Part shown: positions 1-64,000 of the stretch, one piece after another
Numbering within the stretch: the first letter of the stretch is position 1
How the letters are laid out: every line of letters starts with the position of its first letter
IMG/VR virus record: IMGVR_UViG_3300025610_000001
Source: a virus
Length of the DNA stretch: 64,000 bases
Direction: 5' to 3' (one strand)
The notes under the pieces: generated by a model
Database searches by the model: none
What the model saw: the letters and a program-made list of their open reading frames with translations, nothing else
What the model was told of the DNA's origin: nothing
Position numbers and translations under genes: made by a program

Positions 1-25
1 CATTCACGCCTATTACCATAAACCT

Positions 26-68
26 AAAAAAAAGGGGCATAAAGCCCCTAATTTTATCCGTTTTTGAA
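26..68 (-). terminator. Cassette terminator module T1: hairpin plus T8, with a conserved box
   Basis: Plus-strand A8 at 26-33 and stem GGGGC/GCCCC at 34-38/44-48. Box AATTTTATCCGTTTTTGAA at 50-68. Lies directly 3' of gene 87..335. The same module recurs at 445, 1124, 2747 and 4292. Confidence 0.6.
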
Positions 69-86
69 TCATTTTAGATTCAAATG

Positions 87-335
87 TCATTCATTGATGA
101 CACTAATGAGCAAACTAAGCATTGCGATTCTTTGTTCATTGAAGACACCCGAATCTTTGATGATTTCAAACATTGCCTTCAATAGTTCTTGTTCGCTACA
201 TCCTACGGGAATATAGCCATCAGTGCTTGCATCATAAATCAATGTCGCTCTATCCTCGATGTATTCGAGTACTTTTGCTAGTGTTTCAGCCGCTTTGATT
301 ATTCGTTCAAGTTGTGCATCATTTTCTGTCTGCAT
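87..335 (-). CDS. Small acidic protein, 82 aa, unknown function
   Basis: Track ORF 87..446 trimmed, because its residues LTICFGNL are the promoter motif read through. ATG 335 lies exactly 19 nt after the TATA box. Confidence 0.7.
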   Translation of the reverse strand: MQTENDAQLERIIKAAETLAKVLEYIEDRATLIYDASTDGYIPVGCSEQELLKAMFEIIKDSGVFNEQRIAMLSLLISVINE

Positions 336-354
336 GATTATATTATGTCTTTGA

Positions 355-388
355 ATATATAGTGGTAAATTGCCAAAGCATATGGTAA
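355..388 (-). promoter_or_regulatory. Promoter P1: 19-bp operator TTACCATATGCTTTGGCAA (388-370) plus TATA box CTATATAT (362-355)
   Basis: One of 7 near-identical copies. The box-to-ATG spacer is exactly 19 nt, implying a leaderless mRNA. Confidence 0.65.
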
Positions 389-444
389 GATAAAGATTGT
401 TCAGCATGAACACACAATAAAACATATAATCTGTTCTGCCCCAC

Positions 445-485
445 AAAAAAAGAGGGCAAAGCCCTCAATTTTATCCGTTTTTGAG
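445..485 (-). terminator. Cassette terminator module T2
   Basis: A7 at 445-451, stem GAGGGC/GCCCTC at 452-466, box AATTTTATCCGTTTTTGAG at 467-485. Lies 3' of gene 497..736. Confidence 0.6.
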
Positions 486-496
486 TCAAATGTGAG

Positions 497-736
497 TTAT
501 TCTTCTTCATCTTTTTTGGCTTTTTTGTACTTTTCAAGCCATACTCTCGCCATAAATGCCACCCATTTTGGCGACTGTTTGAGTTCTTCGCCTAAACAAT
601 GAGGACAAATCGCTTCTTTGTCATTTATCCACATCATCTCTTCTTCATGAGTTTTGCAATACATAGAAACCGAACCGAGTTTTAGTTTGAAATCTTCAGA
701 CAATTCGATACCCCCGCATATTCTTCCATTCTCCAT
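497..736 (-). CDS. Small Cys-containing protein, 79 aa, possible zinc ribbon, lysine/glutamate-rich tail
   Basis: ATG 736 is preceded by GGTGA 8 nt upstream. Contains C..C...CPHC. Overlaps the upstream gene by 41 nt in another frame. Confidence 0.55.
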   Translation of the reverse strand: MENGRICGGIELSEDFKLKLGSVSMYCKTHEEEMMWINDKEAICPHCLGEELKQSPKWVAFMARVWLEKYKKAKKDEEE

Positions 737-1016
737 CCCACAATTCACCGTTGAGAAACCATTTAAAGTTTTTTTGTTGAATATGCACATTAGGCAATCC
801 ATTAAGGCGTTCTTTAGTGGTGTTGGTGAAATATCCCGCATTTGTTATTAAAAGTCCTTCTTTCCTGTTTTGTCGAGCGATTAGGTTTCCGTGAAGGTAT
901 AGTTTTGTGGTGATGTCATGGGGGGAATCATCTAAAACCCTAACTTCGGTATTACCTCGCTTAAACGGTTCTTCAGTCCTAAATGCCCATATTGCTTCTT
1001 GCGTAATCTTTCGCAT
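696..1016 (-). CDS. Hypothetical protein, 106 aa
   Basis: Track ORF 696..1088 trimmed to ATG 1016, which is 19 nt after TATA box CTTATATC (1043-1036). Confidence 0.7.
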   Translation of the reverse strand: MRKITQEAIWAFRTEEPFKRGNTEVRVLDDSPHDITTKLYLHGNLIARQNRKEGLLITNAGYFTNTTKERLNGLPNVHIQQKNFKWFLNGELWDGEWKNMRGYRIV

Positions 1017-1035
1017 GATAATATGAGGGTTTGGT

Positions 1036-1068
1036 GATATAAGCGTAAATTGCCAAAGCATATGGTAA
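1036..1068 (-). promoter_or_regulatory. Promoter P2: operator 1068-1050 plus TATA 1043-1036
   Basis: Identical 19-mer TTACCATATGCTTTGGCAA. 19-nt spacer to ATG 1016. Confidence 0.65.
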
Positions 1069-1123
1069 GACGTATTGACGTAAGGCAATACAACAACAAA
1101 TAAACATTAAGTTGTCGCACCCT

Positions 1124-1164
1124 AAAAAAAGAGGCTTTCGCCTCAATTTTTGTCCTTTTTTGAG
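1124..1164 (-). terminator. Cassette terminator module T3
   Basis: A7 at 1124-1130, stem GAGGC/GCCTC at 1131-1144, box AATTTTTGTCCTTTTTTGAG at 1145-1164. Confidence 0.55.
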
Positions 1165-1177
1165 ATAACTTTGTTAA

Positions 1178-1519
1178 TCACCAAAGTTTTTCATAAATAT
1201 CTCGATAATGTTGGAACAAAATCTCATTGAATTTCATTTCATACCATTCGCCAATTCTTAATCTCATATAGAAGATTGGGTCATATCCAGCATCATCTTT
1301 TCGAATTCTGAGAATAGTGGAGTCCCTACCCAATATGATGACTAATTCGTTAAATTGGTAAAGCAGGTGATGGTTGAGTTGCTCAATTTGAGAATCGGCT
1401 AAATCAATGATTTTTTGTTTCGTAATGGATTCCCCGTATTGTTTAATTATATCATCAACCAATGATTTTAATTGTTCATCAGTTCCCAAACAGGTGTATA
1501 TTTCAGTATCTTCGCTCAT
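1178..1519 (-). CDS. Acidic hypothetical protein, 113 aa
   Basis: Long ORF with GGAGGAAG SD upstream. Third gene of a 3-gene cassette. Confidence 0.75.
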   Translation of the reverse strand: MSEDTEIYTCLGTDEQLKSLVDDIIKQYGESITKQKIIDLADSQIEQLNHHLLYQFNELVIILGRDSTILRIRKDDAGYDPIFYMRLRIGEWYEMKFNEILFQHYRDIYEKLW

Positions 1520-1657
1520 TTATTCTTCCTCCGTTTTGTTCATAATTTCAACGATTTGACCCTTAAGGTCTTTTGCTCGATTCAATGAAAGGATATGTTC
1601 AATAAAATCCGCTTCATCAATCGCATCCATTGTGATAGTTAGTTTAAAAGTTCTCAT
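1520..1657 (-). CDS. Micro-protein, 45 aa (MRTFKLTITMDAIDEADFIEH...)
   Basis: Not in the track because it is under 60 aa. GGAGGAATACCAATG SD. ATGA overlap with the upstream gene, and its stop abuts the downstream ATG. Confidence 0.5.
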   Translation of the reverse strand: MRTFKLTITMDAIDEADFIEHILSLNRAKDLKGQIVEIMNKTEEE

Positions 1658-1842
1658 TGGTATTCCTCCTTTGTTATTGCGTTTTGAACTGCTACTTTGT
1701 TAAAGTATTCAATAATGGCAATAATAGCCATTTCTTCTTGAAAAATATCAATTAGGGGTTGTATTTTTCTTACATCTTCTTCAGGCATGATTTCAAACTT
1801 CACGCCTTGTTCTTCTAATCTCTTCATGGGGTCTTGCTCCAT
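1654..1842 (-). CDS. Small protein, 62 aa
   Basis: Track ORF 1654..1953 trimmed to ATG 1842, 19 nt after TATA box TCATATAT (1869-1862). Confidence 0.65.
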   Translation of the reverse strand: MEQDPMKRLEEQGVKFEIMPEEDVRKIQPLIDIFQEEMAIIAIIEYFNKVAVQNAITKEEYQ

Positions 1843-1861
1843 ATTTACATAATACAATAGG

Positions 1862-1895
1862 ATATATGAAGATAAATTGCCAAAGCATATGGTAA
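1862..1895 (-). promoter_or_regulatory. Promoter P3: operator 1895-1877 plus TATA 1869-1862
   Basis: Identical 19-mer. 19-nt spacer to ATG 1842. Confidence 0.65.
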
Positions 1896-1966
1896 TGGTC
1901 AAGCAACACGGTTTTCGAAAGTAACAAGCGTTTATGCGTAGCATAATGACCATTACCTCAACGAAT

Positions 1967-2020
1967 AAAAAAACAGCCCAGAAACGTGCGTAAATGTTAG
2001 ATTGTACACGTTTCTGGGCT
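1967..2020 (-). terminator. Strong hairpin terminator: 14-bp stem followed by T7
   Basis: AGCCCAGAAACGTG (1975-1988) pairs with CACGTTTCTGGGCT (2007-2020). On the minus strand a T7 follows (plus-strand A7 at 1967-1973). Lies 3' of gene 2058..2597. Confidence 0.7.
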
Positions 2021-2057
2021 TAATGAGTAAAAGGGTGGCGCAACCCTGCTAATTACC

Positions 2058-2597
2058 TCAAGCATCCTCCTTTAGTGGCATATTGTAAAGAGGCTCGCCA
2101 CTCTCGCCCCATGTGAGTCCGTTTCCAAAGTGCGACTTTGTTCGATTGATTGCCTTATCGACAATACAATGCTGAATAAGTGCCTTTGCTGTGCCGTAAA
2201 TGTCATTCTTAGAAGGACTTTTACAGATTGATGAAAGAAGTGCTTGGTCATCTTCATCAAGGTTTTCGACCATGCGTGTAGCAATTTGATTCATGCGACC
2301 ATCAAAGTTTCGCATTTCTGGGCCGTAGTCTTTTGTTGGTTGTCCCTGTGAAGGTACATCCAAATCGAGTTCTCTTGCGACTGGTGAGTTATTTCGCCAA
2401 TACTTAGCGATTGCTTTCTCATCAGCAGTTTCAAGAGTACTGCGTTGGTTTTCAAAATAGTCTGAAAGGGTCAAATCCATGATTTGAGCCTTAAGAGCCA
2501 TATTGCTCTCAATCAGTCCATTGTCTTGCTTTGCTTTTAGACTAACATGAATTCGATTCATGCGTTCATCCAATTGTTCAAACGTTATTCCTGTCAT
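2058..2597 (-). CDS. Paralog A of a two-member family, 179 aa, unknown function
   Basis: Start chosen by GAGGTG SD and by alignment to paralog B (MTGITFEQLDERMNRI versus ELTIETLTDRMARI). The alternative near-leaderless start is ATG 2639. Shared core is AKYWRNxSPxARELDLDVPSQGQPxKDYGP. Confidence 0.7.
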   Translation of the reverse strand: MTGITFEQLDERMNRIHVSLKAKQDNGLIESNMALKAQIMDLTLSDYFENQRSTLETADEKAIAKYWRNNSPVARELDLDVPSQGQPTKDYGPEMRNFDGRMNQIATRMVENLDEDDQALLSSICKSPSKNDIYGTAKALIQHCIVDKAINRTKSHFGNGLTWGESGEPLYNMPLKEDA

Positions 2598-2656
2598 AAT
2601 TTTCACCTCAAATGTTGGGTTTTCGCTGGGTTGCGCCATTCATACTATGTTATTGG

Positions 2657-2690
2657 ATATATAATAGCAAATTGCCAAAGCATATGGTAA
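2657..2690 (-). promoter_or_regulatory. Promoter P4: operator 2690-2672 plus TATA 2664-2657
   Basis: Identical 19-mer. The predicted start site falls within 2 nt of ATG 2639. Confidence 0.6.
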
Positions 2691-2746
2691 GGAAAATCGT
2701 TTAGATACAAATAAATCGTTAAGAACGATTAACGATTGACGACCAC

Positions 2747-2788
2747 AAAAAAAATGGAGGCATAGCCTCCAAATTTTCATCCTTTGAG
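2747..2788 (-). terminator. Cassette terminator module T4
   Basis: A8 at 2747-2754, stem TGGAGGC/GCCTCCA at 2755-2771, box AAATTTTCATCCTTTGAG at 2771-2788. Confidence 0.6.
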
Positions 2789-2803
2789 TCATTGGGTCAC
2801 AAT

Positions 2804-3112
2804 TCAAAGCAAATTGTGAGTTCTGACCGTGTAGCGTTCACCCTTGAGTTTATCGAGGGTTTCCACAAGTAACTTGTACTTTGGATTTGGGACATCAACT
2901 TTGGTGATGATTCCAAAATCGTTCTCCATTGGAGTTTTGATTGTTGGTCGCTTCCAACCACCCTTCGATGAAAGATTTACGGCCTCCCATGCAATTGTCA
3001 TCTTGTAGTCATCGTTGAGCCGTAGGGCTTCATTCTCAGCCTTGTGTGGGTTTTGGTAGCGGCCCACGACCTTTTCTTTCTTCGTATCGTATATTTCATG
3101 CACTTTGAACAT
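2804..3112 (-). CDS. Hypothetical protein, 102 aa
   Basis: Track ORF. GGAGGC SD 6 nt upstream of ATG 3112. Confidence 0.75.
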   Translation of the reverse strand: MFKVHEIYDTKKEKVVGRYQNPHKAENEALRLNDDYKMTIAWEAVNLSSKGGWKRPTIKTPMENDFGIITKVDVPNPKYKLLVETLDKLKGERYTVRTHNLL

Positions 3113-3148
3113 TATTCTGCCTCCAGTGATGATATTATATTATTGGAA

Positions 3149-3180
3149 CTATAATGGAAAAATGCCAAAGCATATGGTAA
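3149..3180 (-). promoter_or_regulatory. Promoter P5: operator variant TTACCATATGCTTTGGCAT (3180-3162) plus TATA-like CATTATAG (3156-3149)
   Basis: 18 of 19 positions match the consensus. The predicted transcript has a leader of about 17 nt containing the SD. Confidence 0.55.
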
Positions 3181-3299
3181 TGATAAGCGATGGAAATAAC
3201 GTCAAGTATATCGCGTTTTATACGCAGTATAAATATCATTACCTCAAAAATAAAAAAATTGAGGGCATCCACCCAACAGAACCTACTAAGGCAGACGCT

Positions 3300-3562
3300 T
3301 TTACTTGATTAGACATTAACTAGTATTGCCTTTCTATCTATAACGTGTGCATGTTCGTGAACTGCGGGTTTCAGCCCCTAATGGTTTCTTATGGCCAATT
3401 ATACGCCATTGGAGATTAAAGGACAGGTAAGGGGGAATGCTTCAGTTATTGAATCAACTTGCACCACGCCAAACGGCTCTTGTTTTTGTGGCGAATCAAT
3501 TTTTCACATTCCCCCCTTCCATTGTATCATATTCAATGATACTTGATGAATAGGGCGACAAA
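3300..3562. other. ORF-free structured spacer; candidate ncRNA or complex 3' UTR
   Basis: No ORF on either strand. AAGGGGGAATG (3429-3439) pairs with CATTCCCCCCTT (3507-3518). Inner hairpin 3467-3493. GTATCAT/ATGATAC hairpin around 3524-3542. Visibly more G+C than the flanks. Confidence 0.3.
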
Positions 3563-3581
3563 AGCGGTTTCAAACCAAAAT
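3563..3581. repeat. Left arm of an inverted repeat flanking gene 3581..4126
   Basis: AGCGGTTTCAAACCAAAAT. Its reverse complement matches 4158-4176 at 17 of 19 positions, with a 12-nt perfect core TTTGAAACCGCT. Confidence 0.6.
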
Positions 3582-4126
3582 CAACCTTGTGTGTCCTCCA
3601 CGTTAAATGAAGGCATATCGTTTTCTCCCCATGACAAAGTTTCATTGTCATGGTGCGAGCGCACACGATTTCGTGCCTTTTCTACGAGGTTATGTTCAAG
3701 ACATGCCTCAATAGATGCGTAGCCGTCGTTTTTGCTTGGGCTTCGAGGCATAGCCATCAAAGCGTCAGCAAGACGAGAATCCTCATGGTTTTGGATTGAT
3801 TCAGCCAATACACCGAGAATGATGGTAAAAATACCATCCCATGTAGCCATACTTGGCCCATAGTCTTTTTTTGGTTGTCCTTGAGATGGAACATCGAGGT
3901 CTAATTCTCTTGCGATTGGGGAAACATTCCGCCAATACTTTGCAAGTTCCTTAGAATCTGCGTTGCTCATATCAGACTGATGCCAGTCATCAAGGGTTAG
4001 TTGCATGATTTGTGCCTTAATCGCCAAGTTAGATGGGATAAGGTCACTATCACGCTTTGTTTGAAGAGATGACTCGATTCGGGCCATCCTGTCCGTTAGT
4101 GTTTCAATTGTTAGTTCTGTTGCCAT
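3581..4126 (-). CDS. Paralog B of the 2058..2597 family, 181 aa
   Basis: Track ORF with AGGAGGAAAAAGTATG SD. Shares a long conserved core with paralog A. Confidence 0.8.
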   Translation of the reverse strand: MATELTIETLTDRMARIESSLQTKRDSDLIPSNLAIKAQIMQLTLDDWHQSDMSNADSKELAKYWRNVSPIARELDLDVPSQGQPKKDYGPSMATWDGIFTIILGVLAESIQNHEDSRLADALMAMPRSPSKNDGYASIEACLEHNLVEKARNRVRSHHDNETLSWGENDMPSFNVEDTQG

Positions 4127-4157
4127 ACTTTTTCCTCCTGTGTTAAAAGAAGGTCAA

Positions 4158-4176
4158 AATTTGATTTGAAACCGCT
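4158..4176. repeat. Right arm of the inverted repeat flanking gene 3581..4126
   Basis: AATTTGATTTGAAACCGCT, located in the 5' UTR of the minus-strand gene. Confidence 0.6.
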
Positions 4177-4201
4177 AATGCCAACTATCCTATGCCTTTG
4201 G

Positions 4202-4235
4202 ATATATAATGGGATTTTGCCAAAGCATATGGTAA
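4202..4235 (-). promoter_or_regulatory. Promoter P6: operator 4235-4217 plus TATA 4209-4202
   Basis: Identical 19-mer. Predicted leader of about 55 nt that contains the IR arm and the SD. Confidence 0.6.
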
Positions 4236-4291
4236 GATAAAAAGTTCTCCAGTAAATAACGCACTAAAGTATTGAACTTGACTCTTACCCT

Positions 4292-4329
4292 AAAAAAACA
4301 GGGCCAAAGCCCTGAATTTTCATCCTTTA
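4292..4329 (-). terminator. Cassette terminator module T5
   Basis: A7 at 4292-4298, stem CAGGGC/GCCCTG at 4299-4314, box AATTTTCATCCTTTA at 4315-4329. Confidence 0.6.
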
Positions 4330-4345
4330 TTCCAGTAGAATTGAT

Positions 4346-4588
4346 TTAATCATGTAATGTTGGAGAAAATGGGTCTTGTCCACCTACATTTTTTCCAGCA
4401 TCACAAGTTGGGCAAGTGAGAAACATAACTCCATTATCCCAGCCACTATGAATTTCATCTCCACAATCTGCACATAATCCCATTGTTGCACAATTCTCTT
4501 GATGGTCATAACATGGGTTACAGTAAAGGGTTTCAATTCCCAGAACTGTGCAGGTTTGGTTATTACAGTCTTTTGTTTTGCATTTCAT
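4346..4588 (-). CDS. Cys-rich, multi-CxxC metal-binding small protein, 80 aa
   Basis: Track ORF with 14 Cys, including CNPC, CADC and CPTC. ATG 4588 lies 19 nt after TATA box CTATATAC (4615-4608). Confidence 0.75.
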   Translation of the reverse strand: MKCKTKDCNNQTCTVLGIETLYCNPCYDHQENCATMGLCADCGDEIHSGWDNGVMFLTCPTCDAGKNVGGQDPFSPTLHD

Positions 4589-4607
4589 GATAATACTGTA
4601 TCTTTGA

Positions 4608-4644
4608 GTATATAGTATAAAATTGTCAAAGCATATGATTGTAA
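4608..4644 (-). promoter_or_regulatory. Promoter P7: degenerate operator TTACAATCATATGCTTTGACAA (4644-4623) plus TATA 4615-4608
   Basis: Same architecture and the same 19-nt spacer to the ATG. Confidence 0.55.
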
Positions 4645-4653
4645 ATTTATGGT

Positions 4654-4680
4654 TTACCCAACCATATGGCTTTGTTGCAA
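4654..4680 (+). promoter_or_regulatory. Plus-oriented degenerate operator copy TTACCCAACCATATGGCTTTGTTGCAA
   Basis: Faces P7 head-to-head across about 10 bp in the divergent control region. Followed by a T/A-rich tract. Confidence 0.35.
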
Positions 4681-4774
4681 ATTTTTATTTATTATTTATT
4701 TTAAAGAATAAACGGCTTATTAGTTAAGATTACATCACTTGGGCTAACATATTATTACAGAAGACCCGCTACAC

Positions 4775-4782
4775 TTATAATA
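4775..4782 (+). promoter_or_regulatory. TATA-like box TTATAATA 19 nt upstream of ATG 4802
   Basis: Same box-19 nt-ATG geometry as the minus-strand cassettes. No SD precedes ATG 4802. Confidence 0.45.
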
Positions 4783-4801
4783 TGAACGAACTTAGAACAA
4801 A

Positions 4802-5038
4802 ATGAGCCTGATGAGTAGTTCAGATACTCTTGAACAACAGATAAATAGAAATGTAGATACCATTAAATCACAATTAGAAGATATATTAGGTATCATTAAA
4901 GATAATACAGACAAAACATTATCTGAGAAAGAATTAAAAATACTTAAGAATATTCAAAGTAAGATACAAATACTTAAGAAACAAATAACTGATGTATTAA
5001 ATATTAAAACAAATACTAAACAAACAAAATTATTTTAA
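4802..5038 (+). CDS. Coiled-coil-like small protein, 78 aa; first gene of the plus-strand block
   Basis: Track ORF. Predicted to be leaderless. Confidence 0.6.
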   Translation: MSLMSSSDTLEQQINRNVDTIKSQLEDILGIIKDNTDKTLSEKELKILKNIQSKIQILKKQITDVLNIKTNTKQTKLF

Positions 5039-5120
5039 AAGAAAATAATAAATAAATAAAACATTTTTATTCTGGTTATACATAAAAAATAAAAAATAAA
5101 AAAACGCAAGTGCCAAAAAA

Positions 5121-5144
5121 ATTCCAGCCCAAATTTTGAGAAAA
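5121..5144 (+). promoter_or_regulatory. Intergenic repeat copy A: ATTCCAGCCCAAATTTTGAGAAAA
   Basis: 24-mer repeated at 5542-5565 (identical) and 5802-5825 (1 mismatch). Each copy fills the gap just before an SD-ATG. Confidence 0.5.
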
Positions 5145-5158
5145 AAGAGATGATTAAC

Positions 5159-5539
5159 ATGAATTGGCAAAATATTCTTAAAAATACTAAAAAAGATATT
5201 TTAGAGGGCCTTCATATTCTACAACAAAATATTACTCCAGACATTCTAGAAAAACATACAATGGAAAGAGGCATACATATGTTTAATATAAAAAAGAAAA
5301 ATGATAGTTTTTATTTTGGTCGTGTTAATCTGCGAATAAACGAACCTAAACCTGCTGGTTTTGGTTCTTCAAAAAATATCAAAAAACCTAAAGAAAAAAT
5401 TGTTTCTATAATTAAAGAACTTAAAGAAAGCAATTTGAAAAATTATTCCGATGAGAATGGAAAACTTAGGGCATTATTCGTAGTGATTACTCCAAACGTT
5501 GATGAACAATACCTAGAGATAGATATGAAGCGTAAATAA
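5159..5539 (+). CDS. W-tag protein (MNWQNILK...), 126 aa, unknown function
   Basis: Track ORF 5150..5539 trimmed. GATGATTAAC acts as the SD-like junction before ATG 5159. Confidence 0.7.
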   Translation: MNWQNILKNTKKDILEGLHILQQNITPDILEKHTMERGIHMFNIKKKNDSFYFGRVNLRINEPKPAGFGSSKNIKKPKEKIVSIIKELKESNLKNYSDENGKLRALFVVITPNVDEQYLEIDMKRK

Positions 5540-5541
5540 AA

Positions 5542-5565
5542 ATTCCAGCCCAAATTTTGAGAAAA
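5542..5565 (+). promoter_or_regulatory. Intergenic repeat copy B
   Basis: Identical 24-mer, immediately after the stop at 5539. Confidence 0.5.
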
Positions 5566-5576
5566 ACGTGATTACT

Positions 5577-5795
5577 ATGTGGAAAGACGAAATTATTAAA
5601 CGACAACCAAGAGATGTGCAACTAGAAAAGAATATTAATAGATTTATCAAAGAAATTGAAAATATGGAAAACAGATTATCAACAATGGATATGTATATTC
5701 CTTTACCTCAAAAAGCAGAAAGACCAATTAAAAAGGCTCTTAAGGCTTTAGAAGAGGCAGAAGAGGCACTAAGAGATGTTCTCGATGAAGTTTGA
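5577..5795 (+). CDS. W-tag protein (MWKDEIIK...), 72 aa
   Basis: The GTG at 5568 is part of the SD GTGATTACT. ATG 5577. Confidence 0.7.
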   Translation: MWKDEIIKRQPRDVQLEKNINRFIKEIENMENRLSTMDMYIPLPQKAERPIKKALKALEEAEEALRDVLDEV

Positions 5796-5801
5796 AAAAA
5801 A

Positions 5802-5825
5802 ATTCCAGCCCAAAATTTGAGAAAA
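5802..5825 (+). promoter_or_regulatory. Intergenic repeat copy C
   Basis: ATTCCAGCCCAAAATTTGAGAAAA. Confidence 0.5.
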
Positions 5826-5836
5826 GGTGATTAAAG

Positions 5837-6097
5837 ATGAAATGGGAAGATATATTAAAAGACACCAATACAGCAATAGCGAAGATTCTAAGTAAAATAT
5901 TTGTAAAAGAGTATATTCAAGAACTCTTAGCAAAGCCTAATCCGAAACAAGCGACTATTGAAGTATTAGAAAGTGAAATTAAATATACAAAACGAACTAT
6001 GGAAACCATAGTTCCTTATAAAATCCTAATAGAAGAACATCGAAAAAAGATTGCTAAATATGAAGAGGCTATTGAGAAAATAAAGAATTTAAAGTGA
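5837..6097 (+). CDS. W-tag protein (MKWEDILK...), 86 aa
   Basis: Track ORF with AGGTGATTAAAG SD. Confidence 0.75.
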   Translation: MKWEDILKDTNTAIAKILSKIFVKEYIQELLAKPNPKQATIEVLESEIKYTKRTMETIVPYKILIEEHRKKIAKYEEAIEKIKNLK

Positions 6098-6101
6098 TAT
6101 T

Positions 6102-6341
6102 ATGTGGAAAGACACTCTAAAGAAAAGAAAAACTAACTTAGGAAGAGGTTCTGGAGGCATGACTCCAGAAGAACTTAAAGAGGCTAAAGAAAGACTTAGA
6201 AGAAAAGAAAGAAGAAAAATACCTCTCAGCGAATTAAGAGAACAAGAAAACGACCCAGAATTTAGAGCAAAACAAGAAAGGGCAAGAAGAAGCGTCAAAG
6301 ATAAAAAAAGTGATTATTATGACATGGGAAGAAATACTTAA
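6102..6341 (+). CDS. W-tag protein (MWKDTLKK...), 79 aa, very basic
   Basis: Track ORF with GTGATATT SD. Confidence 0.7.
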   Translation: MWKDTLKKRKTNLGRGSGGMTPEELKEAKERLRRKERRKIPLSELREQENDPEFRAKQERARRSVKDKKSDYYDMGRNT

Positions 6342-6633
6342 AGAAAAATCCATATTTATAAAATTTCGTGAAGAATTAAATAATCTCCTGCGCCAAGCAG
6401 ATATTCTTGTGGGAAAAAAGTATAGCACTAGAGAAAAACAGTATGGTACTAGAGAAGAAGCATTTTTAAGGAAAGTTGATGCATTTTTGAACAAGTTGAA
6501 AGATAACGATATTACTGCTAAAACGGATAAAGGTCAAATTTTCTTTGATGCAAAAACAACAAAGAATCTAAAGGAATTGATTGAATTAGCAAAATACTAC
6601 AATGCTGGTAAAAGCGGAAAAGGTGATTTTTAA
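6319..6633 (+). CDS. W-tag protein (MTWEEILK...), 104 aa
   Basis: Trimmed from 6310. GTGATTATT SD. Overlaps the previous gene by 23 nt. Confidence 0.7.
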   Translation: MTWEEILKEKSIFIKFREELNNLLRQADILVGKKYSTREKQYGTREEAFLRKVDAFLNKLKDNDITAKTDKGQIFFDAKTTKNLKELIELAKYYNAGKSGKGDF

Positions 6634-6648
6634 AAAAAAGTGATTAAT

Positions 6649-6876
6649 ATGTGGAAAGATGAAATAATTAGAAAAAGGTCATTTACTCGACTTTATAGTA
6701 GAAATGAAAAAAGAGAAGCAATCAAAGAAGTAATGGATAGTTTAGAAGAAACTATCAAAATTGCTGAGAAAAATAATGAGCAGATGAAGTTGATGATTCT
6801 TCAAAGTTTAACATCGGCACGATTTGAATTACAAAAAAGATATGACACCATACAAGGCGATAGACCTTATCAATAA
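6649..6876 (+). CDS. W-tag protein (MWKDEIIR...), 75 aa
   Basis: Trimmed from 6640. GTGATTAAT SD. Confidence 0.7.
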   Translation: MWKDEIIRKRSFTRLYSRNEKREAIKEVMDSLEETIKIAEKNNEQMKLMILQSLTSARFELQKRYDTIQGDRPYQ

Positions 6877-6888
6877 AAAAGTGATTAA

Positions 6889-7122
6889 ATGTCAGAAGTT
6901 CCCATATTGTACTTGACTTCAACTGATACGTTAGAATTATTACAGAATTTAACAACTTTGCATAAAGACATCATACCCGATTTGGTGGAAAACATTTATA
7001 GGTATTCAGAAGATAAGTTGGAACTAGAGGACTTTGAGGATATGATAAAGGCTTTTCTTTACTTTACAAGTGAGGCATTAGATTCATTAGTTAGATTAAA
7101 TACGTTATTGCACAATCAATAG
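6889..7122 (+). CDS. Acidic small protein, 77 aa, no W-tag
   Basis: Track ORF with GTGATTAA SD. Confidence 0.65.
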   Translation: MSEVPILYLTSTDTLELLQNLTTLHKDIIPDLVENIYRYSEDKLELEDFEDMIKAFLYFTSEALDSLVRLNTLLHNQ

Positions 7123-7130
7123 GTGATATT

Positions 7131-7547
7131 ATGTGGAAAGGAATTGTTAAAAAACAAATTAGAAAAGGCGCAAGTTACGAAGAAGATTTCGTAAGTAAAC
7201 ATAAAGGTAAGCAGGATGATTTCGGTATTTATGTTCGTTCACCTGAAAATGTTAGCATTATTAAAGAAGAAGCAACATTAGAATGGACAGGTTCTATTGA
7301 AGTTTATTCTGCTGGCTTTGGTGCATTGAGTTCTTCATCCAATAAATTAACACTAGAAATAGAATATGTTAAAATGGGGGATGACGACGAGAAAGAAATA
7401 ACTAAAGAGTTCGTTTTTACTGGTAATTTTGAAGATGATGGAGGCGGTAATCCTGAAGATATTACAGTTGATATGGATTTTTCGGATTTTAACAATCCAA
7501 AGATTACAAAAGTGAAAGTAGCATATGAGGGGCGATTTAATGAGTGA
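7131..7547 (+). CDS. W-tag protein (MWKGIVKK...), 138 aa
   Basis: Track ORF with AGGTGATATT SD. Confidence 0.75.
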   Translation: MWKGIVKKQIRKGASYEEDFVSKHKGKQDDFGIYVRSPENVSIIKEEATLEWTGSIEVYSAGFGALSSSSNKLTLEIEYVKMGDDDEKEITKEFVFTGNFEDDGGGNPEDITVDMDFSDFNNPKITKVKVAYEGRFNE

Positions 7548-7695
7548 TTGGTCAAAACTTCTTAAAAATCAGAAAGAAGCGTCAAGCGCACAAAGCCTCG
7601 CTACTTTACAACAAAATCTAAAAGATGCACCAAGATATATTAAAATTGCATTAAATGAAATAGAAAGATACCTAATGGGTGAGAAAAATGTATAA
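7540..7695 (+). CDS. W-tag micro-protein (MSDWSKLLK...), 51 aa
   Basis: Not in the track because it is under 60 aa. ATGAGTGA overlap with the upstream stop. Confidence 0.5.
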   Translation: MSDWSKLLKNQKEASSAQSLATLQQNLKDAPRYIKIALNEIERYLMGEKNV

Positions 7696-8482
7696 GGACA
7701 TATTGAAGAGAGATAGAATGCCAAAGCCAAAAAGGGGCAAAGGCCGTCGTAGACAAACTGCTGAAAAAGACCGTAAAAAAGATGAATTTGGCGGTATGCA
7801 AATTAGTGGTGATGTTGAAGCAATTATTGGAAATAAAGAAGAGCGTGATAAAAGAGATGAAAGAGAAGCAGCCGATAAAAAATCTGGAAGGGTAAATCCC
7901 TTTGAAATAACTGCTGATTTTGCTCAAGCCACAGATGTTTTTGAAAAAGACTTTAATGACTTTGAAATATTTGATGAAATGAAAAAGCGAGTTAATGGGC
8001 TTTTTAAAGAGGCTGAGTTTTATTTTAAGCAAGGTGAAAAAAGGCAAAAGCAATTAGATACTGAATTTAAAGAAGCACTTAAGCGAAAACAAGGTATTGC
8101 TAGAGTAAGAAAAACTATTGAAACTTCAAACTATTATAGTCTTAAGAAATTCAATGAAAAACTAAAAAGCGAGAACATGAAAATTGGCAAAAAGAATTAT
8201 CCAGTTATTGAAGTTTTAGCAGCAATTGTGGTTGTTACTATTCAGGGTGATGATAAAGAAGCAACTGTTAGAGAAACATTTAATGACGCAGCCGATTACT
8301 TAGAAAGAAGGAATTTTGACCTTCTTACTCAAGGAGCGAATGGTTATAAGTTTTTGATAGATTTGGCTGAAAGATTAGGAATAGATGAATATGATAGGCC
8401 ACGCATGGTAGTAGGAAGAACAGGTAAATTTTATCTTGAAGAAGGACAAGCCACATATTTTGATTTAGACGATGTTCTTTGA
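7688..8482 (+). CDS. Tyr-variant tag protein (MYKDILKR...), 264 aa, basic N-terminal half
   Basis: Trimmed from GTG 7679. GGTGAGAAAA SD before ATG 7688. Confidence 0.7.
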   Translation: MYKDILKRDRMPKPKRGKGRRRQTAEKDRKKDEFGGMQISGDVEAIIGNKEERDKRDEREAADKKSGRVNPFEITADFAQATDVFEKDFNDFEIFDEMKKRVNGLFKEAEFYFKQGEKRQKQLDTEFKEALKRKQGIARVRKTIETSNYYSLKKFNEKLKSENMKIGKKNYPVIEVLAAIVVVTIQGDDKEATVRETFNDAADYLERRNFDLLTQGANGYKFLIDLAERLGIDEYDRPRMVVGRTGKFYLEEGQATYFDLDDVL

Positions 8483-8494
8483 ATAGGTGATTCT

Positions 8495-8905
8495 ATGAAC
8501 TGGTTTGAAGTATTGAAAAAAACAATGAACGCTTTAGAGTTCATTGAATATTTTCAAGAAAAGTTGGGAGGAAAACCAACTTATCCTAGTACTGCTAGTT
8601 TAAGAATACCTGAGAATAAACTCACAAGACCTATCGTTTACAAATTAGATTATCCAAATGGCTACATTAAAGTAACGATGGGTAAAAAAGGAGAAAAGCA
8701 CGTTAATGTAAATGGCGTAGTTGTGGCAAATGTTTTTAACCTAAAGGATGCAGTAGAAGAAGTAGAAGAGGCCGTTGGCTCAGATACCTTTGAAAAGAAA
8801 GCAGGTGGAGTATCATTTGGTGGTCATGGAACAAATCCAGAACTATTCAATATAAAATACGGAGGTGGAAAAGGTGGCAAAAAACGTAAGAAAGAAGACG
8901 AGTAA
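8495..8905 (+). CDS. W-tag protein (MNWFEVLK...), 136 aa, G/K-rich C-terminus
   Basis: Track ORF with AGGTGATTCT SD. Confidence 0.75.
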   Translation: MNWFEVLKKTMNALEFIEYFQEKLGGKPTYPSTASLRIPENKLTRPIVYKLDYPNGYIKVTMGKKGEKHVNVNGVVVANVFNLKDAVEEVEEAVGSDTFEKKAGGVSFGGHGTNPELFNIKYGGGKGGKKRKKEDE

Positions 8906-9956
8906 ATATAATAAACAGTCTATTACGCAAACCTTTGAAGGTTCTGATTTTCAAAAAGATTACAATGATTGGGAAAATCATTGTGATAGTATTGACAAAG
9001 ATGAGTTACAAGTTCAAAATGGAACGCTTTTGGACTTTTTAGTTCAACACGTTGATGAAGCAAGAGATGGCACATCAAGAAATGGTGCGAGATTGCCAAT
9101 CAAAGAAATACGTGAGATTTTAAATTCAGATATTATTACTAAGCCCGCTATTCAAAAAGTAAAAGATATGCGTAAGCATATTTCAGAAATGAAGAATAGC
9201 AAAGGTAAGGGTGGATTAGACCCAGCATTCATTTCATTTACAGATAGAGCCTATGATAAAAGAAACAAGTTTAGGTCAAAGCGAACTGTTTATGGACATT
9301 ACATGACTCAGAATTATGTTAATAGAAAGACGTTTAAGGATAAAAATTTCAAAGGTGAACCTGTTGATGGAGATTGGCTTACAGGAAAAAATCCTCCGCA
9401 TCTTGCATTATTCTCGGAAACAGAAGGAGATTACAGTAAGCCCTTTGGTTTGTTAAAAATTCTCGATAATGCCATTGATTCATTTAAAGAAATCACAGTT
9501 CAGCCTATTATTGATAGTATCACTAGAGCGAATGCTATGAAACTTGATAGTATTTACCCGATTGAAAAGTTCTTCGACAATGTTGTAAAAACAGATGGTT
9601 ATTGGAAAGCAAGCGGGGAATTGAAAACTTCTTCTGTTGCTTCTGAATTCAAAGCAACACAATTTGATGTAAAGCCAAGTGGTGCAAGAATCATACAAAG
9701 GCTTACAAATTTAGAAGATGTTGCGGGAAAAATTACTGCTTTTAAGATTAAAGCGACAATACCAATTAATTATTTGGTTGGTGAAGCACTTAAGAGAAAG
9801 AATAAGAAAAACGCACCTGCTGGAGAAAAGAACCGAGCATGGGCAAAATCAGGTTTTGATTACAGAAAGACTCGAAAAGAAGTATATGGCAAAGATACAA
9901 AGAGTCCAGACAAAAAGGTAATAAGTAAGTCATGGCAAGAAGTCATAAGGGCGTGA
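8865..9956 (+). CDS. Hypothetical protein, about 360 aa; ends with a W-motif relic SWQEVIRA
   Basis: Track ORF. No early ATG, so the start is probably GTG 8865 or GTG 8874 after GGAGGTG. Overlaps the previous gene by about 40 nt. Confidence 0.65.
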   Translation: MEKVAKNVRKKTSKYNKQSITQTFEGSDFQKDYNDWENHCDSIDKDELQVQNGTLLDFLVQHVDEARDGTSRNGARLPIKEIREILNSDIITKPAIQKVKDMRKHISEMKNSKGKGGLDPAFISFTDRAYDKRNKFRSKRTVYGHYMTQNYVNRKTFKDKNFKGEPVDGDWLTGKNPPHLALFSETEGDYSKPFGLLKILDNAIDSFKEITVQPIIDSITRANAMKLDSIYPIEKFFDNVVKTDGYWKASGELKTSSVASEFKATQFDVKPSGARIIQRLTNLEDVAGKITAFKIKATIPINYLVGEALKRKNKKNAPAGEKNRAWAKSGFDYRKTRKEVYGKDTKSPDKKVISKSWQEVIRA

Positions 9957-9961
9957 TGCAT

Positions 9962-10243
9962 ATGTGGAAAGCCATATTGAAGGATGAAAGGTTTGATGCC
10001 TTTAGACAAAATATGTCGAGTATGCACGAAGATATGCTAAGAGCAGAAAAAGGTTCAGTAATTTCAAGAGCCGAAAGTATGATAGAATCCTTGTTAGATT
10101 ACAAAGAAGACTTGATGGAAAAGAAGGAAAATAAAAGACTAGATAGATTTATTGATGACAATTTTCCTATAAGGCAAATAGATAGTCTAATCGCATCGTT
10201 AAGAAAATTTAAAGAAAGTATGGAAAAAAAATTAGGTGTTTAG
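9962..10243 (+). CDS. W-tag protein (MWKAILKD...), 93 aa
   Basis: Trimmed from 9932. GCGTGATGCAT junction. Confidence 0.7.
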   Translation: MWKAILKDERFDAFRQNMSSMHEDMLRAEKGSVISRAESMIESLLDYKEDLMEKKENKRLDRFIDDNFPIRQIDSLIASLRKFKESMEKKLGV

Positions 10244-10244
10244 T

Positions 10245-10580
10245 ATGTGGAAGAACGAAATTAAAAAGAATAGACGCAATTTGTCAAGAGATGACATTAA
10301 AAGATATTGGCCTGAACCTAGTGAATGGTATAAAGATTTAGAAGAAGTTCGGGGATTTGGTCAAATGTTTGAAGATTTTTTTAATCTCGGAGTAGGAGGC
10401 GGGGAAACTATTTGGTATTATTGGGAAAAACCATGGAAATGGAATCCTGAATATAAAATCCTATATGATGCAGGAATTAAATTAGGCTTAGACCCTGAAG
10501 ATTTAAAAGAATATATGTATGATAATAATATTTATTCTTTACAAGATTTAAAGAAACACATAGAGAAAAAGGATGATTAG
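10245..10580 (+). CDS. W-tag protein (MWKNEIKK...), 111 aa, Trp-rich
   Basis: Trimmed from 10236. GGTGTTTAGT junction. Confidence 0.7.
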   Translation: MWKNEIKKNRRNLSRDDIKRYWPEPSEWYKDLEEVRGFGQMFEDFFNLGVGGGETIWYYWEKPWKWNPEYKILYDAGIKLGLDPEDLKEYMYDNNIYSLQDLKKHIEKKDD

Positions 10581-10581
10581 T

Positions 10582-11064
10582 ATGTGGAAAGATATTTTAA
10601 AAGGCGAAGAAGTTCATCCTAGCGTAAAAGGTTTCATTGGTAGAAGAATGTCAAAAATTCGTCAAGCGATGATTAAAGAACAAAAAGAAATAGAAGAAGC
10701 GGAAGAGTTTATGCAAGGTAAACTTTATGCAAGTTACCCCTTTAAAATAAAAGACCAAGTAGAAAGGGGCATAAAAGAGCAAAAAGAAAAAATAGAAAAA
10801 TTAGGTAAAATAATAGGTGCTAAATTTAGTCCACAACATGATAAATTCCCTATGACCCCTTCACAAAGATTAAGCCCATCTACTAAAAAATTAAAAGTTA
10901 AAAGAATGGAAAGACCAAGTGCGTTTAGTTATAATCCTAAAGATACTTTTGATTCAAATGTTATGAGAAGATTTAATATTTCTGAGAAAGACTTTAATGC
11001 GATGAGTAGAGAAAGAAAGGATGGTTTTAGAGAAGGCTATAAATTATTAGAAGGGGATAAATAA
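10582..11064 (+). CDS. W-tag protein (MWKDILKG...), 160 aa
   Basis: Trimmed from 10573. GGATGATTAGT junction. Confidence 0.7.
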   Translation: MWKDILKGEEVHPSVKGFIGRRMSKIRQAMIKEQKEIEEAEEFMQGKLYASYPFKIKDQVERGIKEQKEKIEKLGKIIGAKFSPQHDKFPMTPSQRLSPSTKKLKVKRMERPSAFSYNPKDTFDSNVMRRFNISEKDFNAMSRERKDGFREGYKLLEGDK

Positions 11065-11065
11065 A

Positions 11066-11722
11066 ATGGTTACTCGTAAGCGTTGTGGTTTTTGCCAACA
11101 TGAAAATAGGGAAGAACTTGAATCCTTGTTAGAAACAGGGCAAGCAAGTTGTGATGCCCTAGATTTGCAGAATGATTGGAGAAGTGGAACTTCCTCCCAA
11201 CATCAAAGAAATCACATGGGGAACTATGAAATGGCTTCTAATCCTCGTTGTGTGCTATGCACAGACCCGATGAGAAAACACTATGAGATTGCGCTTTCGG
11301 AAGGTAATATCACAAGTGAAGCAGTTTCTGAGGCTCTAAACGTGTCGAAAGAACAGGTGCAACGGCACATGAAGCACCACTTGTCGCCATTGGTACAGAA
11401 ATCTGCGGCCTCCTTGATAGCGAAAAAGGAGGTAAATGAAGTTGATTTGTTATCAGCGAATGTTCAGCGATTAGATATGAAATTAGATGATGTATTCGCT
11501 ATGGATGATTTAGACCCAAAGGTGATTGATAGTCTCACCAAACTCGCTAGAGAGATTCGTGAATCATTAAAGTACCTTATGGAGTTTAAAGGCAAATTGG
11601 TTCATAAAAGACAAGATACAGTTATTTTCGCACAGATGCAAATTGTTCAAGAAGTGCTTGCACAGAACAATCCTGAGATTTGGCTTGACATTAAAAAAGA
11701 AATGCAGGAGAGATTACAATGA
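11066..11722 (+). CDS. Zinc-ribbon plus helix-turn-helix-like protein, 218 aa; candidate small terminase or regulator
   Basis: CGFC...C and C..C pairs. Segment ALNVSKEQVQRHMKHH. No W-tag. Codon usage is visibly less A/T-biased than the neighbours. Confidence 0.35.
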   Translation: MVTRKRCGFCQHENREELESLLETGQASCDALDLQNDWRSGTSSQHQRNHMGNYEMASNPRCVLCTDPMRKHYEIALSEGNITSEAVSEALNVSKEQVQRHMKHHLSPLVQKSAASLIAKKEVNEVDLLSANVQRLDMKLDDVFAMDDLDPKVIDSLTKLAREIRESLKYLMEFKGKLVHKRQDTVIFAQMQIVQEVLAQNNPEIWLDIKKEMQERLQ

Positions 11723-11991
11723 GTTGGGAAGATATAATTAAAAAAGAAAATGAATTACCCAAACCATTCAAAGATGTCATAAAATGGAAAGGCAAATATT
11801 ATAAACACTATGATACTAAAACAAGTGATTATGCACCTTTAGGAATTTATTATATATATTTTCCATCTGATAAAGATGGTAATTTAGTCGGTAATTCTCT
11901 AACTCATGAAATTAAAGAACTTGCTTTAGATTCGGATAGTGTAGATGCTAAGATAATTGAAGGCGATTTTGGCTATGTTGGTGTTGATTAA
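11719..11991 (+). CDS. W-tag protein (MSWEDIIK...), 90 aa; cassette flanked by an 18-bp direct repeat
   Basis: Track ORF. Repeat CAGGAGAGATTACAATGA at 11705-11722 and 11999-12016. Confidence 0.75.
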   Translation: MSWEDIIKKENELPKPFKDVIKWKGKYYKHYDTKTSDYAPLGIYYIYFPSDKDGNLVGNSLTHEIKELALDSDSVDAKIIEGDFGYVGVD

Positions 11992-12012
11992 AAATATACA
12001 GGAGAGATTACA

Positions 12013-12120
12013 ATGACACGCTGTAAATTACTTGACCAATGGTTTGATTCAAAGTCTAAAGAATTAGATAAGGAAGAAAATAAGCAGAAAAAAGATTTAA
12101 TTACTGGACAAAAGAAGTGA
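12013..12120 (+). CDS. Micro-protein, 35 aa (MTRCKLLDQWFDSKSKE...)
   Basis: Uses the duplicated initiation region. Its stop is embedded in the GTGATTTT SD of the next gene. Confidence 0.4.
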   Translation: MTRCKLLDQWFDSKSKELDKEENKQKKDLITGQKK

Positions 12121-12124
12121 TTTT

Positions 12125-14044
12125 ATGTCAGAAATCAAAACTTTTCTGGAAACTGCGAAGAAGGGTAAAACCTTGCGTAGTCTTTTACAATTTTTATTAG
12201 TCAAAGATATTACAGAAGAGTTCAAAGGTGCAAACTTATCTAGTTCAATCAGTAAAACATTTGAAATGTTAAATTCAGGTAGTTTAGATAATGAAGTTGA
12301 GAATATCCTCAACGAAACAATATTCAAAGGGAAAAAAGATGAAGTTCTTTCTCGATTAAATTCACTAAAAGAAGCATTTCTCTCTAAAGGAACAGGAACT
12401 GCATCAAGAACAAAAGAGTTCAACGACAAAATTAAACCAAAACTTTCTAAATTAAGAGAACTTTCGCAAAAATTAAGAGAAAATAAGGATAATGAAGCCG
12501 TATTTTCTAAAATAAAAGGTGAATCAGAAGAGTTAGTTACTGAATTAAACGAAGAAATAGAAAAATTTACCGAAAAATTTGGAAGAGAAGGCGGATTTAG
12601 AGATACTCCTAAGATTAAAGAGTTAATGGATGCCACAAAAAAGACAATTTCTGAATTTAAAGAGTTATTTTTAACAAAAGACGTTTCTTCTGATGCAGGT
12701 TACTACGATTCTATCATTCAAGATAATATTTCTTTCGTTTTAGAGAGAGATATTAAGAGTTTTACCTCAGATGACGTTGAAAATTACATCACAGCAGTAA
12801 ATAATGCTGTCGGAAAGGCTTCAACAGGCAAATTTAGGCCATTATACATAGACCATGAAGAAAACGGTGTTCAAATTAACTCAAGTTTTCCAAAAAGACT
12901 CTACAAAGGTAAAAGAGCAACACTAGTAAAGCCCCTAAAGTTCTTAATTAACAGCGATTTTGGTCAAGATTGGTGGAAACAATGGTCTAAAGGACAAACT
13001 CGTAAAGGAGTCATAACTGCATCCGAAATTAGAGAAAGAATTGTTAAGCAATTGTTTTATGGTGGTTTAACTTTTAGAGAACATTTTAATTTTAGAGCAG
13101 GTAGCGATACTGATAATGAAAAAATTATAAGAAATAATGAAAAATTGGATATAATTGAAGAAAAAGATGAAGCGGGAAATAAGACAAAACGTCTTAAGTT
13201 AGACGATACGTTAAATAAAACAATAGGTAATGCAGTTAGCGGGGAATCCTTAGAAAAAATATTTAGTTCATTTTATACAGAAACATTAGGTAAAAATTAC
13301 AACCCCACAGAAAATCACAATAAATTACTTATTGAATTAATTAAAAAATACAGACAGCCTGTTGAAAAGTTCCAAAATTTTCTTAAAAAAGAGTATAGTG
13401 ACCTAATTGATAAACTAATTAAAAAAGTCCGAACAGATAAATCAAAACTAGGGACAGTTATTAGGATTGAAAATGTAGAATTGCCGAAGGGTCTTGAGTA
13501 TGACGAAAAAGAAAACACTTTTATTGACGAAGAGGAAGATACTCTCACTTTAGAAGAAGTAAGAGAGATATATGAAGGTGATGAATTAGCCACAATCAAT
13601 CAATACATAAAAAATATAAACACACCTATGGAAGAACCCGATACTTTCTTTGATTTCTTAAATAGTAAAGAAGATATCGAAGCATATTTTAATAAAATTG
13701 CAACTAATCAACTAATTAGCCCAAATGTAGACAATTTGCTAGGTGTTTTGTTTGAATTAAGCGAAATGGCTGAAAGAGAAGGCAATTATGAGGTATTAGA
13801 AGAAGAAATTCAATCAATTATGACCAATAAAGCCTTCGATTCTAATGAAAAAAGGGAACAAATTGAGAAAATTGAGAGGGCTATTGTTGATAAATTAAAG
13901 AATTATAGTAGGTTAATTAAGAGAGGATTTGCCCAAAAAGCAAAGGATTTCATAGAAAATCACCGTAATTATAGTACAAGTGCCGATGTAAGAGGGAAAC
14001 TTTTAAGGCAACTGGAAGAACAGAACGTAATTAGGAGGGGATGA
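12125..14044 (+). CDS. Large K/E-rich orphan protein, 639 aa
   Basis: Track ORF. No catalytic motif was recognised. Confidence 0.8.
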   Translation: MSEIKTFLETAKKGKTLRSLLQFLLVKDITEEFKGANLSSSISKTFEMLNSGSLDNEVENILNETIFKGKKDEVLSRLNSLKEAFLSKGTGTASRTKEFNDKIKPKLSKLRELSQKLRENKDNEAVFSKIKGESEELVTELNEEIEKFTEKFGREGGFRDTPKIKELMDATKKTISEFKELFLTKDVSSDAGYYDSIIQDNISFVLERDIKSFTSDDVENYITAVNNAVGKASTGKFRPLYIDHEENGVQINSSFPKRLYKGKRATLVKPLKFLINSDFGQDWWKQWSKGQTRKGVITASEIRERIVKQLFYGGLTFREHFNFRAGSDTDNEKIIRNNEKLDIIEEKDEAGNKTKRLKLDDTLNKTIGNAVSGESLEKIFSSFYTETLGKNYNPTENHNKLLIELIKKYRQPVEKFQNFLKKEYSDLIDKLIKKVRTDKSKLGTVIRIENVELPKGLEYDEKENTFIDEEEDTLTLEEVREIYEGDELATINQYIKNINTPMEEPDTFFDFLNSKEDIEAYFNKIATNQLISPNVDNLLGVLFELSEMAEREGNYEVLEEEIQSIMTNKAFDSNEKREQIEKIERAIVDKLKNYSRLIKRGFAQKAKDFIENHRNYSTSADVRGKLLRQLEEQNVIRRG

Positions 14045-16842
14045 GTATGTCTGAGGTTATTAAAGCAAAAAGAGAAGCCAAAGTTTTAGAAAAAATCCCT
14101 CAAGATTTATTTAATGAAATTGTCGGTGCAATGCCAGAAAGCGAAGCACCTGCACTAAATAGTTTATTGTTAGAATTGAACAAGGAAACGAAGCAATTTG
14201 ACGAAAATATGTCAAGAATCGAAAAGAAGAGAAAAAAGAAAGAAATAAGAAATAAAATTGAAAATTTCTTTTCAGAAGTAGAATCAAGAGCAAGTAAGCC
14301 AAATGAAGCAATTAGAGAACAGATTAAAGAAGTTCAAGAAAAATTCAAAAAAGATTCTGCTGAAACAACAAAAAAGTTTAGCGAAGAAAGAAAGAAAAAA
14401 ATGAAAAATTTAGAAGGTAAGCAACCATCAGAAAAAATTAGACAAGAAGTTGCTGATATTGCTTCTAAGAGAAATTCTGAACTTCAAGAATTAGCAAGGC
14501 AAAGAGATGCAGATGTAGAAAAATTAGAAAGAGAACTTACGGCAAGTGTGGAGTCTATTGAAATAGATAGAAGATTAATCGGTAAATTGGCTAATAAATT
14601 CTTTACTGTAAAAGTAGATAAATTAGAGAATCTAATAAATAAAATTAAAATACAAAGAGATGGAGAGTCATATCCTAACAAAGTATTTATCAACTTAGAT
14701 GCTGATAGTTTAGACAAATATGATTTTACTTTTACAAATGTAGAGTCTGTTGATATTTCACAACTTAAGGAACTAAAAAAGACTTCTGAAAAGAAAGCAC
14801 ATATTCAACTTATTATTGACACAATTAAGAAAAAAGAAAAAATTTCTACAAAGAAGTTCACAGGCTTCGGTATAGATTCAGATGAACTAATTGCAGGATT
14901 TAATCTTACAAAGTCAAATGAAAGAGAAGCGATTTATAAGTTTTGGGAAAAGGTTTCAGAAAAAGAAACTGAATTCGTTGAAGCCACTAGAACCTTTATT
15001 CAAGAATTAGAAAACTTACAAGATGAAGTTAAGTCCAAAGAAATAAAATCTTTTATCAGCAAATATAAAAATAGTATCAGCAAAGGAGAATTATTTTACT
15101 TAATGCCATTCCCATCACAACTTAAAAGAATACCAGAACCATTGGGTATTTTAATTAACATTATTGCATTCAAAGAAAAATTCTATGAAGAAGTAGAGGT
15201 TTCCTTTGAAGAAGATAATTCTGATGAATTACAAGGTTTTATGTCAGATTTTGCCGCTTATGTCCCATCGGATGAAAGAGGTGGCGGTGGAGGAACTAAA
15301 GCATCTTTTGATGTTTACAAGCCAAACTTACTTGAAGAACTTAATTCTGATTTAACAGGTGAACTCAAAAACGTTGAAGAAGACTTAGGCACGATAGACC
15401 CGCTACTATTATACGATATGGTAGTTAATGGAACTATTGCCTTAGTTAAGAAAGAAATTTCAGAATTTAACGAAGAGTTAGATGAATTTATTGATTCTGA
15501 TTCATTTGATTATATTTCAGGAGTACTTGGTGAGATAAGCGTAAAGGATGCTATTTTACCTGAAGATGACTTTGAAGAATTACAAGATTTAGTAGATGCT
15601 TTACAAGATACCTTTGCAATTGAAGGAGATAGTTTTACTTTACCTGTCTTTATGCTTTACGATGAAAAATTTGAAAGAGCATATGAAGGAAAAGAAATAG
15701 AATATAGAGAGAACCTTGAAACCAAAAATCCAAAAGAAATTGATGATAAAATTCAGGAGTTCTTAAAAGATGTTATTTCTTTGGTTGATATTGATTTCCA
15801 ATTTGCTATTAAAGAAGGAAAAGCAGCAGAAAAAACTTTAGGCTATGAACCTGATAGAACAATCACTTCTTGGGCGAGGGATAGAGATAGAGTAACTATT
15901 GACAGATTAGAACAAAGTCAAGTTTCTACCCTAAGAGGAAAAAAGGCTGAAAAAAGAATTGAAGAAGACCTTAAAGAAACTATGACTCCTTTCTTAACTG
16001 CAATTTCAGAATATTATTATAAACCATTCTTTAGAAATAGAGATATTGGAACAAAACCAAAATATCTTTCTAACAATACTGGAAGAGGAATTGTTTTATT
16101 GGCTAATGAATTAAAAGTAGATACTATTCTTGGTTCATCTTACAAAAAATTACTAAGAGGAACACAATCACAAAGAAGACAATTAAGACCAAAACTATTC
16201 AAAGACATTCTAGCATTTTTACAACTTACAAGAAACCCATCAAACTTACAACAATTGATAGATATGGGAGAAAGTGCCGTTCAAGGACTTAATAAAATTT
16301 TCCCAAAAACAGAAGAAAGAAACAGAAATCATATTGCAAAGATTATTTCATCTCTAGCGGATAAAATGAAAACTAAAGATACGGTAGATAGAAAAACAAT
16401 CAAAGGAAAAACAATCAAGCAAAGAGCCTTAGAATACGATAAGCAAGTTTCACAAGGATTAGAAATGCCCCTCTTCGCTTTGCCATATTGGATTACTGTA
16501 AATAAAAGAAGTTTCAATAATAAAACTCATGAGAAAGCATTTTCTCAATTAGAAAATTTCTTCAATAGAGGACAGAATGTTCCGCTTGTTCTGACAAAGA
16601 TGCTAATGGCTCACGATGAAATTAGAAAGATGTTGGGTAAAGATGTAGTATATGGGTTCTATAATTTAGAATACAATGACATTGATGAGTTTATTCTCAA
16701 GATACACGATGAGAATAAATTAGATTTAAGCCACATGGAAGTTACTGAAATCGTAAAGTCATATGATTCCCATGAGAATATCTCAAAAGAATACGGAATT
16801 AGTTCTGACGAAGTATATTTAATCAAGGCAAACTTTAGGTGA
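14041..16842 (+). CDS. Large K/E-rich orphan protein, 933 aa
   Basis: Track ORF with ATGA overlap to the upstream gene. Confidence 0.8.
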   Translation: MSMSEVIKAKREAKVLEKIPQDLFNEIVGAMPESEAPALNSLLLELNKETKQFDENMSRIEKKRKKKEIRNKIENFFSEVESRASKPNEAIREQIKEVQEKFKKDSAETTKKFSEERKKKMKNLEGKQPSEKIRQEVADIASKRNSELQELARQRDADVEKLERELTASVESIEIDRRLIGKLANKFFTVKVDKLENLINKIKIQRDGESYPNKVFINLDADSLDKYDFTFTNVESVDISQLKELKKTSEKKAHIQLIIDTIKKKEKISTKKFTGFGIDSDELIAGFNLTKSNEREAIYKFWEKVSEKETEFVEATRTFIQELENLQDEVKSKEIKSFISKYKNSISKGELFYLMPFPSQLKRIPEPLGILINIIAFKEKFYEEVEVSFEEDNSDELQGFMSDFAAYVPSDERGGGGGTKASFDVYKPNLLEELNSDLTGELKNVEEDLGTIDPLLLYDMVVNGTIALVKKEISEFNEELDEFIDSDSFDYISGVLGEISVKDAILPEDDFEELQDLVDALQDTFAIEGDSFTLPVFMLYDEKFERAYEGKEIEYRENLETKNPKEIDDKIQEFLKDVISLVDIDFQFAIKEGKAAEKTLGYEPDRTITSWARDRDRVTIDRLEQSQVSTLRGKKAEKRIEEDLKETMTPFLTAISEYYYKPFFRNRDIGTKPKYLSNNTGRGIVLLANELKVDTILGSSYKKLLRGTQSQRRQLRPKLFKDILAFLQLTRNPSNLQQLIDMGESAVQGLNKIFPKTEERNRNHIAKIISSLADKMKTKDTVDRKTIKGKTIKQRALEYDKQVSQGLEMPLFALPYWITVNKRSFNNKTHEKAFSQLENFFNRGQNVPLVLTKMLMAHDEIRKMLGKDVVYGFYNLEYNDIDEFILKIHDENKLDLSHMEVTEIVKSYDSHENISKEYGISSDEVYLIKANFR

Positions 16843-16846
16843 TATT

Positions 16847-17464
16847 ATGGTAGAAAAGTATTCTAAAGATGACATTGAATTTAAAGAAATGTCAGAAGAT
16901 GAAGCAGTTGCTACATTCGTTAAAGATGGCTATGATAAATATGTTAAAAGAAGCGTAAGATATGGGAGTAATCTTTCTCCAGATTCAGAATGGGCAAAAA
17001 GCCCAGCAAAAATGTTTGTTGCTTTTTATGAAGATAAACCAGTTGGTGTCATGGGATTTTCAGAATACAAGGGAGTTCTTCTAGGTGCAGGTATTCATAT
17101 TCGTGAAGATGAAAGAAAAAAAGGCTTATTTGGAATTTTAGTAGATAAAATTCTTTCTGAGAAAGGAAGTAAGACTCTTTACATTAACGTAGCAAAAGAA
17201 GGATTAGGTGCTGCATTTCGGAAAAAGGGGTTTAAAGATATGAAAAAGGATGAACTCCCTCAAGACATACAAGAAGACCTTCAGGGAACTAAGTATTCAG
17301 ACCAAGTTCAAAAGTGGATGAAATTAAAGGCTAAAGATATGGCAGAAGACAAGCCTATGCCACAAATTACTACTCGTATAAAAGGAAAAACAGAAAAGAC
17401 AAAGGATAGAACCTATTCTGGTAAAAACTTCCCCGAATGGAAAAAGATTCTTAGGGGTGATTAA
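16847..17464 (+). CDS. GNAT-like acetyltransferase, 205 aa; ends with a W-motif relic EWKKILRGD
   Basis: The segment GVMGF...GIHIREDERKKGLFGILVDKIL resembles GNAT motif A (R-x-x-G-x-G/A). Confidence 0.45.
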   Translation: MVEKYSKDDIEFKEMSEDEAVATFVKDGYDKYVKRSVRYGSNLSPDSEWAKSPAKMFVAFYEDKPVGVMGFSEYKGVLLGAGIHIREDERKKGLFGILVDKILSEKGSKTLYINVAKEGLGAAFRKKGFKDMKKDELPQDIQEDLQGTKYSDQVQKWMKLKAKDMAEDKPMPQITTRIKGKTEKTKDRTYSGKNFPEWKKILRGD

Positions 17465-18274
17465 ATGGGATGGAAAGATATTCTAAAGGTATTACCTCCT
17501 AGTGATTGGGAAGCATATCCATATCCAGAATTAGAAGCAGTAAGTGGTGATTATCAAGCCAAAGCCAAAGATATAGGTTCTACTAGATTTATCGTCAGAC
17601 CTCACTATTTAGATAGGCTTTATAACGTAACTCCTAAAGGACACGGCACAAGAAAAAGAAATACAGATGATTTGAATAAGTGGGCAAATGGTGCTAAAAA
17701 TTTACCAACAGGCAAATACTGGATGTATGCTAATGAGGATGAAAATGATTTAGATGTAATTATTTTAAATGTTATTGGAAAAGGGCAACCATTTCCAGGC
17801 CATGCTAATAAAAAGAAATTAGATAGAAGCATTACCAATTCTGAAACAGGAGAACAAATAACGAAAGTTGTTTTCTTTACTAACTACTTCGGAGTAAAGG
17901 GAATAAGACAACGAGTTGCTAGTAAATTTAAAGCGACTCGTTTTGATTATCTTTATACTGGATTAAAGCCTAATCACAAACAAAGAGATGTAAGTGATGC
18001 TAAGGTTAAAAGAAAGGTAAAATCAATTAGTATAGATGATTTGAGTTCTCCACAACAAACAAAACCTGATGCTACTCCAGAAAAACCAAAGAAAGAATAT
18101 GGTAAATTAGTTAGTGAATATTTAAAGGATGTTAAAGGATTTAATATTGATTTACCCATAAATACTCTTAAAGAAATGATTACTGAAAAAGGTAAAACCA
18201 CTTGGCCCTTGCTTGGAAGAAGAGAACGAAGAGATTTAATAGACGATGCTAAAGCCTATCATAAATTAAGGTGA
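17465..18274 (+). CDS. W-tag protein (MGWKDILK...), 269 aa, immediately upstream of the large terminase
   Basis: Track ORF. The position is compatible with a small terminase subunit, but no motif supports it. Confidence 0.7.
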   Translation: MGWKDILKVLPPSDWEAYPYPELEAVSGDYQAKAKDIGSTRFIVRPHYLDRLYNVTPKGHGTRKRNTDDLNKWANGAKNLPTGKYWMYANEDENDLDVIILNVIGKGQPFPGHANKKKLDRSITNSETGEQITKVVFFTNYFGVKGIRQRVASKFKATRFDYLYTGLKPNHKQRDVSDAKVKRKVKSISIDDLSSPQQTKPDATPEKPKKEYGKLVSEYLKDVKGFNIDLPINTLKEMITEKGKTTWPLLGRRERRDLIDDAKAYHKLR

Positions 18275-18278
18275 TTAG

Positions 18279-19709
18279 ATGGAAATAGAAGAATTTAATC
18301 TAGAACATCAAATGGATATGGAGTTATCAAAGAACTCCTTTCCATATTTTTTCCAACACGTTCTAGGTTTTGACTTTCCAACATACATACAAGAATGGTA
18401 TGGCTTGATGAATGATACACAAAGAACTGTTATTATTTGTAGCCGTGACCACGGAAAATCTGTATTTATGCATTCATGGGTTGTTTGGAATTTAGTGTTT
18501 AGACCTCCGCCATATCAAATGCTTTACATCTCATCTAACCAAAAACAGACAATGGTTCACATGAGAGATATTGATAAGATGTTTCAGCACCCATTACTTA
18601 AAAAATTCAAACCCTCTAGAGGTTGGGCTATTGGAAACATTACATTAACAAACGGTAATCAAATTCTTGAGCGTTCCGTTGGTTCACAGATTCGTGGTTT
18701 GCACCCACAAGAAATTATTATTGACGACCCCTTGAAAGAATTTAGCGTAAGCGGTATTCAAAAGGTTACAGACTGGTTTTACGGGGATATGATTCCTACT
18801 CTTCACCATACTGCATCTTTGAGAGTTATCGGAACTCCGTTCAGTTATACGGATATTTACCGACAACTTGAAGAAAATGCCGCATATACTGTTAGAACCT
18901 ATCCTTGTTTAAATGCTCTCAATGAACCCCTTTGGCCTGACCGTTGGGACTATGATGCTTTAATGTCAAGAAAGGCTGAAATTGGTTCACTTAAATTTAC
19001 AAGAGAATATATGTGTGTTCCTATTTCAACTGGTACTTCTCTCTTTAATCCAGAATATTTAGACCTTGCAAAGAATAAGAACTTAGTTTTGAAACCTAGT
19101 AGAAGAGAAGGATATAAGTATTATGTGGGAGTTGACCCAGCAATTTCAACAGATGGCGACTATAACGTAATTACTGTATTAGAAGTTGATGAAGATGACA
19201 ATAAAAACATTGTATATATTGACCGTTCTAAAAACGTAGAGTTTAGAGAAAACATCAATAAAGTTAAACTTATTGGTAAAATATTCAATCCAGAAGTAAT
19301 CCTTTTTGAAACAAATACATTCGCAAAGTCATTTACTCAGGAACTTCGCAACGTCGCAGATTTAAATGTTCATGACTTTAACACTACTCGAAAGAAAAAA
19401 GAAGAAATTATCTTAAATTTGCAAATGACCTTAGAAAACCAAAAGATGAATTTTCCTTATGGTAATGAAGAAAGTCGAAGAGTTACTTCTGCTTTGGTAG
19501 AAGAACTGTCTATGTTTGCTATTACAGAACGTGGAAGATTTGAGGGAATCGGGGCGCACGACGACATGGTGATGAGCCTAGCACTAGCCAATTCAGCGAC
19601 GTTTCAGATGACGGATAACTTCATACTCTTAGATGACATGGAGATATTCGGGAGTTCTAAACCGTCTAACAATCGAGTTAAAACACCTTTCTTGGGGTTG
19701 AATTTTTAA
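18279..19709 (+). CDS. terL: Terminase large subunit
   Basis: Walker A-like CSRDHGKS and Walker B EIIIDDP. Nuclease-domain signatures VGVDPAISTDGDYNV and GAHDDMVMSLALA. Confidence 0.9.
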   Translation: MEIEEFNLEHQMDMELSKNSFPYFFQHVLGFDFPTYIQEWYGLMNDTQRTVIICSRDHGKSVFMHSWVVWNLVFRPPPYQMLYISSNQKQTMVHMRDIDKMFQHPLLKKFKPSRGWAIGNITLTNGNQILERSVGSQIRGLHPQEIIIDDPLKEFSVSGIQKVTDWFYGDMIPTLHHTASLRVIGTPFSYTDIYRQLEENAAYTVRTYPCLNALNEPLWPDRWDYDALMSRKAEIGSLKFTREYMCVPISTGTSLFNPEYLDLAKNKNLVLKPSRREGYKYYVGVDPAISTDGDYNVITVLEVDEDDNKNIVYIDRSKNVEFRENINKVKLIGKIFNPEVILFETNTFAKSFTQELRNVADLNVHDFNTTRKKKEEIILNLQMTLENQKMNFPYGNEESRRVTSALVEELSMFAITERGRFEGIGAHDDMVMSLALANSATFQMTDNFILLDDMEIFGSSKPSNNRVKTPFLGLNF

Positions 19710-20035
19710 TGTGGGAAGATATTCTTAAAAGAAAAAAATCTTACACTGGTAAGTTAAAAGACCTTGTTAATGAAGTTTATACTGGTAAAATAGTGGGTGC
19801 TGATTTTAAAAAGGTAAAACAACTCTTAGCAGATGAAGACTTCGATATTAGATTTCACGTTGAGTTACAAGTAAAGCGTGGAGAATTTGTTCACTTTTTT
19901 ACATTTGCAGCGAGAACTTTTATGGATTTCTTGACAGGATTATCAACAACTATTGTAGGCATGAAGATACCATCTTTGGGTAGAGAATTCAATAAAAATA
20001 GAGATATTATCAGAATATATTCAGATGACGTTTAG
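19709..20035 (+). CDS. W-tag protein (MWEDILKR...), 108 aa
   Basis: Track ORF with TAATG overlap to terL. Confidence 0.75.
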   Translation: MWEDILKRKKSYTGKLKDLVNEVYTGKIVGADFKKVKQLLADEDFDIRFHVELQVKRGEFVHFFTFAARTFMDFLTGLSTTIVGMKIPSLGREFNKNRDIIRIYSDDV

Positions 20036-20043
20036 GTGATATT

Positions 20044-21414
20044 ATGGCAACAGCAGAAGAAATGAGAGAGGCTTCCGATAAATTACAGGAACTTGCTAGA
20101 ATTTCTGAAGAAGAAGAGGGTTTAAAGGAAGAACTCTCAGAAACGATAGGTGATGATATTAAACTATCCTTTCTAAGTACAGGCCACGTTTTATCAGAAT
20201 ATGAAGAAATTCAACAAATCTCAAAAAATCTAAATATGAATCTAACTGATGCAAGAAAACAATTAACTTATCCTAACGAATATTCTATTGATGGTCAATC
20301 AATTCCAGACTTAGTAAAGAAAATGCGTTTGGCTCGAAGAGAACTAAAAGGAGAACAGAAAGATAAAATGTCAAAGGCAATTGACAATATCATTGATGCT
20401 TATTCAGACCATGTTATGAAGTGTATTGATTCTATTCATTGGCTTAAGCCATATAAATATCCATTACTCAAAATGAACTTTAATGAAAAGCATTTGAGAA
20501 AAATGGAAAAAATGAAATCATTAGAAGAAAGAAGAAGCATTGTAGATACTCTTTGCAAGTTCTGGGAAAAGGATTTACAAATACAAGACATGGCATATTC
20601 TGAAGAATATGCAAAAATTTCAAAAGAAATGAAAATAACTAAAAAACAATTTAGAGATACTATCGCTAAAATTAATGTTCAAAAAATTACGAAGAGTAAA
20701 AGAGAACTTGTTCAAGAATTCGTTTTAAAATCTATTTGTGAGAATAGAGGTATAGGAGCAAAAAGAATACATGATATGATGCCTAATAATCTTTACAAGC
20801 ATACTAATTCAAATATGATTTCAAAAATGGTTAGAAGCATGGATGTTATCAATGACAACGGTTCTTATTACAAAGCACCGTCATTAATGAAGAAAAACAT
20901 TTGGGCTTATTGTGCTGCATTTATTGATTCAGATGGATATATTACATTAGACCGCAACATGAATCCTAGAGTCGGAATGGTTGCTACGGGCCAAAGAGGT
21001 AGAGTATTTATGGAAGAAATGCACAAGTCTATTGGTTTTGGTCGTATGCATCTTGACCAGAAATCACCACAAAATACTCGATTAATTAATCGTTTAAATT
21101 TCTATTCACAAGATGACGTTACAAATATTTTAACAAAGTGCTTGCCTCATTTCAGATTAAAGAAGGGTAATGCTAATTTATTGCTCGAACTTATTCGCAT
21201 GAAGAAATCATATAAGAAAGCCGATTGGTATAAAGACCGTTGCGATGAAATTTTCAAGTTAATGAAATGGGAGAACCATAAAGACCATGTTGGTTTTGAT
21301 TGGGCTAAAGAAAATATTTACTTAGATGATATTGCAAAGTTACAAGGTAATTGTAAAATGAGTCTTATGGATGAATTGGAGAATGTCGGTGGTATTGTTC
21401 TTAAGGAGGTTTAA
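20044..21414 (+). CDS. LAGLIDADG-domain protein (single motif) with a long N-terminal extension, 456 aa
   Basis: WAYCAAFIDSDGYITLDRN matches a LAGLIDADG motif and is followed by a typical core. The N-terminal 290 aa are unassigned. Confidence 0.6.
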   Translation: MATAEEMREASDKLQELARISEEEEGLKEELSETIGDDIKLSFLSTGHVLSEYEEIQQISKNLNMNLTDARKQLTYPNEYSIDGQSIPDLVKKMRLARRELKGEQKDKMSKAIDNIIDAYSDHVMKCIDSIHWLKPYKYPLLKMNFNEKHLRKMEKMKSLEERRSIVDTLCKFWEKDLQIQDMAYSEEYAKISKEMKITKKQFRDTIAKINVQKITKSKRELVQEFVLKSICENRGIGAKRIHDMMPNNLYKHTNSNMISKMVRSMDVINDNGSYYKAPSLMKKNIWAYCAAFIDSDGYITLDRNMNPRVGMVATGQRGRVFMEEMHKSIGFGRMHLDQKSPQNTRLINRLNFYSQDDVTNILTKCLPHFRLKKGNANLLLELIRMKKSYKKADWYKDRCDEIFKLMKWENHKDHVGFDWAKENIYLDDIAKLQGNCKMSLMDELENVGGIVLKEV

Positions 21415-21416
21415 TT

Positions 21417-21878
21417 ATGAACTGGATGAATATATTGAAGAGAAAAGTAGATACTTACGAAGAATACAAGAAAGAGCGTGAAAGATTACTTCAAGAACAG
21501 AAGAGGGAACAACAAAAGATATTGGATTCTCTATTTGATGAAAATGGTAAAAGAAAGAGATTTCTTAACAATGAAGAAATGAAAGAAATGGGGAAAATAA
21601 ACGAACCTCTTAATAATTTTGATGATATAAATGAAGAATATTATGACAGAATGATTAGCGATGAAAAATTTGCAGAAGAAAATGAAAAGAGAATCAAAAG
21701 AGAAAGAGAACGAAAGGCACAGATGCAAGAAAGAGGATTAAAAGGCCGCAGACACGGTGGAAGAAAGAAAAATAAAAAGCGAAAAGGTCAATTTCAAGTT
21801 CAAAGAGGTTCAGGTCAATCTAAATCACAAAGAAGAAGTGGTGGAAGAGATGACTCAAGACGATTCAGAAAATTATAG
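21417..21878 (+). CDS. W-tag protein (MNWMNILK...), 153 aa, extremely basic R/K/G C-terminus
   Basis: Track ORF. Confidence 0.75.
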   Translation: MNWMNILKRKVDTYEEYKKERERLLQEQKREQQKILDSLFDENGKRKRFLNNEEMKEMGKINEPLNNFDDINEEYYDRMISDEKFAEENEKRIKRERERKAQMQERGLKGRRHGGRKKNKKRKGQFQVQRGSGQSKSQRRSGGRDDSRRFRKL

Positions 21879-21886
21879 GGATATTT

Positions 21887-22009
21887 ATGAATATAGGAAA
21901 CCATAATTTCATGTATTGTGGCATTTGCTACATTGAAGGAGAAAAACCATTCAGTTTCTGCGACTTATGCTGGATTGCTCATGGAAAACCAAAGGGGATG
22001 AATGAATGA
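21887..22009 (+). CDS. Zinc-ribbon micro-protein, 40 aa (CGIC...CDLC)
   Basis: Not in the track. ATGA overlap with the next gene. Confidence 0.45.
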   Translation: MNIGNHNFMYCGICYIEGEKPFSFCDLCWIAHGKPKGMNE

Positions 22010-22272
22010 GTTGGAAAGAAATCTTAAAATTTAAAAGGCGATTTAAAAAAGTCTACAAAAATAAAAAAACAGGTAGAACTAATACTGTCAAATATGGACA
22101 GGCTGGGAAGGCTAAAGATGGAAAAGACCGAATAAGGCCAGGAACTTCTAAAGGAGACGCTTATTGTGCAAGGTCAAATAAAATCAAAGGTAATTGGAGA
22201 AATGACCCAAATAGCCCTAATAATCTAAGTAGAAAGAACTGGAAATGTCATGGTAATAAATCTAGAAGGTGA
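22006..22272 (+). CDS. W-tag small basic protein (MSWKEILK...), 88 aa
   Basis: The pattern VKYGQAG...RPGT.KGDAYCARS...W.C recalls a widespread small viral protein family. That resemblance is from memory and was not searched. Confidence 0.7.
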   Translation: MSWKEILKFKRRFKKVYKNKKTGRTNTVKYGQAGKAKDGKDRIRPGTSKGDAYCARSNKIKGNWRNDPNSPNNLSRKNWKCHGNKSRR

Positions 22273-22276
22273 TATT

Positions 22277-22516
22277 ATGAATTGGCAAGAGGTTCTTAAG
22301 AAAGACCCACGACGCACTAAAAAGGCTCGTAAAAAAAGAAAGAAGGCTAAATCTTCACCATATGCAAATCCTAAATTAAGAGCAAGTGTTGTTCAAGCCG
22401 CTAAAAATAAGATATTTGGAGATGGTAAAGGCGGAAACGCTAGAGGCAAATGGTCTGGAAGAAAGGCTCAATGGGCTGCAAGAGAATATAAAGAGCGTGG
22501 AGGGAAATATAAATGA
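22277..22516 (+). CDS. W-tag small basic protein (MNWQEVLK...), 79 aa
   Basis: Trimmed from 22250. The core GKWSGRKAQWAAREYKERGGKY recalls a widespread small-protein family. Confidence 0.7.
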   Translation: MNWQEVLKKDPRRTKKARKKRKKAKSSPYANPKLRASVVQAAKNKIFGDGKGGNARGKWSGRKAQWAAREYKERGGKYK

Positions 22517-22821
22517 GTTGGCGAGATATTCTCAAGGCTAAGACCGAAGAACAACAAGATTTAGACGAATGGACTGATGAGGATTGGGGAACTAAAACAG
22601 AACATAGCGCAAAAGAAAAAGGTAAAACTCCTAGAAAAGTAAAAACAAGAGGCAGATATATGCCTTATAAAACTTATAAGAAAACTCCTAAAGGCACTTT
22701 AAATTATCAAGACAAAAAGAAAAGACAAGGATTAAAGTCTGGTAAAACTGTTACTCCAACTGGTAAAAAATTCAGTCAAAAGAGAAGTCGTGGAAGAGGA
22801 TTTACAGGTGATTTAAAATGA
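22513..22821 (+). CDS. W-tag small basic protein (MSWRDILK...), 102 aa
   Basis: Track ORF with EWTDEDWGTK...RYMP pattern. Confidence 0.7.
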   Translation: MSWRDILKAKTEEQQDLDEWTDEDWGTKTEHSAKEKGKTPRKVKTRGRYMPYKTYKKTPKGTLNYQDKKKRQGLKSGKTVTPTGKKFSQKRSRGRGFTGDLK

Positions 22822-23186
22822 AATGGGAAGAAATTATTAAAAGAAACTGTGGTTGTGGAAAGAATCCTTGTGAAAAATATGGAGAAATACAGAAAGGTAA
22901 AGGAGAAAGGCATTTTTTCATTGAAGGAGAAAAACCTGTTCAATGGGTTGGCCCAACTCATAAACATCCCGATGGTACATTAATGTCAGGAAAAGAACAT
23001 ACTGATAAAAGTAAAAAACTATATCACTTTTATGACTTAGAAGAGAAATACCTAAAACATTTAAGTAAAGATACAACTGTAATCAAACTTTCACCAAAGC
23101 AAAAGAAAATCGCAGAATTAAAGCCACCAAAGGATAAAATTGATGCTGATGACCTTGCCGAGTTAAGAAGTAGAGAAAACCCTTAA
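22818..23186 (+). CDS. W-tag protein (MKWEEIIK...), 122 aa, with a THKHPDGTLMSGKEHT motif
   Basis: Track ORF with ATGA overlap. Confidence 0.7.
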   Translation: MKWEEIIKRNCGCGKNPCEKYGEIQKGKGERHFFIEGEKPVQWVGPTHKHPDGTLMSGKEHTDKSKKLYHFYDLEEKYLKHLSKDTTVIKLSPKQKKIAELKPPKDKIDADDLAELRSRENP

Positions 23187-23227
23187 TAGGTGCATCTATT
23201 ATAGTCAAATATCGGGAGGCGTAGCGT

Positions 23228-24865
23228 ATGGTGGAAGAGAAACGAAGATTCTCCATTACTAACTTGTTTAGACGTTCTACTCCCAAACCTGCCGATAGGC
23301 AAATTTTTAACATTGGTATTCAAGAAAGAAGAAACCAACAAATGATGACAGCACCAATCATTTATTCAATGGTGCAACAGTCTGTTATTGTGAGAACTTG
23401 TGTTACTCAATTAAAGCAAGAAATCTTCAGAAGAGGATATGTTTGGGAAAAGGCATATGAAGCACTTTGTCAAAGTTGTGGTAAAAAACATAAAAAACCT
23501 GTTACAGAATGTTCTCGATGTAATTCAACAGAATTGAGATTACCAGACCCAAAACAATTAGAATACATAGAAAAATTCTTAGATAGATACGTTAATAAAT
23601 CTGAACAATTATTTATTGATGTTCTTCGAGAACTTGAAGATGATTTGAATACAATGGATGATGCATACATTGTAATGGTAAAGGAATATTTCTTAGACGG
23701 AAACGGTAAAATAAGAATGCATCGAGTTAAAGAATTATATCGGGGCGACCCAGTAACTATGTATATTTATGCTGATGAGAATGGCGTAAGAGGAACTAAA
23801 GGTTTTACTTGCGTAAATCATCGTTCAATTATTGCCACTGAGCCACATGAAATGTGTGAAGCCTGTAATAGTAATTTATTTCCTATTCATTATGTAAATA
23901 GAGTTGGAGGGGAAGACCAATACTTCTTAGAGGGAGAAGTTCTTCACTTTAGCAAATACAGTCCATCTCGACTTTACGGATTATCTCCGATTTTAACTCT
24001 CTATAATCATATTATGACATTGATTGCTATGGAGAATTACGTCAATTCATCTTATACAAAGAGCAGAATGCCGAGAGGTTTGTTAGCAGTACAGACAAGA
24101 AACATGGAGTCTATGCGCTCTTTTTGGAGGTCTGTTAAAGAAAAGATGGAACAAGACCCGCACTTCATTCCTGTCATGGGAATCGAGGCTGAGAACGGTA
24201 AAGGGGCAGTTGAATGGATTAAGTTCATGGATAGTCTGAAAGAGATGGACTACGTTTCAGTGAAGGATGATTTGAGAGATAGAATTTCAGCATTCTATGG
24301 TGTCAGTAAAGTATTTATGGCTGATAATACTACCAGTGGTGGATTAAACAACGAAGGTATGCAAATTCTTGTAACAAATAGAGCAGTTCAAATGGCTCAA
24401 AATGTCTACAATAATTATGTATTCCCGTTTTTGGTCAAACAATTCGGTATTACTGATTGGGAATTAAAACTACCACCAAGCGAAGAAGAAGATGAAATTG
24501 CAGTATTGCGTAAAAGAGAAATTGAAGTTAATATTGCGGCATCAATTAAGAATTTAGGATTTGAAATAGATATGGATGAAGATGGAAACTTTACCTATAC
24601 TAAACCAGAACCCGAAGAACCTGAACAAACAGAAGAAGGTGAAGATGTGGAGAAAGACCCATTAGCAGGTTCTAATTTAGACCAAAGAGATATTGATGAA
24701 CAAAATAGACAATTCGCAGAAGGTGGAAGTAAACCTCAAGAAAATCCACCTGCTACAAGAAATAAGCCATCAATGAGTACTGGCCCAGATAAAAGATTTC
24801 AAGGATTACCTGAAGATGCAGGTAATCAAAACGTAGATAGAAGAAGTGAAAGGAGAGTTGGTTAA
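23228..24865 (+). CDS. Portal protein with two Cys/His clusters
   Basis: 545 aa. Conserved-looking portal core (MENYVNSSYTKSRMPRGLL...ISAFYGVSKVFMAD) and an acidic C-terminus. Lies downstream of terL. Confidence 0.8.
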   Translation: MVEEKRRFSITNLFRRSTPKPADRQIFNIGIQERRNQQMMTAPIIYSMVQQSVIVRTCVTQLKQEIFRRGYVWEKAYEALCQSCGKKHKKPVTECSRCNSTELRLPDPKQLEYIEKFLDRYVNKSEQLFIDVLRELEDDLNTMDDAYIVMVKEYFLDGNGKIRMHRVKELYRGDPVTMYIYADENGVRGTKGFTCVNHRSIIATEPHEMCEACNSNLFPIHYVNRVGGEDQYFLEGEVLHFSKYSPSRLYGLSPILTLYNHIMTLIAMENYVNSSYTKSRMPRGLLAVQTRNMESMRSFWRSVKEKMEQDPHFIPVMGIEAENGKGAVEWIKFMDSLKEMDYVSVKDDLRDRISAFYGVSKVFMADNTTSGGLNNEGMQILVTNRAVQMAQNVYNNYVFPFLVKQFGITDWELKLPPSEEEDEIAVLRKREIEVNIAASIKNLGFEIDMDEDGNFTYTKPEPEEPEQTEEGEDVEKDPLAGSNLDQRDIDEQNRQFAEGGSKPQENPPATRNKPSMSTGPDKRFQGLPEDAGNQNVDRRSERRVG

Positions 24866-24866
24866 T

Positions 24867-25094
24867 ATGAAAGAAGATAACAAACAAAAAGAAATTAGGC
24901 TAAGAAAAGAATTAACAAAGGTAAAGGCGCAAAATGCAAGTGAATCAAGAAAGATTACAAAGAACCGTGATTTTTCTGTTGGTGGCATTCCACCAGATAC
25001 TACGCATAAGCGCACAAATACATCAAATGATGTTCCTGATGCAATTCTCTTGCCATCGAAGCGAAGAGGAAAGAAAGAAAACATTCCATTTTGA
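24867..25094 (+). CDS. Small basic protein, 75 aa
   Basis: Trimmed from 24846. The ATG follows the portal stop by 1 nt. Confidence 0.6.
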   Translation: MKEDNKQKEIRLRKELTKVKAQNASESRKITKNRDFSVGGIPPDTTHKRTNTSNDVPDAILLPSKRRGKKENIPF

Positions 25095-25104
25095 GGCGAT
25101 ATAA

Positions 25105-27930
25105 GTGTCTTATTCTGAAATTCTTAGAAAGAGAACAGATGATGACCAGCGACAGCAAGATGAGAGAATGTTAGACCAAGCCTCTAAAGAACAACAAGAT
25201 AAAGTTAAAACTGAATTTAGAGATATAAAAAATAAATATGCTAGATTACAAGAATTATATAATGATATTGAGCCAGTTTTAAAAACTATTAATTTTACTT
25301 TGGGAAGAAGAAACAAAATTCAAAGTTTTTATCGTAATATAGAAATTCAAGATGTAATGTCAAAAAAATCATTTGATTATCTTTTGTCTGAAATATTTAA
25401 TATGAAGGATAAAGATGCAGACTATTATCAAAAACAATTGTCTAATTCTATTGGTAGATTTGCTATGAGTACTCCCGATGGCAGTTTTACTCTTGATGGT
25501 ACTGATGAATCTACTGTTAGTGTAGGAGAATTAGGTAAAAACTTAAAAGAATTAGCAAACAGTGAAATTGATGGAGTACCTTTTGAAAAAGCAATTAGTT
25601 TTATTTATAGAAAAACTTTTGGTCAGCAACTAATTAGAAGTAGAGAAGAGTTGCGTGAAAAAAGACAGAATTTAAAAGATATGAAAAAACTTGTTGGTGA
25701 AATTGGAAAAACAAGAAGAACAGGTAGAAGATTACCTAAAGATTTTAAAGATGTTGATATAAGAGCAACTAAAGGCGATACATATGCTCATAAAACAGAA
25801 AAAGACAAAGATGGCAGACCCAAAGAAATTTCTGAAAAAGAATATAAAAATTTAAATGAAGAACAACAACAAGAATACAAGAGAAAGGATTATCTTGAAG
25901 GAGATGTTGCAGAATTAGATGATAAGTTTGCAATATCTACTGCTAAGAAATTAGTAGAACAAATTGAAAAGAACTTTGCTCCTACGACTTACAAAGGTTT
26001 TGAAGAATTTAACCTTCTTGGAGCATTACCAGAAAATCCTGAAGAATACATCAGAAAGAAGTTTAACAATCTAAGAGACACTTTAGAGTCGGAAATTCAA
26101 AGTTTTTTATTAAATACAATAGAAACATCCAAAACAATCAAAAAAGAAAGAAAAGTTAAAATTTTAACATATCTTTCTACATTCACTGATAGATTTAATA
26201 TTAGTGAAATCGAAACACAAAGTGTAGATAAAATAGTAGATAAAATAAACTTTGATGATTTAATAGTACAAGCCAAGAAAAATAGACAAGAGTGGTTAAA
26301 ACCCAAAAAAAGCGGAAAGGTTTCCAAAGTCATTAAGCAATATGAAAAAGTAGTAAATTCAATAGTTGATAAAAAAATAATGCCGACTAACGCAGACCTA
26401 TTAAGCGATAAAATAAGAAAAAGTAATGAAGAGTCTTCTGATGTGTTAATAAAAGCAATTGCTAAAGTATTTGAAGAAATACCAAAAAGAAACGAACTAG
26501 AAAAAATTCTTGGAGGTAAAAGTGCTTCACCTCTTGAAAAAGCAACAAGTTTAGTTACAAAGTCGAAAAAGAATTTTGGTAGATTTATGCTTATGTATAA
26601 TGCTTTTAATTCTTCGGATATTATAGATTATTATGAAAACTTTCAAGAACAGGTAGATGAACTTCTTTCTAAAATAAAAGAAGAAATTGAACTGTTTCCT
26701 TCTGGAAAGGAACAAACAGATGCTCTTGTTTCTGTATTAGATGAAGACTTTATAGAAGATTTTTTGAATACAATAAGAGATAATGCGGTGGAATCCATAG
26801 AAGAAGTATTAAGACTTGAAAAGGAAAGATACCTCAACAAAGATAAATATTCTCCCAGTGAATTAAGAAAGAACATTTCTTATTTAAGAGAAAACATAGA
26901 AGATGATGGCATCAAAAAACAATTAGATGATATTCTTGCTTCTGAGGTATTTAGAATGTTTTTATCATCTAGAGTAAAATCACCTGATTCCAAAGGTAGA
27001 AGAGAACAAATTAAAGAGTCATTTGAAAGGACAATTTCTGAATACAAGAAATATGAACTTTCTCAAGATGAAAAAATTAAAAAGGCTAGGAAACTTCTAA
27101 AAGATATGTTTTCTCAACCTAATGATGATGACCCTGAATTTAAACAAAACTCAGAAGTTGCGATTAAAGTTAGAGAATACGAAGAAAAATTCATTGGAGT
27201 ATTAGAAGCATACAATGAATTAATTGTAAACAACGATGTTGCTGAGATTGCTACTGTTAAAGATACACTTAAGCAACTAAGTATTTTTGTGAAAGACCCT
27301 AGAGAAATTGAACTTAAACCATTAAATGAAAAAATGTTCACCTATGATAAAGAAAAGGTCTTAAGAAAAATTATTACAAAAATTAATGCAATTACTGATA
27401 CTACTGGATTAGTTGGAAGAAAATCATATAGAACAAGTGAAACTGTTTCAGAAAAGAGAATCAATCCAAAAAAGAGATACAACTATTCTCTTAATTTCTC
27501 ACAAAAAGTATTCGATACAATGTTCGACAAAGACAACTTTGAAGAACAAATAATTAATCATTTAGAAGGCAAAGTATTCACAACAGGAATATTTCCATCA
27601 CTTAAGCCAACTGCTGATGCTTTAGTTAGACAAGTTAAGGAATTAGTAGAATATGACATTCAAGAAAGAATCCCGTTAGGCCCACTAAGAGAAGGAGAGG
27701 AACGAGATTTAAATTTAAATGAACAAATTAAGGGTGTAATTCGTAGGGCAATCGAAAGAACCAAAGAAGGAATTACAAAATTAGAAAATAAAAATACTGA
27801 TGATATAGAAAGGCTATCAAAGGGAGAAGGTATAGAAAGAGCAATAAGAAACGTTATCGCCTCAAGAAATAACCTTATCTCTCAATTTGTAAAAGACATC
27901 GAAGAACTAGAAAAATACATAGGAGAATGA
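25105..27930 (+). CDS. Large K/E-rich orphan protein, 941 aa, with a Tyr-variant tag (MSYSEILRKR)
   Basis: Track ORF with a GTG start. Confidence 0.8.
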   Translation: MSYSEILRKRTDDDQRQQDERMLDQASKEQQDKVKTEFRDIKNKYARLQELYNDIEPVLKTINFTLGRRNKIQSFYRNIEIQDVMSKKSFDYLLSEIFNMKDKDADYYQKQLSNSIGRFAMSTPDGSFTLDGTDESTVSVGELGKNLKELANSEIDGVPFEKAISFIYRKTFGQQLIRSREELREKRQNLKDMKKLVGEIGKTRRTGRRLPKDFKDVDIRATKGDTYAHKTEKDKDGRPKEISEKEYKNLNEEQQQEYKRKDYLEGDVAELDDKFAISTAKKLVEQIEKNFAPTTYKGFEEFNLLGALPENPEEYIRKKFNNLRDTLESEIQSFLLNTIETSKTIKKERKVKILTYLSTFTDRFNISEIETQSVDKIVDKINFDDLIVQAKKNRQEWLKPKKSGKVSKVIKQYEKVVNSIVDKKIMPTNADLLSDKIRKSNEESSDVLIKAIAKVFEEIPKRNELEKILGGKSASPLEKATSLVTKSKKNFGRFMLMYNAFNSSDIIDYYENFQEQVDELLSKIKEEIELFPSGKEQTDALVSVLDEDFIEDFLNTIRDNAVESIEEVLRLEKERYLNKDKYSPSELRKNISYLRENIEDDGIKKQLDDILASEVFRMFLSSRVKSPDSKGRREQIKESFERTISEYKKYELSQDEKIKKARKLLKDMFSQPNDDDPEFKQNSEVAIKVREYEEKFIGVLEAYNELIVNNDVAEIATVKDTLKQLSIFVKDPREIELKPLNEKMFTYDKEKVLRKIITKINAITDTTGLVGRKSYRTSETVSEKRINPKKRYNYSLNFSQKVFDTMFDKDNFEEQIINHLEGKVFTTGIFPSLKPTADALVRQVKELVEYDIQERIPLGPLREGEERDLNLNEQIKGVIRRAIERTKEGITKLENKNTDDIERLSKGEGIERAIRNVIASRNNLISQFVKDIEELEKYIGE

Positions 27931-28298
27931 ATAAAATGACATGGGATTTTTATGAAACTGGAGAGGAATTTATCCTCAAAGAAAAAGAAGTAAAGAAAGA
28001 ACTTTTGGACACATTAAGCCCAAAAGAAAAAAAGCGCATTAAGAAGATTTTACAGTCAGCACAGCCGACTGAATTTTTTGGTCAAGACTTTACGAAGTTA
28101 GGTGAGTTAGTCGGTGAACTTAAATCATTAAACTTCATTAAATCAGATGACAAACTAAAGAAGAAAATGAAAGGCATGGATGAGCGCAATGTAGATATAG
28201 TAGCCTCCGCATCCAAACTTCGTAAGGAGTATGAATTGCTCTATCGTCAATTGCGAGATTTAATCTATCCTAAAGGTAAAAAGGAGGAAAAGAAATGA
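27927..28298 (+). CDS. Hypothetical protein, 123 aa
   Basis: Track ORF. An alternative start at ATG 27936 gives MTWDFYE. Confidence 0.7.
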   Translation: MNKMTWDFYETGEEFILKEKEVKKELLDTLSPKEKKRIKKILQSAQPTEFFGQDFTKLGELVGELKSLNFIKSDDKLKKKMKGMDERNVDIVASASKLRKEYELLYRQLRDLIYPKGKKEEKK

Positions 28299-28537
28299 CA
28301 GAAGAAAACAAGGTAAGTAACGACATTTTGGCTATATTGAAAGCCCTAACAGATAAAATTGAATCATTAGAGAGAACAGTTTATGCAAAGGATAATTTGC
28401 TAATGAAATCTGGTCTTGTTGTTTCTGAAAGCCCTACTCCAACAATGGATAATAAGATTGCTTCACCCGTTGGTGATGTAGCAAACATGGAATGGTCTGA
28501 AATTCACAAAATGGTAGAAAAGGTAGGAGGTCAATAA
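28295..28537 (+). CDS. Scaffold-like small protein, 80 aa, with the C-terminal peptide MEWSEIHKMV
   Basis: The helical N-terminal half and the C-terminal peptide are shared with the protease-scaffold protein. Confidence 0.5.
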   Translation: MTEENKVSNDILAILKALTDKIESLERTVYAKDNLLMKSGLVVSESPTPTMDNKIASPVGDVANMEWSEIHKMVEKVGGQ

Positions 28538-28538
28538 T

Positions 28539-29069
28539 ATGCCCGAAAGAGTAACAAAAGAAGAAAGAATGGTTACTTTAGCCATTGAGAAAGCAAGAAA
28601 GACAATTGAAACATTAAGGGAATCAACTCAAGTTATTCCCGTTGATACAGAAGTAGAAGTTCAAAAGATTAAGCGACCTAAAGTTCAAGATGCTTCAAAG
28701 ATTACAAATCAAACCCAAGACAAAGAAGGTTATGGTTTAGCAGGTGAATCTTTAAAAAAGGCAAAATTTCAAGGGCCACCTAGAAAAAACATAGGTAGTA
28801 AGTATCAAGATACAGTATTGACAATAAAACTAAAAGATACTGTGCAAAACATTAATAGCATATTAAAGGGGTCAGAATCTATTAATAACATTGATGCTTT
28901 GAAGAGAATAATTAAACGCGCTCAGAAAGAATTAGATAAAATTGATGAAGTTCTCTTAGATGCGGCAAAATATGGAAAAGGCAACCCCCGAACCGTTACT
29001 GATAGAACAGATAGTAAAAATTTATCAATAGCAGGTGCTAAATACGACAAAAATAGAAGTTTTGAGTGA
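28539..29069 (+). CDS. Hypothetical protein, 176 aa
   Basis: Track ORF. Confidence 0.7.
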   Translation: MPERVTKEERMVTLAIEKARKTIETLRESTQVIPVDTEVEVQKIKRPKVQDASKITNQTQDKEGYGLAGESLKKAKFQGPPRKNIGSKYQDTVLTIKLKDTVQNINSILKGSESINNIDALKRIIKRAQKELDKIDEVLLDAAKYGKGNPRTVTDRTDSKNLSIAGAKYDKNRSFE

Positions 29070-29075
29070 TAATTC

Positions 29076-31589
29076 ATGCCTCTTCTCATTGAAAAGGATA
29101 AGGACTCTTCTGAAAAGATTATACGTCTTTTCGAGAAAACAAGAGTCGCTTATCTATCTGCTCGCACCGACCCCAAAGAATATGGGAATAGGTGGCGTAA
29201 AGCAATTGATGACATTAGAGAACTCTATGAAGAACTCAATGAATTTAGCAAGGAATTAAAACAATTCATACAAGAAGATGAATTAGAAAACAAAGAAGCA
29301 AAAGACCCAACAAGTAATATCGCTGAAAAGATTTACAACGGTATTAAAGAAATGCGTTTTGGTTCTGAATTAATTGAAGACCCTTTTGCTAAAAACTTCA
29401 AAGGCGATGTTCTTGAAGCATTACTTGAATCTCCAGAAACTATGATTAAATTTGTCCACTATGCTCTAAGGGCTGACAATAAATCCCTACCAAAAGAGAT
29501 TTGGAGCATTAAAGATATGCAACCCGACACGATAACTGAGGGTCTAACGGGACTTGACCTAGATGAAGACGATATTGCTCTCTACATTATCGAACAGTAT
29601 GGGGATGAAAAAGACTCAAAGAAGGTTGAAAGCAAAGTTAAATCAGCCTTAGAGATGTTAGAAACTTTATTCTTCTCCAAGTATAGTGAAGAAGAATTCG
29701 ATGAACTGAAAGACATTGAAGGTATTGAGAAGGCTGAAAAATCAGAAGACGAAAAGGCTGAATCAGACTTCCTTATTCCAAACAAACCTATGTATCGAAT
29801 CTTTGAGATTGACGATATGAAGGAATTAAAAGGTTTTAGTGGAGAATATATTATACAAGAAAAATACGATGGTATGAGAATACAGTTACATAAGATAGAT
29901 GATAACGTAAAGGTATTCTCATACAATGGTAACAATATTTCAGATAAGTGCCAAGAACAAATCAAAGAATTAAAGAAAAAGAAATACGGAGATTGCATTC
30001 TTGATGCAGAATTGATTCTATTTGATGGAGATGAAGCCCTACATCGGGCCGATACAATTGCACATATCTTTAAAGGTAAATATCCTGATGCAAAGGTAAG
30101 AGCGCACGTTTTTGATATTATGCGACACAACGAACAAAATCTTGTTGAAGAAGAATTAAAAGACAGAATCACTATTCTATTCAACAATTATGCATCACAT
30201 TCCACAGAATCAATAGAGTTCCCTTCAAAGAAAGATACTCGAACTGCTGATAATTTAAAAGATGTTGAAGAATATTCAAAAGAAATTATGGAGATGCCGA
30301 CATCAGAAGGAGTAGTAATTAAAGACTCTACATCAACATATTTTATAGGAACAAAAAAGAATCCTAAGTGGATTAAATGGAAGAAGTTTGTTGATTTAGA
30401 TTTAGTTGTTCTTGATAAGAAAACTACAAAATCCAATCTCAATTCTTATACTTTAGGCGCAGGGCCAGCAGAAGGAGAAGGTAAATTCTTTACTGAAATA
30501 GAAGGAAAAACCTACATGAATGTTGGAAAGGCTCTCAATACAAAAATAGAAGTAGACGTTGGAGATATTATTCGAGTTAAGGTTGATGAAGTCAAAAAGA
30601 ATGGAGATAGATATACTTTGTTTTCTGCGAAGGTTATTGAAGTTCCTGAAGTTGAATATCCAGATAAACTTGTAACATTAGAGATGCTTTCACAAGATAC
30701 TAAGAAGTCATTAAATTATGACGTAAAGGCATTAGAAAAAGGAATTAGAATCACAGACCACATACACGGTGAAGCAGATATTATTGTAAAATCAGATTTA
30801 GATGGTTTTACAATTTATGGTTTTGATGAAAGCAATCTAATGTCTAAGAATGCTATAATTGATATGGATATGTGGAAGTCAAAAGTCGAAGAGATTATGA
30901 AGACTAAGCAATCTAAATTGACTCAAATTGTCTTCAATTACCTAAAAAACATGGGTTCAAAAGAACCAAAAGAAATTCACAATTTCCTAACAAAGAAACA
31001 TAGTTCAGTTTATGAGGATATTCTTGAAGGAAAAATGTCAAGAGTCAAAGATTGGTTTGAAAATAGAGATGGCATTGGCTATGATACAAAAACCAAAAAA
31101 CTCTTTGCTGAAGAAGATAAAATTATCAAAGAACCTGAATTACTAAAAGCATATAAAACTCCAGAAAAATATAGAGAAGGGGAGTTTAAAGTATATCTTA
31201 GAAAAGATGATAACCTAAACATTGCCATGAAACTAGATGACGAAACAATCAACTGGTTTGTAAAATTAGAAAGTGATGATAATATATTTGATTTGTTTGG
31301 TAAAGCAGGTAAATATCCAGCAGAAGTAGCAAAGACTTCTTCAAGAGAAAAGGTAGTTGATTCTGGTTCTGTGAAATTAGGTGTCCAAAAAGAAGGCTAT
31401 CATGAATATTTCTTAAATGGTAATAAATTCCAAACTAAAATTCACTTTAGAGTTGTAGAGAGTAAAGGTGATAAAATGTGGATTGCTTGGACTGGCTACA
31501 AACAAGAACCTGCTGACGACGATGAGGACAAGGGATTGTGGAATATCTATGAAGATAGGTATAACTCCTTGACCATACCGACTGAATAA
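29076..31589 (+). CDS. ATP-dependent DNA ligase core with large N- and C-terminal extensions, 837 aa
   Basis: Motif I EKYDGMR (KxDG), motif III ILDAELILF, motif IV EGVVIKD, motif V KWIKWKK. Confidence 0.8.
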   Translation: MPLLIEKDKDSSEKIIRLFEKTRVAYLSARTDPKEYGNRWRKAIDDIRELYEELNEFSKELKQFIQEDELENKEAKDPTSNIAEKIYNGIKEMRFGSELIEDPFAKNFKGDVLEALLESPETMIKFVHYALRADNKSLPKEIWSIKDMQPDTITEGLTGLDLDEDDIALYIIEQYGDEKDSKKVESKVKSALEMLETLFFSKYSEEEFDELKDIEGIEKAEKSEDEKAESDFLIPNKPMYRIFEIDDMKELKGFSGEYIIQEKYDGMRIQLHKIDDNVKVFSYNGNNISDKCQEQIKELKKKKYGDCILDAELILFDGDEALHRADTIAHIFKGKYPDAKVRAHVFDIMRHNEQNLVEEELKDRITILFNNYASHSTESIEFPSKKDTRTADNLKDVEEYSKEIMEMPTSEGVVIKDSTSTYFIGTKKNPKWIKWKKFVDLDLVVLDKKTTKSNLNSYTLGAGPAEGEGKFFTEIEGKTYMNVGKALNTKIEVDVGDIIRVKVDEVKKNGDRYTLFSAKVIEVPEVEYPDKLVTLEMLSQDTKKSLNYDVKALEKGIRITDHIHGEADIIVKSDLDGFTIYGFDESNLMSKNAIIDMDMWKSKVEEIMKTKQSKLTQIVFNYLKNMGSKEPKEIHNFLTKKHSSVYEDILEGKMSRVKDWFENRDGIGYDTKTKKLFAEEDKIIKEPELLKAYKTPEKYREGEFKVYLRKDDNLNIAMKLDDETINWFVKLESDDNIFDLFGKAGKYPAEVAKTSSREKVVDSGSVKLGVQKEGYHEYFLNGNKFQTKIHFRVVESKGDKMWIAWTGYKQEPADDDEDKGLWNIYEDRYNSLTIPTE

Positions 31590-31599
31590 TGCGTGGGTA

Positions 31600-31607
31600 T
31601 TATATAC
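31600..31607 (+). promoter_or_regulatory. TATA box TTATATAC 19 nt upstream of the protease ORF start
   Basis: Same box and spacer as the left-arm cassettes. The flanking ATACTCAAA is shared with P7. Confidence 0.5.
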
Positions 31608-31626
31608 TCAAATCAGATAAACTGGT

Positions 31627-32835
31627 TTGAACGACATGAGCATCAGTATTAGTGCATCCAGAAATGATGATTTTCTCATCATTAAAAGCGATGAACTGAT
31701 GATTGGTGGTTATGCTTCAATTGAAATTGTTGATAAGCAAAATGACTTAATCACGCTTAAAGCATTAAACGAAGCAGTTCAAAAATTTATGTCAAAGTCT
31801 GAATATAGAAATGTAATGACAAATCATTCAAATGTTCAAGTCGGAGAGGTAGTAGATTCATATAGAGATAAAACAGGGAGATTGTGGAAAACTGAAGTTG
31901 ATGACGTTGGTTTCTTTGTTGTAATTAAATTAAGAGATGATATAGAAAAAGCCAAAGAAGTTGGTAGAAACATTCGCAAAGGGTCATTAAGGTCTTTTAG
32001 CATTGGTGGACAGGCATTAAAAAAGTCTAAGAAAAACCACGACGAATTAGGAGAATATAACGAAATTAGTAAGTTAGAACTCCATGAAGTAACAATATGC
32101 GAAAAAGGAATTAATCCCGAAGCGAGATTCGATATTCTAAAACAGGATAAAGGAAGTGAAAAAATGTCTGATAAACTAGAAAAAGCATTGGAAGAATTAG
32201 ACGCATTGATGGAAGAAGTCAATACGTTGAGAAAGGAAGAAGAAGAAGAAGGAAAGGAAGCATTAGAAATGGCTGACCCTAAAACGGAAGAAATGGAAAT
32301 GTCTGATGAAAGTGAAGAAGAAATGGAATCTTCTGAATATGCTGATTTTGAAAGCGCAGATAAGGCATACCTCCGCACATTAGATGGTGCTGGTAATCAA
32401 ATCGGTGAACCTGCTGATAGAATCGTCATTAACAATGGTCGCCCGACATCTTCGGATATGCCTGTTGTTAAGGCATTCGGAAACAATGAGTTAGAAACTC
32501 TTGATTTGTCCGTTGGCAACATTGAGAAGGCTTACGAGGCTTTCCGACAAGAACAACTTGAAAAGTTGGCTTATGATAACTTGCAAAAGTCTTTTGAAGA
32601 CCGATTTGCAAGAGAAAAGAATGTAAGAGAGAATACTCTCGCAAAGTCGCAATATGACGCACAAAGCGAAATTGCTTCTCTAAAGGATGAATTTACAGCA
32701 TTGAGAAAGTCCTTAACTGCTGAAAAGGAAACAATCCTAAAGGCTCAAGAAGAGGCTAAGGTTGAACTCCCAAGTATTGATGATTTGGCCGAAATGGATT
32801 GGTCAGACATTCACAAGATGGTAGGAGGTTATTAA
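31627..32835 (+). CDS. HK97-type prohead protease fused to an acidic coiled-coil scaffold-like C-terminal half
   Basis: N-terminal GGYAS...DKQND...H...SFSIGG...HEVTICEKGINPEA pattern. E-rich C-terminal half ending MDWSDIHKMVGGY. The start is TTG 31627 or ATG 31636. Confidence 0.75.
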   Translation: MNDMSISISASRNDDFLIIKSDELMIGGYASIEIVDKQNDLITLKALNEAVQKFMSKSEYRNVMTNHSNVQVGEVVDSYRDKTGRLWKTEVDDVGFFVVIKLRDDIEKAKEVGRNIRKGSLRSFSIGGQALKKSKKNHDELGEYNEISKLELHEVTICEKGINPEARFDILKQDKGSEKMSDKLEKALEELDALMEEVNTLRKEEEEEGKEALEMADPKTEEMEMSDESEEEMESSEYADFESADKAYLRTLDGAGNQIGEPADRIVINNGRPTSSDMPVVKAFGNNELETLDLSVGNIEKAYEAFRQEQLEKLAYDNLQKSFEDRFAREKNVRENTLAKSQYDAQSEIASLKDEFTALRKSLTAEKETILKAQEEAKVELPSIDDLAEMDWSDIHKMVGGY

Positions 32836-32836
32836 G

Positions 32837-34171
32837 ATGACTGGATATATTAACACAATTGCAGATTTAGAAGCACAAACATACGGAACAGGCACTTTTG
32901 CTGGCAATTCTTTGCTTAAGCAAGCAGGAATGGTTGGTGGCATTCATACAGGACATGATGGTGGCCCATCTTTTAGCGGTTCAGCCGTTTCAGATGTTTC
33001 AGCCCTATACAACGTCGTTTACGGACAAAAAGTTTGGTCTATGTTGAATAGAGAAGTAAATGCTCTTTCAATGATTTCAAAGCGACCATACTCTTCTAGC
33101 GGTTGGAGAGTTCTAAAGTCAAGACCTGCGGGTGGAAGCGGTAATCTATTTACTGTTGATACTTCGGGAACTGCTTCTTTAGGAGAATTAGGTTCTGATG
33201 ACCCAAGAGCAGATTTAATTGGTGGTGTTCCTGAAAACGCTGCATTGTCTACATCAGCAGATGGTTTAGGCCCAATTGCACCAACATATGCTCAATTGAA
33301 CATGAGTCCAAAGGTTATTGCTCATCAATTCGATTTCAGCGAATTGGCTATGGAAATGGCTCAGATTGACGATGGAATTGGCGATATTAGAGCGCAAATG
33401 CGTGAAGATATGGGCAAGCACCACGCAGAAGTTCAAAACAAGATGTTAGTTATGCCTTTGGAACATTTCGGTGAATCTGCGGCTATGCCTAACATTACTA
33501 ACAACTATACCTCATTAAACAAGGTTATCTCTTCAAGAGCAGAATTGTTGGCTATTGATGGTGGAGTTATCGCTACTGATACTACTTCTGCTTCTAACGC
33601 ATTAGGACAGATTTACGGTAGTGAGAGATTTACTGCCGCATCTTTCCTAGATTCTGAAGTTGATTTTGGTTCGGGATATGCTTCTGGAAATGTTCGTTCT
33701 TTGACTCTAACTCGTCTTAATGACATGATTAGAAACCTAAGACTTGCAGGTGGTTCACCAAAGGTTATTTTAACTGGATATGATACCATTCAAGCACTTG
33801 CTGACCTATTGCAAAGCCAAGAAAGATTTATGGACAGAAAGGAGATTGTTCCTACTGTAAATGGTGTTCGTGGAACAAAGGGTCAAGAAGTTGGATTTAG
33901 AGTTGCAACATACTATGATATTCCATTGATTCCTGTTAAGGACATGGCTACAACGGGTAATGCTTCAACAAAGTTATCTGACCTATTATTCCTCGATACT
34001 GACCATCTATGGCTTTCTGTTATGAAGCCAACTCAATACTTTGAGGATGGTATTGCGAATGGAAACCCATTTGGTGTTGGAACTCTCGGAAACCGAGCAT
34101 TGTATCGAACAATTGGTGAAGTCGGATGTTCCTTCTTTAAGGGTCAAGGTAAGATTACTAACATTCAATGA
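32837..34171 (+). CDS. Major capsid protein
   Basis: 444 aa, directly after the protease-scaffold gene. Less A/T-biased codon usage, typical of a highly expressed gene. No motif-level proof. Confidence 0.7.
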   Translation: MTGYINTIADLEAQTYGTGTFAGNSLLKQAGMVGGIHTGHDGGPSFSGSAVSDVSALYNVVYGQKVWSMLNREVNALSMISKRPYSSSGWRVLKSRPAGGSGNLFTVDTSGTASLGELGSDDPRADLIGGVPENAALSTSADGLGPIAPTYAQLNMSPKVIAHQFDFSELAMEMAQIDDGIGDIRAQMREDMGKHHAEVQNKMLVMPLEHFGESAAMPNITNNYTSLNKVISSRAELLAIDGGVIATDTTSASNALGQIYGSERFTAASFLDSEVDFGSGYASGNVRSLTLTRLNDMIRNLRLAGGSPKVILTGYDTIQALADLLQSQERFMDRKEIVPTVNGVRGTKGQEVGFRVATYYDIPLIPVKDMATTGNASTKLSDLLFLDTDHLWLSVMKPTQYFEDGIANGNPFGVGTLGNRALYRTIGEVGCSFFKGQGKITNIQ

Positions 34172-34202
34172 GGAAAGGAAAAGAAAAAGGAGATGATTTA
34201 TT

Positions 34203-34466
34203 ATGGCATGGACAACAACAGTTTTATTTGAAATGAATGTAGAAGGAAACCGAAAAATGGTATTTGGTAAGACAACAACCGATAGCGCAGATGATGATGT
34301 AGCAACGGGCTTAAGCCGTGTTGATTCATTTCTGTTCTCCCATTCAGGTTCGGCAGTAGAAGGCGATTCCGCAGTAATTAAGGAAACATTACCAAATACA
34401 GATGGAAACATCAATGTTATTTGCACATCAGGTGATGTTCTTTATTGGCTTGCAATTGGTCTTTGA
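34203..34466 (+). CDS. Small beta-rich head-associated protein, 87 aa
   Basis: Track ORF. Shares the GLSR[VI] segment and a ...GL C-terminus with the next gene. Confidence 0.6.
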   Translation: MAWTTTVLFEMNVEGNRKMVFGKTTTDSADDDVATGLSRVDSFLFSHSGSAVEGDSAVIKETLPNTDGNINVICTSGDVLYWLAIGL

Positions 34467-34476
34467 GGTGATTTAA

Positions 34477-34830
34477 TTGGCAAATACAGTTACATTATTA
34501 GCCGACCATAAGGGTTATACTAGACCTAGAGTTATGGGCGATGAATATATGGTTGATGCATCAATTGATATTCAAACATATAGCGCACCTGAAGTAGTTA
34601 CTGCTGCTTCTTTAGGATTAAGCAGAATTAATAGGGCTGTTATTACGAGAATAGGCGGAGGACAACAAAAACATAGTTTTAACCTTGTTGGTGGGTCTGA
34701 TAACCTAAACAACCTTTACTTAGAAGTAAATGTTGAAGATGGCACTAGCGGTATAGAAGCAGAATTGGCAGGTTCAAATACTTCCTTAGATGGAACGCCT
34801 ATTATTGTTAGAGTTTACGGTCTTATTTGA
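34477..34830 (+). CDS. Small beta-rich head-associated protein, 117 aa; possible paralog of 34203..34466
   Basis: TTG start after GAGGTGATTTA SD. Confidence 0.6.
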   Translation: MANTVTLLADHKGYTRPRVMGDEYMVDASIDIQTYSAPEVVTAASLGLSRINRAVITRIGGGQQKHSFNLVGGSDNLNNLYLEVNVEDGTSGIEAELAGSNTSLDGTPIIVRVYGLI

Positions 34831-34840
34831 GGTGATTTGA

Positions 34841-35203
34841 ATGGTTACTGTTAAATTGACAGAAAGTAGTCAATTAGGTGGTAGGTATGTTATTGAAGGA
34901 TTAGAAGGGAGGACTGAGATTACTCGGAATGATTCTACTTCTGTTCCTTTACGCAGGGCTATTGTTGCTTTATCTGATTCAAACCTTATGTTTGAGTTTG
35001 ATGAGTCAGATAGAGAAGGTCTGCTTAATCTTTCTGAAAAACTTTTAGAAATTGGTCTTAAAGAAATCGGAAAAGAAAGTGGAACTGCACAAGATTTGTG
35101 CGATGTTCTTCTTCCTAAGAAAGCAACCTCTAAACCTAAGAGCAAACCTAAGCCAAAGAAAACTTCAACAACGGCTAAAAAGTCTGCTTTAAGTGAAGAT
35201 TGA
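34841..35203 (+). CDS. Hypothetical protein, 120 aa, lysine/proline-rich tail
   Basis: Track ORF with GAGGTGATTTGA SD. Confidence 0.7.
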   Translation: MVTVKLTESSQLGGRYVIEGLEGRTEITRNDSTSVPLRRAIVALSDSNLMFEFDESDREGLLNLSEKLLEIGLKEIGKESGTAQDLCDVLLPKKATSKPKSKPKPKKTSTTAKKSALSED

Positions 35204-35254
35204 AACCGAAGTCTTAAGTAGGGAATCCTCCCTGCTCGTATTGAAGGTGATAAC

Positions 35255-35557
35255 ATGGCAAATCAGGTATGTCGTTCAAGTGGTGTTTTAGGTTCTGATG
35301 GAATTGTTAATAGGGAACAATCTCTATTGATTAGCATTCATGCAAACTTAATTATTGCAGGTAACGCTTTAGTTACAGTTAAGGTGTTTGATGGAACAAG
35401 TGCAAGTGGAACAGAAATAGCGAGAATTACTCATTCTGTAACAGGTCATTATAACATTGAATATGATATGCATGGAGTATTATGCAGAAATGGTATCTTT
35501 GTTCAGATTGTCGAGAACGGTTCTTCAACAGCAGAAGTTTCTGTTGAATTCGCTTGA
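35255..35557 (+). CDS. Hypothetical small protein, 100 aa
   Basis: Track ORF with AGGTGATAAC SD. Confidence 0.7.
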   Translation: MANQVCRSSGVLGSDGIVNREQSLLISIHANLIIAGNALVTVKVFDGTSASGTEIARITHSVTGHYNIEYDMHGVLCRNGIFVQIVENGSSTAEVSVEFA

Positions 35558-35566
35558 GGTGATAAA

Positions 35567-35965
35567 ATGCCAGCATTAAACACAGATACTCGTTTAGTTA
35601 TGACTATTCTCTTTGTTGGAACAGTAAGCGGTGCTAATGTTTTCTTTTATGCAACTTATGGGACTACTTTCCCATATACGCCTTTAGCACATTCTGTTCT
35701 CTTTGGTTTAATTACTGTTGGAACAATCATGGTTATGAAAGCCCTCTTTGATATTTCACTTAACGATAAGATTGAATTATGGTTATTAGACCGTAAGATT
35801 AGTGCTTATTGGGCTAGAATGGCAAGAGATGAAGAACAAAGAAAGAAACTTCAAGATACTGCTAAATCATACAATCTTTCTCCCTATGCGGGATTAGCAC
35901 CTATGGCACAGTCTTATGAATCAGAAAATACAGTTTCTTCTGATTTCTTGACTACGCTACAATAG
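35567..35965 (+). CDS. Membrane protein, 132 aa, two N-terminal hydrophobic helices
   Basis: Hydrophobic segments LVMTILFVGTVSGANVFFYA and VLFGLITVGTIMVMKALF. Confidence 0.65.
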   Translation: MPALNTDTRLVMTILFVGTVSGANVFFYATYGTTFPYTPLAHSVLFGLITVGTIMVMKALFDISLNDKIELWLLDRKISAYWARMARDEEQRKKLQDTAKSYNLSPYAGLAPMAQSYESENTVSSDFLTTLQ

Positions 35966-35973
35966 GTGAGTAA

Positions 35974-36192
35974 ATGGTTGTATCGGATTGGTTAGGTTTT
36001 AGCGATTCTGATTATGCGTATAATCAGCAAAGAGCGCATTCAGCAGACATTCTCTTTCTAAAAATGAGAATGTGGTTTTGGGCTAGTTGCGCTACGCTTT
36101 CAGCATTTTTAATTGGAAACATCATGGGTGTTTTTGATATTAATGTAATGGGTTGGTTATTTGATAACCTTCTCGGTGGGTGGGGTCATTAA
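35974..36192 (+). CDS. Small membrane protein, 72 aa
   Basis: Hydrophobic segment WFWASCATLSAFLIGNIMGVF. Confidence 0.6.
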   Translation: MVVSDWLGFSDSDYAYNQQRAHSADILFLKMRMWFWASCATLSAFLIGNIMGVFDINVMGWLFDNLLGGWGH

Positions 36193-36854
36193 TGTCATTA
36201 ATGACAGGCTTTGCTATTTTAGTCGGAGAAGCAATATTAGGTTTTTACAAAAAAGTTCATGCAATTAATTTTGGAGTATATGGTGCAACAATGGTTGGTA
36301 AAACTACATTACATCATCAATTAAGAACAAGAGGTGAAGTTCCGACAATACAGAAAAGAACTGTTGGTCGTCATCGAGCAACTAGAAAATCTATTAAATT
36401 AGATGGAGAAATGAATACTCTTAGAACATCAGATATTGGCGGAGAAGCAATGTATTGGAAAGAATGGGCTAAAGATATGCAAATGAGAAAAGTAAAATAT
36501 GTTATATTTATGATTGACCATAGGCATTTAGATAAAGGCGGTAATTTAGACCATCAGGTAGCATGGAAATTCTTAGTTGATACAATTACAAACGATAGGT
36601 GGCCTAGCGGTAAAAAGAAGAAAGAAGCAGATTATCCAATGGCAGTTGCTATTTGGGCAAACAAATATGATGTTTGGGGAGATAAATACAAGAGCGATGC
36701 ACCGATTGACAAGCATCCAATTTTTGAACCTTTTAAATATGGTATGCAAAAATTAAATAATGTAGGAATACCGACGCATAAATATATTGTATCGGCAAAA
36801 TCCCAACCCGAAGCAGTTTATCAAGGAATATTTACGATGATTAAGGATTATTGA
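36192..36854 (+). CDS. Ras-superfamily small GTPase (Arf-like G3) with a hydrophobic N-terminus
   Basis: G1 GATMVGKTT, G3 DIGGE, G4 NKYD, G5 SAK. N-terminus MSLMTGFAILVGEAILGF. TAATG overlap with the upstream gene. The track start is GTG 36180. Confidence 0.7.
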   Translation: MSLMTGFAILVGEAILGFYKKVHAINFGVYGATMVGKTTLHHQLRTRGEVPTIQKRTVGRHRATRKSIKLDGEMNTLRTSDIGGEAMYWKEWAKDMQMRKVKYVIFMIDHRHLDKGGNLDHQVAWKFLVDTITNDRWPSGKKKKEADYPMAVAIWANKYDVWGDKYKSDAPIDKHPIFEPFKYGMQKLNNVGIPTHKYIVSAKSQPEAVYQGIFTMIKDY

Positions 36855-36859
36855 TTATT

Positions 36860-37417
36860 ATGTGGTTCGATATTCTTAAAAGTTTAAGACGTTATGCTCT
36901 TTCAGATAGTGATAAAATAAATAAAAAAGAAAGGCCAACAGGAACAGGAAGTAAGCCTAGAGGATTATGGTATTCTTTTTCACTAGGACAGGGATGGCTA
37001 AAATTTATGCAAGAAGAAAGACATTATAATTTGCAAGGAAAGATGGATTCATATAAGTATATTTTAGAACTTGATACGTCTAGTGTTAATATTTTAAAAA
37101 TAAATACTAAAAAGAAATTAGATTCCTTTATTAAAATCTACAAAATAAATCCTTCAGATGATATGGATGCTAAATTTTGGTGGCCTTTGGTTGCTCTAAG
37201 GTATGATGGAATAGAATTTTCTAACGGTATGTATGCTAAACATGATACTATAAGAAGAAATTGGGATATGGATTCTGGTTGTATTTGGAACACCACTTCA
37301 TTAAAAATAAAAAAAGTTAAACCATTAGAAGAAAGACAAAAAACTTATGTAAACCCTAGTATGAGAGAATACTATAAAATGAGAGAAGAAGAGATGAAAC
37401 GAAGGGAGAAAGATTAG
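36860..37417 (+). CDS. W-tag protein (MWFDILKS...), 185 aa
   Basis: Trimmed from TTG 36851. This is the only W-tag gene outside the 5-23 kb region. Confidence 0.7.
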   Translation: MWFDILKSLRRYALSDSDKINKKERPTGTGSKPRGLWYSFSLGQGWLKFMQEERHYNLQGKMDSYKYILELDTSSVNILKINTKKKLDSFIKIYKINPSDDMDAKFWWPLVALRYDGIEFSNGMYAKHDTIRRNWDMDSGCIWNTTSLKIKKVKPLEERQKTYVNPSMREYYKMREEEMKRREKD

Positions 37418-38080
37418 ATGTATCAAAACAACATTATACAACAAGTAGGAACAAATGGCGCACCTGTCGGCAATACTGTTAATCAGAATGTGCCGAATAG
37501 ATTTTTGCCTAAATTACAACAGGCAAGAGCAAGTGGGCCAATCGAAGAATATAAGTTTAATAACTTTAAACCAAAGAAGAAACTAAAAGAATTAAGAAAG
37601 GTATTACTACCAGAAAAGAAGAAGTTTCTCTTTGTAAAATTCGGATATAAATTTAATCTCAAAGAAAGGTGTGTAGTTTGTGGAATGCATCATATTTGGG
37701 AAGCAGGAGATTATTTACGACCTCCTATTCCATTAGATAGAGTAGAGCGTGGAAGGCCATTAAGAGGAACTTATTGTCCTAAACATGCCGCACACCATAA
37801 ACAATTTGAAATGCTACAACAAGAAATTATTGCAGATGAACATGGATTAGATTTCAAAAGATTTATTCCTACTCCAAAAATGCCTAAAATGATGAAAGCA
37901 GGGCCAATTTATAATCTCACTAATGAGGATATTGTTGCCCTCTCATCAGTCGGATATGTTATAAAGCCCCCAGTCATATCACAAGATGAGTCGAAAGAGA
38001 GCGAAGTATTACGCTTAACATCGGAGTTAAAAACGATTAGTCAAAGACTTGATGTATTACTAAAAATTAAGGAGGAATAA
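37418..38080 (+). CDS. Hypothetical protein with a CVVCGMHH...CPKH metal-binding motif, 220 aa
   Basis: Track ORF. Confidence 0.7.
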   Translation: MYQNNIIQQVGTNGAPVGNTVNQNVPNRFLPKLQQARASGPIEEYKFNNFKPKKKLKELRKVLLPEKKKFLFVKFGYKFNLKERCVVCGMHHIWEAGDYLRPPIPLDRVERGRPLRGTYCPKHAAHHKQFEMLQQEIIADEHGLDFKRFIPTPKMPKMMKAGPIYNLTNEDIVALSSVGYVIKPPVISQDESKESEVLRLTSELKTISQRLDVLLKIKEE

Positions 38081-38082
38081 AC

Positions 38083-38739
38083 ATGGGAATGTTCGGAACA
38101 AGTAATGGAACTGTATTAAATGCAGTTCAACAACAATCAGATTCAAACTTTAAAACAGTTAATAACTTACTATCATTACAAGAAAATCACGTTGAAGAGT
38201 TCTTTCAGTATCATGGAGAACTTTTCTTAAAGTCATTGGAAAAGTTGATGGAAGACGTTATTGAAAGAGTAATGAGTCAAATGCTAGGAAAGTTAGCATT
38301 TGTTCAAGACTCCACAACAAACAGAATGAAAATTGATTCAGATGCTATGCGTGAGTTTGAGCGCATTACACAAGAGAATATTGATTTAGATTTAAAGAAT
38401 CTCTTAGATACCGCAATTAATACAGAAATTATTAATCAACGAAAACTTGCAAAACAGCAGTACCTAGAATCTCAAGGGTTCTCGGCAGGTGCAGGGCAAG
38501 TTTCAGCAGGTATGGCATTAGCAAACGTAACAGGAAATACTCAACAATTTAACCAAATGCAGGGTGCTATGAACAATGGTTCAGGTTATCCCGTTCCTCC
38601 AAATGGAACGGATGGATATGGTCGCCCATATTGGATTGACCCACAAACAGGACAAATGAGTTATGAGCCACCAACTTCAGGATTGGGCTTAGGTTCAGCA
38701 ATTCAAAAAGGTGCGGCATGGGCAAAATGGTTAATGTGA
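38083..38739 (+). CDS. Hypothetical protein, 218 aa, with a Q/N/G-rich C-terminal region
   Basis: Track ORF. Confidence 0.7.
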   Translation: MGMFGTSNGTVLNAVQQQSDSNFKTVNNLLSLQENHVEEFFQYHGELFLKSLEKLMEDVIERVMSQMLGKLAFVQDSTTNRMKIDSDAMREFERITQENIDLDLKNLLDTAINTEIINQRKLAKQQYLESQGFSAGAGQVSAGMALANVTGNTQQFNQMQGAMNNGSGYPVPPNGTDGYGRPYWIDPQTGQMSYEPPTSGLGLGSAIQKGAAWAKWLM

Positions 38740-38750
38740 GCGTGAATTAA

Positions 38751-40307
38751 ATGGTTAGTTTCTTATGGCGGGAATATCCCACTATTACCAAAGATGAAAC
38801 TAAGGTTAAAATTCAAAATGCTTTTTATGATGTATTAAAAGGAGTTTCTAAAGTTGATAATTTCACTTCAGAAATTGATGCTTCTTTAAATAGCATTAAA
38901 GAAGGAACAAAAGAAGAACTTATAAATTTTATTCAGAATGCAATAGATGAAAAGATGGAAGATACTACTATTGAGAAGGCTTTTCATGATGCTGGAATTT
39001 TAGAAATTTATAAAGGGTTAAGCAAAGGTTCTGAGAAGTCGCAAGATATGGGATATATTAAAAGAATTATGAAAAACTTTGATAAGTCTTTGAAAGATTT
39101 AGAGAGTAGTTCTTCTTTGCAAAGACAGATTGAATTAAGAAGTAAAGATGTTAAACCTGATTCTATTGATTTGATGAGTTCTAATTTTGGAGAAGATAGA
39201 CTTAAAGATGTTCTTCTTCAGTTTTCAACAGAAAAAGGTGAAAGCGGTCAAGGGCTTCCATTTGTATCTACTAAAAATATGAAAACTGCTGAGGATTTAA
39301 TTCGATTTCAAAGACTTGACCCCAACAAAGAAGGAGAAGAAATGATTAGACTTAAAAATGCTATTATTTTTAAGACAAAAAAAGATTTCATTGATTGGCA
39401 AGAACTCACAAAGAAAAATCTATTATTAGAAGAAGGAGTTTTTTCGTCTTCCAGAAAGTCAAATAGAAAGGACAAAAAAGAAATAGATAATTTAATTTTA
39501 AAAGAATTAGATATTGAAAGCAACGTATATAAAAATCGTAAAGAATTAGAAGAAAAATTTCAAAGCGGGAACAAGGAGGAAAAAAACAGGGCATTGACGG
39601 AATTAGTATTTAACGTAATCCGAGAAAATGAATTAATCATTAGAGAATACTTAACTCCTATATTAAACAACCCTTATTTGATTTCAGAAATTATTTTGAA
39701 AATTACTCCTAGTCTTAAAAAACCGACATTAAGCGTTCTAGAACTAACCAATACTGATATGACAATTATTTTTAAATATTTAACGTCGGGTAAACTAACA
39801 AATTCAGACTTAAAAGATGTTACAAAGGAAAAATTTATTCAACCTTTATTTGAAAGTGTTGATGGAAAAATGCAACCGATTAGAGAATTACCAGAAAATA
39901 AAAGAGAAGAATTCTTAGAAGAAAATTTTGGAAAGAATGAATTTGTTGATAGGGTCTTAGCAAAAGTAGAAAGTAGTCCACCTAAAAACATAGATAGAAT
40001 GAAAGATGATTTTAGAATAATTATAAATGAATTAAAAAAGGAAGGAAAACCAGTTAAATTACAAGTATATGGAAAAGGATTCTCAATAGAAGAACCCGTA
40101 AAAGCAGGATTTAAGCGTTCAGAAGAAAAAGGAATCAAAGAAAGCGACATTCTTTCTAACTTAACCGTAGATATTACAATAGAATTTAAACATGAAAAAA
40201 TATTACGAATCGAACCTACAACATTAAAATCAGAAGATTCAAATAAAGTAGAAGCGTTTATGGATAAACTAGCAGATATAGTTGATGAACTAGAAGACTT
40301 AAGGTGA
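38751..40307 (+). CDS. Large K/E-rich orphan protein, 518 aa
   Basis: Track ORF. Confidence 0.8.
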   Translation: MVSFLWREYPTITKDETKVKIQNAFYDVLKGVSKVDNFTSEIDASLNSIKEGTKEELINFIQNAIDEKMEDTTIEKAFHDAGILEIYKGLSKGSEKSQDMGYIKRIMKNFDKSLKDLESSSSLQRQIELRSKDVKPDSIDLMSSNFGEDRLKDVLLQFSTEKGESGQGLPFVSTKNMKTAEDLIRFQRLDPNKEGEEMIRLKNAIIFKTKKDFIDWQELTKKNLLLEEGVFSSSRKSNRKDKKEIDNLILKELDIESNVYKNRKELEEKFQSGNKEEKNRALTELVFNVIRENELIIREYLTPILNNPYLISEIILKITPSLKKPTLSVLELTNTDMTIIFKYLTSGKLTNSDLKDVTKEKFIQPLFESVDGKMQPIRELPENKREEFLEENFGKNEFVDRVLAKVESSPPKNIDRMKDDFRIIINELKKEGKPVKLQVYGKGFSIEEPVKAGFKRSEEKGIKESDILSNLTVDITIEFKHEKILRIEPTTLKSEDSNKVEAFMDKLADIVDELEDLR

Positions 40308-40312
40308 TACAA

Positions 40313-41617
40313 ATGGGAACAGTTCGCTCGCCAAGTGATTATACCACAATCAATGTAGATTATTCTACTGGAAGTGGTTTTTATACAGACAAGGGAGCAG
40401 TTTCTGATTTGCTTCAAGTTTCAGCATTTTCCGCCTCCACAAACCCCACGCAAGCGCAGGTCGGTTCTATCATTAAGAGGGTCGAGGGAATCATAGATGA
40501 CAAAGTTAAGAGGTCGTTTCGCCCGATTATTACTCAACATGAATATCATAACTTTGAATTCATTAGGCATCCCGCTAGAGCATACTATGGTGGCTATGTT
40601 GGATATGTTCAACTTTCTATGATGAAAGTAAGAAAGATTGTTTCTCTTCAGGTATGGCAGGGAAGTAGTTATATTGAATTGGCATCAGCACAAGCAAAAA
40701 TCGAACTACTTGAGAATTATAGAGACATTTATTCAATAGTATTGCAATTGCCAAATAGCGGAACAGAATTTGAAATGCTTTCAGAAGATACAGGTTCTCT
40801 ACAAAAAACAGAATTTAATACATCTTTTGGAGAAAAGACAACTGCTAATGAATTAGTTGCTTTAATCAATGAACAGTTCCCATCGCCAACTGCACAATTT
40901 ACAGGTGCAACAGAAGCAAAAGAATTACATGTTAGTAATAGAAATATTTCAGATTTCTTTTACGCACAAAAGAATACAGAAAATTCAAAGGAAGTATTTA
41001 TTTCTTCACTATTGGCTGGTGAAGATGGTTCTGATTGCACAATTAAAGTAAAGACTCAACAAGCAATAACTCATACAAATGGAAGTTTTAATCTTGTTGT
41101 TGCTGATTCATCTAAATTAGTTGTGGGTATGGAGATTGAAGATAATCATATTCCAAGTGGAACTACAATTACTGCTATTGTAGATTCAACTAATGTTACT
41201 ATGTCTGCATCAGCAACAAATACTGGTTCAAGCACAGGAACATTTATCGCAACAAATACTTCTATTCCAACAATTTGCACAGTAACTCAATTTACAGATA
41301 AACAAGATGTAAGAAGATTAGGTTCTTTTTGGAATATCGGAGAAGAAGGTAAAATTTTCTTCTTGCAGGATTATCCATATCATACTCAGAATTCTATTAT
41401 TGTTTCGTATATTGCAGGAGATAATAGAGTACCTGCGGCTATTCACGAAGCAGCCACAAAATTAGTTGCGGCAGAAATACTGCGACATGATGACCAAACT
41501 ATCCTTATTGCTGATACTGGGGGCAATATATCAACCAAGGAAAAGTATGATATACTGCGAAAGGAAGGCATGGATATACTCAAAGGCAAGGGAGATTTAG
41601 TTTATTTCTTAGGGTGA
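40313..41617 (+). CDS. Head-tail adaptor-like protein with an inserted domain, 434 aa
   Basis: Trimmed from GTG 40304, which lies in the SD. The N-terminus resembles adaptor/connector proteins only in style. Carries the VGMxI..IPxxTTI...TMS module also present in the 2190-aa protein. Confidence 0.35.
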   Translation: MGTVRSPSDYTTINVDYSTGSGFYTDKGAVSDLLQVSAFSASTNPTQAQVGSIIKRVEGIIDDKVKRSFRPIITQHEYHNFEFIRHPARAYYGGYVGYVQLSMMKVRKIVSLQVWQGSSYIELASAQAKIELLENYRDIYSIVLQLPNSGTEFEMLSEDTGSLQKTEFNTSFGEKTTANELVALINEQFPSPTAQFTGATEAKELHVSNRNISDFFYAQKNTENSKEVFISSLLAGEDGSDCTIKVKTQQAITHTNGSFNLVVADSSKLVVGMEIEDNHIPSGTTITAIVDSTNVTMSASATNTGSSTGTFIATNTSIPTICTVTQFTDKQDVRRLGSFWNIGEEGKIFFLQDYPYHTQNSIIVSYIAGDNRVPAAIHEAATKLVAAEILRHDDQTILIADTGGNISTKEKYDILRKEGMDILKGKGDLVYFLG

Positions 41618-41623
41618 TTAAAG

Positions 41624-42397
41624 ATGTATGATGATATTATGAAAGCGGAAACTTATGCAGAAACTTACGTTGCTATTTCTAAAATGAGCAACGAAGAAGT
41701 AAATAATTTATTGAGAGATTTAGTAGGGCCAAATAAAGATAATGTTCCAAATGCTCCTAATTTACCCTTGACTCCACAAGAAATGGAAAGAATAAATCAA
41801 ATGAGACGAGCAGGTAAAGATATGCCTTTAACTATCCAAGATAAAAAATTCTTAACTGATGCAGTTAGAAATGCAAAGAAAAGAAAAGTAAATAAAAAAA
41901 GAACTGCATTTCAACAAGCGTTAAATAAACCAAGAAAAGTTGAAAATCCAGTAAAAAGGGCTAAAAGATTAGGTCAAACACAACAACCTGCCCAAACTTC
42001 ATTAAATCCGAAACAGCAACAGGCTATGGAAATGTTTAATCAGGTTCAAGAAAATAAAAGAAGAAGATTAGCCCAACAACAACAAGTTCCTTTACCACAA
42101 AAAAACGTTCCATTACCTAAAACACCAAGAACAATGTCTAACGAGGAAATGCAACGAAGAATGAAAGCAAGAAGAAAAAGAGAACAATCTCAACAACAAC
42201 CTCAGCAACAACCCCAAACAACACAACAACAGCCATTTCCACCAGCACCTCCAAGAGAGATTCCTTTTCCGCCACCATCTCAACAACCTCAACAAACACA
42301 ACGAGAGTTACCACCAAGAGTTAAATCACTTTTACAAAGAAAACCAAGAAGAGTAATTAGAAGAAAGCAACCAGTTACAGTAAATCCCAAAGCGTGA
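41624..42397 (+). CDS. Basic, Q/P-rich low-complexity protein, 257 aa
   Basis: Track ORF. Contains QQQPQQQPQTTQQQPFPPAPP. Confidence 0.7.
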   Translation: MYDDIMKAETYAETYVAISKMSNEEVNNLLRDLVGPNKDNVPNAPNLPLTPQEMERINQMRRAGKDMPLTIQDKKFLTDAVRNAKKRKVNKKRTAFQQALNKPRKVENPVKRAKRLGQTQQPAQTSLNPKQQQAMEMFNQVQENKRRRLAQQQQVPLPQKNVPLPKTPRTMSNEEMQRRMKARRKREQSQQQPQQQPQTTQQQPFPPAPPREIPFPPPSQQPQQTQRELPPRVKSLLQRKPRRVIRRKQPVTVNPKA

Positions 42398-42401
42398 TTA
42401 A

Positions 42402-42596
42402 ATGAATAGCCTAAAAATATTCAAAGAGATGCTAAATCTTGAAAAAGAAAGACAATTAGCAACTCAGGAATTATCACAATTATTAGGAATAGATATATCA
42501 TTTAGCGATGAAGAAGTAATTAAAAATGCCGAAGAACAAACGGTAAAACATATCGAAAAGAAACTCGCTGAAAAAATAAATAACATGGTGAAGTAA
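42402..42596 (+). CDS. Small protein, 64 aa
   Basis: Track ORF. Confidence 0.6.
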   Translation: MNSLKIFKEMLNLEKERQLATQELSQLLGIDISFSDEEVIKNAEEQTVKHIEKKLAEKINNMVK

Positions 42597-43106
42597 ATGG
42601 ATGAAGTAAGTCTGCTTATTGATTTAGTTTCGTCGAATTGGTCAAGTTCGGCAACTACTTTACAAAGTGCAGGAACTATTTCAGCAGACCATGTAGCAAC
42701 TCCAAACTTTGTTGATGTTAGAACATTAGAAAGAGGAAAGGGAGTTAGATATGATTTGTCATCTAAAGATGTTATTATCTTTTTTGAAGATGGACAAAAT
42801 CTAGAATACCCAACAGTTCACTTTGACGTTAGAAATGAAACATACACATTTACTATGCATATAAGAACAGTTCACGACGAAAGGGCGGGAACAGATACGA
42901 ATTTCGGGCGTGATAGGCTAAGGGCTTTATACTTGGTCGCCCGTCATGCACTTGAGCGAGGTCGAAGAGGCTATACTGCAAGTGATGGGTCTAAATTCAA
43001 TCAAATCTTTGTAGGTTCAAGAAGCGAATCAAATGACCGAGCAAAGAGATTATTTGGATATAAATTAAGTATAGAAGCAAAAAGATTCGCATTAAGTATT
43101 CCCTAG
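42597..43106 (+). CDS. Neck or tail-completion protein candidate, 169 aa
   Basis: Called only on position, immediately upstream of the major tail gene. Confidence 0.35.
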   Translation: MDEVSLLIDLVSSNWSSSATTLQSAGTISADHVATPNFVDVRTLERGKGVRYDLSSKDVIIFFEDGQNLEYPTVHFDVRNETYTFTMHIRTVHDERAGTDTNFGRDRLRALYLVARHALERGRRGYTASDGSKFNQIFVGSRSESNDRAKRLFGYKLSIEAKRFALSIP

Positions 43107-43135
43107 TAAGTAAGTAAAGGAAGGGGAGATTAAAG

Positions 43136-44779
43136 ATGGCAGTAAATACAGACATATTTTTAGGCAGTGGCGCAACTTTGACTATGATTCCAGAATTGGA
43201 TTTAAAAGTCATATTAGATACAACAAGCACAAGCACAAGTTTAGTTGCTGATGCTCTTTGGTCAGATAATGTAAGAATGGTAGAAAATCTCTACGTTGGT
43301 TGCGTTATTGATTTATTTGATGCATCTGTTTCACCAACAGAAGCCCATTCTACTCACGTTATTACTGCTAATGATGCTACATCTTTTACAATTTCTCCAG
43401 CCCATAATTTAGGAACTTTACAAGATGCAACAGATTTCATTGTTATTAGAGGATATGGCGCACCTGCTCCAACAACCCTAACAGGTTCTATTGCACGATT
43501 AAGTGCAGATAACTGGTTAGGTATTTTAGAAAGTGCTACTTTCCCAAATCTTGAAGTGGAAATGAAACAATTTAATATTTCATTAGGTGGAACAAGAAAC
43601 TTTTCTCATCAATTTAAAGGAATTGAAACTGCAAGCGGGGCAAGTTTAAATATCATTAATAATCAAGGAACATGGCTTTATTATGCTTTAGGTAAATGTA
43701 CACAAATTAACGCAACCTTTACTGGAAGTTCTTCATTAGACCCAGCAACTCCACCATATATTGCCCATGCAAACAATGTTCATTATCTAGATATTGGAGA
43801 AAATGCAGCCGCAAAAGCATTTAGTGATAACATTACAGGCTTTACATCAACAGGGCCAATCTTTTATAGAACTGCAAAGGATTCTACTTTTATGATTCCT
43901 CCAGTAGCAAATCAAGATACTGCAACACATATGGCACTATTGACATTACCATCATACAATGCAAGTGGTGTTCTAACAAACCCAATTAAATATACATTTG
44001 GAGAAGCAAATGGTGAAGAATTGCCTTCTTTTGGATTAGAACAAAACATGAGTAAATTAGAAACATCAAATCCACACAGAACAGGAGATACTACATTAGC
44101 AACAGAATCTCATAATTTTGTTCGTATTGCAAGAGGTAATCGAGTAAATACTTTAACAATGACAGCAAATGAGAATGAAGAAGTTAAGATGACTCTTGAT
44201 TTAAATACAAGAACTGTTCACAAACTTAAGACTGATGAAGCATATGAAGGTCGTGCGGGTGTTGATGACAATGCTGATTTGTTTAACTTTGGAAGTGGTT
44301 CAAATACATTAACAGCGACAGGAGAAGAATCTCTTGAACCTTTCTTCTTTTCAAGTGGTGCTTTCACTATCTTCGGACAACAATTCCTTAAGATTACAAA
44401 TATGACATTAACTATCAATAATAATCTACAAGACAAGAGATTCGTAGGAATTGGCAACAAATCCGTTAAGTCTGCTATTCCTGCACAAAGAACTTATGAA
44501 ATTTCGTTTACTGCTATGGTTACAGATAATCAACTATTTGAAGAACTTCTTGACCAAACAGAAGAAGGCACAAGCAATCTTATTACTCTACAATTTGATA
44601 AGAATGCTCCTGATGGAACCCTCAATGAACAAATTCTATTAAAGTTCCAAGATTACTTCTTAAGTTCAGCAAACATTACAATTCCAGATGATAAAGGGCC
44701 AATTACTATCGAAGGAACAGTAATGCCAAGAAATCTAAACACTTGTGAAGTTAGAACTCACTGGGTTTTACAGGGGTGA
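43136..44779 (+). CDS. Major tail protein candidate, 547 aa
   Basis: Large gene directly upstream of the chaperone/tape-measure pair. Followed by a hairpin. No separate tube gene was seen. Confidence 0.5.
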   Translation: MAVNTDIFLGSGATLTMIPELDLKVILDTTSTSTSLVADALWSDNVRMVENLYVGCVIDLFDASVSPTEAHSTHVITANDATSFTISPAHNLGTLQDATDFIVIRGYGAPAPTTLTGSIARLSADNWLGILESATFPNLEVEMKQFNISLGGTRNFSHQFKGIETASGASLNIINNQGTWLYYALGKCTQINATFTGSSSLDPATPPYIAHANNVHYLDIGENAAAKAFSDNITGFTSTGPIFYRTAKDSTFMIPPVANQDTATHMALLTLPSYNASGVLTNPIKYTFGEANGEELPSFGLEQNMSKLETSNPHRTGDTTLATESHNFVRIARGNRVNTLTMTANENEEVKMTLDLNTRTVHKLKTDEAYEGRAGVDDNADLFNFGSGSNTLTATGEESLEPFFFSSGAFTIFGQQFLKITNMTLTINNNLQDKRFVGIGNKSVKSAIPAQRTYEISFTAMVTDNQLFEELLDQTEEGTSNLITLQFDKNAPDGTLNEQILLKFQDYFLSSANITIPDDKGPITIEGTVMPRNLNTCEVRTHWVLQG

Positions 44780-44783
44780 TTAT

Positions 44784-44888
44784 ATGGATAAGTATGATAA
44801 ACTACGCCTTAAGGAACAATTGGCTAAGAAGCCAAAAGAAACTAAAAAGGAAACTCCAAAAAAGACTACAAGTAAATTACAAGAATAA
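44784..44888 (+). CDS. Lysine-rich micro-protein, 34 aa
   Basis: GGGGTGATTAT SD. Not in the track. Confidence 0.35.
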   Translation: MDKYDKLRLKEQLAKKPKETKKETPKKTTSKLQE

Positions 44889-44894
44889 TATTCC

Positions 44895-44921
44895 ACCAAC
44901 ACCGTTTGTTTGTTTGTTGGT
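44895..44921 (+). terminator. Hairpin ACCAACA/TGTTGGT with a T/G-rich loop; candidate attenuator after the major tail gene
   Basis: 7-bp stem and 13-nt loop. No clean T-run follows it. Confidence 0.3.
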
Positions 44922-44937
44922 ATAGAAGGTGGATGAA

Positions 44938-45306
44938 ATGTTAAACGAAAAAAAAGTTGTTACAGATAAGAGTGTATTATTTGCACTAACCGAGCCTACG
45001 CTACATTATATTAAAGTAGCACCCGAAAGTAATGAATATCTCAAGGTGTGGGTAAAAGAACCTACTTGGCTTGAAGCCGAAAAAGCCTTGAATAGTGTGA
45101 TGAAGATTGATTCTCGCACACAATCGTTAGACCTCGACTTAAATGCGATGTATCGCTATATGGTTGAGAATTTCATCTCAAAAACAGAACCTTCATTATC
45201 AACAATTGATATGCTTAAATTAAGCCCCTATGTTGGTAATCAGATAAAAGAAATTCTTCCTAATCCAATGAGTATGGTGCAGGAGGATGAAGAAAAAAAC
45301 GATTAA
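44938..45306 (+). CDS. Tail assembly chaperone, short (G-like) product
   Basis: Lies immediately upstream of the tape measure gene and ends just after a slippery heptamer. The track start is GTG 44929. Confidence 0.7.
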   Translation: MLNEKKVVTDKSVLFALTEPTLHYIKVAPESNEYLKVWVKEPTWLEAEKALNSVMKIDSRTQSLDLDLNAMYRYMVENFISKTEPSLSTIDMLKLSPYVGNQIKEILPNPMSMVQEDEEKND

Positions 45307-45512
45307 TTAAAGAAGCAGTAAGAGGTCGAGGAAATGACCATAAAACTGCTTCTTTAGTCGTCGTTTATATGCTTTCAAAAGCATTGGCAATTAGCCCATT
45401 AGAGATTTACAAAATGCCAGTTTCTTTAGTTAAAGACTTACTTAGTGTTCATATGCACGTTGAAGAAGTTAAAGCCGAAGAGTTAGAAAAACATAAAAGA
45501 AACATAAAGTGA
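44938..45512 (+). CDS. Tail assembly chaperone, long (GT-like) product made by a -1 frameshift at 45294-45300
   Basis: The -1 frame is open for 70 codons from 45300 to TGA 45510-45512, 5 nt before the tape measure ATG. Confidence 0.6.
45294..45300 (+). promoter_or_regulatory. Slippery heptamer A_AAA_AAC (programmed -1 frameshift site)
   Basis: In the zero frame it reads gaA AAA AAC, 2 codons before the stop. Confidence 0.6.
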
Positions 45513-45516
45513 TACA

Positions 45517-47541
45517 ATGTCAAAAATAGATGAAGCAAAGGTAGGAGTTACTGAATTAAGTGATTCTTTAAAAAGCCTAGAAGATGCATCATTTAAGGCA
45601 GGTATCGAGTTTCAAGGAATGTTAGGCAGTTTAACAAAGGCTGCATACAGTTTAAATGATGCTGGTAAAGGTTGGACTACATTTAGCCGATTAGTTTCAG
45701 GAAGCCCACTTTGGGCAATTCAAAATAAATTTAGAGCATATTTGTCTATTCTTGCTTCATTTGAACAAAGGTCAAAAAATAATACTAATGCTCAAATAGA
45801 ACAAAGAAAAAGAGTATTAGATAACTTTGAAGCAACAAAGAAATTAAATGAAAGTGTTAAGGACTTAAGTAAAATTAAAAGAATGGAAGTTAATCTAATT
45901 GAACAGGAAATAAAATTGAATGACCAGTTAGAAAAACAACAGAAAAGAAAAAATGAGTTACTAGACCTAGAAGCGGCATTAAAGGCAGAAGGGCTAGATA
46001 AAGGTCCTGAATTAATCAAAGACTTAGAAAAAAGAGATAAGGCTATAAAGGAACTTACAGAAAGAATAACTAAATTAAATAGAGGAATAGGAGATAGTTC
46101 TAAAGAAATAATGGAAGAAGTCAAAAGCCTAGATATTTACAAATATACTTTAGCCGCAACAGGTAGTGAAGAAAAGGCATTTATTAGAGCCAAAGCAGAA
46201 TTAATAGAAAAACAAAAAGAAGCAAATAAACAACTTAAGCAAGGAGAAAGGGCTTTAAAAGAACAATTTGCTTTTGATAAGAAAAGACTAGAATTTCAAA
46301 TGAAAGCGGCTGAAAAAGAGGCAAAAAGACAAGGATTAACAGGAAGAGCAAGAAAAAAATTCCTCAAAGAACAAAGGCAACTTGGTCAAAGAAAAATGAA
46401 AGAAGACCAAAAAGAGGCAATTAAAACTGTTAAAAAAGAAAACCTCAGAACAGAAAGTAAAACATCTTCCAATGAAGGAATTAAAGAAGACTTTAAGGGA
46501 ATGAAACTCGCTCTTGCTCCTTTTTTGCCACTTATAGGAGTTTATAGATTAGCAAAAAACCAAAGAAAAATTGCATTAAAAGCGCAAAAATTTAGGGCTT
46601 CTATGATTCCTGTTTTAAATTTAGCATTTAAGTTCTTTGTCTTTGGCATTATGGGTATTCTTGCATTCTTGTTATTTATCAAAGGTGCTTACGAAGTTTT
46701 CAAGATTTTAAAGGAAATGGGGCTAATCGAGGAAATAAAAGAATTTTTCTTTGCCGCTTGGGAGATAGCACTAGGATTTATAGGAGTAATAAGTACATTT
46801 ATTTCTGGAGACTTTAAGAAAGCATTTAAAGATTTAGGGCCACTTTTAGATAAAGTATTTATTCTTGCCTTAAATGGTTTAGGTTTATTTATTAAGGTAG
46901 CATGGGAAACAATTGTTGCTACATTTTATGTAATGATTCAGTTTTTCCATGACTTAGTTCGTGACCCCGACTTACAGGCAAGAGCAATTAGTATAGGATT
47001 AAAAATAGGAAAAATTATATTAGGTGCTTATTTGGTCAAAACTCTTGCATTAATGGCATTACAATTAGTTGCTGCTTATGCTGCACCAATTCTTCTAGGA
47101 GTATTTATTCTAGCAGGTCTTTATGCTTTGGCTAAATTTGTATTTGATAGATATGCCTTAGCAATTGTAAAACCTTTCCATATGTTTTTTGACTTTATTA
47201 CAGATATAGGCGCATTTGTTAGAGATGCATTAATTGATATAAAAGACTTCGTTAAGGACTTAAGCCCATTTTCTGAAGGAGGAAGAGTCAATTCTAATTT
47301 TCAATTAGTTGGAGAAAAAGGCCCAGAAATTGTAAAAATGCCGAGAGGCTCTACTGTTTATTCAAATGCAGTAAGTAAGCAAATGATTTCAAGAGGTTCT
47401 AATACAGTAGTCAATAATATGAGCATTACAATAAATGCTAGAGATACTTCTGATGCAGAACTAAGACGCATTGCAGATAAAATAGGAAACATGGTTAATA
47501 ACAAAATTAACAGAAGAACATCTTCAAGAACATTAGGGTGA
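45517..47541 (+). CDS. Tape measure protein
   Basis: 674 aa. Coiled-coil K/E-rich N-terminal half, a central block of hydrophobic helices, and position after the frameshifted chaperone. Confidence 0.8.
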   Translation: MSKIDEAKVGVTELSDSLKSLEDASFKAGIEFQGMLGSLTKAAYSLNDAGKGWTTFSRLVSGSPLWAIQNKFRAYLSILASFEQRSKNNTNAQIEQRKRVLDNFEATKKLNESVKDLSKIKRMEVNLIEQEIKLNDQLEKQQKRKNELLDLEAALKAEGLDKGPELIKDLEKRDKAIKELTERITKLNRGIGDSSKEIMEEVKSLDIYKYTLAATGSEEKAFIRAKAELIEKQKEANKQLKQGERALKEQFAFDKKRLEFQMKAAEKEAKRQGLTGRARKKFLKEQRQLGQRKMKEDQKEAIKTVKKENLRTESKTSSNEGIKEDFKGMKLALAPFLPLIGVYRLAKNQRKIALKAQKFRASMIPVLNLAFKFFVFGIMGILAFLLFIKGAYEVFKILKEMGLIEEIKEFFFAAWEIALGFIGVISTFISGDFKKAFKDLGPLLDKVFILALNGLGLFIKVAWETIVATFYVMIQFFHDLVRDPDLQARAISIGLKIGKIILGAYLVKTLALMALQLVAAYAAPILLGVFILAGLYALAKFVFDRYALAIVKPFHMFFDFITDIGAFVRDALIDIKDFVKDLSPFSEGGRVNSNFQLVGEKGPEIVKMPRGSTVYSNAVSKQMISRGSNTVVNNMSITINARDTSDAELRRIADKIGNMVNNKINRRTSSRTLG

Positions 47542-47545
47542 TTAA

Positions 47546-48250
47546 ATGGCAGACTATCACGTTTATCTTAAACTGCAAAGTTATGCAGGTAATATTCAAC
47601 AAAATACTATTCCTTTAAGAGCAACAGGTGTTTCTATTTCAGTTTCTAAAACTATTCCAGCGTTTCCTGTTCCTTTATCTGGTATTGCAACAGGTGAATC
47701 TATTACTGCGGCATTAGATTTAGGGATGGCTACAAAAAATGTATCGGTTAATGGATATATTATTGACGATACAATTACTAAAGTTTTTGATGGAACTGCT
47801 ACAACAAGAAAATTTACTGCTCATGAAATTGCACAAATGATTGCATCAGGTGTAGATTCAACAGGTTTAGCAAAAAATCAAGCGTTTTCAGAATTGGTTG
47901 TTCTTATGCCATCTTTTGTTGCGAGCGACTACAATTATCGAGGAACTTGTAGTATTGCTACTCATAAAAATAAAACAAATTGCGAAGAAGCAGGTGGAAC
48001 TTGGACACAAACAATAGATGAAAATTCCAATAGAGAAGATGGAATCAGTGTTCCTTTAATGTTTGGTTCAAGAGGAAATGCTCTTAGTTTAGATAATGCA
48101 AGAGTTCCATTACCATTAACGACATTTCCAGACAGTGATACAGAAACAGGAATTACAGGATTTGTAAGAAGTTTTTCATATGAATTAAATGCAGACACCT
48201 TTGAAATTACATTCAGTTTAGAATTTGAAGCGGCAAACATCTTCCCTTGA
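47546..48250 (+). CDS. Distal tail protein candidate, 234 aa
   Basis: Called on position after the tape measure gene. Confidence 0.4.
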   Translation: MADYHVYLKLQSYAGNIQQNTIPLRATGVSISVSKTIPAFPVPLSGIATGESITAALDLGMATKNVSVNGYIIDDTITKVFDGTATTRKFTAHEIAQMIASGVDSTGLAKNQAFSELVVLMPSFVASDYNYRGTCSIATHKNKTNCEEAGGTWTQTIDENSNREDGISVPLMFGSRGNALSLDNARVPLPLTTFPDSDTETGITGFVRSFSYELNADTFEITFSLEFEAANIFP

Positions 48251-48260
48251 GGTGAATTAA

Positions 48261-49388
48261 ATGTATAATACATTAATAGGAGAAAAAAGAAGTCTTGTCT
48301 TCCCTGTTATGTGTAATGCTCATGTTAAATTATCTTATGCAGATAACATACCCGATACGAACTCAAACACAGATACTTCTGATGATATTGCTTATGGTCT
48401 TTGGGCGCATGAAGGTTCTTTTACCTTTGAAAGTATAATTACTCCTTATGATGTAAATGGATATGGTAAATTTTCAACAGGAGGAACAATACCAACCTTT
48501 ACTCCATCTAAGAAAATAATGCCTTCAAATCATCATCAAAGTTCTCCAAATGACTATGAAAGCCAACTATATTTACCAGTTGCAGGAGGAAGACTAACTC
48601 ATGAAATGAGAATATTTGATAATGATAACTTTAAAATATCTTTGTTAAATTCTACATTATTAAACGAGAATCAACCTGCTGAATATAAAATAAAAGCAGA
48701 ATTAACCATTGGGACGACTACTGAAACATTTACATCTGATAAAGTAATCCTTCCTAATTTTTCATATTATAATGAATATGAAACAAATCAGAACCATGTA
48801 AATAAAGAAGGATTTGCTCAATATAGATATGTAGGGGCTTCTATTATTGGAAATCATTCAGCAGGTGATACGGTCATTAACGTATTCGTGAACACCTTTG
48901 CGGTAGGTCAGGAGTTGTTCGTTTTTGATACTACAAATGGCTTTAGGTCAATCGGTACGATAGCCTCCGTAGGCGGAAGTAACATTACGCTATCAAGCGG
49001 TCTTCCCTTCGATGTCGCCTCCCTAAGCCGTGTGTTTTTCAAAGGCTTTGCAAACCCTTCTTACATAAATAATACATACCATGTAGCCTTTGTTCTTAAT
49101 GATAATGGCAATTCTGTAAATATATTCCTTAATGGTAGAATTGTCTTATCGTCTTCTCATAGCGTAAAGACAGCATTTAGTTTCGCTAGAACAGATACAT
49201 TTTTAGGTGCTAATGGGACACTATCAAAAGGAACGAGTTCAGCGATTACAAATAAACAATTTATGGGAGAGTTTCATGAATTATCAATTATTGATATTCC
49301 TAAATTAAAATTTCCAAATGTAAATACGCTATTACCTTCTTTAGATGAAACGCTTCTATATTTAAGATTTGAGGAGATTGATTTATAA
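48261..49388 (+). CDS. Tail/baseplate protein with a LamG (concanavalin-A-like) type C-terminal domain, 375 aa
   Basis: YHVAFVLNDNGNSVNIFLNGRIV...FLGANGT...FMGEFHELSIID matches the LamG-like pattern. Confidence 0.45.
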   Translation: MYNTLIGEKRSLVFPVMCNAHVKLSYADNIPDTNSNTDTSDDIAYGLWAHEGSFTFESIITPYDVNGYGKFSTGGTIPTFTPSKKIMPSNHHQSSPNDYESQLYLPVAGGRLTHEMRIFDNDNFKISLLNSTLLNENQPAEYKIKAELTIGTTTETFTSDKVILPNFSYYNEYETNQNHVNKEGFAQYRYVGASIIGNHSAGDTVINVFVNTFAVGQELFVFDTTNGFRSIGTIASVGGSNITLSSGLPFDVASLSRVFFKGFANPSYINNTYHVAFVLNDNGNSVNIFLNGRIVLSSSHSVKTAFSFARTDTFLGANGTLSKGTSSAITNKQFMGEFHELSIIDIPKLKFPNVNTLLPSLDETLLYLRFEEIDL

Positions 49389-52300
49389 TGGCGCAAAATC
49401 TTAAGGTATTTGGGATAGGCGAAACTGCTGTTGATACTCAAAGTAGTGACCAATATAATGTACCAACTAATCCTAAATTTACTGCCGAAGGTACTTTTTC
49501 CTCATCTTTGAGAGCATCTGATAATGTTGAACAAACTAGGTTATATTCTTTAATATATCCTAGCCATCTGACAAGTGGTGTTGCAAGTGGAGAATTTACA
49601 GAAGTTGGAACATCTACTGCAAATACGATAAGATTTAATTTAGCAACGACAAATGGTTCTAGAATTAAATGCTATGATGAGAATACTGGAACTGGCGTAA
49701 AACTAGACTCTACAAATTATGATTCAGACCATCATTATTTTGTATTAATACACGCCAAAAATCATTTAAAGCATCATTTTGCTAGAGTAACTAAAGTTTT
49801 GACAGAAGATACAGAAGGAGATGCTTTTTCATTTGAACCAGCGTTAGGTAATGAAATTGAATTAAATACTGATTTTATGTTGTTTAAAGGCCCACATAAA
49901 ACATCTACTGCTGTTGCCTTTTCAGCAGGAATTAAACAAGACTTACAGAATAGTTTAGTTTGCTCAAAACCTTTATTTTACTTTTTAAAAACTAATGAAA
50001 AACACTTTACTGCTAATTTAAGTAGCGGAAGTGCTTTGATAGCAATTTCTACTTTAAGTGGGATAGAATCTGGAAATTTACAGGTTGGTATGAAAATATC
50101 TGGAAAAAATATTCCTGCAAATACGACAATTTCTTTGATAACTACAACTCATATTACAATGAGTAATAATGCAAGTGCATCTTCTACTGGAGAATTAATC
50201 ACCATAGAAAACTATAATGAAGACTATACTCTAGATAAAGATGACCAGTTAGACCACAATATAAAATACACTGCGGCCATTTCAACAACAAATACAAGTG
50301 GAGCAATAAATACTTTCTACCTTTCTGTATTTGGAACAATGCAAGACTTTAGTAACAAAATTGTAGATTATAGTAAATATTCTATGAAACTTGAATTAGT
50401 TGATAAATTAAGAGAATTGGATGAAAACCATGCTAAAGGTATAGGTAGCGGAACAGCGAATAGCAACGAAGACACATCATTATCTGCTTATAATTATACT
50501 GACTACACTGAAACTTTATTAAATTCTAGAAGGTCTTTAGCCGACGCAAAACAGTCTACTTCTAGCGATAAAAGTGGCCCGATTAGATATGTCCATTATG
50601 ACTATTCTCCCAAAAAGGTAAATATTATTTCTAATGTTTTAGATTTGGAATTAGAACAATCTTATGCTCCTAGAGGCAGTTTTGCTTCTTCAAAAGTCAT
50701 TGATAATAGTAAAATGCTGGGAGTTAAAATAAATGATTTTGAAAAGTATAGAATTAGGCATAGGGTCTTTAGAGGGGATTTATCTGAATTTGTAGATATT
50801 CCCGCAAAGGTTAATGCATTTAATAGCAGTAGAGAATATTCATTTCATACAGATTTTGAATTATATAATTATTTAAATGTTGGTGATGAAGTAAAAATAG
50901 GAGATTATATTTTATTTGTGGAGGCTTTACCGACAAATGGCATTAGTTTTTCTGATTTAATAAGAACTGAAAATTCGCAGCAATTTAAAACAGCAAGCCA
51001 ATTAGGATTATCTTGGTCTAGTTTATTGACAGCAGACCAGCAACTTAAAAGAAGAGCATTTAACTTTAAAGACAGGACTTTATTATCTTCTTTTAATATT
51101 GTAGAAAATAGAGAAAAAGAACTTTTTGTTAGCATAGTTTCCAAAGACTTTGAATACTTAGAAGCAGAAGTAGTAGTATCAAATTCTAAATTAGGATTAC
51201 TTTATTTAAAATTCGGTGAAAAAGCATACTCTAATACAGAAACATCAATGAGATATGCCACAGGTATCTTTAACATCGAAATAGAAAGATTTACAGGAAA
51301 GATTGAAAAAATAGAAGCATTCAAAGAAAATCAACAAAATTTTATTAAAATTGAAGGAAGAGATGAATTTAGTCAATTGCTTGGCCCTATTGTAAATAGA
51401 AATACTGCTTTCTCAGAAGATATTATTTATAGCACAAATAGTCCATATAATACTTTAACTAGTCTTTCTTCTAATGGTGATTTTAGTTTTAATAGTGTAA
51501 ATATTACAAATACATCCAGCATCAGTTTAACTGCTGGAGATAGAATATTTGCAGAGATAAATGACCACTTTATTTTCGTTGGTGTAATTAAGAATAATAC
51601 CTCAAGTGCCACAACTCATGAATTAGAAGAAAAAGCATTCGCAAAGTCAACAGGTAAAGCACTATACAAAGCATCAACAAAAAATTATATGCTAACTAAG
51701 GCATTGTCTTCTAATCCATTAGTTTCTTCTGAAACATCTTTAAAGGGTTCAGCAGATAAAGGTATTTTCTTTTCTGGTGGAGCAATAGTTGATTCTAACG
51801 AAAATGCTTCAGAAGGTACATCTTTAATAGGTACAAGTTCTAGTAATAATGAAAAAGGAGTAGGTTATTTTATTCACCAACCTAAAGGAATATCTTCAGA
51901 TAATTATTTTCAGTGTCGTTTAACTAATAACGATAATAGTGCTTTTCAATCATTTGATACAGTCAATACTTTGTTGGATTTTGAAATATTAAATATAAGT
52001 GAAGAAAATGGAAATAAAGTTTTAGAAGTAGCACCATATATGCCTTTATCGTTGGGTCGTGTAGAATTAAATTATGCAAATACAAGAAATACAACATTTA
52101 CAGATATAGGTAATCCTACTGCTACTTCTAACAAAAATTATTTTGATATTACTGTGACTCATGGACATAATTTTTTATCTTCCACATCTGATAAAAGAAA
52201 TCATCATGGAAAACCAGTGTTTAAAAATGGAGAATTTTTAGGATTTATTACTTTTGCTTATTTACGGACAGATTACTCAACAGTAAGAGTATTTGTTGAT

Positions 52301-55300
52301 AGAATAATTACTACTGCAACTTCAGATACTATACAGTTATTAACTTATGCTAGTGCAAGAAATACAAGCAGTAAATTAACTCAAGAATTACATTTGCTAA
52401 ATGGCGGTCACTTATGGAATGGTAAAATTATCTCATTACTAAATCCTAATACTACACAAAATGGAAAAGTCTTTTCATTAGATTATCCTAAACATTATAA
52501 TAGCGGTCTAAGTAGTTCATATTGTTCTGCATTCGGTACGCCATACTATAATATATACAATTTAGAAAAAGGAAACATTAATTCAAGGCAAATTAGAAAC
52601 CATATAAGTTCTATCGAAAGACCAAATGTTTTTGAGTTTTATTCTGAAATTCCTAGCAAAATTAAATATTATGCGAGTACGAATAAATTTGGACTAGGGA
52701 ATACATATTCAGGTGCTACTTTAGTAGATGATATTATTGGAACAGATAAATATATTTCTTCTAGTTTCCCAAACACTTTAGCAGAAGCAAGAGGCTTTGT
52801 CCCAAGTCAAGGTTCTAAATTTTATGATACTACTATACATAAAAGCGGAGGAAGTGCAGATATTGTTGCATTAGACCAAGACCAAATAGAAGCATCTAAT
52901 ACAGTTTCTATTTCAAGTAGTGACTATTTGAGAAGCAACCCTCTTTTCTTGAAAGATTATTTTGGGCATATTGATGCTAAGATAGCAAGAATGTTTTTAT
53001 TTAGTAATAGTGATTTAGAACCGTATAGTAGTTTACGGGAAGACAGTCTTATGTATTTTAGTGTTGATACTGACGGTGTTTCTCATTTCAAGGATATTAC
53101 AAACTACAAACTATTTGCTAAAAGAAAATCAATAGAAACTACAAATTCTGATACTAAATCTTTAACGACAGGACAGACTGTTTCTGTTAAGAATAATGAT
53201 GAGGATTATATATCTTGCGACATTATTTCAGCAGATAAGACACTATCAAGTCTAACTAGATTTTCTATTATGAGATTAACAGAACTTTGTCTAGATTGGT
53301 CTTTTAATCAGTTTGACCCTGAAAATATTCCTAGTAAAGATAAAATGATGCCGCCAATAGGCTTAGAACAAAATATTCTTAGTGTGACAAATACTGCAAA
53401 TATTACTGCATATGATACTAGTACAAATACTGTAACAACCAATACAACTGTTACTGTCGGTGGTTCAGGTCTTTCTAATGGAGATATTTTATATGATTTG
53501 CAAGGAAGATTAATTGGAACGGTTGATAGCCAAAGTTCTACTACTATTACATTTGATAGCGACCCTATCAAAACAAACGGTACTTCCAATACTTGTGCTT
53601 TAGGATATGTTATTACTAGTGGAAATAGAAACCATGACTTATTTTCTGGAAATGGAAAAGGAGATACCTTTATTGACTTTGGTAAAGAAATACATATGTT
53701 AAAAGGATTGGCTACCCAAACTTCACATGAAAGCGATGGTTGGGGGAGTACAAAAGGGGGAGCAACTGACGATAGATGGCGTACCTCTTATAGTGCTTCA
53801 TTTGGCCCACTTTTTTCAGCAAATAATAAAATTCATCTGGTTTTACCATTTGCTTACAATATAAGACACAGTACAACGACGATAGAAAAAGCAGTTAAGT
53901 TATTTGACATATTTAGAAATATGATTGATATTGATGACACAGGTTCAAATAATGATGCTAATGAATATGCTGATAATTTAATTCCTATATTTTTAGATAG
54001 ATATGGAGTAGAGGATGGAGAAGAATTAGCATCAGAAGGTATGGCAGGTCAAGATATTATTGAAGCACACGTTAATAATGGTTCAGGTGCAACAAATAAA
54101 GACACTATTACTATGGCTTGTACTACTGCACCTTTCAATAATAATACTGATGAAGATATTAATGCTGATTATGATGATACTGCTGATGGGGTATTCTTAG
54201 GATTCAAGCCTAAATTAATTTTAAACTATTCTAACTTAACTGCAAGAGTAACAAAGGGAGGAGAAAACGTTTATGAAATAGATGTTGCTTCAAGTGGTGG
54301 AAATGTTTTCTTAGATTTTGTTGATTTAACTGGCTGTTATTTGGTTTCTGAAGCAGGTTTATTTTTAGATTCAGACGGTGATTTAACGGCCAATGTTGGT
54401 TCATTAGATGACGCAAAACCAGACCATATATGCTATGTTATCTCTCATGAACTAGATGCTAGTAATTCAACAAAAACTCATAGATTAATTTTAGATAATG
54501 ATTTTGGTTCAGGCTCAGATAGAATTTTTAGAATTATGCAACCTAATCATACTTGTTTTCACAGTTTTTCTCCTAAAGAAATAAAACTCCAGATGACAAG
54601 TTCTCGATATACAAAGATGCCTTCTAGTAATCAATGCTATAATGGTATCAATTCTTTCTTTAATAGAAATTCCAAGGGTGGTAGGGACATAAAAGGAAAC
54701 AACGAAGGAATACTCTCAATGTATGTTTTAGTTGATTGTGATAATCAAAATAATAATACAAGTGAAAAACACACAGTTATTAGGCATCATAGTAGTTATG
54801 CAAACATTTTACCATCTCAAGCCACTACTGTTAATGTTTCAGATGGCGATAATAACTTAAAAACAGAAATAGAATACTTTTCTGGAATTACAGGATTAAG
54901 TTCTTCTGTAAACGAAATATTAACTTTTGCACAAATGAAAGAAATGCTAGGAGTTGTTTCAGTTTCAGAAATTTTAAACATTACAGTAAATGCCGAAATT
55001 GATTCTGACTTTACTAGGGCTTGTATTGGCTCAACACTTACAGTAGCAAATGAAACAGATAAACTTATTGACAATCTATTAAAAGATAATAATATAGAAG
55101 TGGATGTTACTGATAGCAACTATCCTTTGTTCTTAGCACCTAATTTTCAAGGAGTTGATTTATTTTCAGCAGTTAATTTCTTATTAGAAAGAAAGGATAA
55201 AAGTATTTTATATGAATATGATAAGTTTAAGGTTTTGGATAAAAAGGATAACCAATTTTATAGCGAAGTAATTCTTGAAGAGAATGGAGATTTGCAGATA

Positions 55301-55960
55301 TATGATTTACAAAAAGAATCAAATATGTTTAACGTATATAATGAAATTGTAGTATATGGAAAAAATCATAGAGGAATTCGTAAAAGAAATAAAAGTATTA
55401 AAAAAATTGGTATTAAAACACTAGAAGTCCATGAACCCGAACTTACTTCACAAGAAGAAGTTGATAGAAGGGCTAGAGTATTGAGAGAGGTTCATTCAGA
55501 AGATAGTAATAATAGATTATTTAAGGTAACTATCGGCCATTCAGGAATTTCTCAATTAAGAGGCGGCGATTTAATTAGATTGAATGTCCCTAGAGAAAAT
55601 ATTGAAAATGAACAAGTTATTGTATTACAGATAAAACATCTACTTAATGGTTTAATGGAATTGCAATTAGGTAAATTTAGCAGATTGCTAGAAGATATAT
55701 TTGCAGAATTACAAATTAAAAATAAAACAGTTGATGCTAATTTAAGAAAGCAACAATATGGAGAAGAAAACATCATTAAGATAGACATTGAAGATAAATT
55801 TAAAATTAAACAACTTAGACTATTTGTGAGAAAAAGAACCTCTTCTGGTTCATTTAAGTTAGGTTTTGGAACAGCATTAAATACAGGAACAAACACGCTT
55901 GGCTATGGGGTCGGCACAGGCATTACATTCACTACTTTGATAGATGAGGAATTAATATGA
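49388..55960 (+). CDS. Giant tail tip/fibre protein, 2190 aa
   Basis: A single uninterrupted ORF. S/T/N-rich and beta-rich. Position corresponds to a tail-associated central fibre. Confidence 0.7.
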   Translation: MAQNLKVFGIGETAVDTQSSDQYNVPTNPKFTAEGTFSSSLRASDNVEQTRLYSLIYPSHLTSGVASGEFTEVGTSTANTIRFNLATTNGSRIKCYDENTGTGVKLDSTNYDSDHHYFVLIHAKNHLKHHFARVTKVLTEDTEGDAFSFEPALGNEIELNTDFMLFKGPHKTSTAVAFSAGIKQDLQNSLVCSKPLFYFLKTNEKHFTANLSSGSALIAISTLSGIESGNLQVGMKISGKNIPANTTISLITTTHITMSNNASASSTGELITIENYNEDYTLDKDDQLDHNIKYTAAISTTNTSGAINTFYLSVFGTMQDFSNKIVDYSKYSMKLELVDKLRELDENHAKGIGSGTANSNEDTSLSAYNYTDYTETLLNSRRSLADAKQSTSSDKSGPIRYVHYDYSPKKVNIISNVLDLELEQSYAPRGSFASSKVIDNSKMLGVKINDFEKYRIRHRVFRGDLSEFVDIPAKVNAFNSSREYSFHTDFELYNYLNVGDEVKIGDYILFVEALPTNGISFSDLIRTENSQQFKTASQLGLSWSSLLTADQQLKRRAFNFKDRTLLSSFNIVENREKELFVSIVSKDFEYLEAEVVVSNSKLGLLYLKFGEKAYSNTETSMRYATGIFNIEIERFTGKIEKIEAFKENQQNFIKIEGRDEFSQLLGPIVNRNTAFSEDIIYSTNSPYNTLTSLSSNGDFSFNSVNITNTSSISLTAGDRIFAEINDHFIFVGVIKNNTSSATTHELEEKAFAKSTGKALYKASTKNYMLTKALSSNPLVSSETSLKGSADKGIFFSGGAIVDSNENASEGTSLIGTSSSNNEKGVGYFIHQPKGISSDNYFQCRLTNNDNSAFQSFDTVNTLLDFEILNISEENGNKVLEVAPYMPLSLGRVELNYANTRNTTFTDIGNPTATSNKNYFDITVTHGHNFLSSTSDKRNHHGKPVFKNGEFLGFITFAYLRTDYSTVRVFVDRIITTATSDTIQLLTYASARNTSSKLTQELHLLNGGHLWNGKIISLLNPNTTQNGKVFSLDYPKHYNSGLSSSYCSAFGTPYYNIYNLEKGNINSRQIRNHISSIERPNVFEFYSEIPSKIKYYASTNKFGLGNTYSGATLVDDIIGTDKYISSSFPNTLAEARGFVPSQGSKFYDTTIHKSGGSADIVALDQDQIEASNTVSISSSDYLRSNPLFLKDYFGHIDAKIARMFLFSNSDLEPYSSLREDSLMYFSVDTDGVSHFKDITNYKLFAKRKSIETTNSDTKSLTTGQTVSVKNNDEDYISCDIISADKTLSSLTRFSIMRLTELCLDWSFNQFDPENIPSKDKMMPPIGLEQNILSVTNTANITAYDTSTNTVTTNTTVTVGGSGLSNGDILYDLQGRLIGTVDSQSSTTITFDSDPIKTNGTSNTCALGYVITSGNRNHDLFSGNGKGDTFIDFGKEIHMLKGLATQTSHESDGWGSTKGGATDDRWRTSYSASFGPLFSANNKIHLVLPFAYNIRHSTTTIEKAVKLFDIFRNMIDIDDTGSNNDANEYADNLIPIFLDRYGVEDGEELASEGMAGQDIIEAHVNNGSGATNKDTITMACTTAPFNNNTDEDINADYDDTADGVFLGFKPKLILNYSNLTARVTKGGENVYEIDVASSGGNVFLDFVDLTGCYLVSEAGLFLDSDGDLTANVGSLDDAKPDHICYVISHELDASNSTKTHRLILDNDFGSGSDRIFRIMQPNHTCFHSFSPKEIKLQMTSSRYTKMPSSNQCYNGINSFFNRNSKGGRDIKGNNEGILSMYVLVDCDNQNNNTSEKHTVIRHHSSYANILPSQATTVNVSDGDNNLKTEIEYFSGITGLSSSVNEILTFAQMKEMLGVVSVSEILNITVNAEIDSDFTRACIGSTLTVANETDKLIDNLLKDNNIEVDVTDSNYPLFLAPNFQGVDLFSAVNFLLERKDKSILYEYDKFKVLDKKDNQFYSEVILEENGDLQIYDLQKESNMFNVYNEIVVYGKNHRGIRKRNKSIKKIGIKTLEVHEPELTSQEEVDRRARVLREVHSEDSNNRLFKVTIGHSGISQLRGGDLIRLNVPRENIENEQVIVLQIKHLLNGLMELQLGKFSRLLEDIFAELQIKNKTVDANLRKQQYGEENIIKIDIEDKFKIKQLRLFVRKRTSSGSFKLGFGTALNTGTNTLGYGVGTGITFTTLIDEELI

Positions 55961-56307
55961 TAACAGAAAAAACAAAAGAATTGATTGCAACATACTTAGC
56001 AGGTCTTGTAAATACTCCTAATAAATTTGATATTGGATTAGGTGGGAATGCAACTAGTCCAGCATCAACTACTTTAGATGTACCCCTTACAACAATACCA
56101 ATAACTACTGGTGCAGTAACGGCTGATAATGTAATTGAATTCCAAGCAATCTTTGATGGTGCTGATTCTACAATGACAGGAAATGTTATTCGTGAGTTTG
56201 GAATAACAGACGGAACTAATCTTCTAGCAAGAGTTAATTTTAATGGAGTTGGCCCATTTGCATCAAATGAAGATTTAGAAATTTTTTATACAATAGAGGT
56301 GGAATGA
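55957..56307 (+). CDS. Small tail-fibre-associated protein, 116 aa
   Basis: Track ORF with ATGA overlap. Confidence 0.6.
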   Translation: MITEKTKELIATYLAGLVNTPNKFDIGLGGNATSPASTTLDVPLTTIPITTGAVTADNVIEFQAIFDGADSTMTGNVIREFGITDGTNLLARVNFNGVGPFASNEDLEIFYTIEVE

Positions 56308-56308
56308 T

Positions 56309-57739
56309 ATGGCAGACGAAAACCCGCACCAATTTAGCACACAGACAACAGGCGTAACTTTTGGTCAAATAACTGATGATACTGATTTTCCTCACACTGG
56401 TTTAATTAAATCATTAAGTCTTATGGCTAAAGGAAATATGGCTGTAAAAGGTTCAGCAACAGATTTTGATATTACCCAAGCAAGTTCTGGGAATGTTATT
56501 CAAGTTGCCGCAGGTAGAATATTTAAAGATAATAAATTTACTGCTCAAGTAGCCGCCAAAAACTTTACTTCTAGCGCATTTGATACAACAACAGGAAATA
56601 GTTTTTATCATTTACTTGTTGTTGATGCTTCAAATGTTTTACAAGTTAGAAAGCATGGTAGTTCTACTGCAAATAAAGTTCCAGAATATACAGAAGGAGA
56701 TACTATTATTGCAGTAATTATGTTTAACTCTTCTACTGCTGCTTTAGGAAGTATGCAGATTCAATTCTTAACAACAGGTAAAGTTGAGAATAGTTTAAGT
56801 ATTGGTTATGATGATAGTGGATATACAGAAGCGGGTTCTTTAACAGGAACTTCTGATGGTATTACTATGACAGGATTATACAAACTAGATACTTTACCTA
56901 CTGCTACTGTTGCAACAGATGATAAATTAATTATTCAAGACACAAATGATTCTGATAAAATTAAAACTGTAACTGCCCAATCAATTGCAAATTTGGCTAG
57001 TTATAGTGATTCTAATGCTATTTCAGCAGTAGAAGGTGAAGCAACATTAGATTTAACTGGGGATGTAACAATTGCCGCAGGTAAGGATTTAACCGTTGAT
57101 ACTAACACATTACACGTTGATTCTGCAAATAATAGAGTAGGTATTGGAACAACTTCTCCTGATATGTCTTTAGATGTAATACAATCAGGAACAACTATTG
57201 CAAGAGTAGCAAGCACAGGTTCACACGCTAATTTGCGCTTTGGTCGGGCTAATTCATCTTATGATGCGGCTATGTTATTTTATGACGATATGGCTACTAC
57301 TCCTTCATTACAATGGCGTATTCAAATGACAAGTGGCGGAAGTGATTTATCCATTCGTGACGAAGATGGAAGCCCTGATGGTCAAGAAATAATGAAATTT
57401 AAAGATGGTGGCGGTATTGATATTAATTGTGATGTAGAAATGCCAGTCGCACATAAATTAAGAACGGGAGAAATAGAAATTGAAGGCGATTTAAACCATG
57501 ATGGTTCAAATGTCGGTTTCTTTGGAACTGCTGTTGCTTCTCGTCAAAATGTAGGTAATGGTTCTTTTGTAACTAATCCAGTTAATTTTGGCCGACCAGT
57601 TCCTGACCCGTCTGCAAATCCTGGATTTGAGCCTAATGTAGATAATTACATCGCTCAACTTGAAAATGAAATAGTTACTATTTCAACTAAGTTAAACGAT
57701 TTAATAGACGCTTTACAGTTGTATGGTTTAATTTTGTGA
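56309..57739 (+). CDS. Tail fibre protein, 476 aa
   Basis: Contains DDKLIIQDTNDSDKIKTVTAQSIANL and NNRVGIGTTSPDMSLDV, motifs common in phage fibre proteins (recognised from memory). Confidence 0.6.
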   Translation: MADENPHQFSTQTTGVTFGQITDDTDFPHTGLIKSLSLMAKGNMAVKGSATDFDITQASSGNVIQVAAGRIFKDNKFTAQVAAKNFTSSAFDTTTGNSFYHLLVVDASNVLQVRKHGSSTANKVPEYTEGDTIIAVIMFNSSTAALGSMQIQFLTTGKVENSLSIGYDDSGYTEAGSLTGTSDGITMTGLYKLDTLPTATVATDDKLIIQDTNDSDKIKTVTAQSIANLASYSDSNAISAVEGEATLDLTGDVTIAAGKDLTVDTNTLHVDSANNRVGIGTTSPDMSLDVIQSGTTIARVASTGSHANLRFGRANSSYDAAMLFYDDMATTPSLQWRIQMTSGGSDLSIRDEDGSPDGQEIMKFKDGGGIDINCDVEMPVAHKLRTGEIEIEGDLNHDGSNVGFFGTAVASRQNVGNGSFVTNPVNFGRPVPDPSANPGFEPNVDNYIAQLENEIVTISTKLNDLIDALQLYGLIL

Positions 57740-57743
57740 TTAT

Positions 57744-57827
57744 ATGAAATTATTCATATTGGCTATAATAGCCTTTGCTGTAGGTTTTCTATCTACATGG
57801 CTTGCAACAATTGATGAAAAATGGTAA
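57744..57827 (+). CDS. Hydrophobic micro-protein, 27 aa (MKLFILAIIAFAVGFLSTWLATIDEKW)
   Basis: GTGATTAT SD. Last ORF of the plus-strand block. Confidence 0.35.
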   Translation: MKLFILAIIAFAVGFLSTWLATIDEKW

Positions 57828-57839
57828 ATTCCAAAAGCC

Positions 57840-57881
57840 AAAAAAAAGAGGGAAGGCGACCCAAAAGAGCCACCTTCCCTC
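57840..57881 (-). terminator. Convergent-block terminator: 9-bp stem plus T8 on the minus strand
   Basis: GAGGGAAGG (57848-57856) pairs with CCTTCCCTC (57873-57881). Plus-strand A8 at 57840-57847. Sits between the plus-strand and minus-strand blocks. Confidence 0.6.
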
Positions 57882-58023
57882 AAATAGTCTTAATTGACCA
57901 AATTTTCTGACATTCCCGACATTCCCACAACTTTACCTGTTCGGGAGAACCTACATAAAAACCCAATAGACGCTTCGCTAACGTCTTATTGCCACAATAC
58001 GGGCATTGTTGCTTCAATCCCAT
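57880..58023 (-). CDS. Zinc-ribbon micro-protein, 47 aa (CPYC...CREC)
   Basis: TAATG overlap with the upstream ORF. Its stop lies inside the terminator stem. Not in the track. Confidence 0.45.
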   Translation of the reverse strand: MGLKQQCPYCGNKTLAKRLLGFYVGSPEQVKLWECRECQKIWSIKTI

Positions 58024-58172
58024 TACTGTCCATCTTCCTTGTTTCTCATCAATCTTCTCATATAATCTTCAACGCTGTCATCGGTGATATTTGTTCCACC
58101 AAATGCAGCGAAAAAGAGCAATAAGAGAACTGTTAAGAAAACAAGAAGAAAGAACCAATCCCAGCCTTCCAT
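58023..58172 (-). CDS. Membrane micro-protein, 49 aa (MEGWDWFFLLVFLTVLLLLFFAAFGG...)
   Basis: TAATG overlap with the exonuclease stop. Not in the track. Confidence 0.45.
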   Translation of the reverse strand: MEGWDWFFLLVFLTVLLLLFFAAFGGTNITDDSVEDYMRRLMRNKEDGQ

Positions 58173-58765
58173 TACCATTTCACCTCTAATTCTACAAACT
58201 TTTCTTTATCGACAGAAAATGCTTTGACAATCCCATTGTCTTGACCATATTTCCAAAGGTCATACACTAGTTGAGTATCTTTCATACAATACTCAACGAC
58301 TTCATCATATTGACCAGCCTTCCATAACTTAGGAGCATCAGCACTATCCATGAGTTTAAAATCATTCATTGTGCATTTAACTAAGTTACTTAATGGGAAT
58401 CTTTCACCATGTTCTTTGGTTAAGATTCTGCTAGTATCAATATATCTTTTATCTTCTAGATATTGTTTAATACAATAAATATCCATAGAGTCTTTCAGAA
58501 TAGGCAAATCAAATGCGGCAATATTATGTCCTAATAATACTCCACCTTTCTGAAAATGCTCATCTAAATCATACTTTAGTTCTCTTAAAGACTTTACAAT
58601 ATGACCAGACTTAGCAAAAGAATCAACGGGTTCATCAACATAAACAGTTCCAGTATTTCCATCCCATGTAGCAACGGTTGATACTTGAAACATATGCGTA
58701 TTACCAAAACCGCCTATGTCATACGACATATTTTTTGTTTCGATATCAAGAGCCATTACTGACAT
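58172..58765 (-). CDS. DnaQ-like 3'-5' exonuclease (DEDDy type)
   Basis: Exo I ALDIET, Exo II GHNIAAFDLPIL, Exo III YCMKD. Confidence 0.7.
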   Translation of the reverse strand: MSVMALDIETKNMSYDIGGFGNTHMFQVSTVATWDGNTGTVYVDEPVDSFAKSGHIVKSLRELKYDLDEHFQKGGVLLGHNIAAFDLPILKDSMDIYCIKQYLEDKRYIDTSRILTKEHGERFPLSNLVKCTMNDFKLMDSADAPKLWKAGQYDEVVEYCMKDTQLVYDLWKYGQDNGIVKAFSVDKEKFVELEVKW

Positions 58766-58770
58766 TTAAC

Positions 58771-58995
58771 TCAATCCTGCGACCAAAGTTTAGAAATCTT
58801 TTCTGTTTCTTTATCCACTTTAGGTTCTTCATCAACATCAATTCTTCGCTTTAAGAAGCAAACAATGTTACTGCCCGCTACTGTTAGCATAGAACAACAT
58901 TCCCAGCCATCAGCACCATATGTATCTAATGATTCTATAATTACTTTTGGCCCTTTTGATACTTCAAACACTAGGTATGTATTTTCCCATTTCAT
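58771..58995 (-). CDS. Hypothetical protein, 74 aa
   Basis: Track ORF with ATGA overlap to the upstream gene. Confidence 0.65.
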   Translation of the reverse strand: MKWENTYLVFEVSKGPKVIIESLDTYGADGWECCSMLTVAGSNIVCFLKRRIDVDEEPKVDKETEKISKLWSQD

Positions 58996-60494
58996 TTCTT
59001 TTCCTCTCCTTTAAATTTAATAAATACTGCTCGGCCTTGTTTTTCTATTTCAAATAGGTTTTCAATTGATTTGAAGTAGTTGTAAACACTAGCCTGACTT
59101 TTCTTGCTTTCTCTTTTCACTTCTGATAAGAAATCTTTTTTACTTATGAATCCGTCTTCATCTTTTTCCATAGCAACATAAACAGTCTTAAATGTGCTTA
59201 ACATTGATTTTTCAGTAACCGAAGTTCGACGGACACGGAGGCTACGTTCAAGCCATGCGACAAGGGTTATATAACACTTTTCTGCAATCTGTCCTGCTTG
59301 TTCGACGTTTTTACCTGTAACAATGAATCTCTTATCTTTATCTCTAATGCTTCTTGCTTGAGATATAGAACATAAAACTGCCATCTTTTTAAGATTTTGA
59401 TTCAGACGAGTAATAAATACATCAAGAATTTCCTTTACTTCCTTTCTTGAATCTGAAATATAGTTATCCATTTTATCATATTCATAGAGTAATCTATCTC
59501 TTGCTTCTTGAGTATAAGTCATTGTTTTCAACGGGTCGCAACCTACTTCAACAAATCTCTCTTTTACAAGATTGTAGATTTCAAATATATTATTTGCAAA
59601 TCTTTCTGTTGGTGGTTCTTCTCTTTCAGTTATTACACCAAACTGACTAATTAATTCTCTTCTAATTTTATCTTGAACGAAAGAAGGAACATCATGAACA
59701 TACATAACCATTCTTGGTAATACACCTGTTGTAGCCATAATCTCTTGTAGGTTTCTAGGAGGATATGTCATAGCAACTACTGTTCTTTGACAATAGCAAT
59801 TAACTACTCCACCCTCTTTTAATTGTTTATTAATTACCCAAGATTCTCCAGTTAAAGAATTCATTAAGGTATTCAAATATACAATAGAATTACCTTTGTG
59901 TTGGCTTTCCTTGAAGATACCCGAATACTCAAATTCATCCCAGTGGGCTATTCCGTTTCCTTCCAATGCCCCTGCAACTCTTTCATAATAAACATCTCCT
60001 ATTTGTTCTCCATGTAATTCTGCTTCTTCATCATTTCTAATGATTTTCTTATCCATATAACCAATTAATGCAGCATCAGTATAATCAACTAAAGAGAAAA
60101 CATCAAAGAAAGTATCTGCTATTTCTCCAGCATCTCTTAATTGTGGAGGATGTGTTCCTGTTTCGTTAATCTTTTTAAATACTGACTTAGTAATTGGGCC
60201 TACAAATCTCCAAAGTGTTGATTTACCTGTACCTGAAGTTTGAATCCAACACAAATGTATTCTAATATCATCAGTTAAATCACCGTCAGGTATATGCACA
60301 AAGTCTTTACATACTGCACTTAATAAATTATAATACATTAATAGTGCAGGAGTATCGTTATGCTTTGAGTAACTAGTTGCAGTATCAGCCCATGCTTTCA
60401 TAATAGCAGGTAGTTCCGTTTTACTTACTGCGCCCATATCTTCTGTAAATTGCGCCCAGTAATCTTCTTCATTCATTTCATATTCATCTATCAT
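58992..60494 (-). CDS. MCM-like AAA+ ATPase; putative replicative helicase
   Basis: Walker A TSGTGKST and Walker B IAHWDEFE. QRTVVAMTYPP resembles the MCM sensor-1 region and GVLPRMVMYVHD resembles the SRFDLIF arginine-finger region. Confidence 0.55.
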   Translation of the reverse strand: MIDEYEMNEEDYWAQFTEDMGAVSKTELPAIMKAWADTATSYSKHNDTPALLMYYNLLSAVCKDFVHIPDGDLTDDIRIHLCWIQTSGTGKSTLWRFVGPITKSVFKKINETGTHPPQLRDAGEIADTFFDVFSLVDYTDAALIGYMDKKIIRNDEEAELHGEQIGDVYYERVAGALEGNGIAHWDEFEYSGIFKESQHKGNSIVYLNTLMNSLTGESWVINKQLKEGGVVNCYCQRTVVAMTYPPRNLQEIMATTGVLPRMVMYVHDVPSFVQDKIRRELISQFGVITEREEPPTERFANNIFEIYNLVKERFVEVGCDPLKTMTYTQEARDRLLYEYDKMDNYISDSRKEVKEILDVFITRLNQNLKKMAVLCSISQARSIRDKDKRFIVTGKNVEQAGQIAEKCYITLVAWLERSLRVRRTSVTEKSMLSTFKTVYVAMEKDEDGFISKKDFLSEVKRESKKSQASVYNYFKSIENLFEIEKQGRAVFIKFKGEEKK

Positions 60495-61186
60495 AGTTTC
60501 ACCTTATCTTCTGAATTTAATACGTTAAGTATTCTGTCTGCTAATACTTTTCCAAACCCATCTAGTTTTTGTATGTCAAAACTAGTTTGTTCTCCTATTT
60601 CCATAACAGACCCAAAAGTATCAATTAATACCTTTGCTTTTTTATAGGATACGCCTTTGATGCTAGTTAAAATATCAAGTCTTAAATCGTCGGTGCTTAT
60701 TCTCTTAAATACTTGTGGTCTTATAACTTCTCTTTCTATTGGTTGCATTTTACAAATCGCTGTAATTATCAATGACGCTTCTTCTTCGCTCTTTACCCAA
60801 AAGGGTTTTATATCCGTGTCTAATACAATTCTACCTATTGCTCCTAGAAATTTATTTGATAACATAATCTTTCTAGAAGCGATAGGTAATTTGCTTTTAC
60901 TGTGTTCAATAATATTGTATATTCCTTCTGATAAATCTCCATAGATAATTACAACATTGTTCTTGTAATGTCTATCCATATTATCTAATTGAGTCCATAA
61001 TCTTTTAGACATTACAGACCCAATAAAATCTACAACAGACTTTGCTTCAAAGCATACATCAGCAAAAACATAATCTCCTATTTCTAGCCATTTCTTTTCT
61101 GTTTGTATATTTAGAATTCTCGCTCGTTCTTCAACGAGTTTGACAATTTTAGAACCTTCTTTTTCTCTACTATCAATTATTAACAT
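60491..61186 (-). CDS. XPF/ERCC4-family nuclease with a C-terminal (HhH)2 domain
   Basis: IIDSRE, GDYVF and FEAKSVVDF (ERKxxxD-like). C-terminal IKGVSYKKAKVL and LDGFGKVLADRIL hairpins. Confidence 0.6.
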   Translation of the reverse strand: MLIIDSREKEGSKIVKLVEERARILNIQTEKKWLEIGDYVFADVCFEAKSVVDFIGSVMSKRLWTQLDNMDRHYKNNVVIIYGDLSEGIYNIIEHSKSKLPIASRKIMLSNKFLGAIGRIVLDTDIKPFWVKSEEEASLIITAICKMQPIEREVIRPQVFKRISTDDLRLDILTSIKGVSYKKAKVLIDTFGSVMEIGEQTSFDIQKLDGFGKVLADRILNVLNSEDKVKL

Positions 61187-62213
61187 TTGGAAACCTCCAA
61201 CATTTACCTATACAATATCCTTCTGAAATAAGTTTATCACAAGAAGGAGTTTTGTAATTACCATGCACCGTAAAACGTGCGTGTTTTCGTGTTTGTCCTT
61301 CATCCCAGTCTAACCAGACTTCATCATTATTTTCAGCAATAGATTTAATCTCTTCAACAACCATATCTAAAACTTTATTCTTTTCTTCCAATGAAGTGAG
61401 ATTAGTTCGCAAAGTTAATAAATCCCGATACCAAGATACAAGATATGCTCTCGCTAAATGCGAAGGATTCTCCGTCATCACTGCGTTATGCAAACACGGC
61501 AACATTGGAAGTTTTCCTTCATAGAACGGAACGCTAACTTCTCCTTCAACTGCTTCAATGGGGGGTTGTTCGGGAAACTTGACCCTGCTATTACCAACCT
61601 TTCTAAAAGGAATACTTCTTGACTTAGATGCTAACAGAATAATATCTTCAAGACTTAAACTAAGGTCATCATATAGCAAAGGAATACAGAAAAGAGAATT
61701 ACCGTTCTTATCTGAAGATGACATATTAACAGTATTCGGAACTCTTCTTAAACGAGTCGTTTGCCCGACCCTATCATCTAATGTATTATCATCTCCTACC
61801 TTTTCTTTTAAGATATTCTTGACCACTTTAAAATAAGCCTGTATATCTCGAATGTCCTGAGTTTCTTCACCATCTAAAAATAGATGAAAACCTCTTCCAG
61901 AAAAGAATAAAGTATGCATAATATCATTCTCCATAACCCAATTCATAATTATCTTAACATCACGATATGCTTTATCGAGGTCATCATTATGGCCGTCAAA
62001 ATCTAAAAATATTCTGTTTAGAATTACAGAAGAATCAATCTGTGCTGTTTCACTAAAATGCTCAAAATCATATACAGTTGTATATACATTCATCTTATTG
62101 TTGTAGTCCTTAACGAATTTAATATAATCATTCTTCGTTAGAACTATTTTTCTTTTCATCTGTCTTGCGTTTTTCAGGTGGCTTCCCGCCCAAACTGCTC
62201 TCGGAAATTTCAT
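61173..62213 (-). CDS. Archaeo-eukaryotic primase (AEP / PrimPol-like)
   Basis: Motif I IFLDFDG, motif II FSGRGFHLFL, motif III DDRVGQTTRLRRVPNTVN. GGAGGA SD before ATG 62213. Confidence 0.75.
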   Translation of the reverse strand: MKFPRAVWAGSHLKNARQMKRKIVLTKNDYIKFVKDYNNKMNVYTTVYDFEHFSETAQIDSSVILNRIFLDFDGHNDDLDKAYRDVKIIMNWVMENDIMHTLFFSGRGFHLFLDGEETQDIRDIQAYFKVVKNILKEKVGDDNTLDDRVGQTTRLRRVPNTVNMSSSDKNGNSLFCIPLLYDDLSLSLEDIILLASKSRSIPFRKVGNSRVKFPEQPPIEAVEGEVSVPFYEGKLPMLPCLHNAVMTENPSHLARAYLVSWYRDLLTLRTNLTSLEEKNKVLDMVVEEIKSIAENNDEVWLDWDEGQTRKHARFTVHGNYKTPSCDKLISEGYCIGKCWRFPNVNN

Positions 62214-62499
62214 TTTTTATTCCTCCAAAATTTACTGTTGCTGTGTTCAGCATATTTTTTATTGTTCCTGCTACTTCTGCTTTAATGTGTGTAAGGCACA
62301 TCTCTCTCAATATATCAGCATAGTAGTAGCCAACCATACTATCATTGATTTTTGTCTCTTTAACCATATCAAATCTTTCTATTAAATTCATTTCAGAATA
62401 GATTTCATTTGATAGGTCTTCAATCGTTACCATGAGATTTGATATTTCATTAAATGTCCAAGGTCTTGCCTTTACTTTTAATTCAATTACTTCTTTCAT
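62128..62499 (-). CDS. Hypothetical protein, 123 aa; its 3' end overlaps the primase gene by 86 nt
   Basis: Track ORF. Confidence 0.55.
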   Translation of the reverse strand: MKEVIELKVKARPWTFNEISNLMVTIEDLSNEIYSEMNLIERFDMVKETKINDSMVGYYYADILREMCLTHIKAEVAGTIKNMLNTATVNFGGIKNEISESSLGGKPPEKRKTDEKKNSSNEE

Positions 62500-62647
62500 T
62501 TTCTTCCTCCATAGTCATTATCTTCATAATAAGAAACTCATTAAAAGACAATGGGGGTTGATAATTGAACTTTATTTTGTCATACAACTCTTTTAGTTCG
62601 GCTTTGTGATTTGTAATCTTCTCTCTTTTAACTAATATTTTTCTCAT
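62483..62647 (-). CDS. Small protein, 54 aa (MRKILVKREKI...)
   Basis: Track ORF 62483..62752 trimmed to the first ATG after the upstream stop. Confidence 0.45.
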   Translation of the reverse strand: MRKILVKREKITNHKAELKELYDKIKFNYQPPLSFNEFLIMKIMTMEEENERSN

Positions 62648-62651
62648 ATTA

Positions 62652-63557
62652 TCACACCCATGAATCTTCTTGTGCCGCATCACAAATACCAAAGTAAGAG
62701 CAATGAGCGCAAGTCTTGTAAAAGAACTTTGTAGGAAATGTATTTCTTTCATAGTGATGAATCAACTTAGCGATATTATTCATTACAGAAGTCATAGACC
62801 TTTTCTTTCTCTCTTCTGCATAAATGTAATTTGATGCTGGATAGTACCAACCCCAATGTGTTACTTTATCATTTGGGTCAAGACCATTCTTAATCATAAC
62901 TTCATCGGTTGCATTCTCGATAAGTAATTCATAAAACGCCATTTCTTTTCTCATTGAAGTTGTTTTCCAATCTTTCCAAAGACCTGTTTTATATTCAAAA
63001 GGAACAAGACCCCCATTCTCTCTAAAAATTCGGTCAATGATTCCTTGAATGTGAATTACATAATCTCTTTGAAGAGGAAACTTTGGATTGATGTTTGCAG
63101 GGATTGTAATTTCAGCATCAAACTTTCCTTCATTACAAACTGGCAAGTATTCTTGTATCTTATCTTCTGACTTCGCTTCAATAAATCGTTGTGCTTCGAG
63201 CGATGCCACTGTTACTGAAATATCATAGTATTCATCAACAGGCATTAGTCCAGTGCAGTATTCCAAAATCTCACTATTGTTCATCTTTGAAGCCTTCTCA
63301 ATATCAAAGTTATTGAAAAAGTCTTCTCTATGATTGTGTAATATTGTTCCTTTAAGCATAGCCTCCGTTTGGTCTTGAGGCATTCGCTGGATATAAGAAA
63401 AGTCATATTTCTTCGGACACCAATCGAAAGAACCCAAAGAAGACTTCGTTATTTTCAAGATTGGTTGTGAAGGGTCATCATAATTTTCAGGCTTCCATTG
63501 GTAAGTGAACTCCCTCATCGAGGAAATCACCGCATTATATTTTTCATCGTTATTCAT
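62652..63557 (-). CDS. Cas4-like / RecB-family PD-(D/E)xK nuclease with an Fe-S cysteine signature
   Basis: N-terminal Cys (FDWCPKKY), IIDRIF, FEYKTG, and C-terminal CAHCSYFGIC (C-x2-C-x5-C). Confidence 0.7.
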   Translation of the reverse strand: MNNDEKYNAVISSMREFTYQWKPENYDDPSQPILKITKSSLGSFDWCPKKYDFSYIQRMPQDQTEAMLKGTILHNHREDFFNNFDIEKASKMNNSEILEYCTGLMPVDEYYDISVTVASLEAQRFIEAKSEDKIQEYLPVCNEGKFDAEITIPANINPKFPLQRDYVIHIQGIIDRIFRENGGLVPFEYKTGLWKDWKTTSMRKEMAFYELLIENATDEVMIKNGLDPNDKVTHWGWYYPASNYIYAEERKKRSMTSVMNNIAKLIHHYERNTFPTKFFYKTCAHCSYFGICDAAQEDSWV

Positions 63558-63558
63558 T

Positions 63559-64000
63559 TTACCACCATTCGTCTAATTTCATTTGTAGTTTTCCTGTCCG
63601 TATTGAAGAAATGTCCCATTCCATTGCCTTGTAAATTGGCTTCGCTTTGTTTATCACTTCTTCTGCGTAGTGTTTGTAGTTGGGAATGTAATCATTAAAA
63701 TCTTCATACACTGTTCCCGAAACAAAATCTACTTGTCTTTTTTCTTTTGTGAGAGGGTGGGTGTAGGTATCATTAACACCCTGTACTTTCATAAACAAGT
63801 ATGAATCATCAAAAGTTTTGTCTTCTTTTTCCCAAGCATACAGAACCCCTGCGATACCTGAACCGATTGTGGGTTTCTTGTATTTAGTTGTTAAGAAGAA
63901 TTTGGTTTCAGTTCCGCATTTATCACACCATTTAATCTTAAGGCATTCAGTTAAGTGGTGTTGCTTTTTGCATTCTGGACATTTAACCTCAAATCTTTCT
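63559..64000 (-). CDS. Zinc-ribbon protein, N-terminus beyond the window edge
   Basis: The frame stays open from 63559 to the window edge (…RFEVKCPECKKQHHLTECLKIKWCDKCGTE…). The track start at 63798 is only the first in-window TTG. Confidence 0.55.
   Translation of the reverse strand, partial: ERFEVKCPECKKQHHLTECLKIKWCDKCGTETKFFLTTKYKKPTIGSGIAGVLYAWEKEDKTFDDSYLFMKVQGVNDTYTHPLTKEKRQVDFVSGTVYEDFNDYIPNYKHYAEEVINKAKPIYKAMEWDISSIRTGKLQMKLDEWW

Follow-up and report, generated by a model that had tools for sequence, protein, structure and literature searches.

The seven repeats at positions 355 to 4,644 of the window (the whole 64,000-nucleotide stretch of viral DNA analysed here) are, with a probability of about 0.65, the upstream halves of near-identical archaeal-type promoter modules in the accessory-gene region of the virus, in which an upstream element and a TATA box together set transcription start on the ATG. 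In the proposed order, the upstream element ACCATATG|CTTTGGCAA would be followed after about 12 nt by an 8-bp TATA box at −27 to −20, and then by an A/T-rich proximal stretch and a C(−1)/A(+1) initiator coinciding with the ATG. The TATA box would recruit host TBP, TFB and RNA polymerase, with transcription starting at, or 1–2 nt from, the A of the ATG. Cassettes 1, 2, 3 and 7 would thereby yield leaderless mRNAs, and cassettes 4–6 would use the same promoter to produce a 40–90-nt leader and SD-based translation. A hairpin and T-run would close each transcription unit, and expression is presumably early.

On the minus strand, the 19-mer TTACCATATGCTTTGGCAA occurs exactly at 388–370, 1068–1050, 1895–1877, 2690–2672 and 4235–4217, and with one mismatch at 3180–3162 (six matches compared to 0.02 expected from shuffles). 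A seventh, degenerate copy, TTACAATCATATGCTTTGACAA, lies at 4644–4623 on the same strand and keeps the common core ATGCTTTGRCA. The initial annotation had listed these seven copies and an A/T box after each; both statements hold, with boxes read from the sequence at 362–355, 1043–1036, 1869–1862, 2664–2657, 3154–3147, 4209–4202 and 4615–4608 (7/7). The conserved block is longer than described there, extending about 55 nt from CTTACC to ATCATG. A related eighth element, CCATATGGCTTTG, is found on the plus strand at 4662–4674. Eight of the 12 CCATATG occurrences in the window fall within 1–4800, where 0.9 would be expected.

All seven cassettes are encoded on the minus strand. Four of them (ATG 335, 1016, 1842 and 4588) have, as previously reported, a box-to-ATG spacer of 19 nt and no SD. 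The cassette 1 module (336–388; 19-mer 370–388, CTTTG 374–378, A/T box CTATATAT at 355–362, C at −1, CTTTG-to-ATG 38 nt) precedes a gene of 82 aa that is predicted to be leaderless (87–335) and is followed by a terminator hairpin at 33–49 and a T-run. The cassette 2 module (1017–1068; 19-mer 1050–1068, box CTTATATC at 1036–1043, CTTTG-to-ATG 37 nt) heads genes at 497–1016, comprising a 106-aa protein of the Kyano_Gp96 family (696–1016) and an overlapping second ORF, with a terminator hairpin at 452–466. The cassette 3 module (1843–1895; 19-mer 1877–1895, box TCATATAT at 1862–1869, CTTTG-to-ATG 38 nt) serves a three-gene operon (1178–1842; terminator hairpin 1131–1144), in which the first gene (1654–1842) is predicted to be leaderless and the downstream genes (1520–1657 and 1178–1519) carry the SDs AGGAGG/GGAGG. 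The cassette 7 module (4589–4644; degenerate element 4623–4644, box CTATATAC at 4608–4615), which is also conserved in the relative L010, precedes a Cys-rich gene of 80 aa (4346–4588; terminator hairpin 4299–4314), again predicted to be leaderless.

The remaining cassettes have longer leaders with SDs, such that CTTTG-to-ATG distances in the window are 36–38 nt without an SD or 53–94 nt with one. Cassette 4 (module and leader 2598–2690; 19-mer 2672–2690, box TTATATAT at 2657–2664) starts at ATG 2597 with SD GAGGTGA and encodes 179 aa (2058–2597), or 193 aa from an alternative in-frame ATG at 2639. Cassette 5 (module and leader 3113–3180; one-mismatch 19-mer 3162–3180, box TTATAGTT at 3147–3154) has SD GGAGG, a CTTTG-to-ATG distance of 53 nt and a 102-aa gene (2804–3112; terminator hairpin 2755–2771). 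Cassette 6 (module and leader 4127–4235; 19-mer 4217–4235, box TTATATAT at 4202–4209, SD AGGAGG) occupies 3255–4126 with a 181-aa gene (3581–4126), a paralog of the cassette 4 gene, and an untranslated tail of about 320 nt (3255–3580) that ends in a T-run. The earlier description of three leadered SD cassettes thus applies to 4, 5 and 6, with the qualification that cassette 4 may be leaderless too, because ATG 2639 lies 17 nt past its box.

Hairpin and T-run terminators were detected for five cassettes, and a sixth, that of cassette 4 (14-bp stem at 1975–2020, then a T-run), was found through its 14-bp inverted repeat. The end of cassette 6, read directly from the sequence, has only a weak hairpin and T-run. 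The small genes are independently terminated, as had been proposed, if weakly in this one case. Positions 1–8000 contain 19 terminator-like sites compared to 4.7 in shuffles.

A covarying helix between the 5′ UTR and 3′ UTR was observed around one cassette gene family, in which the leader arm of cassette 4 (2622–2638) pairs with 2036–2052 and that of cassette 6 (4160–4176) with 3563–3579. A search for structural relatives of the cassette 4/6 protein found none.

The eighth compact element (CAACCATATGGCTTTGTTGCAA, then a T-rich box; 4659–4694, plus strand) heads the structural-gene strand and is kept in all relatives examined. The first gene on that strand (4775–5038, 78 aa; box TTATAATA at 4775–4782, 19-nt spacer, ATG 4802) shows cassette-like box-to-ATG geometry though no 19-mer adjoins it.

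In related viruses, a palindromic form of the element is present, CAAAG-N5-CCATATGG-N5-10-CTTTG; 115 stretches from IMG/VR viral contigs contain it, at 866 unique oriented sites. The window 19-mer is a compacted, asymmetric variant of this lineage-wide element. Relatives have a perfectly palindromic core, centred on CATATG and flanked by CAAAG/CTTTG arms; this replaces the dyad TTNCCA-N7-TGGNAA of the initial annotation, which is not conserved there. Distances between CTTTG and the first ATG show a sharp peak at 36–39 nt (mode 38; 147 of the 866 sites). SDs are present in 3% of this class compared to 40–56% of 40–130-nt leaders; a pyrimidine occupies −1 in 92% and a purine −3 in 94%, and an A/T box lies at −25 to −22. 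The CTTTG arm, at about −43 to −39, is anchored to the box, which it precedes by 11–13 nt. These 147 sites precede at least 116 unrelated protein clusters, and the leaderless signals remain when one representative per cargo-protein cluster (116 clusters) is used. The geometry of the window itself holds in four genomes in which a neighbouring 363-aa protein is only 33–38% identical. In relatives, the palindrome serves divergent promoters, 38 nt away on both strands. Strong A/T boxes accompany compact elements, and weak ones accompany spaced palindromes.

Archaeal leaderless mRNAs have their TATA box between −30 and −20 and a pyrimidine at −1 in 94.9%, with C preferred, and their ATG starts lack an SD and belong to single or first genes (PMC5316973). 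The promoter box lies about 22–26 nt from the leaderless start in archaea compared to about 10 nt in bacteria, and the leaderless class holds 11/11 Thermoplasmata genomes (PMC6028130). The 36–39-nt class of the relatives fits these mapped archaeal promoters and not the bacterial ones, and the archaeal TATA/leaderless reading is therefore well supported. Box centres in the window, at about −23.5 to −24 from the ATG, are 2–3 nt nearer than the textbook −26/−27 but still inside the reported ranges of −30 to −20 and 22–24 nt (PMC5316973, PMC6028130). The transcription start itself is placed at the ATG on this geometry and should be taken as predicted. No consistent σ70 −35/−10 pair exists across the 19-mer copies, in agreement with the initial annotation. 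Its preference for TBP/TFB-type leaderless promoters over σ70 is likewise borne out by the recurrent geometry, the missing SD, the C/T at −1, the box position and the genome, which is that of a magrovirus.

The window belongs to a group B magrovirus, a marine archaeal virus. Relatives of its MCP, at 70–92% identity, are found on 85–94-kb marine contigs. It carries a replicative block of split PolB, RFC-like clamp loader and three-domain ligase, a structural module with a second ligase domain and an I-CreI-type LAGLIDADG nuclease, and an ERCC4+HhH nuclease (XPF/Hef-type) whose best matches are archaeal Hef and Xpf models. The group B identity follows because the split PolB, second ligase, LAGLIDADG nuclease and Hef/Xpf-type nuclease match the features diagnostic of that group (PMC5434244). 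The host is presumed to be uncultured Marine Group II (Poseidoniales) archaea; magroviruses have been assigned to hosts indirectly, without a culture, CRISPR or provirus link (PMC10160649).

The palindrome would bind a dimeric, sequence-specific factor, and this factor would coordinate the whole set of cassettes. The earlier proposal of an operator for a dimeric regulator is upheld insofar as a true palindrome exists in relatives; the dyad it rested on is a different one, and a site upstream of the TATA box is not the classical operator position. In Archaea, such a site is in the activator-type position, and since the element is placed ahead of the BRE/TATA region, it most likely acts by activation or recruitment and not by occlusion. 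No DNA-binding candidate was found among the viral proteins examined: a Pfam scan of 57 small proteins detects neither HTH nor RHH nor Zn-ribbon domains, and of the two binders suggested earlier, 20044–21414 encodes a LAGLIDADG homing endonuclease and 11066–11722 has no detectable DNA-binding domain. Across 185,579 species genomes, Poseidoniales among them, the palindrome is no more frequent than expected by chance, and a host regulon on this site is therefore not evident.

The opposite sign is unlikely. The element would then be the operator of a virus-encoded repressor that silences or shuts off the whole cassette set, whether for early-gene shut-off later in infection or for immunity, as with SSV1 F55 or phage repressors on repeated sites, while host factors alone would suffice for constitutive firing of the strong TATA boxes. 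The near-consensus boxes of the window should indeed need no activator, one element is common to seven independently terminated units, and its absence from cellular genomes suggests a factor of viral origin, not one of the host. However, archaeal repressors (TrmB/SurR-type regulators) usually overlap the BRE/TATA or start site, and this element is entirely upstream of the TATA box. Moreover, the full palindrome with weak A/T boxes in relatives is the pattern of activator-dependent promoters, and no protein resembling a repressor is detectable.

The repeated cores are also homology points for cassette gain and loss. The related locus L005 matches the window except for one additional cassette, both junctions of which lie exactly within ACCATATGCTTTG, and L010 retains the module with a different gene behind it. 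It is conceivable, if improbable, that the repeat is mainly a recombination module whose terminator–promoter junctions are kept for cassette shuffling, through homologous exchange (as in T4 PeSLs) or a site-specific recombinase acting on the palindrome (as in integron attC). The highly diverse cargo (at least 116 protein clusters behind one module) and the perfect palindromic core in relatives agree with this. A pure recombination site, however, needs neither a fixed 11–13 nt from CTTTG to the box nor 36–39 nt to the ATG, and neither an integrase nor a recombinase can be detected; in any case, one element can fill both roles, as in PeSLs (PMC4122927).

A bacterial host is very improbable. In that case, a host polymerase that has been modified would read the element as its promoter, as with the T4 MotA box (TGCTTtA some 12 bp ahead of the −10 element), or the RNA polymerase would come from the virus, being encoded by it or carried in the virion, with a 2190-aa ORF as the cryptic enzyme, as in crAss-like and N4-like phages. 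ATGCTTTG, 12 nt upstream of an A/T hexamer, could be seen as resembling the T4 middle-promoter layout; the hairpin and T-run terminators resemble bacterial intrinsic terminators, which counts against the archaeal reading; and the 2190-aa ORF, for which no relatives are known, contains one DSDGD motif. No family or solved-structure match, to RNAP or any known family, was obtained for the large ORFs or small proteins scanned, and the A/T box lacks the −10 invariants (A2, T6). A relative's contig sits in a flavobacterial (Altibacter) MAG, but this 14.7-kb fragment is about 97% identical at the protein level to the viral locus L015 and is therefore a binning artefact. SD use is wide (28/88 genes under a strict core definition compared to 3.5% of random positions), whereas 90% of Bacteroidetes use non-SD initiation (PMC6028130). 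A box 20 nt from a strictly placed, SD-less ATG with Y(−1) follows the archaeal rule rather than the bacterial distance (PMC6028130), and the replication and repair genes are of archaeal type.

Among known systems, the modules of the window are close in layout to the BRE/TATA leaderless promoters of Thermococcus, Haloferax, Sulfolobus and others, with which they share an A/T box 20–27 nt upstream of the start, a pyrimidine at −1, a +1 A that is the A of the ATG and an A/T-rich proximal region. First genes lack an SD in both, and internal or leadered genes carry GGAGG/GGTGA SDs. Those promoters have been mapped, whereas starts in the window are predicted from sequence geometry. The window box centre is also 2–3 nt closer to the ATG, the region directly upstream of the box (−32 to −28) is C-rich and not the A-rich BRE of Thermococcales, and there is an extra conserved CTTTG at about −41.

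Upstream activating sites are known in Archaea for Ptr2 (Methanocaldococcus), as the GvpE UAS, and for TrmBL1/SurR, which act as activators when upstream of the BRE/TATA. The likeness is a palindromic or dyad site just upstream of the BRE/TATA, common to several promoters. The magrovirus element differs in being viral and lineage-wide with a putative binder, in serving two divergent promoters in relatives, and in that its CTTTG arm is fixed in position whereas the palindrome centre shifts by 5 nt relative to the promoter.

The PeSLs of T4-like phages are similar as terminator and promoter composites repeated between small, variable, mostly ORFan genes (PMC2839356, PMC4122927), and in both systems indel junctions between close relatives fall in the motif. 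PeSLs are bacterial σ70 early promoters, however, whereas the window modules are archaeal-type TATA promoters, and the absence of any sequence relationship makes this an analogy and not membership. Repeated regulator sites also include SSV1 F55 sites at early promoters and the stoperators and start-associated sequences of mycobacteriophages. Here too, one short conserved site stands before many genes of one virus, but F55 sites and stoperators act as repression sites that overlap a promoter or lie after it, while the window site lies upstream of the TATA box.

Each of the seven small accessory-gene cassettes of this group B magrovirus is headed by what appears to be an archaeal-type promoter module, in which a 19-mer or a related element is followed by an A/T-rich (TATA) box and a start codon. 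The 19-mer, TTACCATATGCTTTGGCAA, which the initial annotation had described as an operator in seven copies, occurs on the minus strand in five exact copies and one single-mismatch copy, compared to 0.02 expected. The seventh, degenerate copy has the core ATGCTTTGRCA in common with it. Alignment of the seven upstream regions reveals a conserved block of ~55 nt, which extends from CTTACC to ATCATG. An A/T box follows every copy. In cassettes 1, 2, 3, and 7, the box lies 19 nt from the ATG and no Shine-Dalgarno-type sequence (SD) is present, and cassettes 4, 5, and 6 have longer leaders bearing GAGGTGA, GGAGG, and AGGAGG, respectively.

The spacing of these modules was measured from the end of the CTTTG motif within the element to the first ATG opening an ORF of at least 40 aa. 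In the window and four diverged genomes, this distance is bimodal: it is either 36–38 nt without an SD, or at least 49 nt, mostly with a GGAGG, GAGGT, or AGGAG SD. The palindromic version of the element found in relatives serves divergent genes, which lie 38 nt away on both strands. In an IMG/VR sample of 978 kb containing 866 unique oriented sites, a single sharp peak is seen at 36–39 nt (21, 48, 58, and 20 sites) above a flat background. SD-like sequences accompany 3% of this class, compared to 40% of sites with leaders of 40–60 nt and 56% of those with leaders of 61–130 nt. Among 144 sites of the 36–39-nt class, 133 (92%) have C or T at -1, and a purine precedes the ATG at -3 in 94%. The A/T content reaches its maximum, 83–92%, at -25 to -22, and TT is found at -41/-40. 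Positions -36 to -33 are A-rich and -32 to -28 are C-rich; the BRE preference of the presumed host clade may differ from the purine/A-rich standard. The boxes of the window are located at -27 to -20, counted from the ATG and not from the transcription start. At least 116 protein clusters lie behind the 36–39-nt promoters, and the signals persist when each cluster is reduced to one representative, with a -1 pyrimidine in 105 of 116. Of 20 sites in the window and five related viral loci (L010 and L012–L015), 17 have C at -1. The fixed distances in the sample mean that CTTTG is tied to the core promoter, 11–13 nt from the box, while the centre of the palindrome floats by ~5 nt.

A strictly fixed distance between promoter and ATG is explicable only by a transcription start at the ATG, and this is the strongest internal argument for the predicted leaderless initiation ~24 nt past the box centre. 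It had been proposed from the window alone that archaeal TBP/TFB promoters drive leaderless mRNAs here, and the box position, the -1 pyrimidine with the +1 A of the ATG, and the SD split all match that proposal. TATA boxes of Thermococcus onnurineus are found from -30 to -20. Leaderless mRNAs of this species, which derive from single or operon-first genes, have a pyrimidine at -1 in 94.9% (with C preferred), start with ATG in 94.9%, and lack an SD, while leadered genes use GGTG-type SDs (PMC5316973). According to the GeneMarkS-2 study, the promoter box is ~10 nt from a leaderless start in bacteria and ~22–26 nt in archaea; all 11 Thermoplasmata fell in the archaeal leaderless-type class, and 90% of Bacteroidetes were non-SD (PMC6028130). 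The viral modules fit the archaeal rule. In the best-supported mechanism, which is suggested by this geometry and comparison, host TBP, TFB, and RNAP would use the A/T box, and the C/A step at the ATG would act as the initiator. This would yield leaderless mRNAs for cassettes 1, 2, 3, and 7, and leadered, SD-dependent ones for cassettes 4–6.

This architecture can fix gene starts, as some public calls begin ORFs at an ATG internal to the operator. For cassette 2, public calls start the ORF at the ATG of the operator motif CATATG (1061) and not at 1016. The start of cassette 4 is ambiguous between an in-frame ATG at 2639, at a leaderless-like distance of 36 nt, and the SD-led ATG at 2597.

The genes of cassettes 4 and 6 belong to one family (c4/c6). 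Five genomes carry two paralogs each of this family, and every member has a leader. The leaders of the ten genes are all complementary to a sequence 4–13 nt past the respective stop codon. The helices comprise 9–13 perfect Watson-Crick base pairs, with a mean of 11, compared to an average of 5.7 bp for 90 non-cognate pairs. The helix sequence differs in each gene but the pairing is kept, which gives covariation support for a 5′UTR–3′UTR helix around the ORF. In the window, the arms are 4160–4176 with 3563–3579 in cassette 6 and 2622–2638 with 2036–2052 in cassette 4. The corresponding loci of the relatives are 4458–4973 and 6203–6709 in L012, 2954–3481 and 5588–6094 in L013, 3352–3870 and 5310–5816 in L014, and 3380–3919 and 4962–5468 in L015. 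In the window, promoter geometry predicts that transcription starts at ~2637 and ~4182, exactly where the pairing begins, which suggests that c4/c6 mRNAs may be end-paired. Such 5′–3′ “panhandle” transcripts may constitute a separate layer of control, with stability, translation control, or processing as possible roles of the helix.

Several further features of the noncoding regions were observed. The leadered c4/c6-type promoters of the relatives have a further leader motif in common, AACCTTATyCGCC ... TAGTGCT with a hairpin after it (L012 4339/6084, L013 4464/5476, L014 3240/5197/6624, and L015 3274/4847), and this motif is absent from the window versions. Between the stop codon and the T-run of cassette 6 are ~320 nt without an ORF (3255–3580, minus strand), with a G+C content somewhat above that of the surroundings and an internal 14-nt inverted repeat (3426–3439 / 3507–3520). 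The folding stability of this tail is not significant compared to shuffles (z = -1.33), and no Rfam family was found in the window or in 3200–3650. A second intergenic repeat, ATTCCAGCCCAAA(T/A)TTTGAGAAAA, occurs three times on the plus strand (5121–5144, 5542–5565, and 5802–5825; 0 expected), where its copies directly precede three consecutive small plus-strand genes; it apparently occurs in L010, too. Beyond the left edge of the window, the same genome (L007) contains a ~750-nt noncoding stretch after cassette 1 (L007 5320–6080) and a tRNA-Leu(UAA) gene (L007 6898–6984). Located ~80 nt upstream of this gene is TCATTATATATCCAAAAGG, which corresponds to the box portion of the module and lacks the 19-mer (L007 6800–6984). 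No tRNA was found within the window.

The element itself is palindromic in diverged relatives. Four genomes, in which a neighbouring 363-aa protein is 33–38% identical, have 7–11 copies each of CAAAG-N5-(A)CCATATGG(T)-N5-10-CTTTG in their early region. These copies lie just 3′ of hairpins, and there are zero copies in the other 11 kb of each of the four loci. Within IMG/VR, 115 viral contig stretches contain the strict palindrome; many of the contigs are 85–97 kb long and have several copies each. The 19-mer of the window appears to be a compacted, asymmetric variant, in which ACCATATG is joined directly to CTTTG and the left CAAAG arm is absent. An oppositely oriented compact copy, CCATATGGCTTTG (4662–4674), heads the structural-gene strand and is kept in every relative examined. 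A search of related viruses for the 19-mer, as the initial annotation had advised, gave no exact match in IMG/VR, and the relaxed core plus box matched the L010 contig only. Across 185,579 species genomes, the palindrome occurs seven times, approximately the number estimated for chance, and in no Poseidoniales genome. The palindromic site, ACCATATGGT with CAAAG/CTTTG arms, is therefore over-represented at promoters and at chance level in cellular genomes. The sole multi-copy “cellular” match to the palindrome is L020 (NZ_NZTP01000027.1, from the “Altibacter sp. EAC109” MAG), which bears palindromic promoter elements. A flavobacterial carrier was rejected in this case, since the ~97% protein-level identity of this 14.7-kb contig to the magrovirus-like locus L015 indicates a binning artefact, and it is most likely a mis-binned viral contig.

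Given the 10-bp perfect palindrome in relatives, its enrichment, and its use in both orientations, the upstream element would be the site for a dimeric factor. Archaeal activators, including TrmBL1-, SurR-, and Ptr2-type regulators, act upstream of the box. By analogy, the upstream element is suitably placed for activation, which is its most likely effect, although it may instead have a repressor role. The strength of the box differs with the class of element: spaced full palindromes have boxes with 5.6–5.9 A/T of 8 positions, and compact elements have boxes with 7.3 of 8. This association of full palindromes with weak boxes and of compact elements with strong boxes is consistent with activator dependence; all cassettes of the window fall in the compact-element, strong-box group.

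The proposal of an operator for a dimeric regulator thus gains from the palindrome over-represented at promoters, but searches of Pfam, PHROGs, PDB sequences, and folds yielded no candidate binder. No DNA-binding domain was found by Pfam in 57 small proteins, and PHROGs gave nothing significant for the product of 11066–11722, c6, c7, or the 78-aa product of the first plus-strand gene. The first of these (218 aa), one of two binders named in the initial annotation, also has no significant match in Pfam or in the PDB sequence search. The other, encoded at 20044–21414, proved to be a LAGLIDADG endonuclease with an intact catalytic Asp. The conserved early c4/c6 protein is predicted to be all-helical (AlphaFold model of the c6 family, pLDDT 78); no fold relative of this model was found, and the c6 protein has no relatives in IMG/VR.

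The gene content of the virus is in keeping with an archaeal host. The plus strand carries a caudoviral structural module with TerL, portal, protease, MCP, and a tape-measure-like protein. No DNA-level relative was found among deposited phages, where the best TerL match is 27% identical and belongs to Bacteroides phages. The MCP has hundreds of marine-metagenome relatives of 70–92% identity, many of them on 85–94-kb contigs, and the same genome is present in several estuarine and coastal assemblies, with one contig of 93.7 kb. Outside the window, the genome encodes a PolB split into 556 and 307 aa, an RFC-like clamp loader, a three-domain ATP-dependent ligase, UvrD, and tRNA-Leu. The window itself encodes a Cas4-like nuclease and an ERCC4+HhH nuclease that matches archaeal Hef and Xpf models best. 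Midway through the structural module, directly ahead of the protease and MCP genes, an 837-aa ORF (29076–31589, plus strand) contains an ATP-dependent ligase adenylation domain (residues ~250–436). The gene at 20044–21414 (plus strand), which separates terminase from portal, encodes a 456-aa protein. Its C-terminal part is a single-motif LAGLIDADG domain of I-CreI type (PDB 3mx9, E = 5.6e-8), and no match was found for the 280-aa N-terminal part; the protein corresponds to the structural-module homing endonuclease described for magroviruses. Group B magroviruses feature a split PolB and a structural-module ligase and LAGLIDADG nuclease, and uncultured Marine Group II Euryarchaeota have been assigned as their hosts (Philosof et al., PMC5434244). 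With its caudoviral and archaeal-type replication modules, second ligase, and LAGLIDADG protein, the genome would, on sequence grounds, belong to this group. In addition, a strict SD core precedes 28 of the 88 window genes, compared to 3.5% of random positions, and many more have AGGTGAT; internal genes use GGAGG or AGGTGAT. This widespread SD use argues against a Bacteroidota host.

A bacterial or phage-RNAP promoter is accordingly disfavoured, as the box profile, the distance rule, the SD pattern, and the gene content all speak against it. A feature in its favour is a single DSDGD motif (residue 1661) in a 2190-aa S/T/N-rich ORF (49388–55960, plus strand) downstream of the tape-measure-like gene. 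Searches of Pfam, PHROGs, and PDB sequences gave no match for this ORF, the lone motif is insufficient to identify a cryptic RNAP, and the product is probably a fibre or adhesin and less likely a polymerase. T7-, N4-, and crAss-like polymerases were sought, and no RNAP family match was found in any window ORF scanned. For a sigma-70 promoter (-35/-10, 17±1 nt; A2, T6), a consensus scan gave no pairing common to the copies, in agreement with the initial annotation; the total is not above that of shuffles, and the box profile has no T6-like invariant. A T4 MotA-dependent middle promoter, with its MotA box ~12 bp upstream of -10, has a similar spacing but its -10 invariants are absent, and no motA/asiA-type family was found in Pfam and PHROG scans of the window’s proteins. 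Sigma-54 (-24/-12), Bacteroidetes (-33 TTTG / -7 TAnnTTTG), and N4-type hairpin promoters were rejected by eye for misfitting spacings or a weak stem, the Bacteroidetes pair being 12 nt apart here compared to the ~18–21 nt required.

The archaeal-type promoters are joined to terminators. A G+C-rich hairpin and then a T-run close six cassettes, with a long stem at 1975–2020 in the case of cassette 4; the T-run of cassette 6 is preceded by a weak hairpin only. In total, there are 19 terminator-like sites in 1–8000 compared to 4.7 in shuffles. The terminators have in common an A-rich 5′ flank, for example CAAAAACGGATAAAATT ahead of the hairpin (23–71, 440–488, 1119–1167, 2749–2785, and 4289–4337). 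Because of this conserved flank, they also read as hairpin and T-run on the opposite strand and are likely bidirectional.

These repeated units coincide with sites of gene exchange. L005, a 99.9% identical genome, has one extra cassette, which encodes 132 aa and is located between cassettes 7 and 6; both of its junctions lie inside ACCATATGCTTTG. In L010, the cassette 7 module is retained with an unrelated gene behind it. These two cases indicate that the repeated terminator–promoter modules are crossover points for cassette turnover. A purely recombinational role of the repeat would leave its fixed distances to box and ATG unexplained. It is very improbable that the palindrome is the site of a virus-encoded dimeric protein which both activates all accessory cassettes and promotes their exchange there; if true, an archaeal virus would possess a gene-cassette system that resembles integrons and has its promoters built in. 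The LAGLIDADG protein would be a conceivable candidate for such a dual role, since no other product of the window has a recognisable domain for sequence-specific DNA binding as a dimer.

Magroviruses reportedly rank among the most abundant planktonic viruses of the surface ocean, yet none has been brought into culture, and the evidence that links them to Marine Group II is indirect (PMC10160649). The promoter and SD signals would provide independent evidence on the host, pointing to archaeal rather than bacterial machinery for transcription and translation. They also amount to a first cis-regulatory map for magroviruses, comprising a promoter architecture, a lineage-wide palindrome present hundreds of times, and a clear division of genes into leaderless and SD-led, and the element is a concrete bait for its regulator. 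In the full text of the magrovirus papers searched, including PMC5434244, neither “promoter” nor “TATA” occurs and the motif is likewise unmentioned, and a literature search for CCATATGG with “archaea” returned only titles unrelated to the motif.

An archaeal TATA promoter with an upstream regulatory palindrome is already known in kind, as is a reiterated viral regulatory module. What is new is this particular element, how widely it occurs among magroviruses, and that it doubles as a recombination joint. Compared to the textbook archaeal promoter, the box is 2–3 nt nearer to the ATG than -26/-27, and the tract before the box is C-rich instead of an A-rich BRE. The modules resemble the PeSLs of T4-like phages, in which a repeated terminator and promoter motif is found at indel junctions between close relatives (PMC2839356, PMC4122927). 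Unlike in PeSLs, the promoter here is of archaeal type, and the likeness is one of functional analogy only. By this analogy, the strategy of T4-like phages, in which a promoter–terminator module serves as recombination joint, would have a counterpart in archaeal viruses.

Follow-up and report, generated by a model that had tools for sequence, protein, structure and literature searches.

In HK97 (gp4), lambda (C/Nu3) and the herpesviruses (UL26/UL26.5), protease and scaffold reportedly have in common a C-terminal tail that attaches to the major capsid protein and thereby ensures encapsidation (Duda, Oh and Hendrix 2013, J Mol Biol 425:2765, cited in PMC12749128). Encapsulins, whose shell has the HK97 fold, and microcompartments dock unrelated cargo inside a shell through short N- or C-terminal peptides (cargo-loading and encapsulation peptides, respectively); those of family 1 encapsulins are of the L-T-V-G-S-L type. 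The internal proteins of phage T4 are guided to the scaffolding core and, together with the DNA, are injected to counter host defences (PMC3012670, PMC9958956). DarB of phage P1, a large anti-restriction protein, has an N-terminal segment that suffices to load either DarB or a reporter into the capsid (PMC9024508).

The window analyzed here, 64,000 nucleotides of IMG/VR record IMGVR_UViG_3300025610_000001, belongs to a magrovirus, a tailed virus of approximately 95 kb that infects marine Poseidoniales archaea, and 23 of its genes begin with one short peptide. As with the T4 capsid-targeting sequence (CTS; IPII/IPIII, T-even IP loci), an N-terminal peptide of about ten residues is all that diverse, fast-evolving, small and often basic proteins have in common, and the injected T4 modifying enzyme Alt finds a parallel in a tagged GNAT acetyltransferase. 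The T4 sequence is reportedly unrelated, however, and T4 has a handful of carriers, whereas magroviruses have more than 20 per genome. Unlike the CTS, the magrovirus tag also occurs C-terminally, resembles a protease/scaffold tail and comes with an archaeal host; its roles in encapsidation and cleavage are putative. The P1 DarB signal is likewise an N-terminal packaging address, as we propose for the magrovirus tag, but it spans 30 residues of a single protein, with no short consensus across many genes. As in HK97, lambda and the herpesviruses, a conserved C-terminal segment is present at this locus on the protease as well as on a second, small protein; there the tail is confined to those two, whereas here its core was apparently copied onto dozens of unrelated genes, tail and tag differing at two positions. 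Encapsulin and microcompartment peptides have another consensus and serve cellular compartments with few cargo types, and for the magrovirus tag docking is only predicted. The genes concerned are as follows.

5159..5539, + strand: N-tagged, 126 aa, MNWQNILK; Shine-Dalgarno (SD) GATGAT; an intergenic repeat precedes the gene
5577..5795, + strand: N-tagged, 72 aa, MWKDEIIK, sub-variant with E
5837..6097, + strand: N-tagged, 86 aa, MKWEDILK
6102..6341, + strand: N-tagged, 79 aa, MWKDTLKK
6319..6633, + strand: N-tagged, 104 aa, MTWEEILK
6649..6876, + strand: N-tagged, 75 aa, MWKDEIIR, sub-variant
7131..7547, + strand: N-tagged, 138 aa, MWKGIVKK
7540..7695, + strand: N-tagged, 51 aa, MSDWSKLLK
7688..8482, + strand: N-tagged, 264 aa, MYKDILKR, Tyr variant
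8495..8905, + strand: N-tagged, 136 aa, MNWFEVLK; 10/10 family members tagged
8874..9956, + strand: C-tagged, 360 aa, end KSWQEVIRA*, motif 9933-9950
9962..10243, + strand: N-tagged, 93 aa, MWKAILKD
10245..10580, + strand: N-tagged, 111 aa, MWKNEIKK, sub-variant
10582..11064, + strand: N-tagged, 160 aa, MWKDILKG
11719..11991, + strand: N-tagged, 90 aa, MSWEDIIK
16847..17464, + strand: GNAT acetyltransferase, 205 aa, C-terminal tag EWKKILRGD*, motif 17438-17455
17465..18274, + strand: N-tagged, 269 aa, MGWKDILK
19709..20035, + strand: N-tagged, 108 aa, MWEDILKR, immediately 3' of TerL
21417..21878, + strand: N-tagged, 153 aa, MNWMNILK, strongly basic C-terminus
22006..22272, + strand: N-tagged, 88 aa, basic, MSWKEILK; 66/86 family members tagged
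22277..22516, + strand: N-tagged, 79 aa, MNWQEVLK; body matches phrog_17747
22513..22821, + strand: N-tagged, 102 aa, MSWRDILK
22818..23186, + strand: N-tagged, 122 aa, MKWEEIIK; portal gene immediately 3'
25105..27930, + strand: N-tagged, 941 aa, GTG start, MSYSEILRK, Tyr variant, 3' of the portal gene
28295..28537, + strand: scaffold-like protein, 80 aa, tag-like MEWSEIHK at 28487-28510
31699..32835, + strand: prohead protease (Peptidase_S78), 378 aa, tag-like MDWSDIHK at 32794-32817
32837..34171, + strand: major capsid protein, HK97-type
36860..37417, + strand: N-tagged, 185 aa, MWFDILKS

The original prediction described 21 genes with Trp and two with Tyr (7688 and 25105) sharing an N-terminal peptide, and we verified every start, SD and peptide: a start codon lies at each of the 23 coordinates (ATG in 22, GTG at 25105), with a GGTGAT-type SD 5-9 nt upstream. 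The genes, 51 to 941 codons long, conform to M-x(0-2)-[W/Y]-x-x-[IV]-[IL]-K; 18 carry the canonical core W-x-x-Phi-Phi-K and three (5577, 6649, 10245) the sub-variant W-K-[DN]-E-I-[IK]-[KR]. Gene 6102, counted as canonical, has T in place of the first Phi. Relatives of the 941-aa protein start MSFSEILKK or MSFFEIIKK. The spacing between the W and the hydrophobic pair is fixed at two residues and does not vary. Chance would yield about 0.01 matches per 62 ORFs, and the 15 strict matches among SD-called starts compare with at most one match in any single one of 2000 residue shuffles. When all six frames of the window were searched, the motif proved nearly confined to these N-termini and very rare elsewhere. 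Beyond residue 12, BLASTP between the tagged proteins gave no similarity (best E = 0.016), in line with the differences described past about residue 10. The shared tag is thus real, and it is more extensive than first described.

Scanning related viral genomes, as had been suggested, placed the tag lineage-wide. In related contigs, of which over 300 stretches were covered, it occurs on 9-19% of called ORFs (about 19% in 163 close loci; 213 of 2477 ORFs in divergent lineages), and at least 180 unrelated families are mostly or entirely tagged. It is absent from homologous domains in bacteriophages: a homologue of gene 22277 in SAR116 phage HMO-2011 lacks it, and the body of gene 36860 (residues ~30-160) has homologues, likewise untagged, in Microbacterium and Mycobacterium phages. 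A literature search found no description of an MSWxDILK-type tag.

Selection acts on the peptide, not on the nucleotides. Of some 500 unique occurrences of the motif in related contigs, approximately 490 (>95%) share the reading frame of the ATG; a pattern scan of IMG/VR gave 122 matches in frame versus 10 out of frame, and among the matches listed for a sample of cellular genomes the corresponding figures were 56 and 64. The codons for I, L and K vary almost freely at the wobble position, and many synonymous differences separate the tags of orthologues, extending to relatives the codon variation first seen in the window. The W, I, L and K are more conserved than the protein bodies, so the earlier argument for protein-level selection holds. 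In N-terminal tags the W is essentially invariant (497 of ~525), the spacing is constant, the acidic residue is conserved and the Lys is 97% invariant. Conservation drops abruptly right after the Lys, as a self-contained module predicts.

Tagged genes account for 23 of the 47 + strand genes within 5159-37417, for none of the 14 genes 3' of 37417 (tail genes) and for none of the - strand genes of the window. In related loci about 50% of ORFs are tagged within 10 kb 5' of TerL, 30-55% from TerL to the portal gene and about 5% farther downstream, in agreement with the proposed gathering of carriers around the packaging/head block. Portal, capsid, tail and replication-type proteins of the window are untagged, as stated before; the protease, listed with them as free of the motif, carries a related motif near its C-terminus. 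The largest tagged cluster (5159-11991) is promoter-proximal and could consist of early genes rather than virion components.

The true motif also stands at the extreme C-terminus, as W-x-x-Phi-Phi-[KR], in two genes that have no N-terminal tag, 8874-9956 and 16847-17464. The strict pattern is found in 7 of 29 members of the first gene's family, and about seven independent families carry the motif in frame at the C-terminus. These copies lack the Met at position -2, many have Arg in place of Lys, and they sit 17-35 nt 5' of the next ATG, abutting its SD; 27 of 31 copies upstream of an ATG follow the frame of a long upstream ORF. Occurrence at either terminus fits a docking peptide functional at both ends. 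The second gene encodes the GNAT, which lies directly 5' of TerL, with its C-terminal motif, in relatives of every sub-lineage. Foldseek matched its low-confidence model (pLDDT 54.6) exclusively to GNATs, with RimI-type N-terminal acetyltransferases ranking first.

The prohead protease and the 80-aa scaffold-like protein have a related C-terminal sequence, M-[DE]-W-S-[DE]-I-H-K, which in the protease lies five residues from the C-terminus. The small protein is a stand-alone copy of the protease tail, aligning with protease residues 316-375, and 73 of 75 protease homologues together with about 95 short scaffold-like homologues end M-[DE]-W-[SK]-[DE]-I-H-K-M-V. Of 38,516 positions scored against the tag profile, a single other non-terminal site outranks the protease tail, whose core M-[SD]-W-x-[DE]-[IV] is retained even by S78 proteases with as little as 34% identity. 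Overlap with the tag is limited to M-x-W-x-[DE]-[IV]; as the Met of the tag is a forced initiator, only about 12 bits of it are informative. A test for covariation of protease tails with tags across lineages was negative: at the two positions after [IV], tails have H-K, H-N, N-A, N-E or R-K by lineage, whereas tags everywhere have I-L-K. The protease of halovirus HVTV-1, a relative, has no such tail, so cultured relatives give no support to capsid loading.

We tentatively favor, at slightly below even probability, a docking role for M-[SNT]-W-x-[DEN]-[IV]-[LI]-K: as a portable tag, it would recruit its carriers into the prohead during assembly. If the tail M-[DS]-W-x-[DE]-[IV] behaves like its counterparts in HK97, lambda and the herpesviruses, it would anchor both the protease and the scaffold-like protein to the inside of the HK97-fold shell. 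The tag would imitate this tail and use the same site, with the major capsid protein as the presumptive receptor for both. On this model, any gene that gained the eight tag codons behind its start codon would have its product co-assembled inside the capsid, and the prohead protease might cut the tag off after the Lys. The putative cargo of each genome would comprise more than 20 small, soluble, highly charged, rapidly turning-over proteins plus the conserved GNAT, and could enter the host along with the DNA, like T4 internal proteins and Alt. Among 174 tagged family representatives, the median length is 110 aa, the pI is bimodal and none has a predicted transmembrane helix; Pfam or PHROG matches are almost never found for tagged proteins. 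The capsid-addressing idea of the original prediction is strengthened by the protease/scaffold tail, the C-terminal copies, the small soluble carriers and the clustering near TerL and portal, and weakened by the lack of covariation between tail and tag. More than 20 cargo species per capsid is a high number, which speaks against loading, although about 50 proteins are reported for SPN3US heads (PMC7411985).

The tag might instead dock its carriers on another common hub, most concretely a viral or host sliding clamp (PCNA), or else a host chaperone, polymerase or ribosome. Both a sliding clamp and a chaperonin are encoded by magroviruses themselves (PMC5434244), and the hydrophobic spacing of Phi-x-[D]-Phi-Phi-K parallels that of the PIP-box core L-x-[D/S]-F-F-K: both have hydrophobics at i, i+3 and i+4 followed by a basic residue, lie at either terminus and mark many unrelated clients. 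I-L-K has stayed invariant while capsid and protease diverged to ~45% identity, suggesting a very conserved receptor, and the promoter-proximal small genes look like early host-takeover genes. By inspection, however, the Gln and the aromatic pair of the PIP consensus are absent, the carriers lie in the morphogenetic rather than the replicative block and are not replication proteins, and the protease and scaffold-like protein bear a related motif; we consider such a hub unlikely. Somewhat less likely again is that the motif is mainly an S78 protease site, a short propeptide cut after Phi-Phi-K with no addressing role; the protease would then act on the tags and its own tail, and perhaps on the N-terminus of the capsid protein (G-N-A-L-L-K-Q-A-G). 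The sudden loss of conservation after Lys, the I-H-K of the protease/scaffold tails and the conserved L-L-K near the capsid protein N-terminus (D-I-L-K in one relative) suit this, and the T4 CTS, too, is reportedly cut by the prohead protease (Mullaney and Black 1996, cited in PMC9024508). Losing eight N-terminal or one to four C-terminal residues would nevertheless serve no obvious purpose without addressing, and an invariant Trp five residues before the putative cut is unusual for mere cleavage. Prohead proteases work inside proheads, which substrates must enter anyway, so this reading largely merges into capsid loading.

Recognition by the viral GNAT, acetylating the N-terminus or the tag Lys, with the enzyme's own copy an auto-substrate or regulatory pseudo-substrate, would agree with the conserved place and tag of that gene, its modeled RimI-type similarity and the near-invariant Lys. 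We give it a small chance: Arg in many C-terminal tags makes a charge contact likelier than an acetyl acceptor, W at residue 2 to 4 is at odds with N-alpha acetyltransferases reading the first residues, the model's pLDDT is low, and the protease/scaffold tail is left unexplained. A translation-level feature, whether a favorable codon or nascent-peptide context near the start or a target on the mRNA for a translational regulator like T4 RegA, could draw on the motif's place in initiation regions (after the ATG or, for C-terminal copies, just 5' of the next SD) and its A/T-rich codons. It is very improbable given the retained frame at both termini, the free wobble positions and the single-codon Trp as the most conserved position; moreover, the tag is missing from the genes with the highest expression (capsid, tail tube, portal) and from every - strand gene, although these use the same SD, and the pattern is at chance level in the cellular genomes sampled, among the matches listed. 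A generic amphipathic membrane-targeting helix, as at the termini of MinD, FtsA or SepF, would explain the either-terminus position and the W and two aliphatics followed by Lys/Arg, yet about 1.5 helical turns are too short, and such helices accept wide substitution, whereas the W, spacing and acidic residue here are far too sequence-specific; of all these readings we find it the hardest to credit.

If capsid loading is the true function, the tag would be an address label for the many small, fast-changing proteins that enter the virus shell.

At each of the 23 coordinates at which tagged genes had been placed, the start codon (ATG, except for GTG at 25105) lay 5-9 nt 3' of a GGTGAT-type Shine-Dalgarno (SD) sequence and opened an ORF of 51-941 codons beginning M-x(0-2)-[W/Y]-x-x-[IVL]-[ILV]-[KR]. 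This bears out the original prediction that 23 genes, 21 with Trp and two with Tyr, share an N-terminal peptide, and the SD positions and long ORFs led us to reject a gene-calling artefact. BLASTP detected no kinship among the tagged proteins beyond residue 12, in agreement with the claim that their bodies differ past the tag, and a paralogous gene family was rejected because the bodies are unrelated. The 21 Trp genes do not, as had been claimed, follow a single pattern. The canonical core, with its constant two-residue spacer, is present in 18 genes, and three (5577, 6649, and 10245, named by start coordinate) form a separate sub-variant, W-K-[DN]-E-I-[IK]-[KR], seen again in relatives in the forms MTWKDEIK and MSWKEEIK; Tyr replaces Trp in two genes. 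The chance expectation was 0.01 matches per 62 ORFs, with a maximum of one in 2000 residue shuffles, and a six-frame search of the 64 kb found almost no occurrences of the motif elsewhere. Tagged genes account for 23 of the 61 plus-strand genes between 5159 and 57739 and all fall within the first 47; no tail gene and no minus-strand gene of the window carries the tag. A short terminal peptide is the sole feature common to these otherwise unrelated proteins of one virus, one of the properties expected of capsid-addressing peptides.

Three further features of the window bear mention beside the tag. A 933-aa protein (14041-16842) opens with the tag-like MSMSEVIKAK, in which Met replaces Trp, and two relatives open with MSMSEIIKAP; it has a long predicted coiled coil (residues 59-169), and its model, built with 12 sequences, is all-alpha and too weak for fold assignment (pLDDT 48, pTM 0.28). 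A conserved 120-aa family with 99 members, represented at 27936-28298, opens M-T-W-D-[YF]-Y-E-E-G...F-I-L. It has the M-T-W-D of the tag without the I-L-K pair at canonical spacing, and its start may be a diverged or split tag. Finally, three copies of an intergenic element (family D3), AAAAATTCCAGCCCAAA(A/T)TTTGAGAAAA, lie at 5104-5144, 5525-5565, and 5785-5825, just 5' of the SD sequences of the first three tagged genes, and represent a candidate promoter or regulatory element of this promoter-proximal tagged cluster.

In addition to TerL and portal genes, the window has genes for an S78 prohead protease and an HK97-type major capsid protein, for a tail tube, and for an ERCC4 nuclease. The features on which the argument relies are as follows.

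Features of the structural region
16847-17464, C-terminally tagged gene 5' of the TerL gene
20044-21414, 456-aa protein with TerL on one side and the tagged block on the other
28295-28537, 80-aa scaffold-like protein
29076-31589, 837-aa ligase protein between the portal and protease genes
31699-32835, prohead protease
32837-34171, major capsid protein

An ATP-dependent DNA ligase domain occupies residues 250-436 of the 837-aa protein, which has long N- and C-terminal extensions. Philosof et al. described a ligase inside the structural module of ~100 kb linear genomes as the mark of magroviruses of groups A and B, which infect Marine Group II (Poseidoniales) archaea, and noted that recognizable homologues are wanting for most magrovirus genes (PMC5434244). 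The virus studied here likewise has a tailed-virus morphogenetic module with an embedded ATP-dependent DNA ligase, and its relatives point to a genome of ~100 kb. IMG/VR contains approximately 600 relatives of its capsid protein, and many of these come from marine contigs 90-96 kb long; the closest TerL match from a cultured virus is 27% identical. The 456-aa protein has a weak match to an HNH-endonuclease PHROG (E = 1.3e-4) and is probably the nuclease described as inserted in magrovirus structural modules (PMC5434244). One related IMG/VR contig, 3300021958_000021 (184,733 bp; loci L091 and L161), carries two TerL copies ~90 kb apart and represents a concatemer or else two related genomes that were joined. 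No tRNAs were found in the window, and a scan for bacterial promoters and terminators, which does not suit an archaeal virus, gave chance-level results.

We built a logo of the tag and scanned related viral genomes, as the original prediction had proposed, and found the tag lineage-wide. Close relatives carry it on ~19% of SD-called ORFs (163 loci around their capsid and TerL genes), and more divergent lineages on 213 of 2477 ORFs (~157 loci). Single-linkage clustering yielded 144 families tagged in every member, 38 mixed families, due mostly to start-calling errors, and 313 untagged families. The logo, from 174 family representatives, reads M-[S>N,T]-W-[K,E,Q,F]-[D>N,E]-[I>V]-[L>I]-K, with information content falling to background from the first residue past Lys. 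Separately, several divergent lineages (L416, L418, L451, L517, L523, L531, L533, L537, L540, L561, and others) contain further conserved C-terminal Trp motifs: [DEH]-E-W-S-S-[VL]-D-D-A-S ends proteins of 340-595 aa and one 90-aa ORF, and proteins of 73-74 aa terminate in G-G-W-H-L-L-S-S-L-W or I-A-W-N-G-L-V-D-F-W.

Several lines of evidence indicate that it is the peptide that is selected. The Trp codon lies 3, 6, 9, or 12 nt 3' of the ATG in 50, 376, 52, and 10 unique cases, compared with ~10 out of frame. Searching IMG/VR with the pattern SD-N(4-9)-ATG-N(0-6)-tag returned 122 in-frame versus 10 out-of-frame spacings. In a cellular background of 185,579 species genomes, the SD-ATG-tag pattern gave at least 120 matches; among the matches listed, which are isolated singles from unrelated bacteria and are uninformative on Poseidoniales, 56 were in frame and 64 out of frame. 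Third positions of the Ile, Leu, and Lys codons are nearly free. Within orthologous families, the W, I, L, and K columns are 0.8-1.0 identical, compared with 0.4-0.8 for the protein bodies, and synonymous differences are many. Frame, free wobble, and conservation within orthologous families uphold the earlier argument for selection at the peptide level rather than purely at the nucleotide level, and together they exclude a nucleotide-level element; a recombination box was rejected on the basis of in-frame placement and wobble freedom.

The carriers are mostly small and diverse, with a median length of 110 aa among the 174 tagged representatives and a pI above 9 in 41% and below 6 in another 41%; transmembrane helices were predicted in none of the 174. 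Pfam searches with 10 and then 110 tagged proteins returned one PAP2 match, a few DUFs, and marginal matches, and the 110 proteins hit six PHROGs families, each through a single protein, five of unknown function and one a transcriptional regulator. Tagged genes concentrate around TerL. Their share of ORFs is 35-60% at -10 to -6 kb and 21-53% at -4 to -1 kb on the 5' side, and 29-55% at +2 to +5 kb on the 3' side, as far as the portal gene, falling to ~5% beyond; in places, 15-19 tagged genes lie within 14 kb. Two tagged proteins have informative homologues. Microbacterium and Mycobacterium phages have proteins homologous to the body of gene 36860 (residues ~30-160), and SAR116 phage HMO-2011 has one homologous to the body of gene 22277. 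None of these phage homologues bears the tag at its start; the tag is an add-on. The homologue search with gene 22277 otherwise returned close relatives and two tag-only matches.

The motif also occurs at C-termini. W-x-x-Phi-Phi-[KR] precedes the stop codon by 7-9 residues in ~7 independent families, and 27 of 31 copies share the frame of the long upstream ORF; Lys is often replaced by Arg in these copies. The window gene at 8874-9956 ends KSWQEVIRA, and one relative (locus L135) is tagged at both termini. The steadiest C-terminal carrier is the gene directly 5' of TerL, whose window copy ends EWKKILRGD. Its tails vary freely (KWMEVLKWN, AWFNVLKRHR, GWWSIIKMR, and others) with the motif kept in all. 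Judged by these sequence patterns, the tag works at C-termini too. The same gene is predicted to encode a GNAT acetyltransferase. Two relatives, at loci L102 and L087, score 28.8 and 28.7 bits against Acetyltransf_1 (Pfam; cut-off 20.7), with the window copy just under it at 20.4, and NCBIfam places the protein near ArsN2-type GNATs. The top Foldseek matches of a low-confidence single-sequence model (pLDDT 54.6) are all GNATs, support that holds at the fold level only; in this model a predicted helix covers the tag. PDB sequence and NCBIfam searches with this and adjoining genes found generic GNAT similarity only.

A likeness to the tag lies at the C-terminus of the prohead protease (...LAEMDWSDIHKMVGGY) and of the 80-aa scaffold-like protein (...ANMEWSEIHKMVEKVGGQ). 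The latter aligns with protease residues 316-375 (BLASTP, E = 3e-6) and is therefore a stand-alone copy of the C-terminal part of the protease, so that a conserved C-terminal segment is common to these two proteins. M-[DE]-W-[SK]-[DE]-I-H-K-M-V is kept in 73 of 75 protease homologues and ~95 short homologues, and an exhaustive search recovered [KN]-M-[SD]-W-x-[DE]-[IV]-[HNE]-x-[LIV] at the C-terminus of S78 proteases down to 34% identity. When untagged family representatives (38,516 positions) were scored with a position-specific matrix of the tag, this tail ranked second among non-terminal sites. Tag and tail share the core M-x-W-x-[DE]-[IV] and differ at positions +4 and +5. Across ~157 loci with divergent proteases, we detected no covariation between them: after [IV], tails read H-K, H-N, N-A, N-E, or R-K, and tags stay I-L-K. 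Tail and tag may therefore touch a receptor differently or have different receptors. A comparable tail is missing from the halovirus HVTV-1 protease, and so there is no cultured model. In HK97, lambda, and herpesviruses, a segment common to protease and scaffold binds the capsid protein and secures encapsidation (Duda et al. 2013, cited in PMC12749128). The capsid protein itself has a conserved G-N-[AS]-L-L-K-Q-A-G at residues ~23-31 (D-I-L-K-Q-A-G in one divergent relative). This stretch is similar to the I-L-K end of the tag and may be where the protein is cleaved on maturation. Beyond the tag, Phi-Phi-K recurs in the protease tail and near the N-terminus of the capsid protein; this recurrence, and the end of tag conservation at Lys, only hint at removal of the tag by the prohead protease.

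We tentatively favor, at a little under an even chance, a role for the tag in docking cargo to the prohead, because it is a self-contained 8-residue peptide used at either terminus, because its carriers are hundreds of unrelated small soluble proteins clustered in the packaging and head region, and because it shares the core of the tail. Under a fuller and somewhat more doubtful version, the capsid-binding tail of the protease and scaffold would have been copied onto the initiator Met of any gene and turned into a universal eight-residue tag; the tagged proteins would be loaded into the capsid and co-injected into the host as a hypervariable arsenal of more than 20 proteins per genome from hundreds of families, an acetyltransferase among them. 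In T4, an N-terminal capsid-addressing peptide is removed by the prohead protease. Beyond the core common to tag and tail, the proposed steps are drawn by analogy from HK97-type protease targeting, the capsid-delivered internal proteins and Alt of T4 (PMC3012670, PMC9958956), and the capsid-addressing signal of P1 DarB (PMC9024508).

Docking to some other hub, such as the sliding clamp, is unlikely: the hydrophobic spacing (i, i+3, i+4) is that of a PIP box, but the logo has neither the Gln nor the aromatic pair of the consensus Q-x-x-[LIM]-x-x-[FY]-[FY]. We give still less weight to a pure protease cleavage site, and consider it improbable that the tag is a recognition motif of the GNAT. A translation-level effect is more improbable again, since reading frame and wobble freedom both contradict it, as do highly expressed genes of this genome that carry no tag. 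Least probable of all is a generic membrane-binding helix.

Since T4 and P1 already provide examples of short capsid-addressing peptides, the tag is not new in kind. It appears undescribed in sequence, in scale (more than 20 genes in each genome and 180 or more families), in being used at both termini, in resembling the tail, and in occurring in an archaeal virus lineage that is abundant. The magrovirus and Poseidoniales virus papers examined mention no N-terminal motif, and a broader full-text literature search likewise found nothing. If prohead docking is correct, archaeal tailed viruses would gain, in the tag, their first described addressing signal, and encapsulin cargo loading would gain a natural counterpart among viruses, which would tie that process to viral capsid assembly. 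The tag would also show a route by which such a signal arises, from a scaffold and protease tail copied onto any gene's initiator Met. An 8-residue natural capsid-loading tag would also be attractive for protein encapsulation, and the tag offers a simple marker for magrovirus contigs. A different receptor would also be of interest, since one docking peptide on so many unrelated proteins marks an undiscovered hub. Magroviruses rank with the most abundant surface-ocean viruses, and they and the Poseidoniales form a globally abundant, uncultured virus-host system. Most magrovirus genes are without known function, and prohead docking would assign a common fate to 10-25% of them, with virion cargo making up as much as a quarter of the proteome of these viruses, and would imply that a large, fast-evolving set of proteins, likely host-takeover or anti-defence factors, is delivered into Poseidoniales cells.

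Follow-up and report, generated by a model that had tools for sequence, protein, structure and literature searches.

We found that two proteins encoded in the head module of a virus, an 80-aa small protein and a prohead protease-scaffold fusion, end in the same short peptide, M[ED]WS[ED]IHKMV. The small protein (28295..28537, + strand) terminates in ...GDVANMEWSEIHKMVEKVGGQ and the protease-scaffold (31627..32835, + strand) in ...DDLAEMDWSDIHKMVGGY. Across all six frames of the window, i.e. the whole 64-kb stretch of DNA that was analysed, the pattern has exactly two matches, at 28487..28516 and 32794..32823, just where the initial annotation had placed a terminal peptide common to both proteins. 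Both copies lie at most eight residues from the stop codon, the motif ending four to seven residues before it. The best reading of this sharing is a common docking site inside the procapsid; the capsid-binding role that it predicts is one to which we give slightly better than an even chance.

The two copies belong to a 19-residue C-terminal module, SPVGDVANMEWSEIHKMVE in the small protein (28463..28519, + strand) and PSIDDLAEMDWSDIHKMVG in the protease-scaffold (32770..32826, + strand), and the profile-profile similarity between the two proteins (hhalign E 3.7e-10) is confined to these 19 columns. Once the module is removed, profile-profile comparison detects no homology between them (best E 0.035, probability 1.5%), in agreement with the earlier remark that their remaining parts are not obviously homologous. 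A tblastn alignment of ~70 residues at ~28% identity, which we had considered as a sign of wider homology, was dropped because the module-less comparison came out empty.

At the DNA level, the two copies are identical at 37 of 51 bases and differ at synonymous sites, and related loci keep the motif through 22 and 30 distinct DNA versions that use all four Val, five Ser, and both His, Lys and Asp codons. Since synonymous codons vary freely, selection acts at the level of the peptide rather than the DNA, and is purifying; by the same comparison, the shared peptide is neither a chance match nor a recent DNA copy. What had been put forward as a candidate docking signal is confirmed as a conserved and selected terminal module, present on the scaffold and on another protein of the head module, which is small and helical. 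Both proteins trail off in ‘VGG’, which corresponds to GTAGGAGGT, the Shine-Dalgarno of the next gene: an AGGAGGT lies inside the VGG codons of the small-protein tail (28525..28531, + strand), ahead of the downstream 176-aa gene (ATG 28539), and another inside those of the scaffold tail (32823..32829, + strand), ahead of the capsid gene, both read from the sequence. This overlap is what speaks for an artefact, whether a chance match, a recent duplication, gene conversion or a nucleotide signal (a ribosome-binding site or a promoter, for example) that happens to be translated. However, the ten-residue core lies upstream of the Shine-Dalgarno, its synonymous sites change freely, and the motif persists in clades whose proteins have other end tails (NNI, GGI, RGD). 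The VGG resemblance probably reflects a nucleotide-level constraint outside the peptide signal; for everything but these three residues, the synonymous sites rule out recent duplication, gene conversion and a nucleotide signal, and we regard an artefact as hardly credible.

Profile searches (Pfam and PHROG) upheld the proposed identities of the surrounding genes, including that of the portal (23228..24865). The protease-scaffold, of 402 aa from a TTG at 31627 (with a possible ATG start at 31636), carries an S78 prohead serine protease domain at residues 25-173 (31699..32145, + strand; PF04586, E 1.6e-10; 41.8 bits, curated cut-off 21), and also matches the PHROG head maturation protease. The next gene (32837..34171, + strand) codes for a major capsid protein of HK97/SU10 type (Pfam SU10_MCP E 8e-6; PHROG major head protein E 5e-22) whose tblastn matches are haloarchaeal virus capsid proteins; no sequence matches to solved structures were found for either protein. 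The 80-aa gene, an ORF with an AGGAGG Shine-Dalgarno 8 nt upstream, is placed between the portal and protease genes in the virus’s own head module, 3.1 kb upstream of the protease-scaffold gene, and the two carriers sit within a block of head-module genes for proteins of 941 aa, 123 aa and 176 aa and an 837-aa ligase protein.

Among cultured phages, the capsid protein and protease match only haloarchaeal tailed viruses, and the relatives of the window are marine contigs of up to 107 kb. Magroviruses have genomes of ~90-100 kb, halovirus-like head genes and an ATP-dependent DNA ligase inside the structural module. Because the window likewise combines halovirus-like head genes with a DNA ligase domain (PF01068, E 3e-29) between the portal and protease genes, a position described for groups A and B (PMC5434244), its source is, by gene content, a magrovirus (Magrovirales), a tailed virus of marine Poseidoniales archaea.

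The pairing extends well beyond the window. A small partner with a matching tail is found upstream of the protease-scaffold in 96 of the 97 related loci that have at least 7.5 kb of upstream sequence, spread over three clades whose proteases are 44-100% identical. The motif occurs in both proteins of 80 close loci and likewise of the P0126 set, and the P0130 clade (protease 44% identical) keeps both tails, as ...MSWEEIHEMA... in the small protein and ...MSWEEVHQLA... in the scaffold. The initial annotation had allowed that the peptide might not be conserved in homologues, and this objection falls; to judge from their distribution, the protein pair and its shared motif are old. The W is invariant and the H 80% conserved in the tails of 155 scaffolds from the three clades. 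Tails of the type [KN]-M-[SD]-W-x-[DE]-[IV]-[HN]-x-[LM] also end many divergent S78 protease-scaffold representatives (33-59% identity), as would be expected of an old functional element of the scaffold. Not every member of this capsid lineage has the motif: the protease of the haloarchaeal relative HVTV-1 has no such tail, and cultured phages searched with the divergent motif-bearing proteases gave matches to the protease domain only.

Positions 2, 4, 8, 9 and 10 of the motif vary together in the two carriers, as in the paired tails IHKMV/IHKMV, IDELV/VNELV, INQII/IHNIV and IHEMA/VHQLA. Tails from the same genome are identical at 6.4 of 10 positions, against 5.2 for shuffled pairs, and none of 5000 shuffles reaches the observed value, a statistic in which shared ancestry is uncontrolled and for which occasional gene conversion would yield the same signal. 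The co-variation of the two copies is partial.

Concerning the small protein itself, its family comprises 130 homologous protein clusters of ~57-100 aa, none of them annotated, and includes a homologue in a distant clade (hhalign E 1.4e-10); we could not assign it to any Pfam or PHROG family. An AlphaFold2 model of modest quality (mean pLDDT 66, C-terminal helix ~61-67) predicts a helix at residues 3-32, disorder at 39-60 (pLDDT <50 at 51-58) and a second helix at 67-78, and a Foldseek search with this model gave no match. The N-terminal helix (28301..28390, + strand; block pLDDT 80-86) has heptad-spaced L15/L18/I22/L25/V29 and is probably a coiled-coil oligomerisation element; the family profile searched against PDB sequences returned weak GCN4 coiled-coil matches only (E 0.008-0.05). 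It is followed by the most conserved block of the protein, DNLLMKSGLVVSESPTP (residues 33-49; 28391..28441, + strand), in which N34, L36, M37, K38, G40, V42, P47 and P49 are invariant in 47 sequences, and which the distant clade keeps as LL[RK]KAG-V..TP. This block is possibly a second interaction site. The shared module then forms a predicted amphipathic terminal helix after the disordered linker.

In the protease-scaffold, the S78 protease domain is followed by an acidic linker and a helical scaffold domain, after which a short Pro/Ser/Asp linker leads to the amphipathic helix M-D-W-S-D-I-H-K-M-V at the C-terminus. Its coding sequence also contains a possible internal start for a nested, scaffold-only protein (32152..32166, + strand), where an SD-like GGAAGTGA precedes an ATG at 32164 (Met180). 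Met180 is 82% conserved among poorly conserved neighbours, and the relatives include scaffold-only proteins of 209-228 aa that begin at its equivalent (P0132, P0136, P0142, P0154), which suggests that it may serve as a nested-scaffold start.

In HK97-like and P22-like systems, short terminal peptides tether proteases and scaffolding proteins to the inner capsid surface. By analogy, the C-terminal helix may be a handle that holds the scaffold, and hence the protease, on the inner surface of the assembling procapsid, where it would most probably sit on the product of the next gene, the capsid protein, at the conserved N-terminal region. Since it has the same C-terminal helix, the 80-aa protein is predicted at the scaffold’s docking site: with its coiled-coil helix, invariant LLMKSG-VV-SPTP block and disordered linker, it would be a second virus-encoded internal core protein, perhaps acting as an auxiliary scaffold or as a size or shape factor that shares or competes for scaffold sites. 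Alternatively, it could be an adaptor that uses its N-terminal part to draw another component into the head. We infer that the capsid protein is the partner, that both proteins enter the procapsid and that the small protein has its role there. Blocks 1-20 and 61-100 of the capsid protein are among its most conserved parts across clades, which lends slight support to its being the receptor. Mutual information between motif positions and capsid columns, with an effective n of ~27 and confounded by phylogeny, gave high values scattered over the whole protein.

The receptor might instead be another assembly hub within the head, such as the portal, the 941-aa or ligase-containing head-module proteins, or the scaffold core. 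The carriers do sit among the genes for these large proteins, a ligase-like region is fused to the protease-scaffold in one lineage (P0155), suggesting a multi-protein core, and in T4 a targeting sequence sends proteins into the scaffolding core (PMC3012670). However, the portal would have no more than 12 sites to offer, a scaffold cannot serve as the receptor of its own tail, and in 80alpha, P22 and phi29 the scaffold ends contact an N-arm helix of the capsid protein, the C-terminal end doing so in 80alpha and P22 (PMC12749128). A hub of this kind seems unlikely to us.

Another reading is that the peptide is a recognition or cleavage signal of the S78 prohead protease, which would have the two proteins removed as the head matures. 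As internal proteins, both carriers should be transient, and the targeting sequence of T4 is itself removed by the prohead protease. However, cutting 5-8 residues before the C-terminus would take off next to nothing; such proteases usually cut several substrates, whereas the exact motif has no further copy in the window, the capsid protein included; and the module is predicted to be helical and amphipathic, unlike an extended substrate. We consider a cleavage signal very unlikely.

The closest parallel to a docking site used by two proteins comes from phage 80alpha and its satellite SaPI1, where the 80alpha scaffold and the 72-aa CpmB have in common a helix-and-hook, made of their last 16 residues, that sits on the N-arm of the capsid protein (PMC5644958). 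Like CpmB, which has an N-terminal dimerisation domain (PMC5644958), the magrovirus protein is small, has a predicted helix-linker-helix arrangement with a heptad helix, and shares its tail with the scaffold. We could not find any homology between the two in Pfam, PHROG, PDB-sequence profile or Foldseek searches, and their motifs differ, an RIIK hook in CpmB against M-x-W-x-[DE]-I-H here. CpmB and the 80alpha scaffold gp46 both bind the same N-arm site (PMC5644958), as we infer for the magrovirus pair. Whereas CpmB is the product of a satellite that takes over the phage and makes its capsid smaller, the 80-aa gene belongs to the virus’s own head module and accompanies the protease-scaffold in nearly every related locus. 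Moreover, the main scaffold is here fused to the protease and the host is archaeal, unlike in 80alpha/SaPI1.

A protease and a scaffold with a common end are also known from other heads. In lambda gpC/gpNu3 and herpesvirus UL26/UL26.5, the protease and the abundant scaffold carry the same capsid-binding C-terminus through in-frame nested translation. The conserved internal Met with its SD-like site and the scaffold-only relatives suggest that the magrovirus may make such a nested scaffold as well, but the 80-aa carrier is a separate, non-homologous gene. The HK97 protease gp4, also of the S78 family, is said, in work attributed to Duda, Oh and Hendrix in 2013, to enter the procapsid via a short C-terminal region. 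Its partner there is the delta (scaffold) domain on the capsid protein, whereas in the magrovirus it is the protease that bears the scaffold, and the capsid protein lacks a long delta domain of that kind.

Some 20 other proteins of the virus are also capped by a looser form of the peptide. The N-terminal W-tag has the form M-x-W-x-[DE]-I-L-K (examples are MSWKEILKFKRRF and MGWKDILKVLPP) and the C-terminal peptide M-[DES]-W-x-[DE]-I-H-K-M-V, so that both have the skeleton M1-W3-acid5-I6. The core W-x-x-[ILVM]-[LIVHM]-[KR] occurs in the first 12 residues of 17 ORFs, in the last 16 residues of four and internally in one, against 0.10, 0.10 and 1.4 expected from shuffling. The initial annotation had spoken of two distinct addressing peptides, which is doubtful: besides the common skeleton, most of the weak other matches of the C-terminal module profile are N-terminal tags, and the two are better described as classes of one terminal W motif, distinguished consistently at positions 7-10 (LK against H-x-[ML]-[VA]). 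The suggested search for a third carrier gave no third exact copy, but the looser core lies at the C-terminus of at least two more proteins, and a GNAT-like enzyme has a C-terminal W-tag that is conserved in its orthologues. Some N-terminally tagged ORFs lie in a variable cassette inside the head module.

Several other explanations of the tags were set aside. They do not mark a paralogous family, as all-against-all BLASTP with the tag trimmed gave nothing below E 0.01. The I-L-K stretch (ATTTTAAAA) is not a promoter or TATA-box, since it is encoded with five Leu and three Ile codons, and GGTGAT/AGGAGG ribosome-binding sites precede the tags. A PCNA-interacting peptide was put aside because the spacing misfits Q-x-x-h-x-x-a-a and the minus-strand genes at 58-64 kb carry no tag. 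A full-text literature search for the peptide strings returned only unrelated frog dermaseptins (ALWKDILK...), and the magrovirus papers examined do not mention the motif.

With the W core on some 20 other proteins, the GNAT-like enzyme among them, the receptor could be a general hub rather than the capsid. The motif W-x-[DE]-[IV]-[LIH]-[KR] would then be a genome-wide terminal short linear motif with ~25 clients, of which the scaffold and the small protein would be two, read by a non-capsid hub such as a chaperone of the virus or its host, a regulator or a degradation factor. The terminal excess over shuffled sequences and the otherwise unrelated nature of the carriers point this way, as do the thermosome and clamp genes reported from magroviruses (PMC5434244). 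However, all tags in the window are on the strand and side of the head genes, between 5.1 and 37.4 kb, while the genes at 37.5-57.7 kb (probably tail) and the minus-strand genes at 58-64 kb have none. The 120 N-tags of 48 related loci all share the head-gene strand. The C-terminal pair, moreover, stands on its own, because the classes differ at positions 7-10, the N-tag consensus is unchanged where the C-tag changes, and the P0130 clade retains the pair without real N-tags nearby. A non-capsid hub is improbable in our view.

Short terminal peptides on unrelated proteins are used elsewhere to fill a shell. In encapsulins they are usually C-terminal, sometimes N-terminal, and dock unrelated cargo inside an HK97-fold shell; like the W motif they are short and terminal, but encapsulins are compartments of cells, have no portal, protease or DNA, and use other consensus peptides. 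The T4 targeting sequence, MKTYQEFIAE, differs from the W-tags, addresses the scaffold core and is removed by an unrelated protease family. As a short N-terminal peptide, it loads diverse unrelated small proteins into the prohead (PMC3012670), and the ~20 N-terminally tagged magrovirus ORFs, candidates for packaging, show the same pattern of unrelated proteins with one terminal tag. Returning to docking inside the procapsid, the C-terminal peptide and the N-terminal tags could form one addressing code, in which a single procapsid pocket reads a terminal M-x-W-x-[DE]-I helix and loads the scaffold, the small core protein and, in some lineages, ~20 changeable unrelated proteins and enzymes (GNAT-like, perhaps the head-module ligase) that would be delivered into the archaeal host with the DNA. 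This extension is conceivable, though we hold it to be doubtful.

To our knowledge, nothing has been established experimentally about head assembly in the tailed viruses of marine Poseidoniales, which are uncultured, as are their hosts, and the peptide shared by the scaffold and the core protein provides a concrete handle on this process. If the docking reading is true, the trick of CpmB, a small protein borrowing the scaffold’s docking tail, would not be only a satellite weapon but also a conserved part of a virus’s own assembly, and the small protein would perhaps control capsid size or shape in genomes of ~95 kb. If the W-tag family shares the receptor, the virus would contain a large and fast-changing protein cargo. 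A single code would give an archaeal virus its own version of the T4 targeting sequence or of encapsulin loading, on a much larger scale, and its tag could be reused as a portable loader for HK97-fold shells.

The G+C content of the window is 33%. It belongs to the magroviruses, which infect uncultured Poseidoniales archaea, because its capsid protein and protease match, among cultured viruses, mainly haloarchaeal tailed viruses (24-30% identity), its close relatives are contigs from marine metagenomes whose lengths reach about 107 kb, and a DNA ligase lies inside its structural module, a feature described for groups A and B of the magroviruses (PMC5434244). Single weaker matches involved a Methanofastidiosa-associated virus and a Roseobacter phage. 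The late genes are co-directional and include the large terminase subunit (18279..19709, + strand), the portal (23228..24865), genes whose products have 941, 123, 80 and 176 residues, an ATP-dependent DNA ligase domain within an 837-aa protein (29076..31589, +), an S78 protease-scaffold fusion (31627..32835), and an SU10/HK97-type major capsid protein (32837..34171).

Translation confirmed the C-terminal sequences given in the initial annotation for the 80-aa small protein (28295..28537) and the protease-scaffold, and a six-frame scan of the window returned exactly two matches to their common motif M[ED]WS[ED]IHKMV, both where they had been placed. The family profiles of the two carriers align over 19 residues (SPVGDVANMEWSEIHKMVE with PSIDDLAEMDWSDIHKMVG, E 3.7e-10). 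When this module was cut off both proteins no homology was found outside it, in agreement with the earlier remark that their remainders are not obviously homologous. The two DNA copies of the motif differ at synonymous sites. In both carriers the VGG that follows the motif is encoded by GTAGGAGGT (28525..28531 and 32823..32829), which is also the Shine-Dalgarno sequence of the downstream gene, that of the 176-aa protein (ATG 28539) and that of the capsid protein (ATG 32837), respectively. This part of the tail resemblance therefore probably reflects overlap with ribosome-binding sites rather than peptide function.

Conservation in relatives, on which the initial annotation had made its proposal depend, is extensive. 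Both proteins keep the motif in 80 IMG/VR loci whose proteases are 71-100% identical, while the linker of the small protein varies. The small-protein family comprises 130 unannotated clusters, mostly of 71-88 aa; what is conserved in them is, first, a helix together with the block DNLLMKSG-VV-SPTP and, second, the motif at the C-terminus. When the loci are compared, the ten codons of the motif show 22 DNA versions in the small protein and 30 in the scaffold, using all four Val codons, five Ser codons, and both His, Lys and Asp codons with the residues unchanged, which indicates that selection acts on the peptide. In a search of 1.84 billion representative proteins, tails of the form [KN]-M-[SD]-W-x-[DE]-[IV]-[HN]-x-[LM] were found to cap many S78 protease-scaffold fusions that have diverged to identities as low as 33%. 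We examined the loci around two such distant proteases, P0130 and P0126. The P0130 clade (protease 44% and capsid protein 46% identical to those of the window) encodes, about 6.5 kb upstream, a 106-118-aa protein whose LLxKxG-V..TP block and tail are homologous to those of the small protein (hhalign E 1.4e-10); this homologue carries the tail ...MSWEEIHEMA..., and the scaffold ...MSWEEVHQLA.... The P0126 set adds many further pairs, and among the 97 loci that extend 7.5 kb or more upstream of the protease gene, 96 have the partner small protein. The variable positions of the motif change in step between the two carriers (IHKMV/IHKMV, IDELV/VNELV, INQII/IHNIV, IHEMA/VHQLA): motif identity within a genome averages 6.4/10 versus 5.2 for shuffled pairs, a value reached in none of 5000 shuffles, with shared ancestry left uncorrected.

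An AlphaFold2 model of the small protein, built on a 47-sequence alignment (mean pLDDT 66), consists of a helix at residues 3-32 (pLDDT 80-86), a disordered stretch (pLDDT <50 at 51-58), and a second helix at 67-78 whose first residue is the motif tryptophan. The first helix has hydrophobic residues at heptad spacing and weakly matches GCN4 coiled coils. In an alignment of 155 scaffold sequences from three clades, the protease domain is conserved, the acidic middle poorly so, and in the tail the W is invariant and the H 80% conserved. At the protease/scaffold boundary, Met180 (ATG 32164) stands out from its poorly conserved neighbours with 82% conservation across the three clades, and the Shine-Dalgarno-like GGAAGTGA lies before it (site 32152..32166) inside the protease-scaffold gene. 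Several relatives have scaffold-only proteins of 209-228 aa starting at the equivalent of Met180, and protease-only proteins also occur. Taken together, the conserved Met180, the Shine-Dalgarno-like site and the scaffold-only relatives suggest a possible nested scaffold gene like that of lambda C/Nu3, or else a split of the gene in some of the lineages.

The initial annotation had proposed looking for a third carrier; the window holds no third exact copy, but a looser W motif does end further proteins: a GNAT-like 205-aa protein (16847..17464, +; ...PEWKKILRGD), a 363-aa protein (8865..9956, +; ...KSWQEVIRA) and, in a looser version still, a 218-aa protein (11066..11722, +; ...IWLDIKKEMQERLQ). 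All three tails are conserved in orthologues at 36-94% identity. Most of the other weak matches to the profile of the 19-residue module are peptides at N-termini that read M-x-W-x-[DE]-I-L-K (N-tags). In a crude list of 83 ORFs, the pattern W-x-x-[ILVM]-[LIVHM]-[KR] falls within the first 12 residues of 17, within the last 16 of four, and internally once, against shuffle expectations of 0.10, 0.10 and 1.4. Sixteen ORFs start with M-(x)-W-x-[DEN..]-[IV]-[LI]-K, as in MSWKEILK, MGWKDILK or MWEDILK (5159, 5837, 6319, 7131, 8495, 9962, 10582, 11719, 17465, 19709, 21417, 22006, 22277, 22513, 22818 and 36860, all +), five of them in succession directly upstream of the portal gene. Looser variants are present at 5577, 6102, 6649, 7540, 7688, 10245 and 27936. 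With looser forms such as MWKDEIIK, MYKDILK, and MSYSEILR of the 941-aa head protein, the total rises to about 25. GGTGAT or AGGAGG ribosome-binding sites precede most N-tag starts, and the codons of the tag show synonymous variation. The carriers are unrelated to each other outside the tag, and family searches assigned them to no family. All tags in the window fall between 5.1 and 37.4 kb and share the strand of the head genes; in related loci, 120 of 120 N-tags are likewise on the head-gene strand.

Downstream of the large terminase gene come an N-tagged ORF of 108 aa and a protein of 456 aa that weakly matches HNH endonucleases (PHROG E 1.3e-4; region 18279..21414). No small terminase subunit was identified, and an N-tagged 269-aa gene on the upstream side of the large terminase gene is missing from some relatives (L243, L245).

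Between the 941-aa and small-protein genes, related loci carry a cassette of 0-3 different N-tagged ORFs. In loci L173-L239 it lies between a 109-aa gene and the small C-tagged gene, directly preceding the latter, its ORFs encode 60-190 aa, and its content (0, 1, 2 or 3) differs even among closely related genomes. Such a cassette resembles the hypervariable internal-protein genes of T-even phages. T4 internal proteins are diverse and have only a capsid targeting sequence in common (PMC3012670); the tagged proteins of the window resemble them, on sequence grounds, in being unrelated and sharing a terminal peptide.

The proposal of two distinct addressing peptides is doubtful, with evidence on both sides. 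The classes differ at positions 7-10, the N-tags having L-K at positions 7-8 in all clades and the C-terminal motif H-x-[ML]-[VA]; the C-terminal class changes between clades without a matching shift in the N-tag consensus, and the P0130 clade keeps the C-terminal pair with no real N-tags nearby. For these reasons we keep them apart, regarding the C-terminal pair as ancestral and the N-tags as a related, lineage-specific class. However, the skeleton M-x-W-x-[DE]-I is common to both, so that a shared origin or pocket has to be taken seriously, albeit as a reading we consider rather improbable.

The Lys/Glu-rich 941-aa protein (25105..27930, +), directly after the portal, has a GTG start and begins MSYSEILRKR, a Tyr variant of the tag. 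In the 123-aa protein (27927..28298, +), encoded beside the small protein, the tag is degenerate or split in the window (MNKMTWDFYETGEEFILKEK); its orthologues in other clades have a clean start M[ST]WQ[ET]ILKAS, and its C-terminus, LRK[DE]YE.LY.Q[LI]R..[IV]YPK, is strongly conserved. In L162 and L169-L171 the 941-aa homologue ends with the latter motif (LRKDYE.LY...YPK), as if the two genes had fused. The ligase protein (29076..31589, +) has its own conserved tail, [LV]W.I.EDKY..L..P. A counterpart of the C-terminal half of the ligase protein forms part of P0155, fused there to a W-tailed S78 protease-scaffold (BLASTP E 7e-14), and in the P0130 clade the adenylation region lies in a 1932-2143-aa protein at the position of the ligase (E 2e-14; L104:3514-9945). 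These arrangements suggest that the ligase may be a physical component of the head core.

The best-supported reading of the shared peptide, and one we favour by a modest degree, is a scaffold docking helix inside the procapsid with a site common to the small protein. The helix would hold the scaffold on the inner face, the protease being held there through its fusion to the scaffold, and the small protein would occupy the same site, acting as an auxiliary scaffold in the interior, as a factor for size or shape, or as an adaptor; being virus-encoded and almost universally conserved, it would not be a hijacker. In the capsid protein, the candidate receptor, residues 1-20 and 61-100 belong to the best-conserved segments, which is compatible with a conserved docking site. 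A mutual-information scan of motif positions against capsid protein columns gave high values spread over the entire protein and pointed to no particular region (effective number of sequences about 27).

That a protease, a scaffold and a further protein can have one common capsid-binding end is an established principle, also seen in lambda C/Nu3 and herpesvirus UL26/UL26.5. The HK97 protease tether is reportedly another case (described, it is said, by Duda et al. in 2013). The closest precedent, and an established case, is 80alpha/SaPI1, where the last 16 residues of the 80alpha scaffold and of the 72-aa SaPI1 CpmB form a near-identical helix-and-hook on the N-arm of the capsid protein, CpmB having an N-terminal dimerisation domain (PMC5644958). 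An N-arm helix is contacted by scaffold ends in 80alpha, P22 and phi29 (PMC12749128). The magrovirus small protein is like CpmB in size and layout but, unlike it, is encoded by the virus itself and almost universally conserved. Neither the magrovirus papers checked nor a peptide-string literature search yielded any mention of the motif or the tail-sharing pair. What is new is a separate, non-homologous, virus-encoded small protein bearing the tail of the scaffold, its conservation across magrovirus clades, the motif itself and its archaeal-virus setting, and the link of the C-terminal pair to a pervasive terminal W motif.
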